DNA from: Kiritimatiellia bacterium
Lineage (GTDB): Bacteria; Verrucomicrobiota; Kiritimatiellia; RFP12; UBA1067
NCBI GenBank assembly: GCA_050949565.1
Contig: JBMNFY010000017.1
Coordinates: 1,472,001-1,536,000, forward strand
DNA length: 64,000 nt
Direction of reading: 5' to 3'
The translations under genes were made by a program, and so were the position numbers. Below the pieces are notes generated by a model, which worked only from the letters and a program-made list of their open reading frames with translations, did no database searches and had not been told where the DNA came from. Positions 1 to 64,000 of the stretch are shown here, in pieces; the stretch's first letter is position 1; each line of letters begins with the position of its first letter.

Positions 1-1010
1 AAGGCGTCTATGCTAACCCGGTCGCTATTGATCCGGTTGCTGATCCCGACGTTCTCAAACGGGTTGAGGTAGGTGACCTCAATCTGCAACTTGTCGTGAA
101 AGAAGGTGTCCAGATGCGGCATAACCGACGAACCACCCGTCAGGAACATCCGGACCGGTGCGTTGCCGCCCTGCTGGCTACGATAAAAGTTAACGGAACG
201 ATTGATTTCGGCGTGCAGACGCGTCACCACGTTGCGCACGATTTTCGAAACCCGCTCGGATGTCTCGTCCTCCGAGACGGTCACCCCGCCCAGCGATACG
301 AAAGCAACCTGCCGTTTCAATGCCTCGGCCTCTTCAAAGGAAATCTGGAAGCTCTTGGCGACCTCTTGCGTGATGGCATTACCGGCCACCGGGATGCAGC
401 GGGTGTAAATTTTCTCGTCTTCAATAAAAATCAGATTGGTCGAACGCGAACCGATATCAAGCAACACCGTGCAGCCGTCCAACTGCGAGTAGTTGTAGCG
501 CAGGCAGTTGTAGAGCGCCATCGGTGCCACATCGACGACCTCGGGCTCCAGCCCCATCTCCACGATGCGGTCGGTAATCTCGCGGACGTTCTCGGTCTTG
601 GCCGCGACGATCATCGCACACTGCTCGCCCATTGTGGCGTCGCCGATGAACTGGTGGTTCCAAACGATCTCGCTCATCGGGAACGGGACGTTCTGCTCCA
701 CCTCGTACTGCACCATCTGGAGCAGTTTGTCCTCGGCGACGGCAGGCAACCGCACGAAACGCGGAAATACCATCTGACCGGAGAGCGAGAGCATCAGCGG
801 CGCGGGGCGGATCCCGCATGTCTTCATGATCTCGCGGATAGCGGACTCCAGATTCGGACCAACACCTGTGTCGGTCTCCGGATTGCCTCCCACCTCGGCC
901 ATGCCGTAGTTGGTCAGCTCCGGCGCGCGCCCGCTCCTGACGGCGAATTCGGCCAATACAACTTTGCTCGCGCCCACATTGAGCGCGAGGATACGATCAG
1001 ACGAGAACAC
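1..1010 (-). CDS. pilM: Type IV pilus assembly protein PilM (actin-like ATPase fold), 3' end runs off the window
   Basis: Not in the ORF track because it is open at the window edge. Manual translation from GTG at 1010 gives MFSSDRILALNVGASKVVLAEF...VFPRFVRLP...YEVEQNVPFPMSEIVW...VLLDIGSRSTNLIF...EINRSVNFYRSQQGG...FLTGGSS...LNPF. Start overlaps the upstream stop (TAGTG). Confidence 0.9.
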   Translation of the reverse strand, partial: MFSSDRILALNVGASKVVLAEFAVRSGRAPELTNYGMAEVGGNPETDTGVGPNLESAIREIMKTCGIRPAPLMLSLSGQMVFPRFVRLPAVAEDKLLQMVQYEVEQNVPFPMSEIVWNHQFIGDATMGEQCAMIVAAKTENVREITDRIVEMGLEPEVVDVAPMALYNCLRYNYSQLDGCTVLLDIGSRSTNLIFIEDEKIYTRCIPVAGNAITQEVAKSFQISFEEAEALKRQVAFVSLGGVTVSEDETSERVSKIVRNVVTRLHAEINRSVNFYRSQQGGNAPVRMFLTGGSSVMPHLDTFFHDKLQIEVTYLNPFENVGISNRINSDRVSIDA

Positions 1011-1696
1011 TATTGCACCACCTCGTAATCGTCCGGGTTAACCAAGGCAAACGGCGTCTTCGAACGCTCCAACAGCCCTGGGCGCCGGACCAAGAACGGA
1101 TTGCCAGCCGCATCGCGCCTGTCCATCACGTTGGTGTCGCGCCACCACTCCTGCGGCAGTTGAATGCCGGTGGCCAGCGCCTCGCTGGCCACCACCTTAC
1201 CGTCCTTACCGGAAATTTCGAGTGCGATCGCGACCGGCTCGCCGTAGCGTTCCACGAGACTCGGCGGCAGAGCCACGCAACTCATGTGGCTGCCTTTCGG
1301 GATGTCGATGTACTTGACCGTCGCGGTGTAGTAACTGTAAATATCCTTGTTGTCGTCATCGCGGCCCTTGGTCATCACGTGGTAGATGAAGGTCAACTCG
1401 TCGGTCCACTTGGCGGAAGTTTCGTACCTCACCTCGAAGAGCGCCCACTCGCGCGGCCTGCGGCTGACTCTGGGCTGGACGTTGTTCACCGAATAGTTGA
1501 ACTCGGGGGTTCTCACCATCGCCGTCTTGCCCGGCGGCGGGAAGCGCGTAATCTTGACCGTCTCCTCTTTCTTGGCCGTGGCCTGCGTAGCCGTACGCTG
1601 ACTCAGCCGCCCGACCTGAGCCACAGCAGACTCAGCCAGACAGAAGAGGGCTGCTACCACACACACCGTTCGCAGAAACGTTTGCTCTCTTTTCAT
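1010..1696 (-). CDS. Secreted pilus-associated protein, Amuc_1102-like
   Basis: Signal peptide (MKREQ...AESAVA); motifs TPEF, W..FEVRY, WTDELTF.YHV, IDIPKG and C-terminal LLERSKTPFA..DDYE; translationally coupled to pilM as in the Akkermansia pilus cluster. ATG 1696 has an upstream GGAG. Confidence 0.7.
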   Translation of the reverse strand: MKREQTFLRTVCVVAALFCLAESAVAQVGRLSQRTATQATAKKEETVKITRFPPPGKTAMVRTPEFNYSVNNVQPRVSRRPREWALFEVRYETSAKWTDELTFIYHVMTKGRDDDNKDIYSYYTATVKYIDIPKGSHMSCVALPPSLVERYGEPVAIALEISGKDGKVVASEALATGIQLPQEWWRDTNVMDRRDAAGNPFLVRRPGLLERSKTPFALVNPDDYEVVQ

Positions 1697-1838
1697 GTCG
1701 ACGATCTCCAATCCGGGCCGAGGGAACCATCCTCTCTACGTCACCCTTTTATCATTTAGCACATCCAATTTAATCACATGCGGCGCAGAATGCAACACAG
1801 AAACACAAATTTTTTCAGGAAATTTTTTCAAGGGCATA

Positions 1839-1870
1839 ACTCCTAACTCCTAAATCCTAACTCCTAAATC
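1839..1870. repeat. Heptamer tandem module (CTCCTAA/ATCCTAA)n
   Basis: aactcctaactcctaaatcctaactcctaaatc; the same unit recurs at 2849, 2988, 37261, 37340, 38907, 47831, 49593, 57756 and 57934. Confidence 0.9.
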
Positions 1871-1982
1871 TTCCTTGGAAGGAGATATCGCATTGCCTCC
1901 AGGGCGGTTTACGTGCCATAATCCCGCCTCACACATGCCGCATGGTCCCGGATGGTCGGGACAACGGCCTGAAGACACAGCT

Positions 1983-2453
1983 ATGATCGCCGATCTCAAT
2001 CCGCTTCATTATTTTACCACCCCTTGGTTCTGGTCCTCTTTCATCGGTTGGACCCTCGCCCAATCGATCAAGATGACCGTCGGCTTTGTCCGGACCCGGA
2101 AGATTGATTTCCGCTACCTGCTCAGCACCGGCGGCATGCCCAGCGCCCACTCTGCCATGGTCTGCGGCCTCTGCACGTCGGTCGGCCTGACCGAGGGATT
2201 CGACTCGCCGGTCGCCGCGCTCGCGCTCGGCATCGCCGCCATCACAATGTTCGACGCCACCAATGTCCGGCGTGCCGCCGGCCATCAGGCGCGCGTGCTC
2301 AACGTGATGATCGAGGAGCTGTTCAAAGAGCATAAGCTACGCCACACGCGCCTCAAGGAATTACTCGGCCACACGCGCAAAGAGGTCTTTGCCGGTATGC
2401 TCGTCGGCATCGCGGTGGCGCTGCTGGTCGTGCACTTCTGGCCGGCCGCGTAA
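1983..2453 (+). CDS. Divergent PAP2 family membrane protein (DUF212-like)
   Basis: Motifs AQ.IK, TGGMPSAHSA, MFDATNVRRAAG.QA.VLN and LKELLGHT..EVFAG. Confidence 0.9.
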   Translation: MIADLNPLHYFTTPWFWSSFIGWTLAQSIKMTVGFVRTRKIDFRYLLSTGGMPSAHSAMVCGLCTSVGLTEGFDSPVAALALGIAAITMFDATNVRRAAGHQARVLNVMIEELFKEHKLRHTRLKELLGHTRKEVFAGMLVGIAVALLVVHFWPAA

Positions 2454-2468
2454 GGCGCTGCTCGGTTT

Positions 2469-2940
2469 AACCACAGAGGCACGGAGGCACAGAGGTTTTT
2501 TGGAGCAACTAAGGGGCAGGTAATTAGACGACCACAAGAGGTTCAAGGGTTCAAGGGTTCAAGAGGTTCATCGGGATCGGGATCGCTATCGGGATCGGAC
2601 AGAACAGACAAAAACAGCGCAGCACTTTTACTCTCGCGGCTGCGGGGCGCTGCGTGGCCCAACAAAGAGAGGCTGACCCGCGACATTCGACCCGCGACCT
2701 GCGGCGGTAGCGATACCGATACCGATAGCGATACCGATAGCGAACTAATGCGGGCGGAGCCCGCAACCCAATTCTTACCACGAAGTCACGAAGGAACACG
2801 AGGGGTCCAAAAACCTCTGTGCCTCCGTGTCTCCGTGGTTCAACAAAAACTCCTAAATCCTTGTCTATAAATTGACAGGATTACATGATTTACATGATTT
2901 TCAGGATTGAATAACATCATGTTAATCATGTAATCATGTC
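2469..2940. repeat. Nested cluster of inverted short-period repeat modules between convergent genes
   Basis: Outer inverted pair AACCACAGAGGCACGGAGGCACAGAGG..GGA (2469-2504) / TCCAAAAACCTCTGTGCCTCCGTGTCTCCGTGGTT (2806-2840) encloses (GGTTCAA)n, (GGGATC)n, (CGATAC/G)n and a GC palindrome at 2745-2769; followed by a GACAGGATTACATGATT...ATCATGTAATCATGTC hairpin at 2875-2940. Confidence 0.85.
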
Positions 2941-2992
2941 CTAAACTTACTCCATGGTTTTTTCGTGGCGAAGCCACGCGGCAGGCTAACTC

Positions 2993-4594
2993 CTAAATCC
3001 GCGCGCTGCGAGGCTGCGCGGCCGCGCGGGTTTCGAAGAGCTTGTGCTCGATGCTGTCCAGCAACGCTTGCCACGACGCCTCGATAATGTTTTCGGAGAC
3101 GCCCACAGTGCTCCACTGGCGTGTGCCGTCGCCGGACTCGATCAGTACGCGCGTCACCGCCCGGGTCGCCTCTTCCGGATCAAGGATGCGCACCCGGTAG
3201 TCCGTCAGCGCGATCTGCTCGATCTCAGGATAGAAGCGCGTCAGGGCCTGGCGTAGCGCCGCGTTGAGCGCGTCAACCGGACCCTGCCCTTCGCCGGCCG
3301 TCAGCCCGGTCACGCCGCCGACCTTGATCTTGACCGTGGCTTCAGAGAGGCACGGCTCTTCGTTGCCGCGCTTCTCGACAATCACGCGGAAGCCCTCTAA
3401 CTCGAAGAAGGGATGGTGCTGGTTGAGCACTTTCTGCAGCAGGATCTTAAAGGAGCCATCCGCCGACTCGTAGGAATAGCCCTGCTCCTCGCGCCGCTTG
3501 ACCTCGTCCAGAATCGCCCGCGCCCGCTCTTTGTCCAATCCGCTGAAATCGGTGCCCAACTCGGCGGCCTTCATCATCACGTTGGACGCGCCCGATAATT
3601 CGGAGACCAGCACATGGCGCTGATTGCCCACCGCCTCGGGGGCGATGTGCTCGAAGGTGCGCGTGTTTTTCTGGATGGCATTGACATGCGCGCCCGCCTT
3701 GTGACTGAAGGCTGAGCGTCCCGTGTAAGGCTGACGCGGGTCCGGCCGCTGATTGGCCAGGTCGTCGGTCACCAGTGAAACCTCGCGCAGCCGGCGCAGC
3801 CGCTCGGCGCCCACGCACTCAAACCCCATCTTCAGTTCGAGCGCGGGGATGATCGTGGTCATGTTGGCGTTACCGGTGCGTTCGCCGTAGCCGTTGATGC
3901 AGCCCTGCACCTGACGCGCACCGGCACGCACGGCTTCCAGCGAACTGGCCACCGCCAACCCGCCGTCATTGTGCGTATGGATGCCGACCTGCGCATCGGG
4001 CAATGCCGCGCACACTGCCTGTGTGATCGTGAAAACCTCGTGCGGCAGGGTACCGCCGTTGGTATCGCAGAGCACCACACCAGCGGCCCCCTCGCGCATC
4101 GCCATCTGTAGCGTGTTCAGCGCATATTCTGGATCATCCTTGTAGCCATCGAAAAAATGCTCGGCATCAAAAAACACGCTCCGCCCCGCCGCCCGCAGGA
4201 AACCCACGGTGTCGGCGATCATCTGCAAGTTGTTCTCGCCGGTGGTGCGTAGCACATCGCGCACGTGCATCAGCCATGATTTGCCGTAGATCGTGACCCA
4301 CTCGGTCTCTGCCGCCAGCAGGCCGGCGAGTTGCGGGTCGCCCTGCGCGTCCAGATCCACGCGCCGCGTGCTGCCGAACGCGACGATGCGGGCGTGCGAC
4401 AATTGCTCCTTGCGGATGTCGTCGAAAAAACGGCGGTCACGCGGGTTTGACCCCGCAAACCCTCCCTCGATAAAATCGACCCCGAACTCATCCAGCAGAT
4501 GCGCGAAACGCACCTTGGCTGTATCCGAGAAGGAGATGCCCTCGCCCTGCGCCCCGTCGCGCAGCGTCGTGTCGTAGATGTAGACTTTTTCCAT
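2993..4594 (-). CDS. cimA: Citramalate synthase
   Basis: YDTTLRDGAQGEG, FIEGG..GSNPRD, FGSTRR, FDAEHFFDGYK, LCDTNGG, HTHND, NGYGERTGNAN, SAFSHKAG.H and a LeuA-type regulatory C-terminus with WSTVGVSENIIEASW. Confidence 0.93.
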   Translation of the reverse strand: MEKVYIYDTTLRDGAQGEGISFSDTAKVRFAHLLDEFGVDFIEGGFAGSNPRDRRFFDDIRKEQLSHARIVAFGSTRRVDLDAQGDPQLAGLLAAETEWVTIYGKSWLMHVRDVLRTTGENNLQMIADTVGFLRAAGRSVFFDAEHFFDGYKDDPEYALNTLQMAMREGAAGVVLCDTNGGTLPHEVFTITQAVCAALPDAQVGIHTHNDGGLAVASSLEAVRAGARQVQGCINGYGERTGNANMTTIIPALELKMGFECVGAERLRRLREVSLVTDDLANQRPDPRQPYTGRSAFSHKAGAHVNAIQKNTRTFEHIAPEAVGNQRHVLVSELSGASNVMMKAAELGTDFSGLDKERARAILDEVKRREEQGYSYESADGSFKILLQKVLNQHHPFFELEGFRVIVEKRGNEEPCLSEATVKIKVGGVTGLTAGEGQGPVDALNAALRQALTRFYPEIEQIALTDYRVRILDPEEATRAVTRVLIESGDGTRQWSTVGVSENIIEASWQALLDSIEHKLFETRAAAQPRSARI

Positions 4595-4608
4595 AGGCTT
4601 CGCCCGCG

Positions 4609-5961
4609 TCAGAAGAACGCTTTGTAGAGCGCTTGCACGGCCTTGGCGCGCTGCTCGGCTTTGACGCCGAACATCATGCTGATTTCGGAAGAGCCCTGGT
4701 TCATCATCTCAATGTTGACCCCGGCGTCGGAGAGCGCCCGGGTGGCCTTGGCGGCCATGCCCACTGTGTAGTAGAGCCCCTCGCCCACCACCATGATCAA
4801 CGCATAGCCGCGTTCGACCAGCACAGCGTCAGGGTTGAGGTCACGCTTGATGCGCTCCACCACGCGGCGCTCGCACTCCGGACTGAAGTTCTTGTCGCGG
4901 ATCACCACGGAGACGTTGTCGATACCCGAGGGCATGTGTTCGTATGAGACGCCTTCCCACTCCAGGATCTGCAACAGGTGACGCCCGAAACCAACCTCGC
5001 GGTTCATCATGTACTTGTCGACAAAGATGTTGCAGAAGCCGTCGTCGCTCGCGATGCCCACGACACATCCCGCCAGCACACGGCGCGTCTGCACGATCAT
5101 CGTGCCCGGCTCTTCGGGCCGGTTGGTGTTGCGCACGTTGATCGGCACGCCGGCCTTGATCGCCGGGACGACCGCCTCGTCGTGGAAAACACCGAACCCG
5201 GCATAGGAAAGCTCACGCATCTCACGGTAGGTCATCACCGGTATCCCGGACTTGACCTCCGGCACCAGACGCGGGTCGACCGGATAGACCGAGTCGACAT
5301 CCGTGAAATTCTCGTAGACACTGGCCTTGACCGCCGCCGCCAAGATCGCTCCGGTAATGTCCGAACCGCCACGCGGGAAGGTCGCCACCTGGCCCTCTTT
5401 TGTATAACCGAAAAACCCGGGGAAGATCACCAGCTCATCATGGTCGATCAACGTCTTGGCGATGTTCTGATACGATTCGTCAAGCAGCCGCGCGTTGTCG
5501 TAGTCATTCGTCAGATACATGCCGGCATCCTGGGGGCTCATATACGTCGCACGCGCGCCGCGTGACTGGAAGGCCTGGGCCACCAGCTTGGCGCTGTTAT
5601 CCTCGCCGGCCGCCTTCATGCTGGCCAGAAAAATGCCGCGGTGCGACTTGTCGCCCGCCAGGCGGAAGCGCAGGTCTTTTTCGATTTCGGCGGTGATGCC
5701 GTCCGGCAGACCCAACTCACGCTGGATTTCAGCATAGCGTTCCACAATAGCGGCGAGTGCCGCCTCGTAATCTCCGTCCACCAGCGCCAGTTCAGCGCAC
5801 GCCATCAGCAGATCGGTGACCTTGACGTCGTCCTTTGTGCGTTTGCCTGGTGCCGACACGACCACGATGCGGCGCTCCGGATCGGCCAGCACGATATCCA
5901 CAATCTTGGCCACTTGCTCCGCGTTGGCGAGTGATGTCCCGCCGAATTTACATACCTTCAT
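4609..5961 (-). CDS. lysC: Aspartate kinase with two ACT domains
   Basis: KFGGTSLA, VVVSAPGKR, PGFFG, TFPRGGSDITG, FTDVD, TYREMRELSYAGF, NIEMMNQGSSEISMMFG. Confidence 0.93.
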   Translation of the reverse strand: MKVCKFGGTSLANAEQVAKIVDIVLADPERRIVVVSAPGKRTKDDVKVTDLLMACAELALVDGDYEAALAAIVERYAEIQRELGLPDGITAEIEKDLRFRLAGDKSHRGIFLASMKAAGEDNSAKLVAQAFQSRGARATYMSPQDAGMYLTNDYDNARLLDESYQNIAKTLIDHDELVIFPGFFGYTKEGQVATFPRGGSDITGAILAAAVKASVYENFTDVDSVYPVDPRLVPEVKSGIPVMTYREMRELSYAGFGVFHDEAVVPAIKAGVPINVRNTNRPEEPGTMIVQTRRVLAGCVVGIASDDGFCNIFVDKYMMNREVGFGRHLLQILEWEGVSYEHMPSGIDNVSVVIRDKNFSPECERRVVERIKRDLNPDAVLVERGYALIMVVGEGLYYTVGMAAKATRALSDAGVNIEMMNQGSSEISMMFGVKAEQRAKAVQALYKAFF

Positions 5962-5981
5962 CGCCACATCCACTCCCTCTG

Positions 5982-7289
5982 CTAGATCATTCTCAGTTTA
6001 ACCGGCTCTTCATTCAGTACGCCCGCGGCCCGGATTTCGCGCAGCGCCGCGTCCATCTCTGCGCCTTTAGCCGGATGTGTCAGGATCACCACCGGCACAT
6101 ATCCGGCATCGGCCGCCAACTCAGCGGGCGGCTCTTGCTGCGTGGCCGCCAGGATGCTCACGCCGTGACGGCCGAGAATGGTCGTCATCGTGCCCAGCGA
6201 ACCGGCCTTGTCCAGCACCATCAACCGCACGTAGTAGCGGCTGACAATCTCTGCGGCGGGGCGCACGCGCAACTGACCCTGATTGGCCGTACACACGCCG
6301 CGCCGATAGCGCGACCGGCCCGACATCAGGTTGCGCGCGATGTCGCCGATATCGCCGATCACGGTGCTGGCCGTAGGTTCGCGTCCGGCCCCGCGCCCGT
6401 AATAGAGCGTATCGCCGCTGAGGTCGCCGTGCACCATCGCCGCGTTGAACACTTGGTTCACCGAAGCCAGCATGTGCGTGAGCGGCACCAGCGTGGGATG
6501 CACGCGCACCTCCACCTCGCCGGCATCGCGCTTGACCACGGCCAGCAGCTTGATGCGGTATCCGAACCCGGCCGCGAATTTGACGTCCATGCCCGACAGA
6601 TTGCGGATGCCCTCCACCAGCACCTGATCCAGCGGCACGTGAAAGCCGTACGCCAGCGAAGCCAGAATGACCGCCTTGTGCGCCGTATCCAGCCCATCGA
6701 TATCCAAGGCTGGATCGGCTTCGGCATAACCGGCCTTCTGCGCCTCTTTCAACACTTTGGCAAACGGCAACCCCTCGCGCTCCATGCGTGTCAGGATGTA
6801 ATTGCAGGTGCCGTTGAGAATCCCGTGGATGCTCTGGATCTCATTGCCCGCCAGCCCCTCGCGCAACACGCGGATGATCGGGATGCCGCCGCCCACGCTC
6901 GCACCGAAATAGATGTCTACGCCGTTCTTCTCGGCGGCGCCGAAAATCTCCTCGCCGCATTCAGCCAGCAGCTTCTTGTTGGCCGTGACCACCGACTTGC
7001 CGGCATTCAGCGCGGCCAGCACGAAGGTTTTAGCCACACCGGTGCCGCCGATGAGTTCCACGACGATCTGGATGGCGGGGTCATTGATGATCGTCATCGC
7101 GTCGGTCGTCAGCAACGCAGGATCGACCTTCACACCACGGTCAGTCGTGATGTCGACATCCGCGATACGCTTGAGCACGGTCTCAACGCCCAGCCGCTGC
7201 GCCATCACCTTGCGGTTGCGCTGCAGGCCGTCCACGACGCCCGCGCCCACAGTCCCGAATCCGATAAGCCCTACACCGATCTGCTTCAT
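5982..7289 (-). CDS. hom: Homoserine dehydrogenase with C-terminal ACT domain
   Basis: GLIGFGTVGAG, VELIGG, VVTANK, SVGGGIP, GILNGTCNYIL, GYAEADP, YGRGAG..PTAS. Confidence 0.95.
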   Translation of the reverse strand: MKQIGVGLIGFGTVGAGVVDGLQRNRKVMAQRLGVETVLKRIADVDITTDRGVKVDPALLTTDAMTIINDPAIQIVVELIGGTGVAKTFVLAALNAGKSVVTANKKLLAECGEEIFGAAEKNGVDIYFGASVGGGIPIIRVLREGLAGNEIQSIHGILNGTCNYILTRMEREGLPFAKVLKEAQKAGYAEADPALDIDGLDTAHKAVILASLAYGFHVPLDQVLVEGIRNLSGMDVKFAAGFGYRIKLLAVVKRDAGEVEVRVHPTLVPLTHMLASVNQVFNAAMVHGDLSGDTLYYGRGAGREPTASTVIGDIGDIARNLMSGRSRYRRGVCTANQGQLRVRPAAEIVSRYYVRLMVLDKAGSLGTMTTILGRHGVSILAATQQEPPAELAADAGYVPVVILTHPAKGAEMDAALREIRAAGVLNEEPVKLRMI

Positions 7290-7387
7290 ACCCTTTGCCT
7301 TCCTGTGGCTGTCAAAAAAACGAAGGCTATAGGGTAGTAAAAAACAGGAAGAGGAACAAGCTTAAGACGAAGCCGAAGATCGGTTAG

Positions 7388-7670
7388 CCTAAAAAGAGCA
7401 GTTGAACCGTCAACTCTCTTTGGTTTCTGGTTTCAAGGCTTCATGGTTTCATCCAAATCGGGATCGGGATCGCTATCGGGATCGATTGTTTAACCACGGA
7501 ACACACCGAACACACGGAAAGGCATGGCTCTGTTTCCGTGTGTTTAGTGTGTTCCGTGGTTCCAATCAGAAATTGCGTTCTGCACCAAACAGGTGCGGCG
7601 AGGATCGCGATGAAAGCCAATGTTTACGCGGCTTTGCTCAAAATCCGTACGCCCAACTGCCGTTTTTAGG
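7388..7670 (+). mobile_element. MITE-like element with imperfect 17-bp terminal inverted repeats and internal tandem modules
   Basis: Left end CCTAAAAAGAGCAGTTG (7388), right end CAACTGCCGTTTTTAGG (7654-7670), 15/17 inverted match. Its first ~145 bp recur inverted at 36498-36636. Confidence 0.7.
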
Positions 7671-7715
7671 GTTAGTGACAGGGGGTGCGAGTCGGGCGTT
7701 TCTGGTGAAAAGGGG
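7670..7715 (+). repeat. End of a second MITE family (GGTTAGTGACAGGGGGTGCGAGTCG...)
   Basis: 7670-7694 is the exact reverse complement of 14581-14605; the following GCGTTTCTGGTGAAAAGGGG also occurs at 14510-14529. Confidence 0.8.
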
Positions 7716-7840
7716 GGCAGGGAGTCGGGAGCGTGGGCGTCCTCGCCCGCAACAACGTGTCTCGCAAAAGGCTGATGCTTACACATACTCGTTTTTAGGT
7801 TTTTTGACAGGATTTACATGATTAACATGATTTGACAACA

Positions 7841-8160
7841 CTAAGGGACAGGTGTTTTGGCCACGCTAAAAATGCCCAAGTTATGGGCAAGGAAAGGAGC
7901 ACGGACATTCCTGTCCGTGCCACGGGTTGGAAAACCCGTGCCCCTGTTTTAATGCCAAGTTATAGGCAAGACGATTGATTTAGACGATTCTCAAGTGGCG
8001 TGGCTCGCGGAGCGCTGGGAGGGACGAGCGTTGCTCGTCCGGGCGGCGTTTCACGCCGCCACACGGGCAAGATGCCCGTGCCACACAGCCCGGCACCTGC
8101 AACTAGGGGACAGGTATTTAGACCCCCAAAAAACCTTCGTGCCCTTTGTGCCTTTGTGTG
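7841..8160. repeat. Cluster of REP-like palindromes and short direct repeats downstream of uxaC
   Basis: Direct repeats CTAAGGGACAGGTGTTT/CTAGGGGGACAGGTATTT and CCAAGTTAT(G/A)GGCAAG; palindromes CACGGACATTCCTGTCCGTG, GGACGAGCGTTGCTCGTCC and CACGGGCAAGATGCCCGTG, the last two also seen at 46311, 45290 and 57827. Confidence 0.75.
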
Positions 8161-8177
8161 AGAAAAAACTCCTGCCT

Positions 8178-9596
8178 CTAGCCGATTATGTCGAAGCCGA
8201 AGTACCGCACCGCATTGCGGTAGCAGATGTCTTTGACGATCTCGCCGACCCACGGGATGTCGTCGGGAATCCTGCCGTCCGTAATGTCGCCGCCCAGCAG
8301 ATTACAGAGGATGCGGCGGAAGTATTCGTGGCGCGTATAGCTTAGGAAAGAGCGGCTATCCGTCAGCATGCCGACGAAACGGCTGAGCAGCCCGAGTTGC
8401 GAGAGCGCCTCTAACTGGCGCAACATGCCATCGCGCTGATCGTTGAACCACCAGCCGCTGCCGAACTGCATGCGGCCGGCCACCGGACCGCGCTGGAAAT
8501 TGCCGATCATCGTGCCGACCACTTCGTTGTCGCGCGGATTGAGCGTATAGATCACGACGCGCGGCAGGGCGTCTGCCTGCTCCAGCCGGTCAAACAGTCG
8601 CGCCATAGGCACCGCCACGTTCCAGTCGCCGATGCTGTCGAATCCGGTGTCCGGGCCGAGCGCCTCGAACATCCGAGTGTTGTTGTTGCGCAGAGCGCCG
8701 TAGTGGATCTGGGCGCTCCAATCACTGCGCGCGTCCATACTCAGCGCTTCAAACAAAAACGCCGAACGGAACGCGGCGATCTCATCAGCCGTGGCGGTGC
8801 CGCCTTGGCGTACACGCGCGAAGAGTTCGCGGATCGCGGCATCGCGGTAGGGCGTGGCATAGAGCGTATCCAGCCCGTAGTCGGAAAGACAACAACCGTT
8901 CTGCGCAAAGAAGTCGTGGCGCTTCTGCAAAGCGCAGAGCAGGTCGTCCCACGTCGCGACCGGCATGGCTGCGGCGGCGGCGAGCCGATCCAGCCACGCA
9001 TTCCAAAAGGCGGGCCGGTCGATGGCCAGCGCCTTGTCCGGACGCCAGGTGGGCAGAACCTGCACCTCAAAGCCCGAGGCCTTCACCGCCGCATGGTGTT
9101 CGAGCGTGTCACAGGGATCGTCCGTGGTGCAGACCAGCCGCACGTTGCTGCGCGTCATCAGGCCACGCGCGCTGAAAGCGGGCTCTGCCAGACGTTCGGC
9201 GGTCGTCGACCAGACCGCCTCCGCCGTGGCGGGCGTCAGCAGATCGTAAATGTCGAAATAGCGCGCGAGTTCAAGCTGCGACCAATCGAAGAGCGGGTTG
9301 CGCAACAGGTAGGGCATGGTTTCGGCGAACTTCTGGAACTTCTCGCGGTCGGGCGCGTCGCCGGTGATAAAGCGCTCGTCGATCCCGTTGGAGCGCATGG
9401 CGCGCCACTTATAGTGGTCGCCGCCGAGCCACACCTGCGCCATATTCTCCCAGCGCTTGTCTTGCGCGATCTCCGCCGGCGGCAGGTGGCAGTGGTAGTC
9501 AATGATCGGCATCTGCGCGGCGTAGCCGTGATACAACTCGCACGCCGCCGGGCTCTGAAGTAAAAAATCGTCGTGGATAAAAGGTTTTGCAGTCAT
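8178..9596 (-). CDS. uxaC: Glucuronate (uronate) isomerase
   Basis: PIIDYHCHL, WLGGDHYKWRAMR, NPLFDW..LEL, CTTDDP, PTWRPDK, GPDTGFDSI, GSGWWFND, FVGMLTDSRSFLSYTRHEYFRRILC. Confidence 0.97.
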   Translation of the reverse strand: MTAKPFIHDDFLLQSPAACELYHGYAAQMPIIDYHCHLPPAEIAQDKRWENMAQVWLGGDHYKWRAMRSNGIDERFITGDAPDREKFQKFAETMPYLLRNPLFDWSQLELARYFDIYDLLTPATAEAVWSTTAERLAEPAFSARGLMTRSNVRLVCTTDDPCDTLEHHAAVKASGFEVQVLPTWRPDKALAIDRPAFWNAWLDRLAAAAAMPVATWDDLLCALQKRHDFFAQNGCCLSDYGLDTLYATPYRDAAIRELFARVRQGGTATADEIAAFRSAFLFEALSMDARSDWSAQIHYGALRNNNTRMFEALGPDTGFDSIGDWNVAVPMARLFDRLEQADALPRVVIYTLNPRDNEVVGTMIGNFQRGPVAGRMQFGSGWWFNDQRDGMLRQLEALSQLGLLSRFVGMLTDSRSFLSYTRHEYFRRILCNLLGGDITDGRIPDDIPWVGEIVKDICYRNAVRYFGFDIIG

Positions 9597-9710
9597 GGTT
9601 CCATGGTATCCTAACGGCTGACGCCGGGTCAATGAAACCGACGTTTACTTTTTAGACCAGCCCCCTCCCACCCTCGAACGAAATCCATCCCTTGCGATGG
9701 GATTGTGCTG

Positions 9711-11648
9711 CTATTTGGCGAAGCCTCGCACGCCCCTGACCTTGAGCTTGATTGAATAGACGCCTCTCTTGCCGCAAACATACAGGATGTTCTTGTCCGG
9801 CCCGCCGATGCAGCAGTTCCCGCACCAGAACTCCGGAATCCTGATGACGCCGAGCTTCTCGCCGTTCCGGTCCCACACGTTGATGTCTTCCGCCGTCATG
9901 TACAGTCGTCCGTCCGCATCGATCGTCATGCCGTCGGTTCCGAACCCTATGTCGCAGAAAAGACGCTTGTCCGAGAGACGTCCGTTCTCGTCGATGGAAT
10001 ACGCCCAGCATTTCCTGCCGCGGTGGTCGGCCACGTAGAGCGTCTTGCCGTCCGGCGTTCCCGTGATGCCGTTCGGTTCCACGAGGTCGTCGGTCACGCG
10101 GATCACTTCACCGTTTGCGGTCACATAATAGACCTGCTTCGTGTCCATCGGCGGTTGCGCGTATTTCGACCATTCTTTCCACCGGTAGAAGGGATCGGTA
10201 AAATACCATCCCGATCCGTCAGGACGCTCCCACACGTCGTTCGGCCCGTTGAAGTCCCGGCCGCCGAAGCCCTTGGCCAGCACCTTCCGGTCCGTGCCGT
10301 CGCGGTTCAGCAGTCGCAGTTCATTCTCGCCCATCGAGCAGGCCAGCAGCGTTCCGTCTTTCCGGAACAGCATGCCGTTGACATGTCCTGCTGGTCTTTT
10401 GAAGAGCCTGACGCCGTCCGCCTCGTTCCAGCGCAGGATCTCGTCCGACATGAAATCGCTGAAGAACAGGTCTCCGCTCACCGGGTCGACCGTCGCGCCC
10501 TCGGCGGTCTTGAAAACGTCACCGAGCGTGCGCACGTACTCCCCTTCCTCGACAATCTCCCGCATCCGCTCGCCTTCGACGACGTATTGCCACACGTCGC
10601 CGCCCTTCACGCCGCGCCACGTCGCTGGCACGTCGCTCACCGCCAGCGCGCGAAACAGGTCCGGACGCTCCCGATAGGCCCTCACGGCGGCTTCACAGAC
10701 GTTTCCACTGGCTTCGAGATAGATTTTCTCTTTGCCGCCCGGCTGCGCCATGATCTGCTGCGCCCGTTCAAGGATCAGGGATTTCTGGTTCTCGATGTCG
10801 TTGCACGCTTTTCCGCGGCAGCCGGGATCCTTCGCGAAGATCCGTCGCCCGCCGCCCCATCGGACGGGTTCGACGAACTCCACGCCGTGAATCACCTCAC
10901 GTATGCCGTTCCCGCCAAAAGGCGCGGTCGGCTCGTGCCCAAGCAGGATGCGATACTTCGGATCTGCATAGCGTTCAAAAAAAGCCGCGCTTTCGGCCGC
11001 GTTTCCCGTTGATGCGGTCGGTATCTTCCGCACGAGGTTGTCCGGCGAATAGCAGGCATCGCCGGCAATCACGTAAACCTGTCCGCACGCGAGCGGAATC
11101 TCGACGACCGAATGCCCCGAAGTGTGACCGCCGACCCGGCGCAGGATCATGCGTCCGCCGAAAAGTTCAAGCTGCTCGTCGAATGTCGTGACCGCGCGTC
11201 CATACAGCAGTTTCTTCGCACGTTCCGCCTCCTTCGCTTGAATGTAAACGCGCGCGTCGGGAAATGACGCAAGAGCCCCGATGTGGTCGTCATGGTGATG
11301 CGTGATAAGGCAGTCGGTAATGGTTTCGGGCGCGATGCCGTTTTTCCTGAGCAATTCGTCGGGGCGGATGAAATGCTCGGCCGTTCGCCCGAGGAAGAAA
11401 AACTTATCGCACCCGACGTCGACGAGAATGCGGCGTTCGCCGAAATCAATGAAGTGGAACAGGAGCGATATCGTCTGCAGCTTCTCCTTTGATCCGCCCG
11501 GAAAGATCATGTTCTCCGGCAGGTCGAACTCGCCATACTTGCAGGTCCAGAGGCGCGGTTTCGGCGCATCGTTCTCACCGTGCGACATGCCAAGGAGCGG
11601 ATAAAGGCCGCTCAGCGAAACAAACAAAAACACAAGCACTGTTCTCAT
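9711..11648 (-). CDS. Secreted fusion: AHL-lactonase-like metallo-beta-lactamase domain plus SMP-30/gluconolactonase beta-propeller
   Basis: Signal peptide; MBL motifs LVDVG, THHHDDHIG, GGHTSGH, IAGDA, GHE; C-terminal AEGA...LFFSD, NGM, FNGPND, YFTDP, PNGI..PDGKTLYVAD, DGMTIDADGRLY, NCCIGG. Confidence 0.85.
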   Translation of the reverse strand: MRTVLVFLFVSLSGLYPLLGMSHGENDAPKPRLWTCKYGEFDLPENMIFPGGSKEKLQTISLLFHFIDFGERRILVDVGCDKFFFLGRTAEHFIRPDELLRKNGIAPETITDCLITHHHDDHIGALASFPDARVYIQAKEAERAKKLLYGRAVTTFDEQLELFGGRMILRRVGGHTSGHSVVEIPLACGQVYVIAGDACYSPDNLVRKIPTASTGNAAESAAFFERYADPKYRILLGHEPTAPFGGNGIREVIHGVEFVEPVRWGGGRRIFAKDPGCRGKACNDIENQKSLILERAQQIMAQPGGKEKIYLEASGNVCEAAVRAYRERPDLFRALAVSDVPATWRGVKGGDVWQYVVEGERMREIVEEGEYVRTLGDVFKTAEGATVDPVSGDLFFSDFMSDEILRWNEADGVRLFKRPAGHVNGMLFRKDGTLLACSMGENELRLLNRDGTDRKVLAKGFGGRDFNGPNDVWERPDGSGWYFTDPFYRWKEWSKYAQPPMDTKQVYYVTANGEVIRVTDDLVEPNGITGTPDGKTLYVADHRGRKCWAYSIDENGRLSDKRLFCDIGFGTDGMTIDADGRLYMTAEDINVWDRNGEKLGVIRIPEFWCGNCCIGGPDKNILYVCGKRGVYSIKLKVRGVRGFAK

Positions 11649-11723
11649 GGGGCTCCCTAGGTTAAGTCATGTTGGGCCTTCGCCGCGTCTTTTGTCCATT
11701 CTACAGATCTCTTTTCGAAGCGA

Positions 11724-12920
11724 TCACCGGATTTCGGAAAGATCGACCGTCGGCAGGTTGCAGGCGTCGAGCGAGACCTTGTGAACGAGCAGGTCATGTT
11801 CGTAGAGCCCGGGCGGATTGGGAATTTCGCCGCGGATGATGCGCGCCAACTCCTGAAGCTGTCCCGCATAGCGATCCGTCGGCACCGGGAACGAAATGCG
11901 GTTGATGCCGGTGTGGTACCCCGCCGCCTTCGCCGCGCCGTTCACGACCTTCAAATACATTTTCACTTCGAGCTTGTCAACGCGGGCAAGACCTTCATTC
12001 AGCCCCGTCGTGTGCTTGACTGTCCTGAAGTCCTCGATCGGTTCGAGCGCCATCGACCCGTTGGTCCCGTCGATCCGAATGTGGCGGCACGGCTGCGTGC
12101 CGCGCGAGCAAACGCGGATCACGACGTTTGCACGCGGATATTCGAGAATTGTCAACGAATGCGTGAGCGCATCCTCCGGATCTCCCGGCGCCGCCTTGAG
12201 AATCGAATACGTCTTCGCCGGCAACGCATCGTTGAAGATCGGCATCGCCCACTCGATCACGTGGCACGCGAGAAGGTAGGCCGTGCCCCCAGGGTAAAAC
12301 GATGCGTATTCGGGATATTTCGGATAGCCGTAACTGTGATCGAGATCGGCTTCGACTGAGTAGATCTCCCCGAGCGCTCCCGACTTCGCGATTTCCACCA
12401 TCTTGTTGATGGCCGCGTTGGAGCGGAACATGTAGCCGATTTGGAGCGGCACACCCAGACGTTCACAGATGCGACTCATCTTCGCGAACCCGGCCTGATC
12501 CGTGCCGAGGGGCTTGTCCATGTGCATCGGGATTCCATGGTGCGCGATTTCGGTCGCGACACCGACCAGTTCCGAGTTGGAACACTCAATGACGATGAGG
12601 TCCGGCTTCACCTCGTCGAAAACCTGCTGCGGCGTGAAACACGGATAGTTGGTGTAGCCTTTCAACGACGGCTCAGTCATCCGCATCGCCGTCGAGGCGC
12701 GGTCATCCACCCAGCCGACCATCTCGAAGTCATTCGTGAGCTTCAGCACCGCATCCCACTTGCCGCGCGAATGGTTGTGAATAATTCCCCAATGGACGAC
12801 CCGCGCCTTGCGGTTTCCGATTGGTTTCCATTGCTCCCCCACCGCCCTCTCGCAGACCACGCAGCCGACCAACAACATCGCCGCCACGCCGAAAATTCCC
12901 TTCAGCCTGTTCGTGCTCAT
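11724..12920 (-). CDS. Gfo/Idh/MocA family oxidoreductase with N-terminal signal peptide
   Basis: HNHSRGK, MDKPLG, QIGYMFR, GALGEI, GG..LACH..E; hydrophobic N-terminus. Confidence 0.85.
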   Translation of the reverse strand: MSTNRLKGIFGVAAMLLVGCVVCERAVGEQWKPIGNRKARVVHWGIIHNHSRGKWDAVLKLTNDFEMVGWVDDRASTAMRMTEPSLKGYTNYPCFTPQQVFDEVKPDLIVIECSNSELVGVATEIAHHGIPMHMDKPLGTDQAGFAKMSRICERLGVPLQIGYMFRSNAAINKMVEIAKSGALGEIYSVEADLDHSYGYPKYPEYASFYPGGTAYLLACHVIEWAMPIFNDALPAKTYSILKAAPGDPEDALTHSLTILEYPRANVVIRVCSRGTQPCRHIRIDGTNGSMALEPIEDFRTVKHTTGLNEGLARVDKLEVKMYLKVVNGAAKAAGYHTGINRISFPVPTDRYAGQLQELARIIRGEIPNPPGLYEHDLLVHKVSLDACNLPTVDLSEIR

Positions 12921-12921
12921 T

Positions 12922-14403
12922 TCATCCCCTCGCAAACGGATCCCAGCCCTTGCGATAGGCCTTCGTGACATTCTTGTCGGCTTCCGCATTGTTCGTCACA
13001 TGATGGCCGTCCCACTCCAGCACCGAGCCCTTTCCGGCCACTGACGAGATGTTGCCGAGGCAGACCGTCTTCGCGAGCGGAACCGAATACTCAAAGTTGT
13101 CGTTCGCTTCGCGCTGTTCGCGGATCGCCTTGTAGAATTCGTAGAAGTGCATCGGCGTCACGCGGCGGTAGTTGAAGTCGTGCGGACGGTCCACGCGCGG
13201 GATGCACCAGCCCGCCGAACGCGGCATGAAGCGATAGCCGCCGTGATGCGTGAACCAGAGATTCGCCTTCGTGCCGACGAAAAGGACCCCGTTCTTGTAA
13301 AACGGATCGTTCTCAAAGCCGTTTGCCTTCTCGACCTCGAGAACCTTCGGCGGGATATTGAGATGCTCGCGCTTATGGGGCATACCGAACTTGTTGACGA
13401 ATTCCTTCGTGTAGGGCACGCCTTCGTTGAGTCCGTCCCACCAGTGCATCGTCACCTCGTGGCCGAACTTCGAGGTCGGATAGTGGAACTCGAACGCATC
13501 GCGGAAGCCCCAGGCGCCTTCAAGCGCGAACTGCGCATCGTGACACGTCACGCGATCGGGATCCTTGAGGCCGAGCGCCCAGAACGCGACATCCATGATG
13601 TGCATGCCGAGGTTGCCGATCGACCCGTTGCCATAGCCGATCCAACTGTGCCAGCCGTGCGGATGCATGCCGTCCTGGTCAGGAGTTTCTGGGTAGTAGT
13701 CGCAGATGGGCGAGCCGCCGCACCAGAGATCCCAGTCCATCCCCTTCGGCGGCGGAGCGGCCGCGGGACGCTGGTAGATGGAATTACAACGGTCGTCGTA
13801 AGCCCAGACCTCCTTCACCTCTCCGAGATTCCCCTCGGCGATGCGGTCGACACAGTACTTCATTGACGGGAAGGAGTGTCCGTACGTGCCGCACTGCGTC
13901 ACGATACCCGGACGCTTACGCGCCTCGGCGAGGATGAGGTCGCATTCGGCCACTGTAAGACAGAGAGGCTTGTCGAGATAAACGTGGATGCCGCGGCGCA
14001 GCGCCATCACCGCCGGCAGCGTGTGCTGATGGTTCGGGGTTTCAACGACGATGGCATCGATCTCGTCACCCATCTGATCAAACATGTCCTGATAGGTGGA
14101 GAAGCGCCGCGCGGACGCGAAGTTCGCCTTGTCTGCGGCACTGCACGTCTTGGCGACGAGCTTTTCAAGAATGTCGAAACGGACCGGATCGGGATCGACG
14201 ATCGCAACGAGATTTTCGCAGAGAACCCCGTCGATCATACATCCCGTCTGCAATCCGCATCCGATCAGCGCGACGCGGATTTTCGCGCCCTTGGCGATCT
14301 GGCGGTTACGCGAGAGGCCGAAGCCTGCGCAACCGATATTAAAGAGCGGCAAGGCCGAAGCCGCCGCGACGCCCTTCAGAAGATTCCGTCGATTGGTGTT
14401 CAT
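12922..14403 (-). CDS. Tat-exported Gfo/Idh/MocA family oxidoreductase
   Basis: NRRNLLK twin-arginine motif, VALIGCG, TPNHQH, HVYLDKPL, MDWDLWCG, GNGSIGNLGMHIMD, YRKGW. ATG 14403 has AAGGAG upstream. Confidence 0.9.
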   Translation of the reverse strand: MNTNRRNLLKGVAAASALPLFNIGCAGFGLSRNRQIAKGAKIRVALIGCGLQTGCMIDGVLCENLVAIVDPDPVRFDILEKLVAKTCSAADKANFASARRFSTYQDMFDQMGDEIDAIVVETPNHQHTLPAVMALRRGIHVYLDKPLCLTVAECDLILAEARKRPGIVTQCGTYGHSFPSMKYCVDRIAEGNLGEVKEVWAYDDRCNSIYQRPAAAPPPKGMDWDLWCGGSPICDYYPETPDQDGMHPHGWHSWIGYGNGSIGNLGMHIMDVAFWALGLKDPDRVTCHDAQFALEGAWGFRDAFEFHYPTSKFGHEVTMHWWDGLNEGVPYTKEFVNKFGMPHKREHLNIPPKVLEVEKANGFENDPFYKNGVLFVGTKANLWFTHHGGYRFMPRSAGWCIPRVDRPHDFNYRRVTPMHFYEFYKAIREQREANDNFEYSVPLAKTVCLGNISSVAGKGSVLEWDGHHVTNNAEADKNVTKAYRKGWDPFARG

Positions 14404-14476
14404 GTTCCCGCTCCTTTTGATGCTCATGTTACCATCTTCTTTCCGGGATTTCATCCTCAACCTCATGCCGAACAGC

Positions 14477-14609
14477 AATCGGTTAGTGACGGGGGCACGC
14501 GAGGATCATGCGTTTCTGGTGAAAAGGGGAGCCGAGAGTCGGTTTTTGGACATGATAGACATGAGCACCAACCACGCACTCGACTCGCACCCCCTGTCAC
14601 TAACCGATT
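14477..14609. mobile_element. 133-bp MITE-like element with 19-bp terminal inverted repeats
   Basis: AATCGGTTAGTGACGGGGG ... CCCCTGTCACTAACCGATT (18/19 inverted match); no coding capacity; related sequence at 7670. Confidence 0.75.
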
Positions 14610-14724
14610 ATTTTTTACGCGCTGTTTTCGCTTGATCGTGAAAGCGTATAGGCGTTAAGCTACGGGCGATCTATCCCCTGTATCTTTAGGTGAAGAACGA
14701 TTCGCACGACGAAAGGAGATTGAC

Positions 14725-17700
14725 ATGATCCGTCATTGTGTCCGTAGTTCACGCTTGGCCGCGTTTGTGACCTCTGGTAGCCGTGAGCGCTGTCTCGGCA
14801 GTGGATTCTGTTTGGATTGGAGGTGCCACAGGCTCGTGGACAGACGCCGCCAACTGGTCGGACGGCGTGCCGCAAGCCGCGTCCGACACGGCAACCTTCA
14901 ACACCCCGGCGGTTGTCACGATCCCGGCAAGCATCACGCTGAAAACGATCTTCGCCAATGCCCCGGCCACCGTCACGGTCGCGGCGGGTGCAACGCTCGC
15001 CCTCTCGAACGGCGGCGGCGATATTCTGGTCGCCAGTGCGGACTTCATCCTCGGCGGCGACGGCGACATTACGGTCTCGCGCAACGGCACGTCCACCACC
15101 GATTTTGCGAATATCAAGCCAGCGGCAGGCACCACCCTCACAATCGCCGCCCGCATCACCGGCGTGGAGGGTTCGGGCGTCGAGTTGAACGCGGCGGGTA
15201 CCCTGCTGCTGACGAATCCCGGCAACTCCTTCACAGGGACAACCCGCATCTCGAGGGGCAACGGCACCGTCGTGTTCACCGATCCCGCCGCGCTGGGCGT
15301 GACGGCCGTGCGCTCCGACGGCAGCCCGTCCAAATTCGTCTACACCGGCACCTCGCAAGCCACGCTAACGCTCCCCGTCCAACTCAGCGCCGGCAGCACG
15401 TCGTTCGAAAACGCAGGCGGCGGTCCCTTGACCTTCAGCGGTGCCATCGCCCCCATTTCCTCCGGCACCAAAACGCTGACCTTCAGCGGTACGCAGACCA
15501 ACATCCTCAGCGGCACGCTCTCCAACGGCACCGGTGCCCTGAATGTCGTCGTAGCAGGCGGCGGCACGCTCGTTTTCTCCGGTACGGCCACTGACAACGC
15601 CTTTACCGTCAACGAAGGCGGCACGCTGGCAGTCGGTCCCGGCGCGACCTTCAACACCACCTTGCTCACTTGTCAGGCAGGCAGTACCCTAGCGTTCAAC
15701 CCGGCGGCGGCAGACAATTTTGCCGTCACCCTGCCGCTGACCAACGCGCTCAACGGTGCCGGTGTCCGCTGGTTGATCCCGAACGCCCCCTCTGCTTCGA
15801 CCGTCGCCGTACCGACGCTCGAACGTGTCACAGGTGCCACTCTGGACGTCGTGGCTCCGGCGCTGGGCACCCCTTCCAACCGACTCGTGATCCAGAACCT
15901 GACCCCCGGCCCGCTGCCCGCCTGGTTCACCGTCAACGGCCAGCCCGCCGTTTATGATGCCGCGCTGGGCGTGTTGGCCGCGAGCGCCACCGGCCCGACC
16001 GTTTCCCTGACAGCGCTCGGCCCTTCGGTGATCCCGGACGACGCGACCGCCGCCGCCGTCATCGACGCCGCCGGCACAGCGGGCGGCATCACGCTTGCCG
16101 CTGATCCCACGCACCTCTTCTCGCTCACGCAACAACATGCGGACAATCCTGCGGCCGTCGACCTCGGCGGGCAGACCCTCGCCGCTTCACTTGTTGCCAT
16201 CGACGCGAACGGCAACAACCTGACACTCGCCAACGGTACGCTGACCACGCCCTCCGCCCAGACCCCGCCCAGCGGCGCCGCCGTGCTGCCCACGCTTCCG
16301 GCCGCCCCGCTGGCCTGGTACGACCTCGCCGACGCCGCGACCGTCACCACCGATGCCGACGGTCGTATCACACGGGTGGCCAACAAAGGCTCGCGCGGTA
16401 GCGAGTTGGACGCCGCCGTGCCCGGCGACCGTATCGGACCGCGCTATGTCCCGGGGGCGGTCAACGGACTCGGCGTCGCGCGGGCCGACGGCATCGCGCC
16501 GCCGCAGGGCCTCGCCTCGCTTGGCACCCCCGGCATCTCCGGTAAGGCCCCGCGCACCACCTTTTTGGTCGCAGCGCGCCATCCCACCTCGCGAAACAAC
16601 TTCTACGCCCTCTATCTTGGTTCCGATGCCGGCAACAACCAAGACTTCACCACCTGCGAGCGCTATTACGTCACGTCCTTCTCCACCAAGGACAATGACC
16701 TCGACATCACCACGCCCTCGCCCGCCGGGCATAATGTACTGACCTTTATCTCGGGCCTCAACGACATACCGGACGCCGGCGCGGGCTATCGCAACGGCGT
16801 GCTGCTCGGCACCAAGACCTTCGCCTTTGCCACGGTCGACGCCCCCATCCACCTGCTGCACCGCCCGAACACCGCCGCCAATTTCTCGGGGCCCGGCGAT
16901 GTGGCCGAAGTGCTTGTCTTCGACTACACGCTCTCGGACACCGACCGCGCGGCCGTCGAAGCCTACCTTATGCAGAAATGGCGGATCACTGCGCAACGCG
17001 ATGAGACGTTGCTGGCATTGCGTAACGACAACCCAGACGCTGAACTGACCGTCACGGCCAACGTGGCCGACGCCTACGGCACGCACCTCGCGCTCGCCAA
17101 GTCCGGCCCCGGCAACGTGACGCTTGGTGGTCCGCTCGACTTCACCGGGCCACTCCTGATTCAGGACGGATTTCTCACGTTTGACATACCCGCCGATCGC
17201 TCCGCTGTCGTGAACGCGGCCATCAGCGGTCTCGGAACGCTGTGCAAGACCGGGGCCGGTGGCCTGGCCCTCTCCCTGCCCAGTCCCTTCTCGGGCGGTA
17301 CCCTTATCCAGGGCGGCACCCTCTACCCCGGACACAACGGCTCGCTTGGTAGCGGTCCCGTCTCCATCGCGAACGGCGGCGCGCTGGATATCGCCAACGC
17401 GCCGGCCACCGCCAACCCCGTCACAGGTACCGCGTCCATCGCCAATCCGATCACAGCGGAAGGCACCGGCCCGGACGGCTTGGGCGCCCTGCGCCACAGC
17501 GGCGGCGTCAGCCAGCAGAACGCCTTCAGGAACGTGGCGCTCTCAGGTGACACGGCCGTCTATTCGGCCTCGCGCTTCGATGTGCGCGGCGGCGCCTTCG
17601 ATTTCGGCGGCCACGCGCTGACCGTCAACGGCGGCGGCGAATTCTCCATCGTGCAGTCGGCGGTCTCCAATGTGACCGCCGCTACTTCCGTGCAGATCGC

Positions 17701-20700
17701 CGACGGCATGTTCCGCTTTGAGCAGAGCGACTTCCAAGGCTCGGCGGCCACGGTCGCCGACGCCGCCGCCGGCGCGGGCGTCTGCCTGTATCAGATGACA
17801 GCGCCCCTGCTGTGGTCGCTGAATCTTGCGGACAACGCCTATTTCCGCGTCAACAACGGCAACATGGACACCAATCTGAATGTCTGGGCCGGGCCGGTGA
17901 CGCTCGCCGCAGGCACGTCGCGCCTCAATGCCCTGCCCGGCGGAACCGCCGCCATCACCGGCGCCGTCGGCGGAGACGGCGGCCTGCTCAAGGAGGGCGA
18001 AGGCTGGTTCTGGCTCTTCAACCCGGCCAACACGTACGCCGGCGCCACCACCGTGACACAGGGCAACCTCTACGCCGTCGCGCCCGGTACACTGGGTGCG
18101 CAGGCCGTCGCGGGCCTCACCGTTTCCGACACCGGCGCCTTCATCGCCCGTGTCGCCTCCGGCACCTCCGCCGACGGCTTCAGCCACGCGCAGCTCACGG
18201 CCCTGGCCGATACAACGTTCTCCACGGCACCCGCCTCCACCGCCCTCGGCTTCGACACCTGTTACGAGGATTTCGCCTTCACGAGCGACTTCCCGTTCAT
18301 CGGACTGAAAAAACTCGGGACGCACACGCTCAGCCTCACGGGCAGCGCTCCCGATCTGGGTCCGGTCGATGTGTACAACGGGGAACTCGACCTGACCGCC
18401 ACCGGCAACCACGCGCTGCACACCTATTCGGTCGCCGTCGGCGCAGCACCCGACGCCTCCGCACGCGCCGTCCTGCGACTGGCCGGCACCGCGCTCAACA
18501 CGGATGATCCCGGCTACAGCCGGACCGGTCCGGCGCTGCTCGTCGGCGCGGCATCCGACTCCCGCGCCATTCTGCATGTCGGCGAGGGCGCCGTCGCCAA
18601 CGGACGGCTGCTCGTCGGCAACGGCACCGGCTCCGCCGGCGCCGTCTATCAGACCGCAGGGGTCGTGACCAACACGGGCGGCACCGCCAACGACAGTCGC
18701 ATCGGCGAAAACGGTTTCGGTTATTACCGCCTCGACGGCGGCGAACTGGCCAACAAGGGCTATGTCCAGCTCGGCCGCAACAGCGGGGCCACGGGTATCA
18801 TCGAACAGCGTGGCGGCACGCTGCGTATCAACACCGGTGTCGCCCCCGCCAGCGGCGTCATCGGCGACTACTACAACGGCACCCTCTCCTGCCGCGCCGG
18901 CGTGGGCATCTTCCATCTGGCGGGCGGCGTGTTCGACACAGGCGGCCACTCCCTCCAGCTCGGCGAGTGGGCAGGTGAGAACAACTACTCCAACGGGTTC
19001 GCCGTGCTCACGCTCGAAAACGACGCCCAAGCCGTCGTCAACAGTGAGATCCGCCTCGCCAATCGCAACGGGGCGCCGGAAGCGTACGTCAACCTCAACG
19101 GCGGCGCGCTGACCGCCCGCTACTTCCAAAAGGGCGGCAACAACGCTGCCGGCAATGCGTCGGCCGCCGCGATCGCCTTCAACGGCGGCGTGCTGCGCGT
19201 GGCCGATCAGGGCAATACCGCGTCGTCCTTGGTCCGTACCGGCAGCAACAACAGCCCGGCCATGCTCAACGTCTACGCGGGCGGCGCCGTGATCGAAACG
19301 CCCGGCGCCGGCGGCGGCACCACAGCTCGACCAGCCGCTGCAGCGCGCCGTCCGGCCTCGGCGTCGCATCCGTCACCGTCACCGCGCCCGGTAGCAGGCT
19401 ACATCGCGCCGCCGGCCGTGCTCTTCTCGGGCGGCAACGGCTCCGGCGCCACGGCCATCGCAGAGATCGACACCGCGACCGGTACGCTGACTGCCATCCG
19501 CGTGACCTCGCCCGGCACGGGATATACATCCGCGCCGACCGTCGTCCTGCGTGGCGGAGGCGGCACCGCAGCCGCGGCCTCGGCTGCCGTTGCCACGTCC
19601 GCCAGCGGCGGCCTCACCAAGCTCGGCACCGGCCTGCTCAACCTGGCCGCCGCCAACACCTACACCGGCCCCACCATCGTCTCCAACGGCACCCTGCGCC
19701 TCGCGGCCGGCAACCAAACCCTCTCGCCGGCCAGCGCGCTCACCCTCGCCGGCGGCACGCTGGATCTGGCGGCGCCACGGTCACCAACTTCCAGCCCGTG
19801 GCCATCGAGAGCGGACGCCTCGTCAACGGCAGCCTCTCGGCCCAGTCCTTCACCAAGACCGGCCCAGGCACGGCCACCCTCACGGCCGCGCCGGTGGTTC
19901 CATCGCCCGAAGCCCTTTTCCAAAGTTACGTACGGACCCTCGCTCCCGTGGCGCTGGTACGACCCCTCGGACTCGTCCGCCGTCACCCTCAACGGGGCAG
20001 GGCGCGTCGTTGCGCTCGCCAACAAGGGCACGCGCGGCGCCGCCCTCGACGCCGCCCCCACGGCCGCGCCCAACCTCTCCAACCCGCCTCTCCTCGCCAC
20101 CGGCACGCTCTCCTACGCCGCCTCTGGCCTGCCCATGCTCAAGATCGACGCCAACAATACCGGGCTCGTCTCGACAGAAGCCCTCGGCATCACCGGCGCC
20201 GTCCCCCGTACGGTTGTCACCGTCCTCACCCGCGAGTCCGACACCACCGCCGCCTACACCTGCTTCGGTGCCGCCTCCGCCGGCCAGATGTGGGAAGTCG
20301 GCGACCGCGCCGACAACTCTTCCGTCGTCATTGGCGGCTACTCCGACTTCGACCTGAGCATGTCGCCCCGGCCCACGGCCAAGGTCGCCCACGTCGTCTA
20401 TTCCCAGCTCACGACCGCCAAAAAATCGGAGGCCTGGCGCACCGGCGACGGCCAGAATTACAATTCCCTGACCACCGCCGGGGACTTCAACACCGCCGAC
20501 TCGCGCTTCGTCATCGGCAACCGCATCGACGCCGGCAAGACCACGGCGCGCGGCGAGATCGGCGAAATCCTCATCTTCGACCGCCTTCTCTCTGCTGGCG
20601 AACGCGAGCAGCTCATGGAGATGCTCCGGCAGAAATGGACAACCGCCGAAGGCTTGGCCGAGCCGGAAGACGCCGCCGAGCCCGTCACCGTCGCCGAAGG

Positions 20701-21898
20701 CACACTGCGGCTCGCGCCCGGCGCGGAGGCGATCGCGGCCCTCGCGCCGACCGTCTGGTATGACCCGTCCGATCCCGCCACCGTCACCACCGACGCCGCC
20801 GGACGTGTCACCGCCCTCGCCAACAAAGGCACGCGCGGAACATCCATGGATGCCGGTATCCAGCCCAACTACCAAGGTCCGCTGCTGGTGACCGACGCCG
20901 ACTCCTACTCCGCAGCCGGACGACCGATGCTCAAGATCGACAGCAACACCACCGGCCTCCGTTCCGCCTCCAACACCGGCATCAGCGGCGCGATGCCGCG
21001 CATCTTGATCGCCGTGCTCTCGCGCGATGTCGGAACCGGATCGGACGACCAGCAGGCGGTCGTCGCCTTCGGCAATCAGAGCGCACCCCGCGCGATGTAC
21101 GAGTTGACCGATCGGGCGTTCGGCAACTGTTTCGGTAACAACAGCGACGATCTTTCCATCTCGCCGGTGCTCCCTCCGGCCGCCGCCAACGTCTACATGA
21201 TGGAAGCCACGGCGGCCGACATCATCACCGGCTGGCGCTCGGGAGGCGTTCCCTCCAAGGTCAGCAAAGTGCTGGGCGGCGACTGGGTTACGGTCGACAC
21301 GCCGATCTGCCTCGGCTACCGGCCTCACACTCACCGCACCACGTTCCGCGGCCAGATCGGCGAGGTGCTGCTCTTCGACCGGCTGCTCAGCGAACGGGAG
21401 CGTGCCGACGTCGAGGACTACCTCGTCAACAAATGGACGCGGGCGGATGGCGCGGACGGCCTCTTTGACGGTGCGGTGTTCGATGTCGCCGCCGGTGCCA
21501 CGCTTGACTTGGGTGGTGCGCGTTCCGGTGTCACCGTCACTGGCAGTGGCACGCTGGCGAACGGCACGCTCGGCGCGGGCTTCATCATCAGTCCCGCCGG
21601 TGATGACGCGATCGGCGAGCTTGCGCTGAACGGCGTCACCTTCGGTGCGGGTGCAGAATACCGCCTGACCGTCCTCGACACGGCCAGTGATCGCCTGTTG
21701 GTTGACGGCGACCTCAGCGCCCTGACGGTCGTGCCCGCCACCGCTGCGGAACTCACCGGCACCAGTTACGTCATTGCGACCGGTGCCATCACCGGCAAGC
21801 CCGCGCTCAGCGGCTTCCCGGAGAAGTTCAAGGTGATCCAGCAGGGTAATGACCTGCTGCTCACCAGTATTGGGGGCACGGTTCTGATGCTGCGCTGA
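14725..21898 (+). CDS. Giant (~2390 aa) secreted protein with autotransporter-associated beta-strand (PATR) repeats and three LamG-like domains; contains apparent indels
   Basis: AAGGAG then ATG at 14725; the signal peptide joins the 14783 frame through a 1-nt shift near 14772. Repeats such as GGLTKLGTGLLNLAAANTYTGPTIVSNGTL; three WYD..D...G(E/D)(I/V)(G/A)E.L.FD..LS..(E/D)R...KW domains; ends GGTVLMLR with no beta-barrel. Confidence 0.85.
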
Positions 21899-21906
21899 CC
21901 ATTGAG

Positions 21907-22463
21907 TTATTCACCCAGCGGAATCACCGCCTTGACGCGGTAGAACTGCGCGGCGGGCGGCGGACCGGCGGGGGGTGCGGTGTCGACCTCGCGCGTCATG
22001 GTGGCGCCCGCGTCGGGAACCATCACGCCCAAGCCCGTCGGCGACCGGTCATTGGTCGACAGCGTCGGCGACCGCCACAGTTCGTAGAAGCGGGTCTGCT
22101 CAACGGTCCACGTCAGGCGGTTGGTCGTGCTGGACCGCGAGAACGCGGTGAAGGCCAGTCGCGACTGGCCGTCCAGCGGGTCGGTGTCGGCGCCGTATTC
22201 GTCAATGTCGCACACGCCGTCGCCGTCCGCGTCGTGCGCCCCGCCCTCCAGGGCGGTGAGGCCGCCGGTCATCCGCATCTCCCACGGGTCGGGGATGCCG
22301 TCACCATCGCTGTCCGGGCCCGCGCTCAGCACCGTCGTGCGGACGCCGCCGAGGCTGATCCAGCCGAGGTTTGCGCCCCACGCGCAGCCGCTCAGGTCGC
22401 CGGTTACGAGATTCACCTGCGGGTCGCCCGTCTCCTCAAAGGCGATCCAGCCCGCGTTCGCGC
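21907..22463 (-). pseudogene. 5'-truncated secreted protein with WGxNxGWI repeats, DxDGDG Ca-binding motifs and an FYRV C-terminus
   Basis: The frame extends upstream as SANAGWIAFEETGDPQVNLVTGDLSGCAWGANLGWISL but meets a TGA at ~22464-22466; no start codon or signal peptide. Contains DSDGDGIPDPWE and DADGDGVCDIDEYGADTDP. Confidence 0.75.
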
Positions 22464-22844
22464 TTCACCCACACCCGCGTCATCACCCGGCTCTCGACCG
22501 ATGCGGATGCCCTCGACGATCCCTTTGTCGCCGCCGCCCTGCGCTTCGTGCGCAACAACCTCTCCCAGAAACTCGATGCCGCCATGATCGCACGCAAGGT
22601 CGGCTACTCGAAACGGATGCTCCAGATCCGGGCCGAACATGCGCTCGGGCACACCCTTGGCGAGGAAATCCGGCGCATCCGCCTGGCCGCTGCACGTGAA
22701 CTCATCGCCGAGACCGACAATCCCCTTGCCGAAATCGCCGAGGACTGCGGCTTCAGCTCCGTCTCGCACCTCACGCTCCGCTTTCGTGAAGCGTTCAATA
22801 TGACGCCGCTCGCGTTCCGGCATTCACAGCCCTACCACCGTTAG
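22464..22844 (+). pseudogene. C-terminal AraC-type HTH half of an XylR-like regulator, 5'-truncated
   Basis: VITRLSTD..LDDPFVAAALRFVR...SKRML...EEIRRIRL..ARELI...LAEIAEDCGFSSVSHL..FR...MTP.AFR; the N-terminal ligand-binding domain is missing. Confidence 0.8.
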
Positions 22845-23017
22845 TGCCTTATCGACCGATAAGGCCAATAAAAAACAAGTTGTTTGTTTAACGCAGAGGC
22901 GCAGAGACGCAGAGGTTTTTTTGGAGGGAACGCGCTCCCGGACAAACTAATGCACTAAGTAACTAACGCACTAATTAACTTGGGTTGCGGGCTGCGCCCG
23001 CATTAGCAACCCGCCGA

Positions 23018-23046
23018 TTGACAAATCGGCGAGGCTGGCGTAACGT
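23018..23046 (+). promoter_or_regulatory. Putative sigma70 promoter of the RM operon
   Basis: TTGACA-17 nt-TAACGT, then GGGAGG at 23065 and TTG at 23078. Confidence 0.55.
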
Positions 23047-23077
23047 AGCCTTGTGTTGTGAGTCGGGAGGTTTTGTT

Positions 23078-24565
23078 TTGGTCGTCAACACAGACGCGAT
23101 AAGACTGGCGCTTTCTGCGCAGACAAAGGACGGCAAGAAGGCTCAACTTGGGCAGTTCTTGACGCCCTCGTCTGTTGCGTGCTTCATGGCGTCTCTTTTC
23201 TGCGCAGGCTCATTTTCAAAGTGCCGCCTTCTGGATCCGGGCGCAGGCATCGGTACGCTTTCTGCGGCCTTTCTTGACCGATGCATTGCGGGAAAGCTGC
23301 GCTTCCACCAGATTGATGTCGACACCTTCGAGATCGATAACTCGCTGCAACCTCATTTGTATCGCACGCTGGGGGCTTATCGCTCGCACATCAACTGCAG
23401 TGTGAAGGTGTGGGACGCCGACTTTATCGAAGCCGCAGCCTCGTCGCTTGCGGGAGATCTTTTCGCCCATTCATTGCCGAAGTATACACACGCGATACTG
23501 AACCCGCCCTACAAGAAGATTCGGAGCGATTCTGTCCACCGTTCGGCGCTGCGTCGTGTTGGTATTGAGACGGTAAACCTCTATTCCGCTTTTGTCGCCC
23601 TCTCATTAGAGTTGCTGGAAGAGGATGGGCAGTTGGTTGCGATCATTCCCCGTAGTTTCTGCAACGGCCCTTATTACAGACCGTTTCGTGAGTTGATGCT
23701 TAACCGTGCGGCACTCAAGCACCTGCACCTGTTTCACGCCCGAAATAAAGCCTTTCGCGACGACAATGTCCTGCAGGAGAATATCATCATTCAACTGGAA
23801 CGCGGGCGACAGCAGGGGCCCGTCACGGTGTCTGCATCCACGGACAACAGCTTCAGTGATTTTGCCAGTCAGGAATATCCTTTTGACAACATCGTCTTCC
23901 CTGATGACGCCGAGCGTTTTATTCGCGTGCCAATGGTTTCAAATATGGTGCCAGCCGTTCAAGCCTCAACGCTAGTGTCGAGCCTTGCGGATTTGGGTGT
24001 TTCCGTATCAACCGGGCCGGTCGTCGACTTCAGGGTGCGGCAGCACCTGCGTCAAGTCCCCGAGCCCGGTTCGGTTCCGCTTCTCTATCCCGGACATTTT
24101 TCCGGAGAGGGGTTTGAGTGGCCTAAAGACAATTTCCGCAAGTCAAACGCGATCATGCTGAATGCCGAGACCGAGAAATGGCTTTATCCGAAAGGCTTTT
24201 ATACGGTTGTCCGGCGCTTCTCTTCGAAGGAGGAAAAGCGGCGTATCGTCGCGAGCGTGGTTGATCCTTCGGCATTTCCAGATGCCGAGTGGCTGGGTTT
24301 CGAAAATCATCTCAACGTCTTCCATCGTGAACGGCACGGGTTGCCGGAGGACATCGCCTACGGGTTGACCGCCTTCCTCAACACGCGCGCCCTAGACACC
24401 TATTTCCGCAGTTTTAACGGTCACACGCAAGTTAATGCGACCGATCTCAGGCAATTACGCTATCCGAGTTTTCTATTGTTGTCCCGTCTCGGACGTTGGG
24501 TACGCAAGAACCCGCAAGCGGATCCCGATCAGGTTGATGAGAAAGTGATGGCGATTACCGCATGA
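23078..24565 (+). CDS. Type II N6-adenine DNA methyltransferase, BsuBI/PstI-like
   Basis: LGQFLTP, LLDPGAGIG (motif I), ILNPPY (motif IV), NLYSAF, IIPRSFCNGPYY, STGPVVDFR, RRFSSKEEKRR, FENHLN, FNGHTQVNATDL. Visibly lower GC than flanking genes. Confidence 0.92.
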   Translation: MVVNTDAIRLALSAQTKDGKKAQLGQFLTPSSVACFMASLFCAGSFSKCRLLDPGAGIGTLSAAFLDRCIAGKLRFHQIDVDTFEIDNSLQPHLYRTLGAYRSHINCSVKVWDADFIEAAASSLAGDLFAHSLPKYTHAILNPPYKKIRSDSVHRSALRRVGIETVNLYSAFVALSLELLEEDGQLVAIIPRSFCNGPYYRPFRELMLNRAALKHLHLFHARNKAFRDDNVLQENIIIQLERGRQQGPVTVSASTDNSFSDFASQEYPFDNIVFPDDAERFIRVPMVSNMVPAVQASTLVSSLADLGVSVSTGPVVDFRVRQHLRQVPEPGSVPLLYPGHFSGEGFEWPKDNFRKSNAIMLNAETEKWLYPKGFYTVVRRFSSKEEKRRIVASVVDPSAFPDAEWLGFENHLNVFHRERHGLPEDIAYGLTAFLNTRALDTYFRSFNGHTQVNATDLRQLRYPSFLLLSRLGRWVRKNPQADPDQVDEKVMAITA

Positions 24566-25506
24566 CCAAAAACGTCAAACAGGCACTGCAGGTTCTATCA
24601 GAACTTGGCTTTCCCCGCGCCCAACAAAATGAGCGATCGGCGCTTTGTCTCTTGTCTCTTCTCGGAATGACTCGCAACAAAACGTGGGCACAGGCTTCGA
24701 GCCCACTTATGGGGATAACGCCGATCATGGATTGGGTAATGCTCCACTACAAGAAAAAATACGCGCCCAACACGCGGGAGACCATCCGTCGGCAAACCAT
24801 GCATCAGTTTGTTGATGCAGGGCTCGCCATCTACAATCCTGACGATCCCGCTCGCCCTGTGAACAGTCCGCATGCCGTTTATCAGATCGACCAGACGGCT
24901 CTAAACTTGTTGCGTACCTTTGGCTCGCCCGCATGGAAAGCGAACCCGAAAAGTTATCTGGCAGATCGCCCGTCCTTGGCAGAAAAGAACGCACGACGGC
25001 GTACCCTCAAAAAAATTCCGGTCGAAATTGCTCCCGGCCGGAAGATCAAACTGAGTCCGGGGGCTCACAGCGAGCTTATCAAAGCTGTGATTGAGTCCTT
25101 CGCGCCTCGATTCGCCCCTGGATGCACGCTTGCTTATGCGGGGGACACGGGCGAAAAGTGGGGATACTTCGACGAAGAACTATTGGAGAAACTGGGTGTT
25201 TCTCTTGATGCGCATGGCAAAATGCCGGACGTGGTTCTCTTCGATCAAGCAAGGAATTGGCTGTTACTGGTTGAATCGGTGACCAGTCACGGGCCTGTGG
25301 ACGCAAAACGTCATCGCGAGTTGTCGCGCCTGTTTGCGCAATCGACGGCGGGGTTGGTTTACGTGACCGCCTTCCCCGATCGTGCCGTCATGTCGCGTTA
25401 TCTTGCTGAGATCGCATGGGAGTCGGAGGTGTGGGTGGCAGATGCGCCGACTCACCTGATCCACTTCAACGGCACCCGTTTTCTGGGGCCTTACGATCCG
25501 TGTTAG
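24562..25506 (+). CDS. BsuBI/PstI family type II restriction endonuclease
   Basis: QQNERSALCLL, YAPNTRETIRRQTMHQF, LSPGAHSELI, FAPRFAPG, HGKMPDVV, ESVTSHGP, IAWESEVW, HLIHFNG.RFLGPY; ATGA overlap with the methyltransferase stop. Confidence 0.93.
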   Translation: MTKNVKQALQVLSELGFPRAQQNERSALCLLSLLGMTRNKTWAQASSPLMGITPIMDWVMLHYKKKYAPNTRETIRRQTMHQFVDAGLAIYNPDDPARPVNSPHAVYQIDQTALNLLRTFGSPAWKANPKSYLADRPSLAEKNARRRTLKKIPVEIAPGRKIKLSPGAHSELIKAVIESFAPRFAPGCTLAYAGDTGEKWGYFDEELLEKLGVSLDAHGKMPDVVLFDQARNWLLLVESVTSHGPVDAKRHRELSRLFAQSTAGLVYVTAFPDRAVMSRYLAEIAWESEVWVADAPTHLIHFNGTRFLGPYDPC

Positions 25507-25683
25507 CCTAACGCGGGCGGCGCCCGCAACCCTCGCCCCAGCCCTTTCCCAGCGGGAGGGGGTGAAAACAACTTGTTTTTTATTGACTTTATCGGCTGGT
25601 AAGGCACTAAGGAGAGTGGTACATGTTCAGATCCGTACGGTTCTTTTTCCTGTACGCCGTAAGCTGCCTACCGGTATTGGTGT

Positions 25684-28587
25684 CTACGGATTTTCGGGCA
25701 TAGGGACAGGATCACCCTTGAACTGCTTTTCCAACCAGACCTTTTCGTACCGGCCGTAGAATGTAGCGTTGAGGTCAATCCAGGCGGCGATGACGCGCTT
25801 CTCTTCAGGCGTGACGCGTGAGGCGTGTTTGCCCTGCGAAAGCTTGTGGAGGAGTCCGGAGCCGAGGGCGTTCACCCCCGGTCCTTCGGGTGTGGTCTGT
25901 ACTTGGTTGTATTCCGGCCAGCAGGGAACCATCGGCACAACCGTGCCGTCCGCCTTTTTGTATGTGCGGCGTTTCCAATACGCGAAGAGTTTGTTCGAAA
26001 AAGATTTCGCACCGGTCGACTCATCTGTGAAGCACAGCGTTGCATAGGCACGCGAAAAGGGCGCATCCCATTCGCTTTGGAGATTGAAACGCGGATCGAT
26101 GGAGCGCGTGAGCGCAATGCCGCAAGGCGGATCATCGTCCCCGTGGCAACTGATACACTTTTTGTCGAGAATCGGCTGTACGTTCTCGACGAACCCCCAA
26201 GGACGCCCGCCTTCCGGTGGGACATCAAGCTCCTCGGCCGGGCGGTTCATCGCCTGACTCGTGGTCGCCGCAAACGGCGACACGGCGTGCTTGCTCTCAT
26301 GGCATCCCACACAGGAAACACGTTCACCCGGTTGCAGGTGAGTCAAGGACCGCATGGTGCGCCATGCGCAGCCATCTTGGTCGAGCACCTGAAAAAGAAT
26401 CGGACATCCCGCAGGCACATAGAAGCGAGCCGATCCGTCTTCTTCAATCGTCGCCGTCCCCAAGATCGCACGGGCGTTCTCATGGCCCGCCTGCCCCGTG
26501 AGCGGCGAGTACTGGTCGGGTGCCGTGCGCGGGAAGAGCTGCACGACGCGTATACGTTTCAACGTGCCGCGCGCGGCCTTGGTAAGACCTTGATAAACGT
26601 CGCTCATGAACACTTCGCCCTTCCCCTGCGCGGCGAGTTGGGGATCGCACCGTGACTGCAAGCGGGGAGGAGGCGTACGCGCCACGAGCGGTTCCGGTGC
26701 GTGTGCACCGATATACCCGTCGCGCCACAACACCTCGCGCGTGCCATCGGCGGAAAGGATGTAGAGACCGAGCGAGGCATCGGGGGCTGGACGCGAAGGT
26801 TCGTATTGCAGCGGCGCGCGGCTCCAGCAGATGAGAAACAGATCCTCGCCATACGGATAGGGGGAGTTGTACCAGTCGTTGTGGGCGTCGCGCGCAGTGC
26901 TCTCGGCCGGGTGCTTCATGGCGATTTCGGGATAGTGTCCGGGCGTGACGCGCGTAATCGCCGCTTGGCTGTTCGCGTCCACAGTCGGATCGATGAGGAT
27001 AAGCGGACCACCGGTTACAGCGTGATGGGCACTCGCAATACAAGCGATCTTGTGTGAACCGGGAATGGCTCGCGGCTGGAAGGTGCAATGGGGATCGGTG
27101 GTCTCATTGCCCCACACGGCCTCTGGATTCGTGCCGTCCTGACGCATGCTCCACAAATTCTGATGGCGAACGGCATCCCGGTCAATATAGTCCCATCGCG
27201 CAAAAAGAATCTCGCCATCGGCGCTGAGCGTCGGGAACCATTCCGCAACATCATTCCAGGAAAGCTGCGTGATAGCGCTGCCATCCGGCTTCATGCGGAA
27301 CATGCAGTAGGCCTGCCAGCGATTCGAATAGCCGTACCAGAAACAACGGCTCTGCGACCGGCGTCTGGTGGACATAAAGACAAGATCGCCATCTGGGAGC
27401 CAGCACGGCATGAAGTCCTCATAGCGGTCATTCGTGAGTTGCCGAAGGTCGGTGCCGTCAGCATTGACCGTGTAGAGGTGAAAGTAGTGGCTGTTTTCTC
27501 CCTGCTCATTCACCTTCATCGAATAGGGATTGAGCGGCCCATCTGTTTCCACAAAGGCAAAGACGATTTTCTTCGCATCAAAGGAGAGACGCGGCTCGAG
27601 GAACGAACCACGCGGGAGACGCCCGGCGATCAGGTCCTCGGTGGCCAGTGACTTACCCGGCTTGAGCAACTTGAGCAGAGTGCCTCCCGCACGCTGCCGC
27701 CACCCGAAGTATTGTGCCACACAATGATTCCAACTCACGCTGCGGCGCGTGTTGAAGACGATGCCATGGGCCAGCGTGGACACAAGGCGCGGATCAGCAA
27801 GAAGCCGCTCACGGCGGTCGAGACGCGCGGCGAGATAGTCACGCCAACCATCCTCAGAACAGTTCCATTTGTCATCGTCCGTCACCCATTCGGAGATGAC
27901 AGTCACCCAGAGGTCGGCACTCATGCCGGAAGGCGGCGCGAGACGGGAGGCGAACGAGCGGGCGATTACTTGAAGGCCGGCGAGACCGTTCCCGTCGAAC
28001 CGCCGCACAAACGGGCGCGCGTCTGACGACGCCGAGGTCACGGATACGGATGTTGCCGTGCATTCGAGCGACCAAGCAACGTCATTCTCGAAACCCACCA
28101 CGTAACCGCCGAAACCATCTTCCGGATTGCCGTCCACCACGGCGACGGCTGGTAGCAGCACCTCCGTTGCGGGAATCTGGTCACGGAAGAGACGCCCTGT
28201 CTTCCCCACGGCGAAGAGCCGGGGTTCGCTCACGGCGGGTTTTGCAGGCCCCCGCCCTTTCCAGAGCGAGCGCGTATCGCCCCGAAGCGGCGGGTTCGCG
28301 CGCGGCGCGGCCGACCAGTCGATGCGCACGCCCCGCTGGCTCATGAAAACCTCGGCGAATCGCAGGGCGGCCTTCTGTCCGCTCCATGCACGCGGAATCG
28401 GATCTTTGGTTTCGGCCAACGCGGGATCAACATCTTTCGGCGGCAGGCGACTCCAGTCGCCCGCGACGTCGATCTTCCTCATCCCCTCACGGGGCGTTCC
28501 GCTCTTTCCGGCCTCGGCGGCATATCCAGCGTGCAACGTGGTCAACACCAAGACAAACACTGTCCGCACAAATGGTTTCACGAACAC
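25684..28587 (-). CDS. Secreted HzsA-related protein (TolB-like propeller, hydrazine-synthase-alpha middle domain, two CxxCH haem motifs)
   Basis: Signal peptide; LRQLT...D..PCWLPDG..VFMSTR, RWDYIDR, ILGTA.IEEDGSA.F.VPA..PI.FQ.LD, MRS..LQPGERVSCVGCHE, VQPILDKKCISCH, WIDLNA.FYG. Confidence 0.85.
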   Translation of the reverse strand: MFVKPFVRTVFVLVLTTLHAGYAAEAGKSGTPREGMRKIDVAGDWSRLPPKDVDPALAETKDPIPRAWSGQKAALRFAEVFMSQRGVRIDWSAAPRANPPLRGDTRSLWKGRGPAKPAVSEPRLFAVGKTGRLFRDQIPATEVLLPAVAVVDGNPEDGFGGYVVGFENDVAWSLECTATSVSVTSASSDARPFVRRFDGNGLAGLQVIARSFASRLAPPSGMSADLWVTVISEWVTDDDKWNCSEDGWRDYLAARLDRRERLLADPRLVSTLAHGIVFNTRRSVSWNHCVAQYFGWRQRAGGTLLKLLKPGKSLATEDLIAGRLPRGSFLEPRLSFDAKKIVFAFVETDGPLNPYSMKVNEQGENSHYFHLYTVNADGTDLRQLTNDRYEDFMPCWLPDGDLVFMSTRRRSQSRCFWYGYSNRWQAYCMFRMKPDGSAITQLSWNDVAEWFPTLSADGEILFARWDYIDRDAVRHQNLWSMRQDGTNPEAVWGNETTDPHCTFQPRAIPGSHKIACIASAHHAVTGGPLILIDPTVDANSQAAITRVTPGHYPEIAMKHPAESTARDAHNDWYNSPYPYGEDLFLICWSRAPLQYEPSRPAPDASLGLYILSADGTREVLWRDGYIGAHAPEPLVARTPPPRLQSRCDPQLAAQGKGEVFMSDVYQGLTKAARGTLKRIRVVQLFPRTAPDQYSPLTGQAGHENARAILGTATIEEDGSARFYVPAGCPILFQVLDQDGCAWRTMRSLTHLQPGERVSCVGCHESKHAVSPFAATTSQAMNRPAEELDVPPEGGRPWGFVENVQPILDKKCISCHGDDDPPCGIALTRSIDPRFNLQSEWDAPFSRAYATLCFTDESTGAKSFSNKLFAYWKRRTYKKADGTVVPMVPCWPEYNQVQTTPEGPGVNALGSGLLHKLSQGKHASRVTPEEKRVIAAWIDLNATFYGRYEKVWLEKQFKGDPVPMPENP

Positions 28588-28706
28588 ATCTCCTTTTACC
28601 CACAGGAGCAGAGTATCAAACGCTTTTTCAGGCTGTCAATCGATAGCGTGAAAATGAGTCGTGTCTTTTCAAAGCGTGTACGGGTGTGGTTAAATAGTCG
28701 CCGTCT

Positions 28707-30752
28707 ATGTCCGGCAGAATTACAAATCAGGTGATCGAGGAAGTCCGTGCGCGCGTGGATATCGTCGAACTCATCGGCTCGCGCATGACGCTCAAGAAAG
28801 CGGGGAGTTCCTTCAAGGGGTGCTGCCCCTTCCACCGTGAAAAGACGCCCTCGTTCCACGTCAATCCCGTCAAACAGTTCTACCACTGCTTCGGCTGCGG
28901 CGAGAACGGCGATGTCTTTTCCTTCCTCATGAAGCAGGACGGACTGACCTTTCAGGACGCGGTGCGCACGCTGGCCGAGCGCGTGGGCGTGGCGATCACG
29001 GAGGAGGTCGATTACAACGCCAAGGGGCGCGAGATGCTGCTGGCTATCCATGCAGAGCTGACGGCGTTCTACCAGCGTTGCCTCGCCAAAACCCGCGAAG
29101 CAGAAACGGCGCGCAAGTATCTCGCCGACCGCAAGCTCCCCGCAGAGATCATTGAACGCTTCGGCATCGGCTACGCGCCGAGACGGCCGCACAACGCGCT
29201 GCTGAAATGGGCGCAGAAACACAACTACACGCCGGAGCAGCTTGTCGCCGCTGGTGTCCTCTCGCCACCCAACAAACCCGACCGACCGGATGACTACTAC
29301 GACCGCTTCCGTGGCCGCCTGATGTTTCCGATCTGCGACCGGCGCGGCCGCGTGGTGGCCTTCAGTGCGCGCATCCTCGACCCTAAATCGCATCCGGCAA
29401 AGTATGTCAACTCTCCCGAGACCGAGATCTTCACGAAGAGCCATGTGCTGTACGCGCTCGACAAGGCCGCCGCCAAGATCGTCAAGCATCCGCACCGCGA
29501 GGCGATCATCTGCGAAGGCCAGATCGATGTGATCCGCTGCCACGCCTGCGGCTTTGAGACAGCGGTCGCCTCGCAAGGCACCGCCTTCACGCCGGAGCAT
29601 GTCGCACTGCTCAAAAAACATGCCGACAGCGTGGTGCTGGCTTTCGACGGTGACAGTGCGGGGCGCAAAGCCGCGCTGCGCACCGGTGCGCTCTTCCTCG
29701 AAGCGGAGATGCCGGTGCGCGTCGCTTCATTGCCGCCGGGCGAAGATCCCGACTCGCTGTTGCGTGACAAAGGCCCCGCGCACTTCCGCGAGTTGCTGGA
29801 AGACGCGTCCTCCATCACCGCTTTTCAGATTGAGACTCTCTTGCAGGACGAGGAGCGCCCCGACGCCATCGACGCCGTCAACCGCGTCGCACGCGCCGTG
29901 CTGGAGATGCTCGCAACCTGTCCCGGCGCGGTGTTGCGCACCCGCCTGTTGCAAGAGGCGGCTGCGCGCCTACACATGCCCCTCTCAGCACTGGAGGCCG
30001 ATCTCGACAAGCACATCGAGACGTTGCGTCAACGCGCCGCCTATGCGCCGCCTCCACGTACTGCCGCCCCTCTACCCTCCCCAGCAGCAGGTGAGAGCGC
30101 GGAGGCACCGCCCGACGATCAACCGCAGGCGCCTGAACCGCCTTCACGCACCGAGTTTCTGCTGTGTGAGTTTTTGGTGGAACACGAACATGACGCCGAA
30201 GTGTTGGAACTGGTCGAACGGCATCTGCCGCTGGATCTCTTGCCGCATCCCTTCGCGCGTGCGTTGGTAGAGGCGCTCTTGACGCAGTGGCGCAGCGGCG
30301 GCGACCGTCTGGTAGAACTCTGCAAGTCGGTCGATCCGGCTTGGCAGCCGTTGCTCGGAAGGTTGCTGGCCAACAAGAACAAGATGCTGAGCGCACGCGA
30401 GATAACTAAGGACGAAGCGGCGCGTGACCTGATTCGAGCACTCTGGACGATGCGCCTCAAAGAGGTACGCAGCCGGCTCTGCGCCGACAGCTCGCCTGAG
30501 AACGACCGCCCGCGTTTTCACCTTTCGCTGTTGATCAAACAACTGGAGACCGCGCCTTGGGATACTGTCGCGGGTTTCCTCTGCGACGCCACGGCAGTCG
30601 CGCTTACTCCTGGGGCGGAGCGTCTGGATGATCTGCCGCCTTCGGCGACTGCGGCTGCACCTTGCGCACATGCAACGGATAGCGCATCCGCAACTGCTGA
30701 TCCAGCAGAATTTCCACCCAGTGAGTACCCTCCTGACGAAATGCCAGATTGA
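28707..30752 (+). CDS. dnaG: DNA primase
   Basis: CPFHREKTPSF...CFGCG zinc finger, YDRFRGRLMFPI, KYVNSPET, CEGQIDV, TOPRIM FDGDSAG and DPD. Confidence 0.97.
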   Translation: MSGRITNQVIEEVRARVDIVELIGSRMTLKKAGSSFKGCCPFHREKTPSFHVNPVKQFYHCFGCGENGDVFSFLMKQDGLTFQDAVRTLAERVGVAITEEVDYNAKGREMLLAIHAELTAFYQRCLAKTREAETARKYLADRKLPAEIIERFGIGYAPRRPHNALLKWAQKHNYTPEQLVAAGVLSPPNKPDRPDDYYDRFRGRLMFPICDRRGRVVAFSARILDPKSHPAKYVNSPETEIFTKSHVLYALDKAAAKIVKHPHREAIICEGQIDVIRCHACGFETAVASQGTAFTPEHVALLKKHADSVVLAFDGDSAGRKAALRTGALFLEAEMPVRVASLPPGEDPDSLLRDKGPAHFRELLEDASSITAFQIETLLQDEERPDAIDAVNRVARAVLEMLATCPGAVLRTRLLQEAAARLHMPLSALEADLDKHIETLRQRAAYAPPPRTAAPLPSPAAGESAEAPPDDQPQAPEPPSRTEFLLCEFLVEHEHDAEVLELVERHLPLDLLPHPFARALVEALLTQWRSGGDRLVELCKSVDPAWQPLLGRLLANKNKMLSAREITKDEAARDLIRALWTMRLKEVRSRLCADSSPENDRPRFHLSLLIKQLETAPWDTVAGFLCDATAVALTPGAERLDDLPPSATAAAPCAHATDSASATADPAEFPPSEYPPDEMPD

Positions 30753-31035
30753 TGAAGACCTCGACGGTGGTGGCGACCTGCTGGTCGTTCGTGAGGCGGA
30801 TCGGCACCGGCTGACCCTCGCCCACCACCGTCACGCCGTCCGGTGCCATGATGCGTGACTTCTGGGTAAACTCGCCCGCGCCCGCGCACCAACGGTTCAT
30901 CAAACAGATGCGCGGACAGACCGGCTGATTCACGGCCTGGACCAGGCCATCGAAAATGCCGATCAGCATGAACTTCCCGTTGCGCTCCTGACGCACGTCA
31001 TCACACAACAGACTCGCCTGCAGGTCGGGTATCAT
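30604..31035 (-). CDS. Conserved hypothetical protein (DUF6941-like)
   Basis: LLCDDVRQERNGKFMLIGIFD...F..EG.HWVEI; ATG with upstream GGAG; overlaps the dnaG 3' end. Confidence 0.75.
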   Translation of the reverse strand: MIPDLQASLLCDDVRQERNGKFMLIGIFDGLVQAVNQPVCPRICLMNRWCAGAGEFTQKSRIMAPDGVTVVGEGQPVPIRLTNDQQVATTVEVFINLAFRQEGTHWVEILLDQQLRMRYPLHVRKVQPQSPKAADHPDAPPQE

Positions 31036-31064
31036 AAACTGTCTCCTTGCATTGGGTGAGAGCG

Positions 31065-34000
31065 CTACTGCAATATCAGCCTGGTTCCGTCGGCATTGAC
31101 CTCCAAAAGCGCGGGGAGGCTGACAACATACCGGGAGCCGCTACCGTAGACCAGTACGGTGTAACTACCCGTGTGGCGACCGCGCACATTGGGGATCTCC
31201 AGCGTCGAGGCGGTCGCTCCGGGGATGATGACGCCGTCCTTGCACCACTGATAGCGGGTGGCGTCGCGGGCCAATACGGCGAAGAACGCCGACGCCTTGA
31301 CATCGACCCGCTGGTCGGTCGGCGAGAGGATGATTGTCGGCAGGGTACCCCAGCCGGGATCCGGTACCGGCTCCATCGGCGCTACGGCGGAGGGCCGGAC
31401 GAAAACATAGAGCGTGCGCGAGGAGTACTCGTTGTAGGCACCTGACCCCGTCCAATCCGGCGCACCGGTCGGCCGGTTGCCGATGCCCAGTTCGATGGCA
31501 CGGTTGTCATTGCCCCAACTGTTCACCGCAAAGAGCGTCTGGCCGAGCCTGTAGTTGTGAACCTGGAATGAACCGCGCCCGAACGCACCGTTGAGGGTGG
31601 CGGCATTGTCGACCGAGTAGTAGAGCGTGTTGGAAGCGTCGACATCGAAGCGCGCGCGCACCGGGATATCGATTGTGTAGAGGTGTTTGAACGCAGCCGC
31701 ATCGGGCACGTTGGCGAGCACCTCGGCGGGGATAGCCGGTGCCTGCGGTTCGGGCTTGATGAAGACCAGCAGGCGGCGCGAATCCCAGTTGGCACCGGAG
31801 TTTGAGTGTGTCCAGTCGGGGGAGCCAGACGGGTTGTTGCCGATGCCGACGCAAACGCTGTCATTGCCGCCGCAATTGCCGAAACGGCTGAGCGCCCAGC
31901 AGGTCTGCCCGGCGCCGTAATTGTGGACTTGCATCGAACCGTACCCGCCGCCGCGCGAAGCGCCGCGGCGGTCGCCGAAATCGAAGGTGCTGTCGGATGC
32001 GCCGGGGATGGCTGCGGCGTTGGTCTGCTGATAGTCCCAGTCCCAGAACTCGATGTTGCCGGTGTCGCAGCCGTTGGTGTTGACCACCCCATTTACGTTG
32101 GAGAACACGTCGAGATTAGAGACGGTCTGCTGGAAGAAGTCGTCGTTGGCCGGGACTCCGAGCCGGTTGACGCCGACGCAAATGGGGTCGAAAGCTGTCC
32201 AGCAGAAGCTGGTGACGTTGTTTTTGACCAGTTCCAGGAAGTAAGCGACGCGCGTATGGGGCGTGTTCGCAAAACGGGTGGCGTTGTCCACCGAGTAGTA
32301 GGTGGGACGCACGGCGGCGTCGGCGAACTTCGGCTGGCGCGGGATGTCGACGGTGTAGAGGTGCCGGTAATCGGTCACATCCGGCACCTGCTCAAGCACG
32401 TGCGCAATCACCTCGGCAGGCGGATCGAGCGTTTCTGCCGGGACGGGCACTTCCGGACGCGCGAGCACGTAGAGGCGGCGGGAGGCGTAGGCGGCCGCAT
32501 TTTCGGCGAAGGTCCAGTCTTTGTCTGAGCTGTTGAGCGTCTCGGTGGAGGCGGGCGTACCGATGCCGAGACTCACCGAAGACGTACGATTGTCGCCCCA
32601 CCGGTTGATGCCGAAGACGGTCTGGGCGTTCAGATAGTTGTGGACTTGGAACGAGCCGTGTCCGGCACTGCCGCTGAAGCCGCCGTCACCGAAATCGTAA
32701 GTCGAACCGCTGGCGCCCGGTATGCCACGGTCGTTTCCGGTGCCATAGTTGGAGGGCCAAAACTCAATGTTGCCGGTGTCGAACTCGCCGTTTATGACGC
32801 CGGATTTATTGGACCTCACAGTCAGGTTGGTCACGATCTGGGCGAAGATCGCTTTAGTGGCGGTGTTCGGGATACCGATCTTGGAGAGGAAGGGCGTGAA
32901 GGCATCCATGGAGGTCCAGGCGTATTGGCGCGCCGGGGAGGCGAACGGACGTTGGCCGAGCGCCAGATAGTAGGCCACACGGCTGAAGGGCACGCCCGAA
33001 GCCGCAGCGTTGAAGAGGTACGGATCAGGAATGCCCCGCCCGAAATCGCTGCAAACGGGAATGTCCAGCGTGTAGACCACGCGGTAGCCGGCGGCGAACG
33101 TGCCCGCATCCGCCGCGATCTCGGCGGGCAGCAGGTCCACTGCAACAGAGGCGGGAGCCGTGGGAATACCGCCTTGGATATCGCGCAGGCCGGCGGCGGT
33201 GAGCGTGAGCGCGGTACCGGACGGTTGCGGCGTGGTGGTGAGCGTGACGGTCATGAGATCCTTGCCGAGCGTGGCATCGGTAACCGACACGCCGTTATCA
33301 AGCTGAAGGCCGAGGCCGTGACGGATTCGGCGCGCAGTGCGGACGAAAAGGTCACCGCGATGTGTACGCCGTCATACCCGGTATAGGCGGAGAGCGGCAC
33401 GGGCGGATCGCGCGGCACGGGCGCGGCGGCGCGCTTGATAAAGACTTGCAGCACGCGGGTGGCGTATTGCCCGGCGTTGTCGGTAAAGGTCCAGTCGAGC
33501 TGTCCGCCACTGGAGGTGGTCGAGGGGTTCGGGTTGTTGCCAATTCCGAGGCATGTCGTGTAGTAGGCGGTCGAAGCACTTCCCCAGTGATTAAGGGCAA
33601 AAATCGTCTCGCCCTCGGCGGTGTTGTGGAGCTGCATCGAACCATACTCGCCATCCGAGGGGGTGTCGCCAAAGTCAAAGATACTGTCGCTGGCGCCGGG
33701 CACGGAGGCACCGTTCCCAGTCGTGTAGTTGCACGGCCAGAACTCGATGTTGCCGACCGGGAACTGGCCGGATGTGACGGCCGGCGAAATGCTGTGGACC
33801 GTCAGATTGGAAACGGTCTGCTGGAAGAAGGCGCCTGAGAGCGTGGTCGGCACGCCGAGCTTGGCAGCGTCCTGCGTGAAGGCGTCGACCTCGGCCCACA
33901 CGTAAAGAAGCTGCTCACCGGTACGCTGCAGTGCCATGTAGTACGCAACGCGGCTGAGCGGCGCATGGGCGTATGTGGCGGAGGCGTCCAGGCTGTACCC

Positions 34001-35152
34001 TACCTGTTCGCGGCCGTAACGGGCACCGGTCGGGATGTCGAGCGTGTAGAGCGGATCCCAGCCCTCCAGCAGATCCGCCGGGACATTGTCAGCGGCGTAC
34101 GCGGAGATCGGCGGCGTCAAGAAAGCGCGCGTTTCCGTGCGCGTCGCCGAGAACGGTCCGCCCTCGGCGGCGGGCACCAGATCCGTGAGCGCACCGTTGA
34201 ACGTGAGCGAGTATAGGGTGTTTGGCGAGACACCAGAGACAGTCAGCGTGACCTGGCGCAGGTCGTCCGACAACGCAGAAACAGCGGTCACCGTGCCCGC
34301 AGGCGCGAGGGTGTAGGAGGCTGGATTGGTGACGGCCGACGAAGCGGCGAGATCAAGCGGCTTGGAGAAAACGGCGGTCAGGCTGGCTGGAGAAACCGCT
34401 CTGGCGGAGGAGAAGCCGGGCGGCAGGCGGTCGCCGTAGTGCCCGACAATGTTCGTCACGACCGGGAACCACGCGGCAGCCATCTTGGCGTAGCCGTCCG
34501 CACTGGGGTGCAGGTTGTCGTACATATCGGAGCGCTCAAGGTGGGCATGCATGTCGAGGAAGTGCACGCGCCGCCCTGCTGCCTGATGAGCCTGAACCCG
34601 GCCTAAGACATAAGGATTAAAGTAGTTGGTGATCGCGATATACTTCGGCTCAGTGTCATCTGTCCCACGCTTCATAAGGGTAGTCGCTACGATGTGGGCA
34701 TAGGGCCGCGCCTCGGCGATGCGCAGGATCAGCGCGTCCAGCTCGTCGATCGCGTGTTCGAAATCCGGATCGTTGGTGTCGTTGGTGCCGACATGCAGCA
34801 GCACCACGTCGGGGTCATCAATCTGGGCAAGCCAGGAAAGGATGTTCTCGTACAGGCCTTGACTGGCCGCAGAGATACGCCAGCCGCTATGCCCTTGGTG
34901 ATTGATCTCATCGCCGAGCCCGGGCGCCGAATTGCCCGTCGCCGTGCCCACCAGATCAATGTTGAAGCCCTGATTCGTCAACGCGACGTAGAGCGGCAAC
35001 CGGTAACCGCCGGGCGTTGAAACACCGTAAGTGATTGAGTCGCCGAGCGGCATCACCCGCAAGGGGGGCGGCGTTTGGCCGCCGACGTTCAACCCCAGGA
35101 ACGCACACGCCGCACACGCCGCAAAAAACAGGACGCAACTTCTATCACGCAT
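31065..35152 (-). CDS. Large secreted SGNH/GDSL esterase with Ig-like domains and four copies of an uncharacterised GNIEFW/GSMQVHN domain; split by one frameshift near 33300
   Basis: RVMPLGDSIT, HQGHSGW, LHVGTND and DNLHP SGNH blocks. ORFs 33251-35206 and 31065-33290 join as AFS|LDNGVSV if one base is added. Ends in an Ig domain (YQWCKDG..IPGAT) and ADGTRLILQ. Confidence 0.82.
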
Positions 35153-35364
35153 GACCGACTCCTCTATGCTCGACGCCTCTACAGCCGCAATGTCTACGAC
35201 ATTCACAACGATTCGAATGTATCAAAACGAACACCTTCGGCGCAACAGCAATCGGTCGGCGGCGGCAAGGATCTGTCGGATCAGCCAGATCGGTCTGATC
35301 TGACGCCTTTCCTAAAATGGGGATTGTCGAAGCGGTGCGAGCTACCGTATACTGACCCCTGTTT

Positions 35365-36462
35365 ATGCGAATCCTCACCCGATATGTGTTGCGTGAATTC
35401 TTAGTGCCGCTTGCCTATTGCCTGGCCGGTTTTCTGGGAATCTATGTGCTGTTTGAGTTGTTTAGCTCTTTCAACCGCCTCATCGAAGCCAAACCGCCGC
35501 TCTCGACCGTAGTCAGCTTTTTCGCGGGGTATATCTCACCCTACTTGGAGTGGCTGATTCCCGCTGCGCTGCTGCTGGCGGCGCTCTATACGATGTGGAA
35601 CTTCTGCCGCCACAGTGAAATCACAGCGATGCGCGCCAATGGCATTACTTTCCTGGCTATCGTGCGGCCGTTGCTGGCGGTGGCGATTGTGATGGCGGTG
35701 ATCGTCGCCTGCATTAACGAGTTCTACGCGCCTTGGGCCTCAGAATGGGCGAATGACCTGCGCGAGGCGCGCTTTGAGGAGGGTTCGGATCAAACCTTCG
35801 AGAACATCCCCTTCTACAACCAGTCCGCCGGACGTGTCTGGCGCATCAACCGGATGTCCGCCGCCAACCCTAACCTGCTGGAGGGCGTGCGCCTCTCGTG
35901 CGACCGGGCGGACGATAGCCGCTTGGTGGACATCACCTGCAGCAAAGCCGAATATCTCGACGGCATGTGGTGGTTTTTCTACCCGAAATACCAATATTTC
36001 GATGAGTTTAATAATCCGGTCGAAAACCCGACCCCCGCGCTGGCGGCGCTGCCGTTGCGCGCCTTCCCAGAGTTTGACGAGCGCCCGCGTGATTTCCTGC
36101 TGATGAATAAGGCGTGGGAATATTACACAATCCGCGACATGCGCCACTACCTAACGACGCATCCCCATCTGGACCCCGAAGAGGTGGCCTCCAAGACTTT
36201 CGATATCCACGCGCGTTTAGCCGCCCCCTTTTCTTGCCTGGTCATTACGCTCTTCGCGATTCCGGCGGGCGTCGCCACCGGACGCCAGAGTGTGTTTAAG
36301 GGCGTGATCATCGCCATCGCACTCTTCTTCGCCTTTTACGCGGTGTCGATCGGCAGTATGGTGTTGGCCAAAAACGCCTTGGTTCCGGCCATTCCGGCCG
36401 CATGGTTCGGAAATCTGCTCTTTCTCGCTGTCGGCCTCTATCTCTTCTACCGCCAGCGCTGA
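35365..36462 (+). CDS. LptF/LptG family LPS export permease
   Basis: MRILTRYVLREF, three N-terminal TM helices, SEITAMRANG, periplasmic domain, then three C-terminal TM helices ending AAWFGNLLF. Confidence 0.92.
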   Translation: MRILTRYVLREFLVPLAYCLAGFLGIYVLFELFSSFNRLIEAKPPLSTVVSFFAGYISPYLEWLIPAALLLAALYTMWNFCRHSEITAMRANGITFLAIVRPLLAVAIVMAVIVACINEFYAPWASEWANDLREARFEEGSDQTFENIPFYNQSAGRVWRINRMSAANPNLLEGVRLSCDRADDSRLVDITCSKAEYLDGMWWFFYPKYQYFDEFNNPVENPTPALAALPLRAFPEFDERPRDFLLMNKAWEYYTIRDMRHYLTTHPHLDPEEVASKTFDIHARLAAPFSCLVITLFAIPAGVATGRQSVFKGVIIAIALFFAFYAVSIGSMVLAKNALVPAIPAAWFGNLLFLAVGLYLFYRQR

Positions 36463-36497
36463 TACGTATCATTCGTGTGACTCGCGGTTTGAAAAAG

Positions 36498-36636
36498 CAG
36501 AGCCATGCCTTTCCGTTCTGTGTTCCGTGGCTAAACAATCGATCCCGATAGCGATCCCGATCCCGATTTGGATGAAACCATGAAACCTTGAAACCAGAAA
36601 CCGAAGAGCGTTGAAAGTTCAACTGCTCTTTTTAGG
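36498..36636 (-). repeat. Second copy of the ~145-bp composite element at 7388-7532
   Basis: The reverse complement reads CCTAAAAAGAGCAGTTGAAC..GGTTTCTGGTTTCAAGG.TTCATGGTTTCATCCAAATCGGGATCGGGATCGCTATCGGGATCGATTGTTTA.CCACGGAACACA...ACGGAAAGGCATGGCTCTG. Confidence 0.92.
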
Positions 36637-36641
36637 ATCAA

Positions 36642-37169
36642 TCACGGATCTATGCGCACTCTCAGCACGTTGTTGGTGATCACGCTCTGTACGTTTGCCG
36701 CCCGCTCTAACCGGCACGGCAGGCGCACCTGCTTCAGATAGGAGCCCCCACTCCCCGCCGCATCGGTTCGCATCGCCAGCGTCAGCGTGCCGCCCGTCGT
36801 GGTCACGCGCACGCTCTCCTGCACCACTCCCGCCGGCAACGCGAAGAGGATCTCGAAACTCTTGCCGTCTTCGCGGATATCCATCGCCGGCCTGCTGGGA
36901 ATCCGCTCCCAGTCCGACTCAGCCATCGACCGCGCAATCGCGGACATGCTACGCTGCCCCGTTGAGACCCGTAGACCCTCAACAGGTTTTTTCGCGCGTG
37001 CCCCGGAGTGCCGCCACGGCACCCCGTGCGTCGCCACCGGCTTCGCGGACACCGCCGCTTCCTCACGGAGGCGCGCATGCCAAGCGAAACCCAGCAAGAC
37101 AAACACGGCAAGCAGCAGCAGGCGGTCGCACACCGCCCACGCCTGTTTTAACGCTGTTTTCAGATTCAT
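36642..37169 (-). CDS. Hsp20/alpha-crystallin domain protein with N-terminal membrane anchor
   Basis: TM segment LLLLAVFVLLGFAW; PAMDIREDGKSFEILFALPAG...VRV...LTL...VRLP...NNVLRVRI. Confidence 0.75.
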   Translation of the reverse strand: MNLKTALKQAWAVCDRLLLLAVFVLLGFAWHARLREEAAVSAKPVATHGVPWRHSGARAKKPVEGLRVSTGQRSMSAIARSMAESDWERIPSRPAMDIREDGKSFEILFALPAGVVQESVRVTTTGGTLTLAMRTDAAGSGGSYLKQVRLPCRLERAANVQSVITNNVLRVRIDP

Positions 37170-37205
37170 CTTTCTCAATTTCACTGTCGGCCCGCCCAGT
37201 GTTCA

Positions 37206-37221
37206 AGCAAAGGCCGTGCCA
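37206..37221 (-). promoter_or_regulatory. Sigma54 (-24/-12) promoter upstream of the Hsp20 gene
   Basis: The minus strand reads TGGCAC-GGCCT-TTGCT, an exact TGGCAC-N5-TTGC consensus, 37 nt before the ATG; a sigma54 activator is encoded divergently. Confidence 0.8.
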
Positions 37222-37520
37222 TCCCTTCTGAGCGGCGTGCGCCACTCGGAAGGAGTTAACATTTAGGAGTTAGGATTTAGGAGTTTTTACTTAAACATTG
37301 AACGTTGAGACCAGCCTTCTTGACCACCCAATGGCTCGCAACTCCTAAATCCTAAATCCCAAATAAACTTCTTACCTATTACCTATTACCTCTCACTTTC
37401 CCCGCGCCATTCTGGCCGCCAAGCCGTGCCAAGCTGTCACATCCGCACTTGCTGTGCCGCCTTTTTCTACGCTATACTGCGGTTCGTTTCACGGCACATT
37501 CCCTGCTGTAACCGACCGCA

Positions 37521-38921
37521 ATGACGGCACGTTCCGTACAATCTTCCGCTCCCCGCCACAACGTTTGGCGGCTGGAGATCATTCTGCTACTTGCCTTGCT
37601 AACCACCGCGCTCGGCGCGGGTGGCGTGCTCCATTTTCTGAAACGGCAGCACGATAAGCAGGCGCACCTTGCCGCCACCGAGACTGTGCTGCAAGAGGGC
37701 GAGGCGCTGCTCGACACCCTCTGCAGCTTCAACATGGCCACCGCCACCAACCTCACCCCTGTGCGCTGGCGGCAATTCTCAACCATGGTCGACAACGCCT
37801 TTGCTGTGCGCAAAGATGTGCAGTCGATCTCGGTCACGCGCGATGGCGTGACCCTCTTTCATCGTCAGGCTGGCGGCCTGCGCGCCGCGCCGCGCCCGCC
37901 TCTGCCGCCGGGCATGACGCTGCCCGACGCATCGCCCGGCGAGAGCGAAACCGAGATGTCGCAGGGTTCGCTGGAGATTGGCGGCGTGCGCCAGCCGGTT
38001 TTCGTGATTACACGCACCCAACACCTGTCCGACGGCAGTCAGATAACGACCGAGGCCACCTTCAAGCGTGAGGCGGTCGGCGCTGAAGAGCAGACCGCCC
38101 GCGCCCTGGTCTCGTCGCTCTTTGCTTTCTCGATCGGCGTGCTGATCCTCTCCTTTGCGATCAGCGCCGGCGTGCTGTTGATGGCGGTCGCGCGCGACCG
38201 CCGTCGCGAGGCGCGCGCCCGGCAGGAGGAGCATCTGGCTTTTTCCGGTGTACTGGCCAACGGCATCCTGCACGATTTCCGCAATCCGATGTCGGCCGTG
38301 CGCCTTGATGCGCAGATGCTTGAGAAGGAACTGGCGCGTAACGACGGATTCCGTCCCGAGCGCGTACGCGACCTTGCCGGACGCATCGCCCGCACCATGG
38401 CGCGCATGGACAAGATCTTTCAGGAGTTCCTTTTCCTCGCCCGGCCAGCGGATGAACGCCCCGAGCCGGTGGATCTCGATCAGGTGGTGCGCGAGTGTGC
38501 CGACACGCTCGCGCCGCGCGCCGAACAGGCCGGCGTCACGTTGCGGACGCTGCCCCACGATCCGTTGCCGCCGGCCGCCGCCTATCCTTTCGCTCTGCGC
38601 CGCGCTCTGCTGAATGTTCTGGTCAATGCCATCCAGTTCGCGCCGCGCGACAGCGAGGTGACCGTCGCGCTGAGCCGCAACGAAACGGGCCTCGTCATCG
38701 AGGTGCTCGACCGTGGTCCCGGTATCCCGGCCGCGCAACGCCGCACGGTCTTTGAGATGTTCGTCACCGGCCGCCCCGAAGGAACCGGTCTCGGCCTCTT
38801 CCTGACGCGTACGGCGATCCGGCGCTGCGGCGGCGACATTGAGGCCCTCGCCCGCGACGACGGTGATGGTGCGCGCCTACGTATCACCCTACCCTCCGCC
38901 GACTTAACCCCCAACTCCTAA
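37521..38921 (+). CDS. Membrane sensor histidine kinase
   Basis: Two TM helices, H-box LANGILHDFRNPM, N-box NVLVNA, DRGPGI, GTGLGL. Confidence 0.93.
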   Translation: MTARSVQSSAPRHNVWRLEIILLLALLTTALGAGGVLHFLKRQHDKQAHLAATETVLQEGEALLDTLCSFNMATATNLTPVRWRQFSTMVDNAFAVRKDVQSISVTRDGVTLFHRQAGGLRAAPRPPLPPGMTLPDASPGESETEMSQGSLEIGGVRQPVFVITRTQHLSDGSQITTEATFKREAVGAEEQTARALVSSLFAFSIGVLILSFAISAGVLLMAVARDRRREARARQEEHLAFSGVLANGILHDFRNPMSAVRLDAQMLEKELARNDGFRPERVRDLAGRIARTMARMDKIFQEFLFLARPADERPEPVDLDQVVRECADTLAPRAEQAGVTLRTLPHDPLPPAAAYPFALRRALLNVLVNAIQFAPRDSEVTVALSRNETGLVIEVLDRGPGIPAAQRRTVFEMFVTGRPEGTGLGLFLTRTAIRRCGGDIEALARDDGDGARLRITLPSADLTPNS

Positions 38922-38947
38922 ATCCTAACTCCTAAATTCTAACTCCC

Positions 38948-40330
<1,383 letters not shown>

Positions 40331-40532
40331 CGCCCTCCGCGCGCTGCGGGAGCCGCGGGCACGGCAGGCTCTGCGGGTGGTGTCGGCGTAAACGCCGCCC
40401 ACAGAACTGGAGGGCGAGCGTCCCCGCGAGCCGCCTCCGCGCGTTGCGCGGAGGGTGGTTTCTCTTCACCCTCTTTTGCGAATGTGATATGTTTCTGATG
40501 TTTTCCTAAACCCTGAACGGATAGCCCCGCTT

Positions 40533-41411
40533 ATGAACAAAATCTTAAAGAAAACGCAACTTTCAGACAGTGTCTATCGCATGGAGGTCGAAGCCCCGCT
40601 GATCGCGCGTGAACGCAAGCCCGGCCAGTTCATCATCCTGCAGGTGGACAATGACTTCGGCGAGCGCATTCCGCTCACGATCGCCGACGCCGATCCAGAG
40701 CGCGGCAGCATCACATTGGTCTTTCAGACGGTCGGTAAAACCACTCATCTGCTGGCGGAAAAAGAGGAGGGCGACACGATCGTCGCGCTGTTGGGACCGC
40801 TCGGCCAGCCCTCCCGCATCGAGAAGGTCGGGCATGTGGTCTGTGTCGGCGGCGGCATCGGCGTGGCGCCGCTGTATCCGATTGCCCAAGCCTTGAAGGC
40901 CATCGGCAACCGCCTCACCATCATCATCGGCGCCCGCAACAAATCCCTGCTGATCATGGAAGACGAGATGCGCGCGATCGCCGACGATCTGATCGTCGTG
41001 ACGGACGATGGCTCTTACGGCCGCAAGGCGCTGGTGACCGAGCCGCTGAAAGAGCTGTGCGAACAGACGCCCAAACCGGACATGGCCGTGGCCATCGGGC
41101 CGCCGATCATGATGAAGTTCTGCGCCGAAACCACGCGGCCTTACGGCGTACACACGATCGTCTCGCTCAATACCATCATGATCGACGGCACGGGCATGTG
41201 CGGCGGCTGCCGCGTGACCGTGGGCGGCGAGACCAAGTTCGTGTGCGTCGACGGCCCCGAATTCGACGGACACCTTGTTGATTTCGACAACATGATGAAG
41301 CGCCTGCGCGCCTACAAGCCGCGCGAAGACGCCGACCATGAAAAGTACCACTGCAAGCTCGAAGCCGCCGCTGCCCGCCTAGAGGCGGCCGCCGCTACCC
41401 ACGCGAAATAG
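40533..41411 (+). CDS. nfnA: Electron-bifurcating transhydrogenase small subunit (NfnA/SudB type)
   Basis: KPGQFII, ERIPLTIAD, GPLG, GGGIG, TDDGSYG, IGPPIMMK, SLNTIMIDGTGMCGGCRV...CVDGPEFDG. Confidence 0.88.
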   Translation: MNKILKKTQLSDSVYRMEVEAPLIARERKPGQFIILQVDNDFGERIPLTIADADPERGSITLVFQTVGKTTHLLAEKEEGDTIVALLGPLGQPSRIEKVGHVVCVGGGIGVAPLYPIAQALKAIGNRLTIIIGARNKSLLIMEDEMRAIADDLIVVTDDGSYGRKALVTEPLKELCEQTPKPDMAVAIGPPIMMKFCAETTRPYGVHTIVSLNTIMIDGTGMCGGCRVTVGGETKFVCVDGPEFDGHLVDFDNMMKRLRAYKPREDADHEKYHCKLEAAAARLEAAAATHAK

Positions 41412-41423
41412 GGAAGACGCATC

Positions 41424-42917
41424 ATGCATCAAGACCCGAATGTTTTAAAGAGCGAAGCAGCAGACCTGCTGCGCCAGATTGAAAACCAGAATCAGCCTCT
41501 CACGCCGAAGGCGCGCATGGCGATACCGCCGCAGGCGATGCCGTCGCAAGATCCGGCAGTCCGGCGCGGCAACATGAGCGAGGTCGCGCTGGGTTACTCG
41601 CCTGAGCAAGCGCGTTTAGAGGCCATGCGCTGCCTACAGTGCAAAAACGCGCCGTGCGTGGCGGGGTGCCCAGTGGGCATCCGCATCCCAGATTTCCTCA
41701 AGGCTGCGGCGGCAGGACGTTTCGACGAGGCGGTCGCCATCATCCGCGAGAACAGCCTGCTGCCGGCCGTTTGCGGCCGCGTCTGCCCGCAGGAGGTGCA
41801 GTGCCAAGCGCCCTGCACACTCGGCAAGGCGCTCAAGGATGTGGACAAGGCCGTCGCCATCGGACGCATCGAGCGCTTCGTCTCTGATCTCGAACGCGAG
41901 AGCGGCAAACAGGCCGTGCCCGCCGTCAAGCCGCCGACCGGAAAACGGGTGGCGGTGGTCGGCAGCGGTCCGGCCGGCATTACCGTGGCGGCGGACGTGC
42001 GGCGCGAGGGTCACGACGTCACCCTCTTCGAGGCCTTCCACAAGCCCGGCGGCGTGCTGGTCTATGGCATCCCCGAGTTCCGTCTGCCCAAACGTATCGT
42101 TCACAACGAGATCGAGATGCTGACCGAAATGGGGGTGAAGCTTGAAACCAATTTCGTGGTCGGTCGCACACGCAAGCTCACCGACCTGATAGAGAAGGAC
42201 GGCTTTGATGCGGTTTTCGTGGGCACCGGCGCGGGGCTGCCCAAGTTCATGAACATCCCCGGCGAAAATCTCGTGGGCGTCTTCTCTGCCAACGAATATC
42301 TGACGCGCGCCAACCTGATGAAAGCCTACGACACTAAACACGCCCATACGCCGCTCTACAACTCCCGCAAGGTGGCGGTGCTCGGCGGCGGTAACGTAGC
42401 GATGGACGCAGCACGCATGGCGCTCAGGCTCGGCGCGGAAGAGGTGCATCTGGTCTACCGCCGCACCGAAAAAGAGATGCCCGCGCGCGTCGAGGAGGTC
42501 GCCCACGCCCGCGAGGAGGGCGTGGTCTTCCACATGCTGCAGAACGCCGTGCGCATCCTCGGCGACGAGCAGGATCGCGTCATCGGCATGGAGTGCCTGC
42601 GCTACGAGCTGGGCGAGCCTGACGCTTCCGGCCGCCGCCGTCCCGTGCCGATCTCCGGCAGCGAATTCCAGATGGAGGTGGACACCGTGATCGTGGCTAT
42701 TGGCAACGACTCCAATCCGTTGATCAGCCAGACCACCGAAGGGCTGGCCGTCAACAAGTGGGGCAACATCATCGTGGACGAGAACGGCAAGACGTCGATC
42801 GACGGCATCTACGCTGGCGGCGACATCGTGCTCGGCGCGGCCACCGTGATTCTCGCCATGGGCGAAGGCCGCCGCGCCGCCGCTGCGATCAACGCATTTC
42901 TGGCCGACAAAGCCTGA
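41424..42917 (+). CDS. nfnB: Electron-bifurcating transhydrogenase large subunit (NfnB/SudA, GltD-like)
   Basis: RCLQCK.APCVAGCPV, CGRVCPQE.QC, GSGPAG, YGIPEFRLPK, GGGNVAMD, AGGDIVLGAATVILAMG; directly follows nfnA. Confidence 0.88.
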   Translation: MHQDPNVLKSEAADLLRQIENQNQPLTPKARMAIPPQAMPSQDPAVRRGNMSEVALGYSPEQARLEAMRCLQCKNAPCVAGCPVGIRIPDFLKAAAAGRFDEAVAIIRENSLLPAVCGRVCPQEVQCQAPCTLGKALKDVDKAVAIGRIERFVSDLERESGKQAVPAVKPPTGKRVAVVGSGPAGITVAADVRREGHDVTLFEAFHKPGGVLVYGIPEFRLPKRIVHNEIEMLTEMGVKLETNFVVGRTRKLTDLIEKDGFDAVFVGTGAGLPKFMNIPGENLVGVFSANEYLTRANLMKAYDTKHAHTPLYNSRKVAVLGGGNVAMDAARMALRLGAEEVHLVYRRTEKEMPARVEEVAHAREEGVVFHMLQNAVRILGDEQDRVIGMECLRYELGEPDASGRRRPVPISGSEFQMEVDTVIVAIGNDSNPLISQTTEGLAVNKWGNIIVDENGKTSIDGIYAGGDIVLGAATVILAMGEGRRAAAAINAFLADKA

Positions 42918-42950
42918 TCCGTCCAATCCGTCTGATTTGTCTGATCTTTC

Positions 42951-43613
42951 ATGGCCCACTTGACCCCCAGACGCTACACGATCCCCGAAGAGGTGGCGCA
43001 CAGCGCGATTCACGCGCTGGGCAGCCATCTGGGTGCGGCCATGCTGGCGCTGATGGTGGTGTTCGGGGTGCAGAGCGGCGAACAGGTGGCGTGGAAGGTG
43101 GTCAGCGCGGCGATATTCGGCTTCTCCATCATTCTCCTCTACACGGTCTCATCGGCCTATCACGCGATCACGCACCCGCGCACCAAGCAGATCCTGAAGG
43201 TATGCGACCACATGGCGATCTATATCCTGATCGCGGGCTCCTACACGCCCTTCATGCTGGTCACATTGCGGCCTGAATATCCGGTCATCGCCTGGACGAT
43301 CTTCGGCATTGTCTGGGGGCTGACGATCATGGGCATCATCTTCAAGGTCTTCTTCACCGGGCGGCTGCGACTGGTCTCGACCCTCGCCTATGTCGGCATG
43401 GGCTGGATCATCGTCTTTGCGATCAAACCTCTAATGGCCACGTTGCCGACCGCCGGCCTGGTTTGGTTGCTGATCGGCGGCTTGTGCTACACCCTGGGCG
43501 CGATCTTTTATCTATGGCGCCTGATGCCTTTCCACCATGCGGTTTGGCATCTCTGCGTACTGGCCGGTACGCTTTGCCACTTCTTTGCTGTGCTGTTTTA
43601 TGTGATGATGTAG
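42951..43613 (+). CDS. Hemolysin III / PAQR (TrhA) family membrane protein
   Basis: EEVAH...H, SSAYH, DHMAIYILIAGSYTPF, YVGMGW, GG.CYTLGA.FY, HAVWHLCVL.G..CHF. Confidence 0.92.
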   Translation: MAHLTPRRYTIPEEVAHSAIHALGSHLGAAMLALMVVFGVQSGEQVAWKVVSAAIFGFSIILLYTVSSAYHAITHPRTKQILKVCDHMAIYILIAGSYTPFMLVTLRPEYPVIAWTIFGIVWGLTIMGIIFKVFFTGRLRLVSTLAYVGMGWIIVFAIKPLMATLPTAGLVWLLIGGLCYTLGAIFYLWRLMPFHHAVWHLCVLAGTLCHFFAVLFYVMM

Positions 43614-43708
43614 GTGGTACGGGCGGACGTCCCGGACGCCCGAAAGACAACAGCCGGACAGGCGTGTTGCTTTCGGCGGTCCGAGACGCCCCGCCGTACT
43701 TAACTGCT

Positions 43709-45360
43709 GAGGCTCTTGCAAAACCCCCACACCGCAACGCCTGACGGCCTGCGGGCGGGACGTCTTGTCAGCGAACCATCCCACCGCCCGGCGCGGCCGG
43801 GCATGACGCTCCGCCCCACGCCGCGTCGCCTTCTGCACGGCACCATACCGCGCCCAAAACGAACAGGGGTATTGTCGCACATTCCGGGGTGTTTGTCTAC
43901 CCCCCCCCGATTTTTGTTGTATCTTGTTGCCGCGCAATATGTTACAATGCCTCCATCATCCGTAAGGACGGAAAAACAAACGCGGAAAGGAGACAAAAAC
44001 GCATGAAGGAAACGCGACATCAACCCCCTCTGGGCCAGTTGTGGAACAGCATCCAGTCATGGCTCTTCCCGATGCTGGAGGACGAGATCGGGGAACTCGA
44101 CGAGAAGCACCGCCAGTTCGTCGCGGTCTGCGAGCTGTGCGCCCCGCAGGATCACATGGGCGCCTACCGCTGGTGCGGCAACGGCTGCCCGCCGTGCGAC
44201 CGGCTGGCGATGTGCAAGGCGTTCATAGGCAAGACCGTCTGGAACTTCGACACCACGAGCGGCCTGATCGACGCCATCCGCCACCGTCCGGCCCTGCGCC
44301 GGCTGTGCGGCTGGGAGACGCTCGGCGAAGTGCCCTCGGCGTCGACCTTCTCGCGCGCCTTCGCCGAATTCGCCAAAAACGGGTGCCCGCAGGAAATCCA
44401 CGAGGCGATGGTCAAGGCCCGCTATGGCGACAAGCTCGCCGGGCACGTCAGCCGCGACGCCACCGCGATCCGCGCCCGCGAGAAGGCCGCGGCCAAGCCG
44501 GAGACGGCCCCCGCCCCCGAGCGCGGCAAACGCGGCCGGCGCAGGAAGGGCGAGCCCCCGGCGCCGCCGCCGGATCCGACACGGCTGCAACTGCAGCTCA
44601 ACCGCGGCTTGAAGGAAAACCTGGCCGACCTGCCCGCGTCCTGCGACTGGGGCTGCAAGAAGAACAGCAAGGGCAAGACAGAATGCTGGCGCGGCTACAA
44701 GGCCCATCTGGACGTGATCGACGGCGATATCCCGGTCAGCTTCATACTCACTTCCGCCAGCCTGCACGACAGCCAGGCCGCCATCCCGCTGGCGCAGATG
44801 ACCGCCGGACGGATCGTCAACCTCTATGATCTGGCCGACGCCGCCTACGACGCCAAGGAGATCCGCGAGATGTCGGCGCGGCTGGGGCACGTGGCGCTCA
44901 TCGACCACAACCCGCGCCGGGGCGAGAAGATCGAGTTCTCCCCGGCGGAAGCCCGGCGCTACCACGAACGCACGGCCGTCGAGCGCGTCAACAGCCATCT
45001 GCACGAAGAGCACGGCGGACGGAACGTCCGGGTGCGCGGCCCGGCGAAGGTGGCGGCGCATCTGGCCTTCGGGCTGCTGGTCATCGCCGCCGAGCAGATG
45101 CTCAGAATGCTTCCCTGACCGGCCCCGCGGCAGACTGCCCTCCCTGAAAACCCGCCCGCGACCGGGCGGAGGCGCCGGGGTCTGCCCGGAAACATCCGAA
45201 AAACGGGAAAAACGCCCTGTCGCGTCCGTTTTTCAGCAACCGCTGCGCCTCTTCGTCAGAAAATCCTGCAAAATCCCTTGCGTGCAGGCGTGGCACGGGC
45301 ATCCTGCCCGTGTTTCATGGGCGGGACGCCCATGTCACGAGGGGGTTTTGCAAGAGCCTC
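43709..45360 (+). mobile_element. Insertion sequence (IS1182/IS5-like) with perfect 20-bp terminal inverted repeats
   Basis: GAGGCTCTTGCAAAACCCCC (43709-43728) / GGGGGTTTTGCAAGAGCCTC (45341-45360) around a DDE transposase; no direct target duplication visible. Confidence 0.88.
44003..45118 (+). CDS. DDE transposase (IS5/IS1182-like)
   Basis: LRRLCGW...PS.STFSRAF, SRDATAI, GYKAHLD, LTSASLHDSQ, ADAAYD, Y.ERTAVERVN; AGGAG before ATG 44003. Confidence 0.92.
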   Translation: MKETRHQPPLGQLWNSIQSWLFPMLEDEIGELDEKHRQFVAVCELCAPQDHMGAYRWCGNGCPPCDRLAMCKAFIGKTVWNFDTTSGLIDAIRHRPALRRLCGWETLGEVPSASTFSRAFAEFAKNGCPQEIHEAMVKARYGDKLAGHVSRDATAIRAREKAAAKPETAPAPERGKRGRRRKGEPPAPPPDPTRLQLQLNRGLKENLADLPASCDWGCKKNSKGKTECWRGYKAHLDVIDGDIPVSFILTSASLHDSQAAIPLAQMTAGRIVNLYDLADAAYDAKEIREMSARLGHVALIDHNPRRGEKIEFSPAEARRYHERTAVERVNSHLHEEHGGRNVRVRGPAKVAAHLAFGLLVIAAEQMLRMLP

Positions 45361-46276
45361 GCAGCGTAGTACTACCAGTGGGTCGAGGTCCCGCACCGAG
45401 ACCCGGGTGGGCGGCGGCCAGGAACGGGTGACCACCTATACATACAAGAAAGAATGGCGCTCCAAGCCGGTGGATTCAGGTGCGTTCCGTGACCCCGAAT
45501 ACCAGAACCGCAACACCGTCTGGTTGACGTTTGAGGCGCAGACGTCATACGCGAAGAACGTTTCATTTGGCGCTTACACGTTGCCCCAGTTCTTTGTGGA
45601 GGCCATCGGTCAGGCCGAGAGCGCGAATGTCAGTCCCGCGCCTGAGCAGATTCAGACCTGGACAAAGAGCATGATCGAGCATCCGCGTTTTCCTCGCTCT
45701 CAAAATGTGACGAATGCGCCGCCTCCGGTCGTCCACGCCAGCGGAAACACCGTGTACTTCGGGCGTTCGCCCAGTGCGCCAGAAATCGGCGACGCCCGCG
45801 TGTCGTTTACTTGGGTGCCGCCGCATGAGGTTTCCATCATCGGCAAGGTTTCCGGCAAGACCTTTGTGAAGTTCGTGGCGAAAAACGGCAAGTCCGTCTC
45901 ACGTCTGGACGATGGGATCCGGAGCGCGGAGGAGATGTTCGCCAGCGCGGCCAAGGAGAATGCCACGCTGACGTGGATCCTGCGGCTTGTCGGTGTGCTG
46001 TGCGTATGTTTCGGCCTGAAGTCGATCTTCGGCATCTTGGAGGCGCTCGCCAAGGTCGTCCCGCTCCTGGGCGACATCGTCGGCGCGGGCGTCGGCTTGG
46101 TCTGCACCCTCGTCGGACTGGCCTGGTCGTTCCTGTGGATCTCAATCGCCTGGCTCGCCTACCGTCCGCTGATCGGCATCCCGTTGTTGGTCGCTTCTGT
46201 CGGGTGTATTGTCTGGCTCAAGAAAAAGGCGCGAAAAGATGGCGGCGTGACCGCCGCCGGTCAAGCAGACGCTTGA
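45361..46276 (+). pseudogene. 5'-truncated TMEM43 (DUF1625) family membrane protein
   Basis: Begins at the IS end with YYQWVE (shifted frame) then SRTETRVGGGQERVTTYTYKKEW, PEIGDARVSF, SAEEMF..A..EN..LTWILR, IAWLAYRP; the N-terminal third is not on the other side of the IS. Confidence 0.8.
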
Positions 46277-46360
46277 CCCTCCCATTCTGCAACCGGGCTT
46301 GCGGAGCACTGGGAGGGACGAGCGTCTGCTCGTCCGCGGGCAAGCGACGCTTGCCCCTCC
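46241..46360. repeat. REP/REPIN-like palindrome doublets
   Basis: GGCGGCGTGACCGCCGCCGGTCAAGCAGACGCTTGACCCTCCC, with a near-identical copy at 47888-47930, paired with GGGAGGGACGAGCGTCTGCTCGTCC (also at 8017). Confidence 0.85.
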
Positions 46361-46455
46361 CGCCGTTTCGCGCGCCTTCCTGCCGCCAACCACTCACATC
46401 CCATTTCTGTTCAAAAACGTTATCAAAATCAAATCAAAAAAAGGAGTATCTCACG

Positions 46456-47802
46456 ATGAAAACCTCTCGTTTTTTTGTTTCCGCCGCCGCATTCATTCTG
46501 TCTGCGTCGACGGTCGTTCACGCCGCGACCCTGCATGTCTCCGCCACAACCGGCGAGAGTGTGCGTAAAGCGGACGGCAGCAAAGAGAAGCCGTGGCGCG
46601 ACTTGCAGGCCGCGCTGGACAAGGCGCAACCAGGCGACACGATCCTTGTCGCCGCAGGTAACTACCTTGGCACCAGTGACCAAGGATTTCTGAAGATGAC
46701 CATCCCGGTCAATATCATGGGCGGCTACACGGACGACTTCGCAAGCCGCGACGTGCTCAAGAACCTCACCATGGTGCAGCCCACCACCGCGCAGAACGGC
46801 ACCTCGCGCTCGTTCGCCCTGCTGTCCATCGGCGACCCCAACAAACCCCGTTCGCTCAACGCCGGTGACGGCGGCATCACCATTGACGGGATTGTCTTCG
46901 ACCGTGGGTTCTCGAACGGCTACCATCCGACGAAGGGCAAGCCCAAAGATGTCGATACGGGGATGCTCATCAATCCGCCGGGGCAGGGCATCAACGGCGA
47001 CGCGAAGAACGTGGCGACGGTCGCCCAGCCGCTCATCTACTTCGGTAATGGGTTCGGCAACGTGACGATCCGCAACTGCACGTTCGCCAATGGCGGCAAC
47101 TACGCGATCCGCGGCTCATGGAGCCAAGGCAAGGTCGTCATTGAGAACAACGTGTTCATCAACAACACCTATGCCGCCATCGAGCTGTCCGGCGGCGGCA
47201 AGAGCGGCGAGTTCAGCTTGACCATCGACTGCGCTTACAACACGATCCTCTTTAACTGGGCGCGGACCAATGATCTGGGTGACATGGGGTACGGGTTCCG
47301 CTACATGAACAACGTCCACTCCGATGTCCACCACTGCATCATCGGTACTTCCACGCTCGGCGGCTTGGACCGGGCGCGTATCGAGAACTCAAAAGACCAT
47401 GAGAAGATGAAGAAGACCGGCGCTGAAAACAACGCCTTCTTCCTGAACACACAGGGTGACCTCGTGCTTCCGGGCGGCGCCAAGTGGCTGTTTGTCCGGG
47501 CCAAGAACTTCGAGGATCGCGAAGAACTCTACAAGTACGAGGGGAACGCGGAACTCCCGGCGGAAGCTTTCAAGGGCAAGATCAACGAAGCCTACCTGAA
47601 CGGCTTCGTCAGCGCGAACAACTCCGAATCGGTTCTGTTGGATCGCAATTCGCCCGTCAATCAGGTGCGCAGTGCGTTTGGGATGAACCTGCAGGCCGAG
47701 GGAACGACCCGCGTGGATATGTTCGCCAACCGCTATCCTCTCACCGATGCTCTGAAGCTCTTCGGCGCGGTGGAAGGCAAAGGCGCGCAGATGCCTAAGT
47801 GA
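46456..47802 (+). CDS. Secreted right-handed beta-helix protein (DUF1565-like N-terminus)
   Basis: AAGGAG then MKTSRF; signal peptide ending VHA; DGSKEKPWRDLQAALDKAQPGDTILVAAGNY; Asn-rich parallel beta-helix repeats. Confidence 0.8.
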   Translation: MKTSRFFVSAAAFILSASTVVHAATLHVSATTGESVRKADGSKEKPWRDLQAALDKAQPGDTILVAAGNYLGTSDQGFLKMTIPVNIMGGYTDDFASRDVLKNLTMVQPTTAQNGTSRSFALLSIGDPNKPRSLNAGDGGITIDGIVFDRGFSNGYHPTKGKPKDVDTGMLINPPGQGINGDAKNVATVAQPLIYFGNGFGNVTIRNCTFANGGNYAIRGSWSQGKVVIENNVFINNTYAAIELSGGGKSGEFSLTIDCAYNTILFNWARTNDLGDMGYGFRYMNNVHSDVHHCIIGTSTLGGLDRARIENSKDHEKMKKTGAENNAFFLNTQGDLVLPGGAKWLFVRAKNFEDREELYKYEGNAELPAEAFKGKINEAYLNGFVSANNSESVLLDRNSPVNQVRSAFGMNLQAEGTTRVDMFANRYPLTDALKLFGAVEGKGAQMPK

Positions 47803-48091
47803 TCTTTTCCGTGCTGCGCACGGAGAAGACATTTAGGATTTGAGATTTAGGAGTTAGGAGTTTTCCGCTTGGGAGTTGAGCGTTCTTGGCGGCGTAACCG
47901 CCGCCGGGCAAGCAGACGCTTGCCCCTCCCGGCGCTCCGCAAGCCTGATGAATGGATCTGCGACGGCAAACGATATTCCGCGCGACGCCGCTTTTCCTCC
48001 GCGCACAGCGCGGAGGGTCTTCCCCGGCACAGCCGGTAGTGCGGGTGCTGCTCCGCACACGCACTACCTCTCACCCATTACCTCTTACTTA

Positions 48092-49003
48092 TTACTTCTC
48101 TTTAATCACCGAGGTGGCAGCTTTGAGGATGCCGGCCACATTCGCCAGATCAGAGGGGATGATCATGGTGTTGTTGGCCTTGGCGAGCTTGCCGAATTCG
48201 TTCAGGTATTGCTGAGCGAGTTGCATGTTCACCGCGTTCAGGCCGCCCTGCTCATTGATCGCTGCGGCCACTTGGCGAATACCGCTGGCCTGCGCTTCCG
48301 CCACCAGCAGGATCTCCTGCGCACGACCACCCGCCTCATTGATGCGCTTTGTTTTCTCGCCTTCTGAGATTGCGATCGCCTGCTGCTTCTCGCCTTCGGC
48401 GCGGTTGATCTTGGCCTGACGGTCACCTTCGGACTCGGCAATCAGGGCACGCTTTTCGCGTTCGGCGCGCATCTGCTTCTCCATTGCGTCGCGGATCGTC
48501 TGGGGCGGCGTGATGTTCTTGATCTCATAGCGCGTGACCTTGACGCCCCAAGGGCCGGACGCCTTGTCCACGGCCTCGACAATCGCGCCGTTGATATGCA
48601 TACGCTCCTCAAAGCTCCGGTCCAACTCTAACTTGCCCATCTCAGAGCGCATGGTGGTCTGTGCGAGTTGCGTGGTAGCGAACAGGTAGTTGCCGATACC
48701 GTAGGAGGCTTTGGCCGGGTCCATCACCTGAAGGTAGAGGACGCCGTCCACCTCGACGGTGATGTTGTCGCGCGTGATGCACTGCTGCGGCGGCACGTCG
48801 ATCGCCTGTTCCTTGAGCGTGTGTCGATACGAAACGCGGTCGAGGATCGGCACCAGCACGTGGAGGCCCGCCTCGAGCGTGCAGTGGTATTTCCCCAGCC
48901 GCTCCACGATGAATGCCTGCTTCTGCGGCACAATGCGCACGCACTTGTAAAGCGTGTAGACCACAGCGAACGCGATCAGATAAACGGTGTATTGAGCCTG
49001 CAT
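48092..49003 (-). CDS. qmcA: SPFH/band 7 (QmcA/slipin) protein
   Basis: IVERLGKY..TLEAG, QQCITRDN, AQTTMRSEMGKL.LD, WGVKVTRYEIK, QMRAEREKRA. Confidence 0.92.
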   Translation of the reverse strand: MQAQYTVYLIAFAVVYTLYKCVRIVPQKQAFIVERLGKYHCTLEAGLHVLVPILDRVSYRHTLKEQAIDVPPQQCITRDNITVEVDGVLYLQVMDPAKASYGIGNYLFATTQLAQTTMRSEMGKLELDRSFEERMHINGAIVEAVDKASGPWGVKVTRYEIKNITPPQTIRDAMEKQMRAEREKRALIAESEGDRQAKINRAEGEKQQAIAISEGEKTKRINEAGGRAQEILLVAEAQASGIRQVAAAINEQGGLNAVNMQLAQQYLNEFGKLAKANNTMIIPSDLANVAGILKAATSVIKEK

Positions 49004-49075
49004 GATTCTTTCCTTCTCTTTTTCAGGATGCCAAGCCAGCCCGTTTCGTCAGGCGACTTAGCATCGTTGTGAACA

Positions 49076-49510
49076 TTAGACCGCTTCAACTCGAAGCGTC
49101 AGATTTTTTTTGCCGATCACTCGGACCGACGCGCCGACATCGAACTCGCCTTCGGCCTCGGCATCCCACGTCGTACCACCCAACTCGACCCGCCCCGGCC
49201 TATTCGGCGCGATGGGCTGCGTCACCAGCGCCAGCTTGCCGGTAAAACCGTCGTCGGGATCGTCCGAGACCTTGCGTGTTCCGCTGAAAACCGACTTGAG
49301 GCTTTTACGCAGCAGCACAAGGTAGAGCACCGACAGCGCGGAAAACAGAAGCCACTGCCAGCCCTGAGCGAGCGTCGGCATCAGCCACACAATCAAAGCC
49401 ACCGTCAGCGCGGCCAATCCGAAGAACAGCGACACCAAACCCGGCGTCATGATCTCTAAAAGGATCAACGCCACACCGGCATATAGCCAATACATAGCTG
49501 TCATTTGCAT
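49076..49510 (-). CDS. NfeD-like (YbbJ) membrane protein
   Basis: W...G..L.LLEI.TPG...FFG, three TM helices, OB-fold GRVELGGTTWDA; partner of the adjacent SPFH gene. Confidence 0.9.
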   Translation of the reverse strand: MQMTAMYWLYAGVALILLEIMTPGLVSLFFGLAALTVALIVWLMPTLAQGWQWLLFSALSVLYLVLLRKSLKSVFSGTRKVSDDPDDGFTGKLALVTQPIAPNRPGRVELGGTTWDAEAEGEFDVGASVRVIGKKNLTLRVEAV

Positions 49511-49718
49511 CCGAGCCCCCCCTCTATGGGTTCACATCACCACGGGGCCAATTAAATCAGGTCACCCCGCCATTTGGCAAGGACGGATTACGGGATTTAG
49601 AATTTGGGAGTTGGGATTTAGGAGTTTTTGGAGCCGCCAGCACTACCGGCACTGCCGGTGCTGCGGGCGATGGCGGCGTAAACGCCGCCCGCAGAACTTG
49701 AGCGCCGCACGGAAAATG

Positions 49719-52700
49719 TCACCGCAAAAAGAGCAGCGAACCGGCACCGTAGACGCGACACCAGAAGGCACCGGATGCAATCTCGAACTTCACATCGCGC
49801 GTGCCCGATACATTTTCCACACTCCAGCGCTCGGCCAAATCGCCCAGGCCAACATCTGTCACGGAGGTGCCGCGCGCGATTTCCCAATTGCCCGTGGCCT
49901 CTGGGGCGGATAGCGTGATCGTGCCGCCGCCCGCAAGCGTGACGGTGCCGTTCGCTGTGATCAACGGTCCCTTGTTCGCCGCCGTCAGCGTGATTTCCGT
50001 GCCGTCGGGAATCTCCACGTCGCCGGGATAGGCGACCTGCGCCGCGCCGTCGATTGCCGTGGCGCGGAAGGTGGCGTTCACGCGCGTGACGCCTTCCGGC
50101 AGCGCGAGCGCACCACCCGCCATTTCGAAGTAACCCGTGAACCCGGTAGGATTCGCGCCGAGCGTGAGTTCCGCGTCTTCCGGCAGCTTCAGCGTGCCGT
50201 TGCCTGTGAGCGTGCCCGCGAACGTGTTTGTGCCTGCGAGCGCCAGCCGCCCGCTCACGAGGCTGAGTGTACCTTCACCGGAGAGTTGACCGACCTCCTC
50301 ATCGGAGCCATTTACCTCAAGCGTCGCACCCTGCGCCACCGTCACCGCGCCGCCCGGCGGCAGTACATGCACACCGCGCGCGTCCGCCCGCATCGTCGCG
50401 CGGATCTGCTGCACGCTTAGCGCCTGATCGAACACCTTCACCTCGTCGAGTGCGCCGCGGAAGAGCGCCCAAGTCGCCGTGGTTTTTGCGCCGAGATAGA
50501 AGCGGGCCGTGTCTCGTAGAGAGTCATTCATGAACGCACCATCCGACGAGAAGCCGTCCACGTACTGCCCGTCCACGAAGTTCCGTACGCCCGTTTCGGG
50601 ATGGTACGTTGTGGCGAAATGGTGCCAGCGCTGAGGCGCGTCGCAGTCGTGGAGGCCGGGGAGCGTGCTGCCGGAGTTGATATCGAACAGGCTGCCGTTC
50701 GGCTTGCGTATGCAGCATCGCATACTCCAAGTTCTGTCGTTCTGATCGTACCAGTAGCTGAGCATGTAGTTGATCGTTTTGTCCACGGGACAGCCCCAAC
50801 TGATGAAAGTGGGGTAGTGCACGTTATTGCCCTGTTTGGTGAACTCGTCCGCCTGATGGGTCTGTATCCAGAGCGACACCGTAAACGGCTGGCCGTTTGA
50901 CGGGATCGCCTCCGGGAAGCTTTCGCTGCACAGATAGGAGAGATTGTAAGCATCGAACTTGAGCGCCTTACCGCCGAGAGGCGAGTCGATGAGCGTGAGC
51001 GTGCCGTTGCCACATTCGACAAGGTCGTTCGTGCCGACGGAGTCCTTGCCGATGTTGGACGCATCCTCGAACGCATAGTGCAGCACGGGCGCGGGGGCCT
51101 CCGCGCTCGCGTCCGGCACCGCGCCGCGCGCGAGTGCCACCAGGTCTCTGCGCGCATAGAGACGCGCTACGTCCGCAGCGTCAAGCGCCTCGGTGTAGAT
51201 ACGCACATCGTCGATGAGCCCTTTGAATGGGCGGCCCGAAGAGTTGCTGAACTGCCGCCCGATGCACACCTTCTTTGAGAGCGGAATCGCAAGCGCCTGC
51301 GCGACGTCTGTCCACCACGTCTGCACGCCATCGCAATAGACGGTGAACAAGCTCCCTTTGCGCACGGCCACATAATGGTGCCACGCGCCCTGCGGATTGG
51401 GAGGCGAAGTGACATTGGCGAAGTCGAGCGTGTCGCCCCAGTGGGAGAGGCAGAGTGTACCGGCGGAAATGCCGTTGTAGCGGAAGACGATCTGCCGGAA
51501 AGCGTTGTTGTCGCCCAACGAAATGAACGTGCCCGGATCGCCGCAGTCCGCGTCGGGCTTCACCCATACGCTGATCGTGTAGTCCGCATCGCCTGTGAGG
51601 TACGGCGATTTCACCTCCGTCTCAAGCCTCTGCGCCGAAGTGCCGGGGAACCGTGCCACCCAGCCGCCGCGCTCGGCGTCGTATTCGCGCGAGACACCGT
51701 TCTGCGTGGTGAGGGTGTATCCGTTGCATGTGGCATCGACACCCAGGTTGTCATCTTCAAAGTCGTAGACGGCGAATGGTTGCGGCAACACCGCCATGTT
51801 CTGGAGAACGAGCGTGCCTTCGCGCACCTCGGTACCGCCCGTGTGCGTGAGCGCACCGCCGAGCGTGAGTACGTTCGGGCCGGTCTTTGCGAACACGCTC
51901 TCACCGCGCACGCCCGCATTGTAGGTGCCCGGGCCGGTCATCGCGAGTTCGCTGCCCGCATTCATCACGATGCCGCCGCGCACGGCATTACCGTCCACAC
52001 GGACGAGGGTCTGCGTACCGGCGAGTTGGATTTCGCCGTTGAGTTCGGTATACAACCGTGTGTTCGCGGGGATCGCCACCGGCTCACCTGCCGTGCCAAC
52101 GAGATCGCCGTCCGAAATGGGCTCTTTGCCGGCGAGGAGTTGCTCAATGCCCGTGGGGCCGAGCGCACGCGAATAGATGCGCACGTCATCGATATCGCCG
52201 CAGAAGAAACGTGACCATTCCGGCAGACGACCGATGAAAATCTGAACGGTCTCTGGCAGCGTCATTTCAAGGACAATACTCCGTTCGTCGAGTACCTTCA
52301 CGCCGTCCATCCACACGGTGAGGCGGCACCCTTCGCGCATCGCCATATAGTGATGCCACTGCGTGGGGTCCGAAGGGCCGGGGAGATTACTTTTGTCGCC
52401 TGCCTGGTTCCAGTGGCCGAGCAGGAGCGTGTTGCAGGTGTTATTCACGAAGCGGAACTGCACGATGCTATGATCGACGCACTGCGAACCGATCGCGACC
52501 ATCGTGGGATAGCCGTTCGCGACAGGTGTGTCGAAAGTCCGCGCCCACAGGCTGATCGTGTAGTCCGAGTCGCCCGTGAGTTCGGTGGTGTCCGTGACGG
52601 TGGCCACAAGCTCACCGCCGGAGTTCGCCGTGCCCGTGAAACGCGCCACATATCCGCCGCGTCCGGCGTCGTACACGCGCTCGACCGTACCGTTCGCCAC

Positions 52701-53606
52701 GAGATCGCGTCCATGTCCTGAAGAGTCGTGCGTGAGAGACTCCTCGAAGTCATACTTTGCGAACGGTACTGCGGCGGGCGTTTTTGAGTCGAGGCGCAAC
52801 CGTCCGGCGCGTGCGCCGTAGGCGATGTTCTCGGCGATGTTCGTCACATACAGGTTTTTCACCACGGCCGCCACGCGCCCTGTACCGGAAACAGCATCAG
52901 AGAGGATGTCTGAGCGCGTGGCACCGAGCCGAAGCTCGTTGCCCTCAAGTGGGATCGCCGTGCCCGTTTCGCTTTGGAGCGAGCCCAGAGCCACCTGCGA
53001 GGTATAGTTCGAGAGCGTAAGCGTGCCCGCGCCCGTCACACGCACATCGGTAAAGGCGAGCGCGTCATCCATCATCGGGATCACCTGGCCTTCTGCGATT
53101 TCAAGCGTGCGGCGCGGTTTGCCGGCGGGACAGAAAGACGAGATGCGCACGGTACCGTCTCCTTCCTTGCGCACACTGCCATAGTCATCGGGCCAGAACC
53201 GACAGTCGCTGCCGATCACGAGCGTACCGCCCCTGACGCACAGAGGGAAATAGCCAAGCGCCGCTGTGCTAGCAGTAAAACCGCTGCCGCCGTTAGACCA
53301 CCTCAGCCACCACAGATAACTCTCGGGCACCTCTTCTTCTGGCCCAGGCACGGCGGGCTCAACCACCATGCCACCCATATAAGCTGTTTCTCTAACAGTG
53401 ATGGTCTGCCGGTCGGCGAGTTGGAAAAAGGTCACATTGGTGTGCGCGGGCAACACGCCTCCTACCCAGTTTGTGTACTCGCCCGCAGCGTTCGTCGCGG
53501 CCCACTGTCCACCCATGGAGCCGTTCCAAAGGTTCGTAGTAACGTCCGCATTCACGCCCATCACCGCATACGTGAGCGCGAGAATCAATAGGGTCGTTCT
53601 TTTCAT
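49719..53606 (-). CDS. Large secreted protein with three LamG/concanavalin-like domains and PATR-like linkers
   Basis: Signal peptide MKRTT...VNA; three Y.FE(D/E)...(Y/F)T(I/V)S.W...WHH...DG...G.(I/L)D(D/E)V.(I/V)(Y/F)..AL domains; KTGPNVLTLGGALTHTGGTEVREGTL; ends GAGSLLFLR. Confidence 0.85.
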   Translation of the reverse strand: MKRTTLLILALTYAVMGVNADVTTNLWNGSMGGQWAATNAAGEYTNWVGGVLPAHTNVTFFQLADRQTITVRETAYMGGMVVEPAVPGPEEEVPESYLWWLRWSNGGSGFTASTAALGYFPLCVRGGTLVIGSDCRFWPDDYGSVRKEGDGTVRISSFCPAGKPRRTLEIAEGQVIPMMDDALAFTDVRVTGAGTLTLSNYTSQVALGSLQSETGTAIPLEGNELRLGATRSDILSDAVSGTGRVAAVVKNLYVTNIAENIAYGARAGRLRLDSKTPAAVPFAKYDFEESLTHDSSGHGRDLVANGTVERVYDAGRGGYVARFTGTANSGGELVATVTDTTELTGDSDYTISLWARTFDTPVANGYPTMVAIGSQCVDHSIVQFRFVNNTCNTLLLGHWNQAGDKSNLPGPSDPTQWHHYMAMREGCRLTVWMDGVKVLDERSIVLEMTLPETVQIFIGRLPEWSRFFCGDIDDVRIYSRALGPTGIEQLLAGKEPISDGDLVGTAGEPVAIPANTRLYTELNGEIQLAGTQTLVRVDGNAVRGGIVMNAGSELAMTGPGTYNAGVRGESVFAKTGPNVLTLGGALTHTGGTEVREGTLVLQNMAVLPQPFAVYDFEDDNLGVDATCNGYTLTTQNGVSREYDAERGGWVARFPGTSAQRLETEVKSPYLTGDADYTISVWVKPDADCGDPGTFISLGDNNAFRQIVFRYNGISAGTLCLSHWGDTLDFANVTSPPNPQGAWHHYVAVRKGSLFTVYCDGVQTWWTDVAQALAIPLSKKVCIGRQFSNSSGRPFKGLIDDVRIYTEALDAADVARLYARRDLVALARGAVPDASAEAPAPVLHYAFEDASNIGKDSVGTNDLVECGNGTLTLIDSPLGGKALKFDAYNLSYLCSESFPEAIPSNGQPFTVSLWIQTHQADEFTKQGNNVHYPTFISWGCPVDKTINYMLSYWYDQNDRTWSMRCCIRKPNGSLFDINSGSTLPGLHDCDAPQRWHHFATTYHPETGVRNFVDGQYVDGFSSDGAFMNDSLRDTARFYLGAKTTATWALFRGALDEVKVFDQALSVQQIRATMRADARGVHVLPPGGAVTVAQGATLEVNGSDEEVGQLSGEGTLSLVSGRLALAGTNTFAGTLTGNGTLKLPEDAELTLGANPTGFTGYFEMAGGALALPEGVTRVNATFRATAIDGAAQVAYPGDVEIPDGTEITLTAANKGPLITANGTVTLAGGGTITLSAPEATGNWEIARGTSVTDVGLGDLAERWSVENVSGTRDVKFEIASGAFWCRVYGAGSLLFLR

Positions 53607-53707
53607 GACACCATTCTCCTGACCAAACACCGTTCCTGACATACAACACCCGCGTGTCTTACAGCGCTTTTAATGTAGCAAAAAAACAGGCCGCAAGAAA
53701 CAAGGAA

Positions 53708-54649
53708 TTAACACAAAGCCGTTGTGTCGATGCGCATGCGTCGGCCGCGGAGTTGTAGGTTACCGCCAGTGATGATGACCTTCTCGTCCTCACGCCGCAG
53801 ATCAAGCGGCTCGCGCGCCCAGACTGCCCAGCCGCGCGTGGCGGCGCGCGCGTACAACTGCTCCAGCGTATCGGCAAAGCGCTCCTGGCCGCGCCAGAAC
53901 GGCAGTGGGCCAAGGCGGTAGATGAGTGGTGCGGGCGTGAGCGTTTTCACGGCGCTGCCGAAATCTTCAAAGGGGGGCTGCGGTGTTCCGTAGAACGTTG
54001 TGAGATCGACAGGATCGGGTGCGGGCGGTTGCGCCGGACAGGTCGGCGGCGGCTCTTCCATCGCCGCATCGCCCAGCAGCTCGACGCGGCTGACACCACG
54101 GACAGCCAGCAACAGCAGCGGGGTTTGGGTGATGGCCTCGCCCATCAAATAGTAGACCGCCGCCAGATGCTTGCAGGGGTTGGCGTAATCCGGACAGGAA
54201 CAGCGGCTCGACAGATCATTCTCGCGCTGCGGAAAGAGCGGACAGCCAGCTTCCCGGAAGAGCCCCTCCACCTCAAGCGGCAGCTCGCTGACCAACAGGC
54301 GCGCCACCAACATCGGCTGGGCACGCAAAGTTTCGATCAATTGCGGCTGCGCCTCTTCCGACACCGTGCGGAAGTGGATGGTGCTGGTGTACGGCTCCTT
54401 GCTGGCACCCTGCACACGGGCGGTGATCACGCCCGGCGTGATCTCAAGCTGCGACACCTGACCGGAGACCGCGTAGCTGCGGCCGCGTCCCAGACGCGCC
54501 CCAATGCGGAAGCGTTCGATGGCCTCGATCCAGCGTCGGCTCCACCACACGCGCGACGTTCCACTTTGCGCATGTTGCGAGCGGATACCGCCCATAATTG
54601 CCATCGGCGTGCGCGGCGCGTATCGCTTTTTTCGCTTTTTCTTGCTCAT
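53708..54649 (-). CDS. SWIM zinc-finger protein
   Basis: WWSRRWI, RLGRGRSYA..G.V, A.VQG...PY, LFP, CSCPDYANPCKHLAAVYY. Confidence 0.92.
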   Translation of the reverse strand: MSKKKRKKRYAPRTPMAIMGGIRSQHAQSGTSRVWWSRRWIEAIERFRIGARLGRGRSYAVSGQVSQLEITPGVITARVQGASKEPYTSTIHFRTVSEEAQPQLIETLRAQPMLVARLLVSELPLEVEGLFREAGCPLFPQRENDLSSRCSCPDYANPCKHLAAVYYLMGEAITQTPLLLLAVRGVSRVELLGDAAMEEPPPTCPAQPPAPDPVDLTTFYGTPQPPFEDFGSAVKTLTPAPLIYRLGPLPFWRGQERFADTLEQLYARAATRGWAVWAREPLDLRREDEKVIITGGNLQLRGRRMRIDTTALC

Positions 54650-57600
54650 TCCCCCACCTCGACATCGGCAATAACCGTTTCGGAAAGCCGCAGAACCTGA
54701 TCCAGTTCGGCGTCGGAAAGTTCAGTTAGGAACTGCTCGCCACTCGTCACGATCTCGGCGGCCAAGGCGCTCTTGTGCGCGATCATATCGTCGATGCGTT
54801 CCTCCAGCGTACCGCCGCAGAGAAATTTATGGACCATCACATCGCGCGTCTGTCCGATACGGAAGGCGCGGTCAGTGGCCTGATTCTCAACGGCGGGATT
54901 CCACCAGCGGTCGTAGTGAAAGACATGGCTCGCGCGAGTCAGGTTGAGACCGATGCCGCCGGCTTTGAGCGAAAGGACAAAGGCACGCGGCTCGACGCCC
55001 TCCTGAAACGCTCGCACCATGTTGTCGCGCGTCTTGCGCGGCACGCCGCCATGCAAAAACGGCATGTCGCGCCCAAACGTTTCGCAGAGACGTTGTTGCA
55101 GTAGCACGCCCATTTCGGCGTACTGGGTGAAAACCAGTGCGCTTTCGCCGCGCGCGAAAATCTCCTCCAGCATCTCTTCCAGACGTTGTAGCTTGCCAGA
55201 TGGACGCGCCATGGCCTGCGGCTCGCCGAGGTAGTGCGCCGGATGGTTGCAGACCTGTTTAAGGCGCGTCAGCACACCAAGAATCAAGCCGCGTCGCGCG
55301 ATACCTTCGGCGTCGGCCGCATCGCGACGAAACTGCTCAAGCACTTCCTCGTAAAGATGCGCCTGCTCGCGCGTGAGCGTGCAGATGACGGTGCCTTCGC
55401 GCTTCTCTGGTAGATCGGCGATGATCTGTTTGTCGGTCTTGAGACGCCGCAGCAAAAACGGCGAGGTAATGCGCCGCAGCCGCGTGCGCGCGCCGGGATC
55501 GGTGCCAGAGTGGATCGGTCGGAAGAAGGTTTCGCGGAACGCGGTACGTCCGCCTAGCAGACCGGGATTGAGAAAATCCATCAACGACCAGAGATCGCCA
55601 ACATGGTTCTCGATCGGTGTACCGGTCAGCGCGACCCGGTAATCGGCCTGTAGCGCGCGCGCCGCTTGGGCTTGGCGCGTATCAGGATTCTTGATGTTCT
55701 GCGCTTCGTCGAGCACGATGCCGGACCAGTTGACTTTACGCAAGTCGGAGTAATCGCGGTAGAGCAGATGGTAACTGGTGAGCACGATGTCCGCCCCTTT
55801 TGTCTCGCGAACAAACGCATTGCCGCGACAGCGCTGTGCGCCGTGATGGAGCATCACGCGCAGACTGGGCGCGAAACGTCGACTCTCACGCAACCAGTTA
55901 CCGAGCACCGACATCGGAGCGACCAACAAAACCGGACGACGTTCGCCACGCTCCTTTTCGTGTAGCAGAAAGGCGAGCGTCTGGATCGTTTTACCAAGGC
56001 CCATGTCATCCGCCAGACAGCCGCCGAAGCCCCAGGTGCGCAGGAACGCCAGCCAACTGAACCCGCGCACCTGATAGGGACGCAACTCGCCGCAAAACGC
56101 AGCGGGTTGCGGCAGCAGTTCGAACGTCTGCTCGCCGCGCAAGCGATTAAGGAATGGCGCCAGCCAACCGCCGCCACGAACCTCGGAGACCTCCAGCCCG
56201 CCACGGCTTGCGGTACCCAGCGCCAACTGCACCACCTCCAGCGCGGATTGCGATTCCGCCCGCTTGGGTTGCGTAACGCGCAGCGCTTCCTGAAGCTGGC
56301 GCACATCGATCTGAATCCAGCGGCCCCGGAAGAAGACCAACGGCGAGTCGGACTCCAACAGCGCCTCCAGCTCCTCGCGCGAAATCGGCTGGCCGTCCAG
56401 CGCGACCGTCCAGCTCAGCGCCACCTTCTCTTCCAATGCCTGCGGGCTGGCGTCCGCGTCGGCGTGCGGCATCGCATCAACCTCCAGCGTGACGGTCTGC
56501 TCACGGTGGCTCCACCATGCCGGTAGACTGACGCCGTAACCAGCCGCTTCCAGCAGCGGTGCGGCAGTGTTGAGAAAGACATGTGCCTCATCAGGTGGTA
56601 GCATGCAACCAAAGCCGTGCGGATAGATTTCGGCTCTGGTCAGCGGTGGGAAGAGCATGCCGGCCTGTCCCAGCGCGATCAAGAGCGCTTCATCAGCACC
56701 CTCAAAAAACGGTGTACGGCCTTTCGGGCGCGTGCCGTTAAAACGCACACGCAGGAACCACGGCTGACTCGGTTCGGACGGCTCCTCCAGATCAAAGAGC
56801 AATGCGGCGTCATGTGTCGCGCGGCCTTCGACCGGTCGCCGCCACAGCGCGACCGCATCATACAGGGCGTCAAGTTCCTCATCCGCTTTCCAGCGGATCA
56901 CCGGGCTCTCACCGCGCAATGCAGCGAACCAAGCGTCGTGGGCGCTGTAGAATTTACCGCGTTCGGCATGCGAACGCGACAGCGTCGTCATCACGCTGAG
57001 CCGCACCAAGTGGTCGGTCAGCTCCTCAAGCAACGCGGCGGCATAGTGTTCGGGTGTCGTACCCAGCGTCAGCAACGGCGGCAAACGCGCGGTCAGCGCT
57101 TCGAGCCGCCGCCGGTCGGGCGGATCGAGCGACAGCTGCCAGCGCGCCTCGACGCTCTCGTCGTCGCGCCGCACAAGCGCGGGCAAAAATCTGCCGCGAG
57201 CCACGAGCGAACCGGACAAGCGGAAAAGATCCACGAACGCGAGCAGGTCTTCACCGGCGAACACGCCATCGGCCAGCCGCCGCTCCTGACAGACCCCCAG
57301 AAAGGTCAGGGCCTGTTTCCAAGTTAAAGTGGCAGCCGTGACCCGCCAGGTATCAAGCGTTACCGGCGGCGAAACGGAGACGTCGGCAGGCAAGAGAAAC
57401 GATTGCGACGGCACTGGAAGCGGGCCGACAGAACTCTGGCTTGTCGGCAGGCGCAACTCCAGACCCAACATCTGAAGACTCTCCGTCTCCCAAAGGAATC
57501 CTTCGAGAACGTCACCGAGAATTTCCGCCCCGGCATCGAACGGCGAAACACGCGCCTGCGCCGCACCCTGCGCCGTGGGATGAGTTCCACATGCGGGTGC

Positions 57601-57663
57601 AACCCGTTCGCCCCACACAGCCACACGACGTTGGCGCCAGCTTATATGCAGAATCACTAGCAT
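54646..57663 (-). CDS. SNF2-family helicase/ATPase (DUF3670-type N-terminus)
   Basis: LRPYQVRG.SWL, CLADDMGLGKT, LDEAQNIKN, ALTGTPIENH, LRRLKTD, LKQVCNHP, SLKAGG.GLNLT, DRWWNPAVENQATDRAFRIGQ. Confidence 0.94.
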   Translation of the reverse strand: MLVILHISWRQRRVAVWGERVAPACGTHPTAQGAAQARVSPFDAGAEILGDVLEGFLWETESLQMLGLELRLPTSQSSVGPLPVPSQSFLLPADVSVSPPVTLDTWRVTAATLTWKQALTFLGVCQERRLADGVFAGEDLLAFVDLFRLSGSLVARGRFLPALVRRDDESVEARWQLSLDPPDRRRLEALTARLPPLLTLGTTPEHYAAALLEELTDHLVRLSVMTTLSRSHAERGKFYSAHDAWFAALRGESPVIRWKADEELDALYDAVALWRRPVEGRATHDAALLFDLEEPSEPSQPWFLRVRFNGTRPKGRTPFFEGADEALLIALGQAGMLFPPLTRAEIYPHGFGCMLPPDEAHVFLNTAAPLLEAAGYGVSLPAWWSHREQTVTLEVDAMPHADADASPQALEEKVALSWTVALDGQPISREELEALLESDSPLVFFRGRWIQIDVRQLQEALRVTQPKRAESQSALEVVQLALGTASRGGLEVSEVRGGGWLAPFLNRLRGEQTFELLPQPAAFCGELRPYQVRGFSWLAFLRTWGFGGCLADDMGLGKTIQTLAFLLHEKERGERRPVLLVAPMSVLGNWLRESRRFAPSLRVMLHHGAQRCRGNAFVRETKGADIVLTSYHLLYRDYSDLRKVNWSGIVLDEAQNIKNPDTRQAQAARALQADYRVALTGTPIENHVGDLWSLMDFLNPGLLGGRTAFRETFFRPIHSGTDPGARTRLRRITSPFLLRRLKTDKQIIADLPEKREGTVICTLTREQAHLYEEVLEQFRRDAADAEGIARRGLILGVLTRLKQVCNHPAHYLGEPQAMARPSGKLQRLEEMLEEIFARGESALVFTQYAEMGVLLQQRLCETFGRDMPFLHGGVPRKTRDNMVRAFQEGVEPRAFVLSLKAGGIGLNLTRASHVFHYDRWWNPAVENQATDRAFRIGQTRDVMVHKFLCGGTLEERIDDMIAHKSALAAEIVTSGEQFLTELSDAELDQVLRLSETVIADVEVGE

Positions 57664-57755
57664 CCCATCAGTCTGCCCGACAACAAGGCGGTCACAGACA
57701 CACACATCGTACCACAATGCGCTCTCCGTGCGTAGCGCGGAGAGCGCGTTGTGAT

Positions 57756-57961
57756 ATTTAGGAGTTAGGAGTTAGGAGTTAGGATTTAGGAGTTGAGTGC
57801 CTGCCGCAAGATTTGCGCCGGGTAATGTGACACAGGCATCCTGCCCGTGATGACGGCACTGCGCAAAACCGGTGACCGTCTTGTACCCGTCCTCGCGGGC
57901 TCCGCCCGCGACCAATCACAAATTACAAATCTAAACTCCTAACTCCTCAATCCTAACTCCT
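57756..57961. repeat. Inverted pair of heptamer arrays enclosing a REP-like palindrome
   Basis: (TTAGGAG)n at 57756-57794 faces (CTCCTAA)n at 57934-57961; GTGACACAGGCATCCTGCCCGTG lies between them. Confidence 0.85.
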
Positions 57962-58039
57962 CCTTCCAAAGTGCGATTCAACGAGGTTGAATCGTACTTT
58001 GGCTTGACGCTGAGCACCTGACATTGCATGCTTGTGCGG

Positions 58040-59893
58040 ATGGTCAAAGACGGACATATTCGCCTGTTGCCGATCCACGTCGCCAACAAGATCGCGGCGG
58101 GCGAGGTGGTGGAGCGCCCCGCTTCGGTGGTGAAAGAGTTGATGGAAAACGCCATCGACTCCGGTGCCACGCGGATTGACGTGACCGTGACGGCTGGCGG
58201 GCGCAAACTGATCGAGGTGCGCGACAACGGCGGCGGCATGGGGCGCGACGATGCCCTGCTCAGCATCGAGCGGCAAGCCACCAGTAAAATCCGCGATGTC
58301 GATGACATCGAACGTATCGACACGCTCGGTTTCCGTGGCGAGGCATTGCCTTCAATCGCTTCAGTCTCGCGCTTCACACTCAAAACGCGCCGTGAGGTGG
58401 ATGAGGCCGGAAGCGAGTTAGTGATTGTGGGCGGCAGCCTGCAAGACGTCCGCGAAGCCGGTCTGCCGGTCGGCACCACGATCAGTGTGCGCGACCTCTT
58501 TTTCAATGTGCCGGCCCGTCGAAAATTTCTGCGTGCGTTTCAGACCGAGCAGGCACATATCCGCTCGGTCTTCACGCTCCACGCTCTGGCCCATCCGGAA
58601 ATCGGCATGAGCCTTACATCCGACGGCCGCGAGCTGGCTCGTTTGCCGCCTGATGCTACGTTGGAGGAGCGCGTCCGCGATCTCTTCGGTGCCGACTTCT
58701 GCGCGGGACTGGTGCCGCTCGACCGGACACGCGGGGAGATTCGCGTCTACGGTTTCGCCGGATTACCGAACCAGACACGCACCGACCGCAGTGAACAGTA
58801 CATCTTCATTAACCGCCGTCCAGCCACCGCGCCGGTCATCGCCTATGCGTTGCGCGAGGCCTATCCGCCGCTAGAAGGCAACCGCAAGCCGATCGTGCTG
58901 CTCTTCATCGAGATGCCGCCCGAGCACGTGGATGTCAATGTGCATCCGACCAAACGCGAGGTACGCTTTCACAAACCGGTGGATGTGCGCGAAGCGTTGA
59001 TCGCTGCCATCACCGAGGCGATCGGCAACACGCACCGGCATAAGAACAACGAGCCCGCAGACGCTCCTCCGGCCGATACGAAAGCGGCGGCGCACGACAC
59101 GCAAGATACGCGCGACACACAGGACGTCTCGTTGCGAACGCTGGTGCCGGAAGCTGCGGCGCGCCCCTTCGACTATCCCGCGCCGGTTCCGCTGCCGCTA
59201 GTTGACGCGCCCCGCCCCGCCGCCGTGCCGTTCCCCGCCCCTATGCAACCCGCCCCCGTGCCGCCACCGACCGGCAAGGGGCTACCGCTCTTCGCGGACC
59301 CGCACGCGGGTTCGCCGTGGCGCTGGTGCCGGGTGTTGGGTCAGGTGGGCGGACGTTATTTGCTGTTGGAGACTGACGACGGCATGGTAACGGTCGATCC
59401 GCGCGCGGCACGCGAGCGGGTGCTGTACGAGCGGCTGATGGATAACGCACGGAGCGGCGAAACCCTATCGCAGCGCATGCTGCTGCCCGAGACGGTGCAA
59501 CTCGCGCCGCGTGACGCCGCGCGTCTGCGCAAGCACTTGTCGGTCGTGCAGGCGATGGGCTTCGGCGTAGCAGAGTTTGGTAGCGACCATTTTATCGTCG
59601 AGTCGCTACCCGCCGCGCTGGGCACGGTCTCCTGCCGCGAGCTACTGGGAAACATCGCACACGATCTTGAAACTGCCGGCACGCGGCGTGGTGCCGAAAA
59701 GTGGCGCGAAGAGCTGATCGCCAAAGCCGCCTGCCGCGCGGTCACCGGTAGCAGTGAGCCGCTCTCCGAAGAGGCCGCCGAGCGATTGGTGAACGACCTC
59801 GCCGCCACGCGCATGCCCTACACCTGCCCGCGCGGCCGCCCCACCATGATCTTCACCTCATACCGCGAACTTGAAAGAAAGTTTGGGCGGTGA
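58040..59893 (+). CDS. mutL: DNA mismatch repair protein MutL
   Basis: NKIAAGEVVERPASVVKELMENAIDSGA, DNGGGM, ATSKI, TLGFRGEALPSI, LFFNVPARRKFL, VDVNVHPTKREVRF, C-terminal AC.AV...CP.GRPT. Confidence 0.97.
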   Translation: MVKDGHIRLLPIHVANKIAAGEVVERPASVVKELMENAIDSGATRIDVTVTAGGRKLIEVRDNGGGMGRDDALLSIERQATSKIRDVDDIERIDTLGFRGEALPSIASVSRFTLKTRREVDEAGSELVIVGGSLQDVREAGLPVGTTISVRDLFFNVPARRKFLRAFQTEQAHIRSVFTLHALAHPEIGMSLTSDGRELARLPPDATLEERVRDLFGADFCAGLVPLDRTRGEIRVYGFAGLPNQTRTDRSEQYIFINRRPATAPVIAYALREAYPPLEGNRKPIVLLFIEMPPEHVDVNVHPTKREVRFHKPVDVREALIAAITEAIGNTHRHKNNEPADAPPADTKAAAHDTQDTRDTQDVSLRTLVPEAAARPFDYPAPVPLPLVDAPRPAAVPFPAPMQPAPVPPPTGKGLPLFADPHAGSPWRWCRVLGQVGGRYLLLETDDGMVTVDPRAARERVLYERLMDNARSGETLSQRMLLPETVQLAPRDAARLRKHLSVVQAMGFGVAEFGSDHFIVESLPAALGTVSCRELLGNIAHDLETAGTRRGAEKWREELIAKAACRAVTGSSEPLSEEAAERLVNDLAATRMPYTCPRGRPTMIFTSYRELERKFGR

Positions 59894-59901
59894 ATAGCCG
59901 C

Positions 59902-60138
59902 AACCATGCCACCAAAAATCGTGCCATCTGTGGTTAAACAAACCCGAGCAGGGCTTTTACTCGCACGGTTGTACGCCACTGCGTGATCGCAACAAGAAAG
60001 GTTGACTCGCGACGTTCGACCCGCGACCTGCGGCTGGTGCAGCCCCCAAAAAACCTCTGTGCTCTCTGTGTTCTCTGTGGTTTCCAAAACCTGAACCATG
60101 CCACCAAAAATCTGCGTAATCTGTGCCATCTGTGGATG
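59902..60138. repeat. Intergenic repeat cluster between convergent mutL and mnmE
   Basis: Direct repeat AACCATGCCACCAAAAATC...GTGCCATCTGTGG (59902 and 60094), an ~80-nt module shared with 2626-2708, and a CCTCTGTGCTCTCTGTGTTCTCTGTGG 9-mer module. Confidence 0.8.
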
Positions 60139-60150
60139 TAAAAAACCGCG

Positions 60151-61539
60151 TCACTTGCCGACGCAGAAGCGGCTGAAGATGGCATCCAGCAGATCCTCGG
60201 TGTAAACACGCCCGATCATGCGTCCGAGCGCTTCGGCCGCGCCGCGCAGATGGCCGGCCGCGAGCACCAGTCCGCTTTCACCGGCGTCCAGCGCGGCGCG
60301 CGCCTCCCGGCTCTGCTCAAGTGCCGTGCGCAGTTCATTGACATGCCGCAGCGAGACAATCGGCTGCCCGTACGTTTCTTCTGTCACGCCCAGAGTCTCG
60401 GCCACCATCCGCTTCAACGCTTCCAGCCCCTCGCCGCTCTTCGCGGAGACACGCATATAAGCCAGCTCCGACGGTATCTCCAAAGTTCCCGATGTCGGCA
60501 AATCGCATTTCGTAACAACCACCATCACGCGTCCAGTCGGTAACGTCGCGCAGACCTCGGCCAGCTTTTCGGACTGCGGCACCGACCCGTCCACCAGATA
60601 GAGGATCAAATCCGCCTGACGTATCATGGCGCGCGCCCGCTCGACGCCCTCGCGCTCGACGCCGTCCTGCGTGTCGCGCAGGCCGGCGGTGTCGACCAGC
60701 CGCAGCGGCACCCCGTACAGCACGAGCGACTCTTCGATCGCATCGCGTGTGGTGCCCGGCAGGTCGTGTACGATGGCGCGGCGGATGCCCAGCAAGGCAT
60801 TCATCAGCGAAGACTTGCCGGCGTTGGGACGTCCGGCCAGGACCACCAGCGCACCCTCGCGAACCAGATGCCCCTCGCGCCACGATGCCACCAACTGTTC
60901 CATCTCGGTCATGCACGCCGCCAGCCGCTCGCTGGCGCGCTCTGTAAAAAGAGGCGGCAGTTCGCCCTCGTCAAAATCCAGCAGATGCTCCACCTCGGCG
61001 CAGACCGCCGTGACCGCCTCATAAAGCGCCGCCACGCGCCCCCCTAACGCGCCGTCGAGCTGGGCGCGGGCCACATGCGCGGCGCGTTCGGTACGGGACT
61101 GGATCAAGTCGCACACCGCCTCGGCCTGCGTTAAATCCATACGCCCGTTGAGAAAGGCGCGGCGCGTGAACTCTCCGGGTTCGGCCAAACGCGCACCGGC
61201 CGCCAGCACCGCCTCCAGCAGACGGCGCGAAGGTAACGCGCCGCCATGTCCTTGAATCTCCAGCGTGTCTTCGCCGGTATAGCTGTGCGGTGCGCGGTAG
61301 ATCAGAAACACAGCATCATCGATCACGGTACCGGTGACCGGATGGATCACGCGCGCATGGAAAAAGGTGCCCGCCGCGCGCTGGCTGGGCGGACAGCGCA
61401 GCCCCGGCACCAGACGGTCACCGACCTCCAGCGCGCCGTCTCCAGAAACCCGCACGATGCTCACGCCCGCCGGCCCCGCAGCGGTGGCGATCGCGGCGAT
61501 CACATGGGTGCTATAGCATTTTTCATCCACAGATGACAC
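60151..61539 (-). CDS. mnmE: tRNA modification GTPase MnmE (start uncertain: GTG at 61539, 61530 or 61503)
   Basis: IAAIAT, IVRVSG, PHSYTGED..EI..HGG, AEPGEFTRRAFLNGRMDLTQAEAV, GRPNAGKSSL, GTTRD, DTAG, IFSRFCVGK. Confidence 0.97.
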   Translation of the reverse strand: MSSVDEKCYSTHVIAAIATAAGPAGVSIVRVSGDGALEVGDRLVPGLRCPPSQRAAGTFFHARVIHPVTGTVIDDAVFLIYRAPHSYTGEDTLEIQGHGGALPSRRLLEAVLAAGARLAEPGEFTRRAFLNGRMDLTQAEAVCDLIQSRTERAAHVARAQLDGALGGRVAALYEAVTAVCAEVEHLLDFDEGELPPLFTERASERLAACMTEMEQLVASWREGHLVREGALVVLAGRPNAGKSSLMNALLGIRRAIVHDLPGTTRDAIEESLVLYGVPLRLVDTAGLRDTQDGVEREGVERARAMIRQADLILYLVDGSVPQSEKLAEVCATLPTGRVMVVVTKCDLPTSGTLEIPSELAYMRVSAKSGEGLEALKRMVAETLGVTEETYGQPIVSLRHVNELRTALEQSREARAALDAGESGLVLAAGHLRGAAEALGRMIGRVYTEDLLDAIFSRFCVGK

Positions 61540-61623
61540 AGATTACGCAGATTTTTGGGGGCATGACTGAACTCGCGAAGCACGTCAATCCCGTCAATCA
61601 TGTCAAAAAACCGCCATCTCGCC

Positions 61624-63951
61624 CTACAACCCAGCGAACGGATTCACCGTGAATCCGCCGCCGCCCGACGAGCCGCGTCCCGGCGATCCTCCGCGCCCGG
61701 TGGAGTCGCGCCTGCCGCGCGGCGGACCGGAGCGGCGGTCGCCGCCACCGCCACCCTCGCGCTTGCCCGCCGGCGCGGGCTGCGTCTTGGCGCTTAGCGA
61801 GATGCGCCGGCGCGCTTTGTCCACGCTCAGCACGCGCACCTTCAGCTTGTCGCCGGCCTTGACCACCTCGGACGGATCGCGCACAAAACGGTCCGAAAGC
61901 TCCGACACATGCACCAGACCATCCTGATGCACACCGATATCGACAAAAGCACCGAACGCCGTGACGTTGGTCACGATCCCTTCCAGCACCATGCCCTCTT
62001 TGACATGCTCGAACTCGGTCACGTCGTCGCGGAAGGCCGGTTTTTCAAACGTCGCGCGTGGGTCGCGTCCCGGCTTCTTCAATTCGGCGATGATGTCGCG
62101 CAGTGTTGGCTCGCCCACCGAATCCGACACATACTTGGTGTAATCGATCTGATCCACCAACGTGTTATTACCGATCAGGTCAGATAGCGCCACGCCCAGA
62201 TCGGCGGCCATCTGCTCGACCAGTGCGTAGCGTTCCGGATGAACCGCCGAGGCGTCCAGCGGATGCTCGCCGTCGCGGATGCGCAAAAAGCCCGCGGCCT
62301 GCTCGAACGTCTTGGGCCCCAGTCCCGGAACTTTGCCCAGTTGTTGCCGACTGGTAAAAGCGCCGTTCTCGTTGCGGTAGGTAACAATCTTCTTGGCCAT
62401 CGCACCGCCGATTCCCGAGACGCGCGTCAGCAGCGGAGCGCTGGCGGTGTTCAACTCCACGCCCACATGGTTCACGCAGCTCACCACCACTTCGTCCAGC
62501 TTGTCGGCCAGCAACGGCTGATGCACATCGTGCTGGTACTGTCCCACGCCGATCGCCTTGGGGTCGATCTTCACCAACTCCGCCAGCGGGTCTTGCAAGC
62601 GCCGTCCGATCGAAATCGCCCCGCGGATCGTCAGGTCAAGATCGGGAAACTCGTCACGCGCCACTTCCGACGCGCTGTAGACCGACGCACCGGACTCGTT
62701 GACGGAGATCACCATCACATCTTTGATGTTCGCCTCTTTCAGCACACCGCGCACGAACGACTCGGTCTCGCGACCGCCGGTACCATTGCCGACCGCAATC
62801 GCCGTCGGACGGTGCTTGGCCACCAGTTTGCAGATATCGACTTTCGCCTCGATCTCGCGCCGTCCGCCCTGCGAGGGAAAGATGGTGCAGGTTTCCAAAA
62901 ATTTTCCGGTCGAATCCAGCGCCACGCACTTGCACCCGGTGCGCAACCCCGGGTCGATGCCCACGACCTTTTTATCGCCGAGCGGTGCCTGCAGCAACAG
63001 GTTGCGTAGGTTCTGCGCGAAGATCTCCACCGCCGCGCGGTCGGCCTTCATCTTGGTTTCGACCATGACATCGACCTCGACGCTCGGCGCGATCAACCGC
63101 TTGTAGCTGTCTTCGATCGCCTCTTTCAGATGCGGCGCAAAGCGCGAGCTGGGATTCAACGCAACCATTTCGCTGATGCGTTCCAGCAACGGGTCGGCCT
63201 CGCACGCCACGCGCACACGCAACACGCCTTCGGTTTGGCCGCGACGGATCGCAAGGAAGCGATGGGAAGGAATGTCGCTCAGCCGCTCCGAAAACTCGTA
63301 ATACTGCTCGAACTTGGTCGGCTCGGTCGGTTTAGGATCGACCACCTCCGACGCCACCACCCCCTGCGTGGCAAACGCCTGACGCACCAAGCCGCGCACA
63401 TCCGCGTTCTCGGCGACGGTCTCGGCCACGATGTCACGTGCGCCCGCCAGCGCGGCGTTGACGTCCGCCACGCCTTTTTCATCATCCACAAAAGCGGCTG
63501 CCGCGTCATCGGGATCTGCGTTAACATCCTGCGCCAGAATCAACTCGGCCAACGGTTCGAGACCCTTCTCGCGCGCGATCATGGCGCGTGTGCGGCGCTT
63601 GGGCTTGTAGGGCAGATAAAGGTCTTCGAGCGCGGTTTTTACGTTGCAAGCCAGAATCTTGGCCTTCAACTCCGGCGACAATTTGCCCTGCTCCTCGATA
63701 GATGCCAGAATCGTTGCGCGCCGCTCCTCCAGTTCGCGGTAGTAAGTCAGGCGCTCCTGAATCTTGGAGATCTGCACTTCATCGAGGTTACCGTGAACCT
63801 CCTTGCGATAACGCGCAATGAACGGAATGGTATTGCCTTCCGCCAACAGGGTCTCGACCGCGATGATCTGGCGCGGCGCAACCGCCAATTCCGATATGAG
63901 CGTTTCAAGCGCGGTCTTGCCGGCTTCACTACTTAAAAAAATCTCTGCCAT
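61624..63951 (-). CDS. tex: Tex family transcription accessory protein (YqgF, HhH, S1 domains)
   Basis: GNTIPFIARYRKE, LEDLYLPYKPKRRTRA, GIDPGLRTGCK, NESGASVYSAS, RRLQDPLAELVKIDPK.IGVGQYQHD, S1 motif GAFVDIGVHQDGLVH. Confidence 0.96.
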   Translation of the reverse strand: MAEIFLSSEAGKTALETLISELAVAPRQIIAVETLLAEGNTIPFIARYRKEVHGNLDEVQISKIQERLTYYRELEERRATILASIEEQGKLSPELKAKILACNVKTALEDLYLPYKPKRRTRAMIAREKGLEPLAELILAQDVNADPDDAAAAFVDDEKGVADVNAALAGARDIVAETVAENADVRGLVRQAFATQGVVASEVVDPKPTEPTKFEQYYEFSERLSDIPSHRFLAIRRGQTEGVLRVRVACEADPLLERISEMVALNPSSRFAPHLKEAIEDSYKRLIAPSVEVDVMVETKMKADRAAVEIFAQNLRNLLLQAPLGDKKVVGIDPGLRTGCKCVALDSTGKFLETCTIFPSQGGRREIEAKVDICKLVAKHRPTAIAVGNGTGGRETESFVRGVLKEANIKDVMVISVNESGASVYSASEVARDEFPDLDLTIRGAISIGRRLQDPLAELVKIDPKAIGVGQYQHDVHQPLLADKLDEVVVSCVNHVGVELNTASAPLLTRVSGIGGAMAKKIVTYRNENGAFTSRQQLGKVPGLGPKTFEQAAGFLRIRDGEHPLDASAVHPERYALVEQMAADLGVALSDLIGNNTLVDQIDYTKYVSDSVGEPTLRDIIAELKKPGRDPRATFEKPAFRDDVTEFEHVKEGMVLEGIVTNVTAFGAFVDIGVHQDGLVHVSELSDRFVRDPSEVVKAGDKLKVRVLSVDKARRRISLSAKTQPAPAGKREGGGGGDRRSGPPRGRRDSTGRGGSPGRGSSGGGGFTVNPFAGL

Positions 63952-63977
63952 CTGATTCTATCCTCGTCAAAGCTGGG

Positions 63978-64000
63978 GAGGCTCGTGCAAAACCCTCGTG
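63978..64000 (+). mobile_element. Probable end of another copy or derivative of the 43709-45360 IS, cut by the window edge
   Basis: GAGGCTCGTGCAAAACCCTCGTG resembles the reverse complement of the IS right end, GAGGCTCTTGCAAAACCCCCTCGTG. Confidence 0.6.

Follow-up and report, generated by a model that had tools for sequence, protein, structure and literature searches.

A conserved seven-residue C-terminal tail on unrelated secreted proteins of Kiritimatiellia as a candidate sorting or anchoring signal

Sequence comparison supports extreme C-terminal conservation across three unrelated families of secreted proteins in Kiritimatiellia, the members of which end, directly before the stop codon, in a short tail of the general form G-[TS]-four hydrophobic residues-[R/K, sometimes Q]-COOH. 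We propose that this tail may be an autonomous seven-residue C-terminal sorting or anchoring signal of Kiritimatiellia, a reading to which we assign a probability of about 0.5. No published description of the tail was found in literature searches. The three founding examples lie in one window, by which we mean the whole stretch of 64,000 nucleotides that was analyzed, and their features are as follows:

14725..21898, plus strand: gene 1 (long ORF 14783..21898, 2371 aa), encoding a giant secreted protein that carries PATR repeats and LamG-like domains
21875..21895, plus strand: gene 1 tail GTVLMLR, followed by the TGA stop at 21896..21898 (ORF ends ...TSIGGTVLMLR)
31065..35206, minus strand: gene 2, secreted SGNH/GDSL esterase, followed by Big_5, a repeated domain that Pfam does not match, an Ig domain and finally the tail
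31068..31088, minus strand: gene 2 tail GTRLILQ, followed by the TAG stop at 31065..31067 (ORF ends ...VNADGTRLILQ)
49719..53606, minus strand: gene 3 (ORF 49719..53642), encoding a secreted protein that combines three LamG_3 domains with PATR repeats
49722..49742, minus strand: gene 3 tail GSLLFLR, followed by the TGA stop at 49719..49721 (ORF ends ...VYGAGSLLFLR)

The tails are real C-termini, with TGA, TAA and TAG as stops, and no coherent sequence continues in frame past them, which rules out read-through or a hidden extension of these proteins. Re-translation returned exactly the three C-termini quoted in a preliminary description of this DNA, and the other secreted proteins named there do indeed lack the tail. 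The motif given in that description, G-[TS]-x-L-x-L-[RQ], stands as regards the glycine, the threonine or serine and the terminal position, but R or K is far commoner than Q as the last residue, and the four preceding residues are generally hydrophobic. Signal peptides are likewise present on all three proteins, as had been stated, but genes 1 and 2 are interrupted by frameshifts in the window. In gene 1, the ATG at 14725 and the first 16 signal-peptide codons are out of frame with the long ORF, the frameshift lying near 14772; tblastn with a relative, P0034 (N-terminus MIRHCVRSSCLAAFVTLVAVSAVSAVDSVW), aligned residues 17-2389 to 14774..21895 in a single frame. Two internal out-of-frame stretches, at approximately 19307-19409 and 19751-19979, were also seen in this gene. 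Gene 2 is split by a frameshift at approximately 33300-33308 into the ORFs 33251..35206 and 31065..33290, and tblastn with P0154 and P0123 passes from frame -1 to frame -3 at 33299-33308; its signal peptide, MRDRSCVLFFAACAACAFLGLNVGG, is found on the upstream piece, with a likely start at ATG 35152. The start of gene 3 is likely ATG 53606, MKRTTLLILALTYAVMGVNA, and a near-identical database protein, P0005, starts at MKRTTLL.

These three tails lie far above the chance level: the strict pattern G[ST]x[LIVMF]x[LIVMF][RQK]$ closes genes 1-3 and no other of the window's 552 stop-to-stop frames of 60 aa or longer, and the internal frequency of the 7-mer (58 of 204,022 positions in the ORF set described below) predicts about 0.01 terminal matches in the 34 gene-sized ORFs scanned with Pfam (Poisson P for at least three, 1.5e-7). 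A looser pattern adds one match, a 67-aa frame at 3200. Over 36 loci plus the window (677 kb), the strict 7-mer ends 24 of 417 ORFs against 0.12 expected from its internal frequency, and BLAST clustering and Pfam place these 24 carriers in at least seven unrelated families (Poisson P for at least seven, 6e-11). Because this ORF set was gathered around relatives of gene 1 and is not a whole proteome, the family counts weigh more than the raw 24. The domains that precede the tail differ. It comes after an autotransporter-like beta-helix, after an Ig domain and after the last part of a putative carbohydrate-binding domain, ...LLIDDVRVFSSKVHQGTILLVQ, with a Pfam HpiC1-like domain further upstream, and it also closes a 383-aa protein without a Pfam match. 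A homologue search with one small carrier (L013:21701-23425) gave a single, near-identical database protein. Signal peptides are present on carriers wherever the N-terminus is readable. A test for hydrophobic regions, crude in that it flags 36% of non-carriers, picked out 13 of 17 carriers and 129 of 361 non-carriers (Fisher P = 0.001), 7 of the 24 carriers having been left out since they run off a contig end; the other four of the 17 continue an upstream ORF or frame that bears a signal peptide.

Conservation within each family concentrates on the same positions. Among relatives of gene 3 down to 50% identity (28 of 29 matches, the 29th being P0033, discussed below), G stands at -7 in 27/28, T or S at -6 in 27/28 and R or Q at -1 in 28/28. 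For gene 1, 59 of 77 relatives follow the strict pattern, 76 have G at -7 and 64 have K or R last (67 with Q included). For gene 2, its C-terminal 230 aa as query gave approximately 10 true relatives among the 150 matches listed, the rest being mostly multi-Ig giants; of the 10 matched to or near the C-terminus, five end in the strict pattern, four in near variants and one in neither. The gene 2 relative P0228, which lacks the tail, extends past the matched region, the sole such extension among the relatives inspected. The last residue can also be N, H, Y, L, W, E or M, and a terminal basic residue is therefore preferred rather than obligatory. The end point of the tail is fixed to the residue in relatives at 35-50% identity. 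All named carriers come from Kiritimatiellia-type MAGs, and the lineage specificity suggested beforehand thus appears to hold.

AlphaFold2 models of C-terminal fragments of gene 1 (170 aa) and gene 2 (141 aa), built on shallow alignments (18 and 10 rows), place the tail outside the fold in both cases, in that a domain with pLDDT above 90 is followed by a low-confidence tail devoid of strands. In gene 1, the final ten residues have a mean pLDDT of 60 and the final four fall below 50, with no strand; the modeled domain is an autotransporter-like beta-helix, for which the best Foldseek match, Ssp (8e7f), is weak (E = 7e-3, TMq 0.59) and is followed by pertactin, Ag43 and the IcsA autochaperone region, none of them at E up to 1e-3. 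A complex prediction with two copies of this domain scored 0.00, which gave no verdict on self-association. In gene 2, the tail comes after a complete Ig domain (Pfam Ig_3 at 651-713), modeled at approximately 50-132 with pLDDT above 90, and the last two 10-residue blocks, at 69 and 52, form no strand. The tail as the last strand of the preceding folded domain, a possibility raised in the preliminary description, is thus seen in neither model. As only C-terminal fragments were modeled, docking of the tail on a domain of its own protein further upstream would escape notice.

The tail shares features with several described C-terminal devices. Like classical (type Va) autotransporters, genes 1 and 3 contain PATR repeats (PF12951/TIGR02601), which Pfam and NCBIfam do not detect in gene 2, and the C-terminal domain of gene 1 is closest, weakly, to autotransporter passenger beta-helices. 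However, the window proteins have neither a linker helix nor a beta-barrel translocator, and they stop 9-10 residues past the last folded domain; with no PF03797 match by Pfam in any of the three, classical autotransporters were rejected. The beta-signal of outer-membrane proteins, of the pattern G-x-x-h-x-h, resembles the tail in being a short terminal strand with a Gly followed by hydrophobic positions. In bacteria an aromatic residue closes this signal, which is part of a barrel, whereas the relatives end in R, K or Q (28/28 for gene 3 and 67/77 for gene 1) and no barrel domain is present, and BAM substrates were therefore also rejected.

Around the carriers, BLAST clustering of the 417 ORFs revealed no recurring partner gene but ordinary synteny only, such as a GFO/IDH/MocA oxidoreductase, DnaG and, in three loci, HZS_alpha-like propeller proteins. 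Among 91 of the 135 neighbors within 6 kb (the shortest ones and locus L026 left out), Pfam found no Omp85, PorP/SprF, T9SS, exosortase or C-terminal peptidase match.

Four other explanations should be considered. The tail could be purely structural, a strand that caps the beta-sheet of its own protein, possibly on a domain outside the modeled fragments, with the basic end as an anti-aggregation "gatekeeper" and no sorting role. The carriers are beta-rich, a beta-strand and a Gly-containing turn precede the tail in every case, which makes a hairpin possible, and no machinery was found among the neighbors; however, AlphaFold2 leaves the tail unpaired with the preceding strand in both models even though the adjoining domain exceeds 90, the same 7-mer follows unrelated folds, its end point is residue-exact at 35-50% identity, and it sits where other phyla have a sorting device, all of which makes this explanation rather unlikely. 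A descent from PEP-CTERM or GlyGly-CTERM signals—through loss of the PEP and most of the helix, with handling by an exosortase-, rhombosortase- or CAAX-protease-like enzyme, or as a fading relic—seems quite improbable. PEP-CTERM, GlyGly-CTERM, MYXO-CTERM and LPXTG signals resemble the tail in being short and terminal and in recurring within a genome on many unrelated secreted proteins, and the tripartite ones share with it the order of motif, hydrophobic stretch and basic end. In a Planctomycetia relative of gene 1 (locus L028), which ends in a PEP-CTERM, ...VPEP-GT-LALL...RRRRS, a G-T and hydrophobic residues come straight after the PEP and basic residues close the protein; this resemblance of the tail to the residues directly after the PEP had been overlooked in the preliminary description. 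Furthermore, an excerpt of the Haft preprint (10.1101/2023.06.07.544157) describes one intramembrane protease superfamily as taking both long tripartite signals and the 4-residue CAAX. The same excerpt makes spanning of the membrane defining for tripartite signals, which the 4-5 hydrophobic residues of the tail cannot achieve. The tail has a single basic residue in place of an Arg cluster, and shows no PEP, GG or Cys signature beyond its G-[TS]. Membership in PEP-CTERM itself was rejected, as the residues before the tails are SIG, NAD and GA, and no carrier has a TM-like C-terminus. As the preliminary description had held, the three window proteins bear neither a PEP-CTERM nor an autotransporter barrel, and no known sorting model matches them (Pfam; TIGR02595 and other NCBIfam sorting models at E up to 1). 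On exoproteins of the Kiritimatiellia loci no PEP-CTERM or C-terminal membrane anchor was seen, and a regex over the 417 ORFs gave one credible PEP-CTERM, that of L028; the other match, to a 113-aa ORF of L010, is not convincing. Such strict conservation in at least seven families would also be unexpected of a relic.

We credit least the view that Kiritimatiellia possess a T9SS-like or PorP/SprF-like system for which the tail would be a type B sorting signal in reduced form, even though the likeness at the terminus itself is close. The three TIGR04131-positive proteins in our sample, all from other bacteria, end in GTVTILR, GTVTIMR and GTVLLVR, with the domain reaching or nearly reaching the last residue (positive controls P0157 and P0224 scored 58 and 62 bits), and the window tails agree with a terminal strand G-x-V-x-h-h-R at a free C-terminus, a type B consensus drawn from these three examples and from general background. 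The 7-mer thus corresponds to the strand that closes the T9SS type B sorting domain, itself already described, a point which had likewise been overlooked. Both signals occur on giant Sec-exported surface proteins with the same kind of last seven residues, and type B domains are reported, in the accessible part of a review (PMC10202324), to be uncleaved and held by PorP/SprF outer-membrane barrels. However, the type B signal is a folded domain of approximately 85-100 residues or more with five motifs, all of them required for secretion according to an excerpt of PMC12618676, and the tail shares only the last seven residues. The folds that precede the window tails are different (an autotransporter-like beta-helix and an Ig domain), the three window proteins match neither TIGR04131 (NCBIfam, E up to 1) nor PF13585 (Pfam), and none of the 91 neighbors matches PorP/SprF or the T9SS in Pfam; membership in type B was rejected on the HMM results, and that in type A on the lack of a match to TIGR04183 (E up to 1) or PF18962. 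The phylum also differs, type B domains being restricted to Bacteroidota in the accessible part of the same review (PMC10202324), and a literature search on type IX secretion and Kiritimatiellia gave nothing on the topic, judged by title. It is also very unlikely that the tail is a tag for periplasmic quality control or processing, recognized by a PDZ protease (Prc/Ctp or DegP type) or shortened by a carboxypeptidase, that controls the turnover of giant exoproteins. The peptide is exposed, hydrophobic and strictly terminal, and PDZ domains recognize free C-termini, but their ligands normally end in a hydrophobic residue and not in R or K. A degradation tag kept in at least seven families on the most expensive proteins of the cell is hard to rationalize, and Pfam found no such protease among the 91 neighbors beside carriers.

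The candidate sorting or anchoring signal would thus sit on exoproteins of unrelated architecture that are exported by Sec, are mostly very large and are adhesin-like or glycan-acting, apparently in the position where relatives in other phyla have an autotransporter barrel or a PEP-CTERM for outer-membrane anchoring or sorting. The relative P0033 of gene 3 has an autotransporter barrel, PF03797, where the others bear the tail. The T9SS type B domains that end in this 7-mer offer a precedent for such a role. In the mechanism that we propose, the protein would be exported by Sec, and its free, unstructured hydrophobic tail, with the terminal basic residue and carboxylate, would then be bound as an added beta-strand by an envelope factor, presumably encoded elsewhere in the genome and most likely an outer-membrane beta-barrel or a shuttle protein. 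This binding would direct the protein across the outer membrane or hold it there. We infer from these patterns that the tail has a sorting function, that it is bound through strand addition and what kind of partner binds it. A bolder version, which we put forward as tentative and somewhat doubtful, is that the seven-residue strand alone, with neither a membrane helix nor a folded domain, suffices for giant exoproteins to reach or cross the outer membrane, by docking into a dedicated outer-membrane protein, that it has replaced the autotransporter barrel and PEP-CTERM in Kiritimatiellia, and that the last strand of T9SS type B domains is the minimal element read by such barrels.

In guts, digesters and sediments, Kiritimatiellia are abundant anaerobes that break down complex and sulfated glycans, and we know of no described route by which their giant exoproteins reach the cell surface. 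If our reading is correct, few sorting signals known in bacteria would be as short as the tail, which is also devoid of a membrane-spanning part. The surface proteome of an entire class, most of it uncultured, could then be predicted by a simple rule, and profiling the occurrence of the tail across genomes could reveal the machinery. Its likeness to the strand that closes T9SS type B domains would hint at a common principle, namely a free terminal strand that is read by an outer-membrane protein. In addition, the tail could act as a compact tag for surface display.

The three giant exoproteins of the window share a tail, the last seven residues before the stop, which is a real, conserved, lineage-typical module, strictly terminal in position; its carriers are secreted proteins whose architectures are unrelated. 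Their genes are:

14725..21898, forward strand: gene 1, with a long ORF (14783..21898, 2371 aa) of PATR repeats and LamG-like domains
31065..35206, reverse strand: gene 2, with an SGNH/GDSL esterase, Big_5, copies of a ~230-aa repeat, an Ig domain and the tail
49719..53606, reverse strand: gene 3, with three LamG_3 domains and PATR repeats

The ends quoted in the preliminary description (TSIGGTVLMLR, VNADGTRLILQ and VYGAGSLLFLR for genes 1, 2 and 3) are exact on re-translation, and the strict 7-mer, G[ST]x[LIVMF]x[LIVMF][RQK] at the C-terminus, ends no other window frame of at least 60 aa. The shared motif noticed there is thus confirmed, and is strengthened by its conservation, enrichment and spread over families. 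The signal peptides ascribed to the three proteins are also present, but only gene 3 is an intact reading frame; in genes 1 and 2 a frameshift cuts the signal peptide off from the ORF that bears the tail. In gene 1 the signal peptide starts at the ATG at 14725, in a frame other than that of the long ORF, and is severed near 14772 (within 14725-14830), whereas the near-identical database protein P0034 is uninterrupted at this point (MIRHCVRSSCLAAFVTLVAVSAVSAVDSVW); comparison with P0034 also reveals two internal out-of-frame stretches (19307-19409 and 19751-19979). Gene 2 is split at ~33299-33308, with the signal peptide on the upstream ORF. These frameshifts may mark decaying genes or be indels introduced in assembling G+C-rich sequence. 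G+C is ~61% across the window, and up to 0.688 at 16001-20000 in gene 1 (vs ~0.61), consistent with the Gly/Ala/Thr-rich repeats of this gene. By the names of its close relatives the window belongs to the class Kiritimatiellia, and the closest loci, all on MAG contigs, are 85-86% identical ('Verrucomicrobia bacterium ADurb.Bin070') and 79% identical ('Kiritimatiellia bacterium'). The ~230-aa domain of gene 2, which stands in several tandem copies behind the esterase, is also repeated in relatives as long as 2900 aa; it has no Pfam or NCBIfam match, and its recurring features are RVAYYLEL, GNIEFWP-NY, GSMQVHN and GIGN.

Other features of the window are:

22985-25506, forward strand: Eco57I-type methylase gene, then BsuBI/PstI-family restriction endonuclease gene, between gene 1 and the HZS_alpha-like gene
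25684-28587, reverse strand: HZS_alpha-like protein, large, with signal peptide, 'hydrazine synthase alpha middle domain' and beta-propeller repeats
43889-45118, forward strand: DDE transposase (DDE_Tnp_1 and DUF772), adjoining a TMEM43-like gene and a Band 7/SPFH gene

Within the window, G+C is lowest in the block 24001-28000 (0.578). HZS_alpha-like proteins lie near giant PATR genes in three loci of two genomes (counterparts at L012:2103-4910, L012:4907-8113 and L024:228-3389) and have no tail. The other signal-peptide proteins named in the preliminary description (the HZS_alpha-like protein, a beta-helix protein and a lactonase fusion) are indeed without it.

Conservation of the tail extends to distant relatives. 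Among 28 relatives of gene 3 (taken from 29 matches, at least 50% identical over the queried region), glycine is found at -7 in 27 and threonine or serine at -6 in 27, and the last residue is R in 26 and Q in 2. For gene 1, with 77 relatives down to ~35% identity, the corresponding counts are 76 and 68, the last residue is K in 34 and R in 30, and 59 end in the strict pattern, the remainder being mostly near variants such as GGALLLLK and GGSIIRFY. Only 10 of the 150 listed representatives for gene 2 align to or near their own C-terminus; among these listed matches, the Ig domain is followed by the strict tail in five (FPPGTKLILR, DFKGTILLLK, LPLGTLIKVR, ISQGTHVWFK and IPRGTVLRLR), while four end in near variants and one lacks the tail altogether. 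Instead of the consensus first proposed, G-[TS]-x-L-x-L-[RQ], the tail is better written as G-[TS]-h-h-h-h-[R/K, sometimes Q]-COOH, where h is hydrophobic. No residue follows the tail in any tail-bearing relative inspected; the stop is TGA, TAA or TAG, and nothing coherent continues in frame past it. There is apparently a further motif that recurs at C-termini: [FY][FY][RKQ] occurs within the last 12 residues of 48 of the 150 listed multi-Ig giants (P0111-P0260, from many sources), typically as ...RFYRVxxxP, and a protein of a Kiritimatiellia locus (L012:23248-27063, reverse strand) ends in ...NAPQRFYRVIWE.

The tail is more than chance and is not tied to one family. In 417 non-overlapping ORFs (677,650 bases) from the window and 36 loci around gene 1 relatives in species-representative genomes, the strict 7-mer is terminal in 24, against 0.12 expected from its internal frequency (58 in 204,022 positions inside proteins). 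Because this set is centred on one family rather than covering a proteome, the family count is the fair measure: the carriers span at least seven families (Poisson P = 6e-11). Seventeen carriers are gene 1-like, and the other seven are:

window genes 2 and 3
L007:1977-4571, an 864-aa PATR protein
L013:17460-18611, 383 aa, with no Pfam match
L013:21701-23425, 574 aa, with an HpiC1-like carbohydrate-binding domain and the tail after ...LLIDDVRVF-SSKVHQ-
L031 and L035, two members of a further giant family

Variants of the tail, such as AGMVIMVK, EGMYIIVR and SGTILLLH, end further giants. Seven carriers run off the contig end; of the other 17, 13 are positive in a crude hydrophobic-region test for a signal peptide, vs 129 of 361 non-carriers (Fisher P = 0.001). 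Each of the four negatives (two window genes, L018:11058 after L018:8153-10942, and L019:1383 after L019:260-1498) continues an upstream ORF or frame bearing a signal peptide.

Such a tail could be merely the last strand of a folded domain. In AlphaFold2 models of two C-terminal fragments, it lies outside the fold in both. For the C-terminal 170 aa of gene 1 (18 aligned relatives), a confident domain (pLDDT >90 at about residues 31-160) is followed by ten final residues of mean pLDDT 60, the last four below 50, with no strand assigned; for the C-terminal 141 aa of gene 2 (10 alignment rows), the Ig domain exceeds 90 and the final two 10-residue blocks have 69 and 52, again without a strand. 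This argues against a structural cap or anti-aggregation end, which we consider unlikely. As the models cover fragments only, the tail may nonetheless dock onto a more upstream part of its own protein. Foldseek gives the gene 1 domain no match at E up to 1e-3; its closest matches, all weak, are autotransporter passenger beta-helices, first Ssp 8e7f (E = 7e-3, TMq 0.59), followed by pertactin, Ag43 and the autochaperone region of IcsA.

Relatives of these proteins carry known devices at the same position. P0033, related to the C-terminal region of gene 3, has the autotransporter barrel PF03797 (end ...VRFSW), and a Planctomycetia PATR relative of gene 1 (L028:9503-14425, forward strand) has the PEP-CTERM end ...VPEPGTLALLSVAGIVAAAAAWRRRRS. 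In the Kiritimatiellia loci, neither PEP-CTERM nor a C-terminal membrane anchor was found on the exoproteins, and on this comparison the tail occupies the slot of known outer-membrane anchoring or sorting devices. In L028 PEP is directly followed by G-T-L-A-L-L, which begins as the Kiritimatiellia tail does, and descent from PEP-CTERM is for this reason conceivable. However, known small sorting signals, as a preprint by Haft defines them, combine a motif, a membrane helix and an Arg cluster (10.1101/2023.06.07.544157), a definition that the tail does not fit, and a reduced PEP-CTERM-type signal is improbable.

A parallel comes from three Ig-rich giants retrieved with gene 2, which end in GTVTILR, GTVTIMR and GTVLLVR and in all of which the T9SS type B domain TIGR04131 reaches or nearly reaches the last residue. 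Type B domains are described as carrying, within their last 100 residues, five conserved motifs that are all required for secretion; they rely on PorP/SprF-like outer-membrane shuttles whose gene is usually adjacent (PMC12618676), and are probably uncleaved and confined to Bacteroidota (PMC10202324). The terminal strand is common to both, but the C-terminal folds of the window proteins differ, neither TIGR04131 nor TIGR04183 (type A) matches them at E up to 1, and PorP/SprF is absent among 91 neighbours of carriers; the window proteins therefore fall outside the type B family. The shared strand may reflect convergence or a common way of being read, and membership of a true T9SS-like system is the least probable reading, just behind a quality-control tag, itself very improbable.

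Clustering of all 417 ORFs gave ordinary synteny only, with no recurrent partner gene, and Pfam assigned the 91 neighbours to glycoside hydrolases, sulfatases, oxidoreductases and housekeeping genes; neither search found sorting or secretion machinery. Substrates of PEP-CTERM type likewise usually lack machinery genes nearby, so this weighs little either way. No description of the tail was found in the openly accessible main texts on Kiritimatiellota secretion and cell surface, or in those on PEP-CTERM and exosortases in Verrucomicrobia and Lentisphaerae. Mainly because of the slot it occupies, we read the tail, with a probability of about one half, as a sorting or anchoring signal: a free terminal strand that would be read by an envelope factor, which would sort or anchor the exoprotein.
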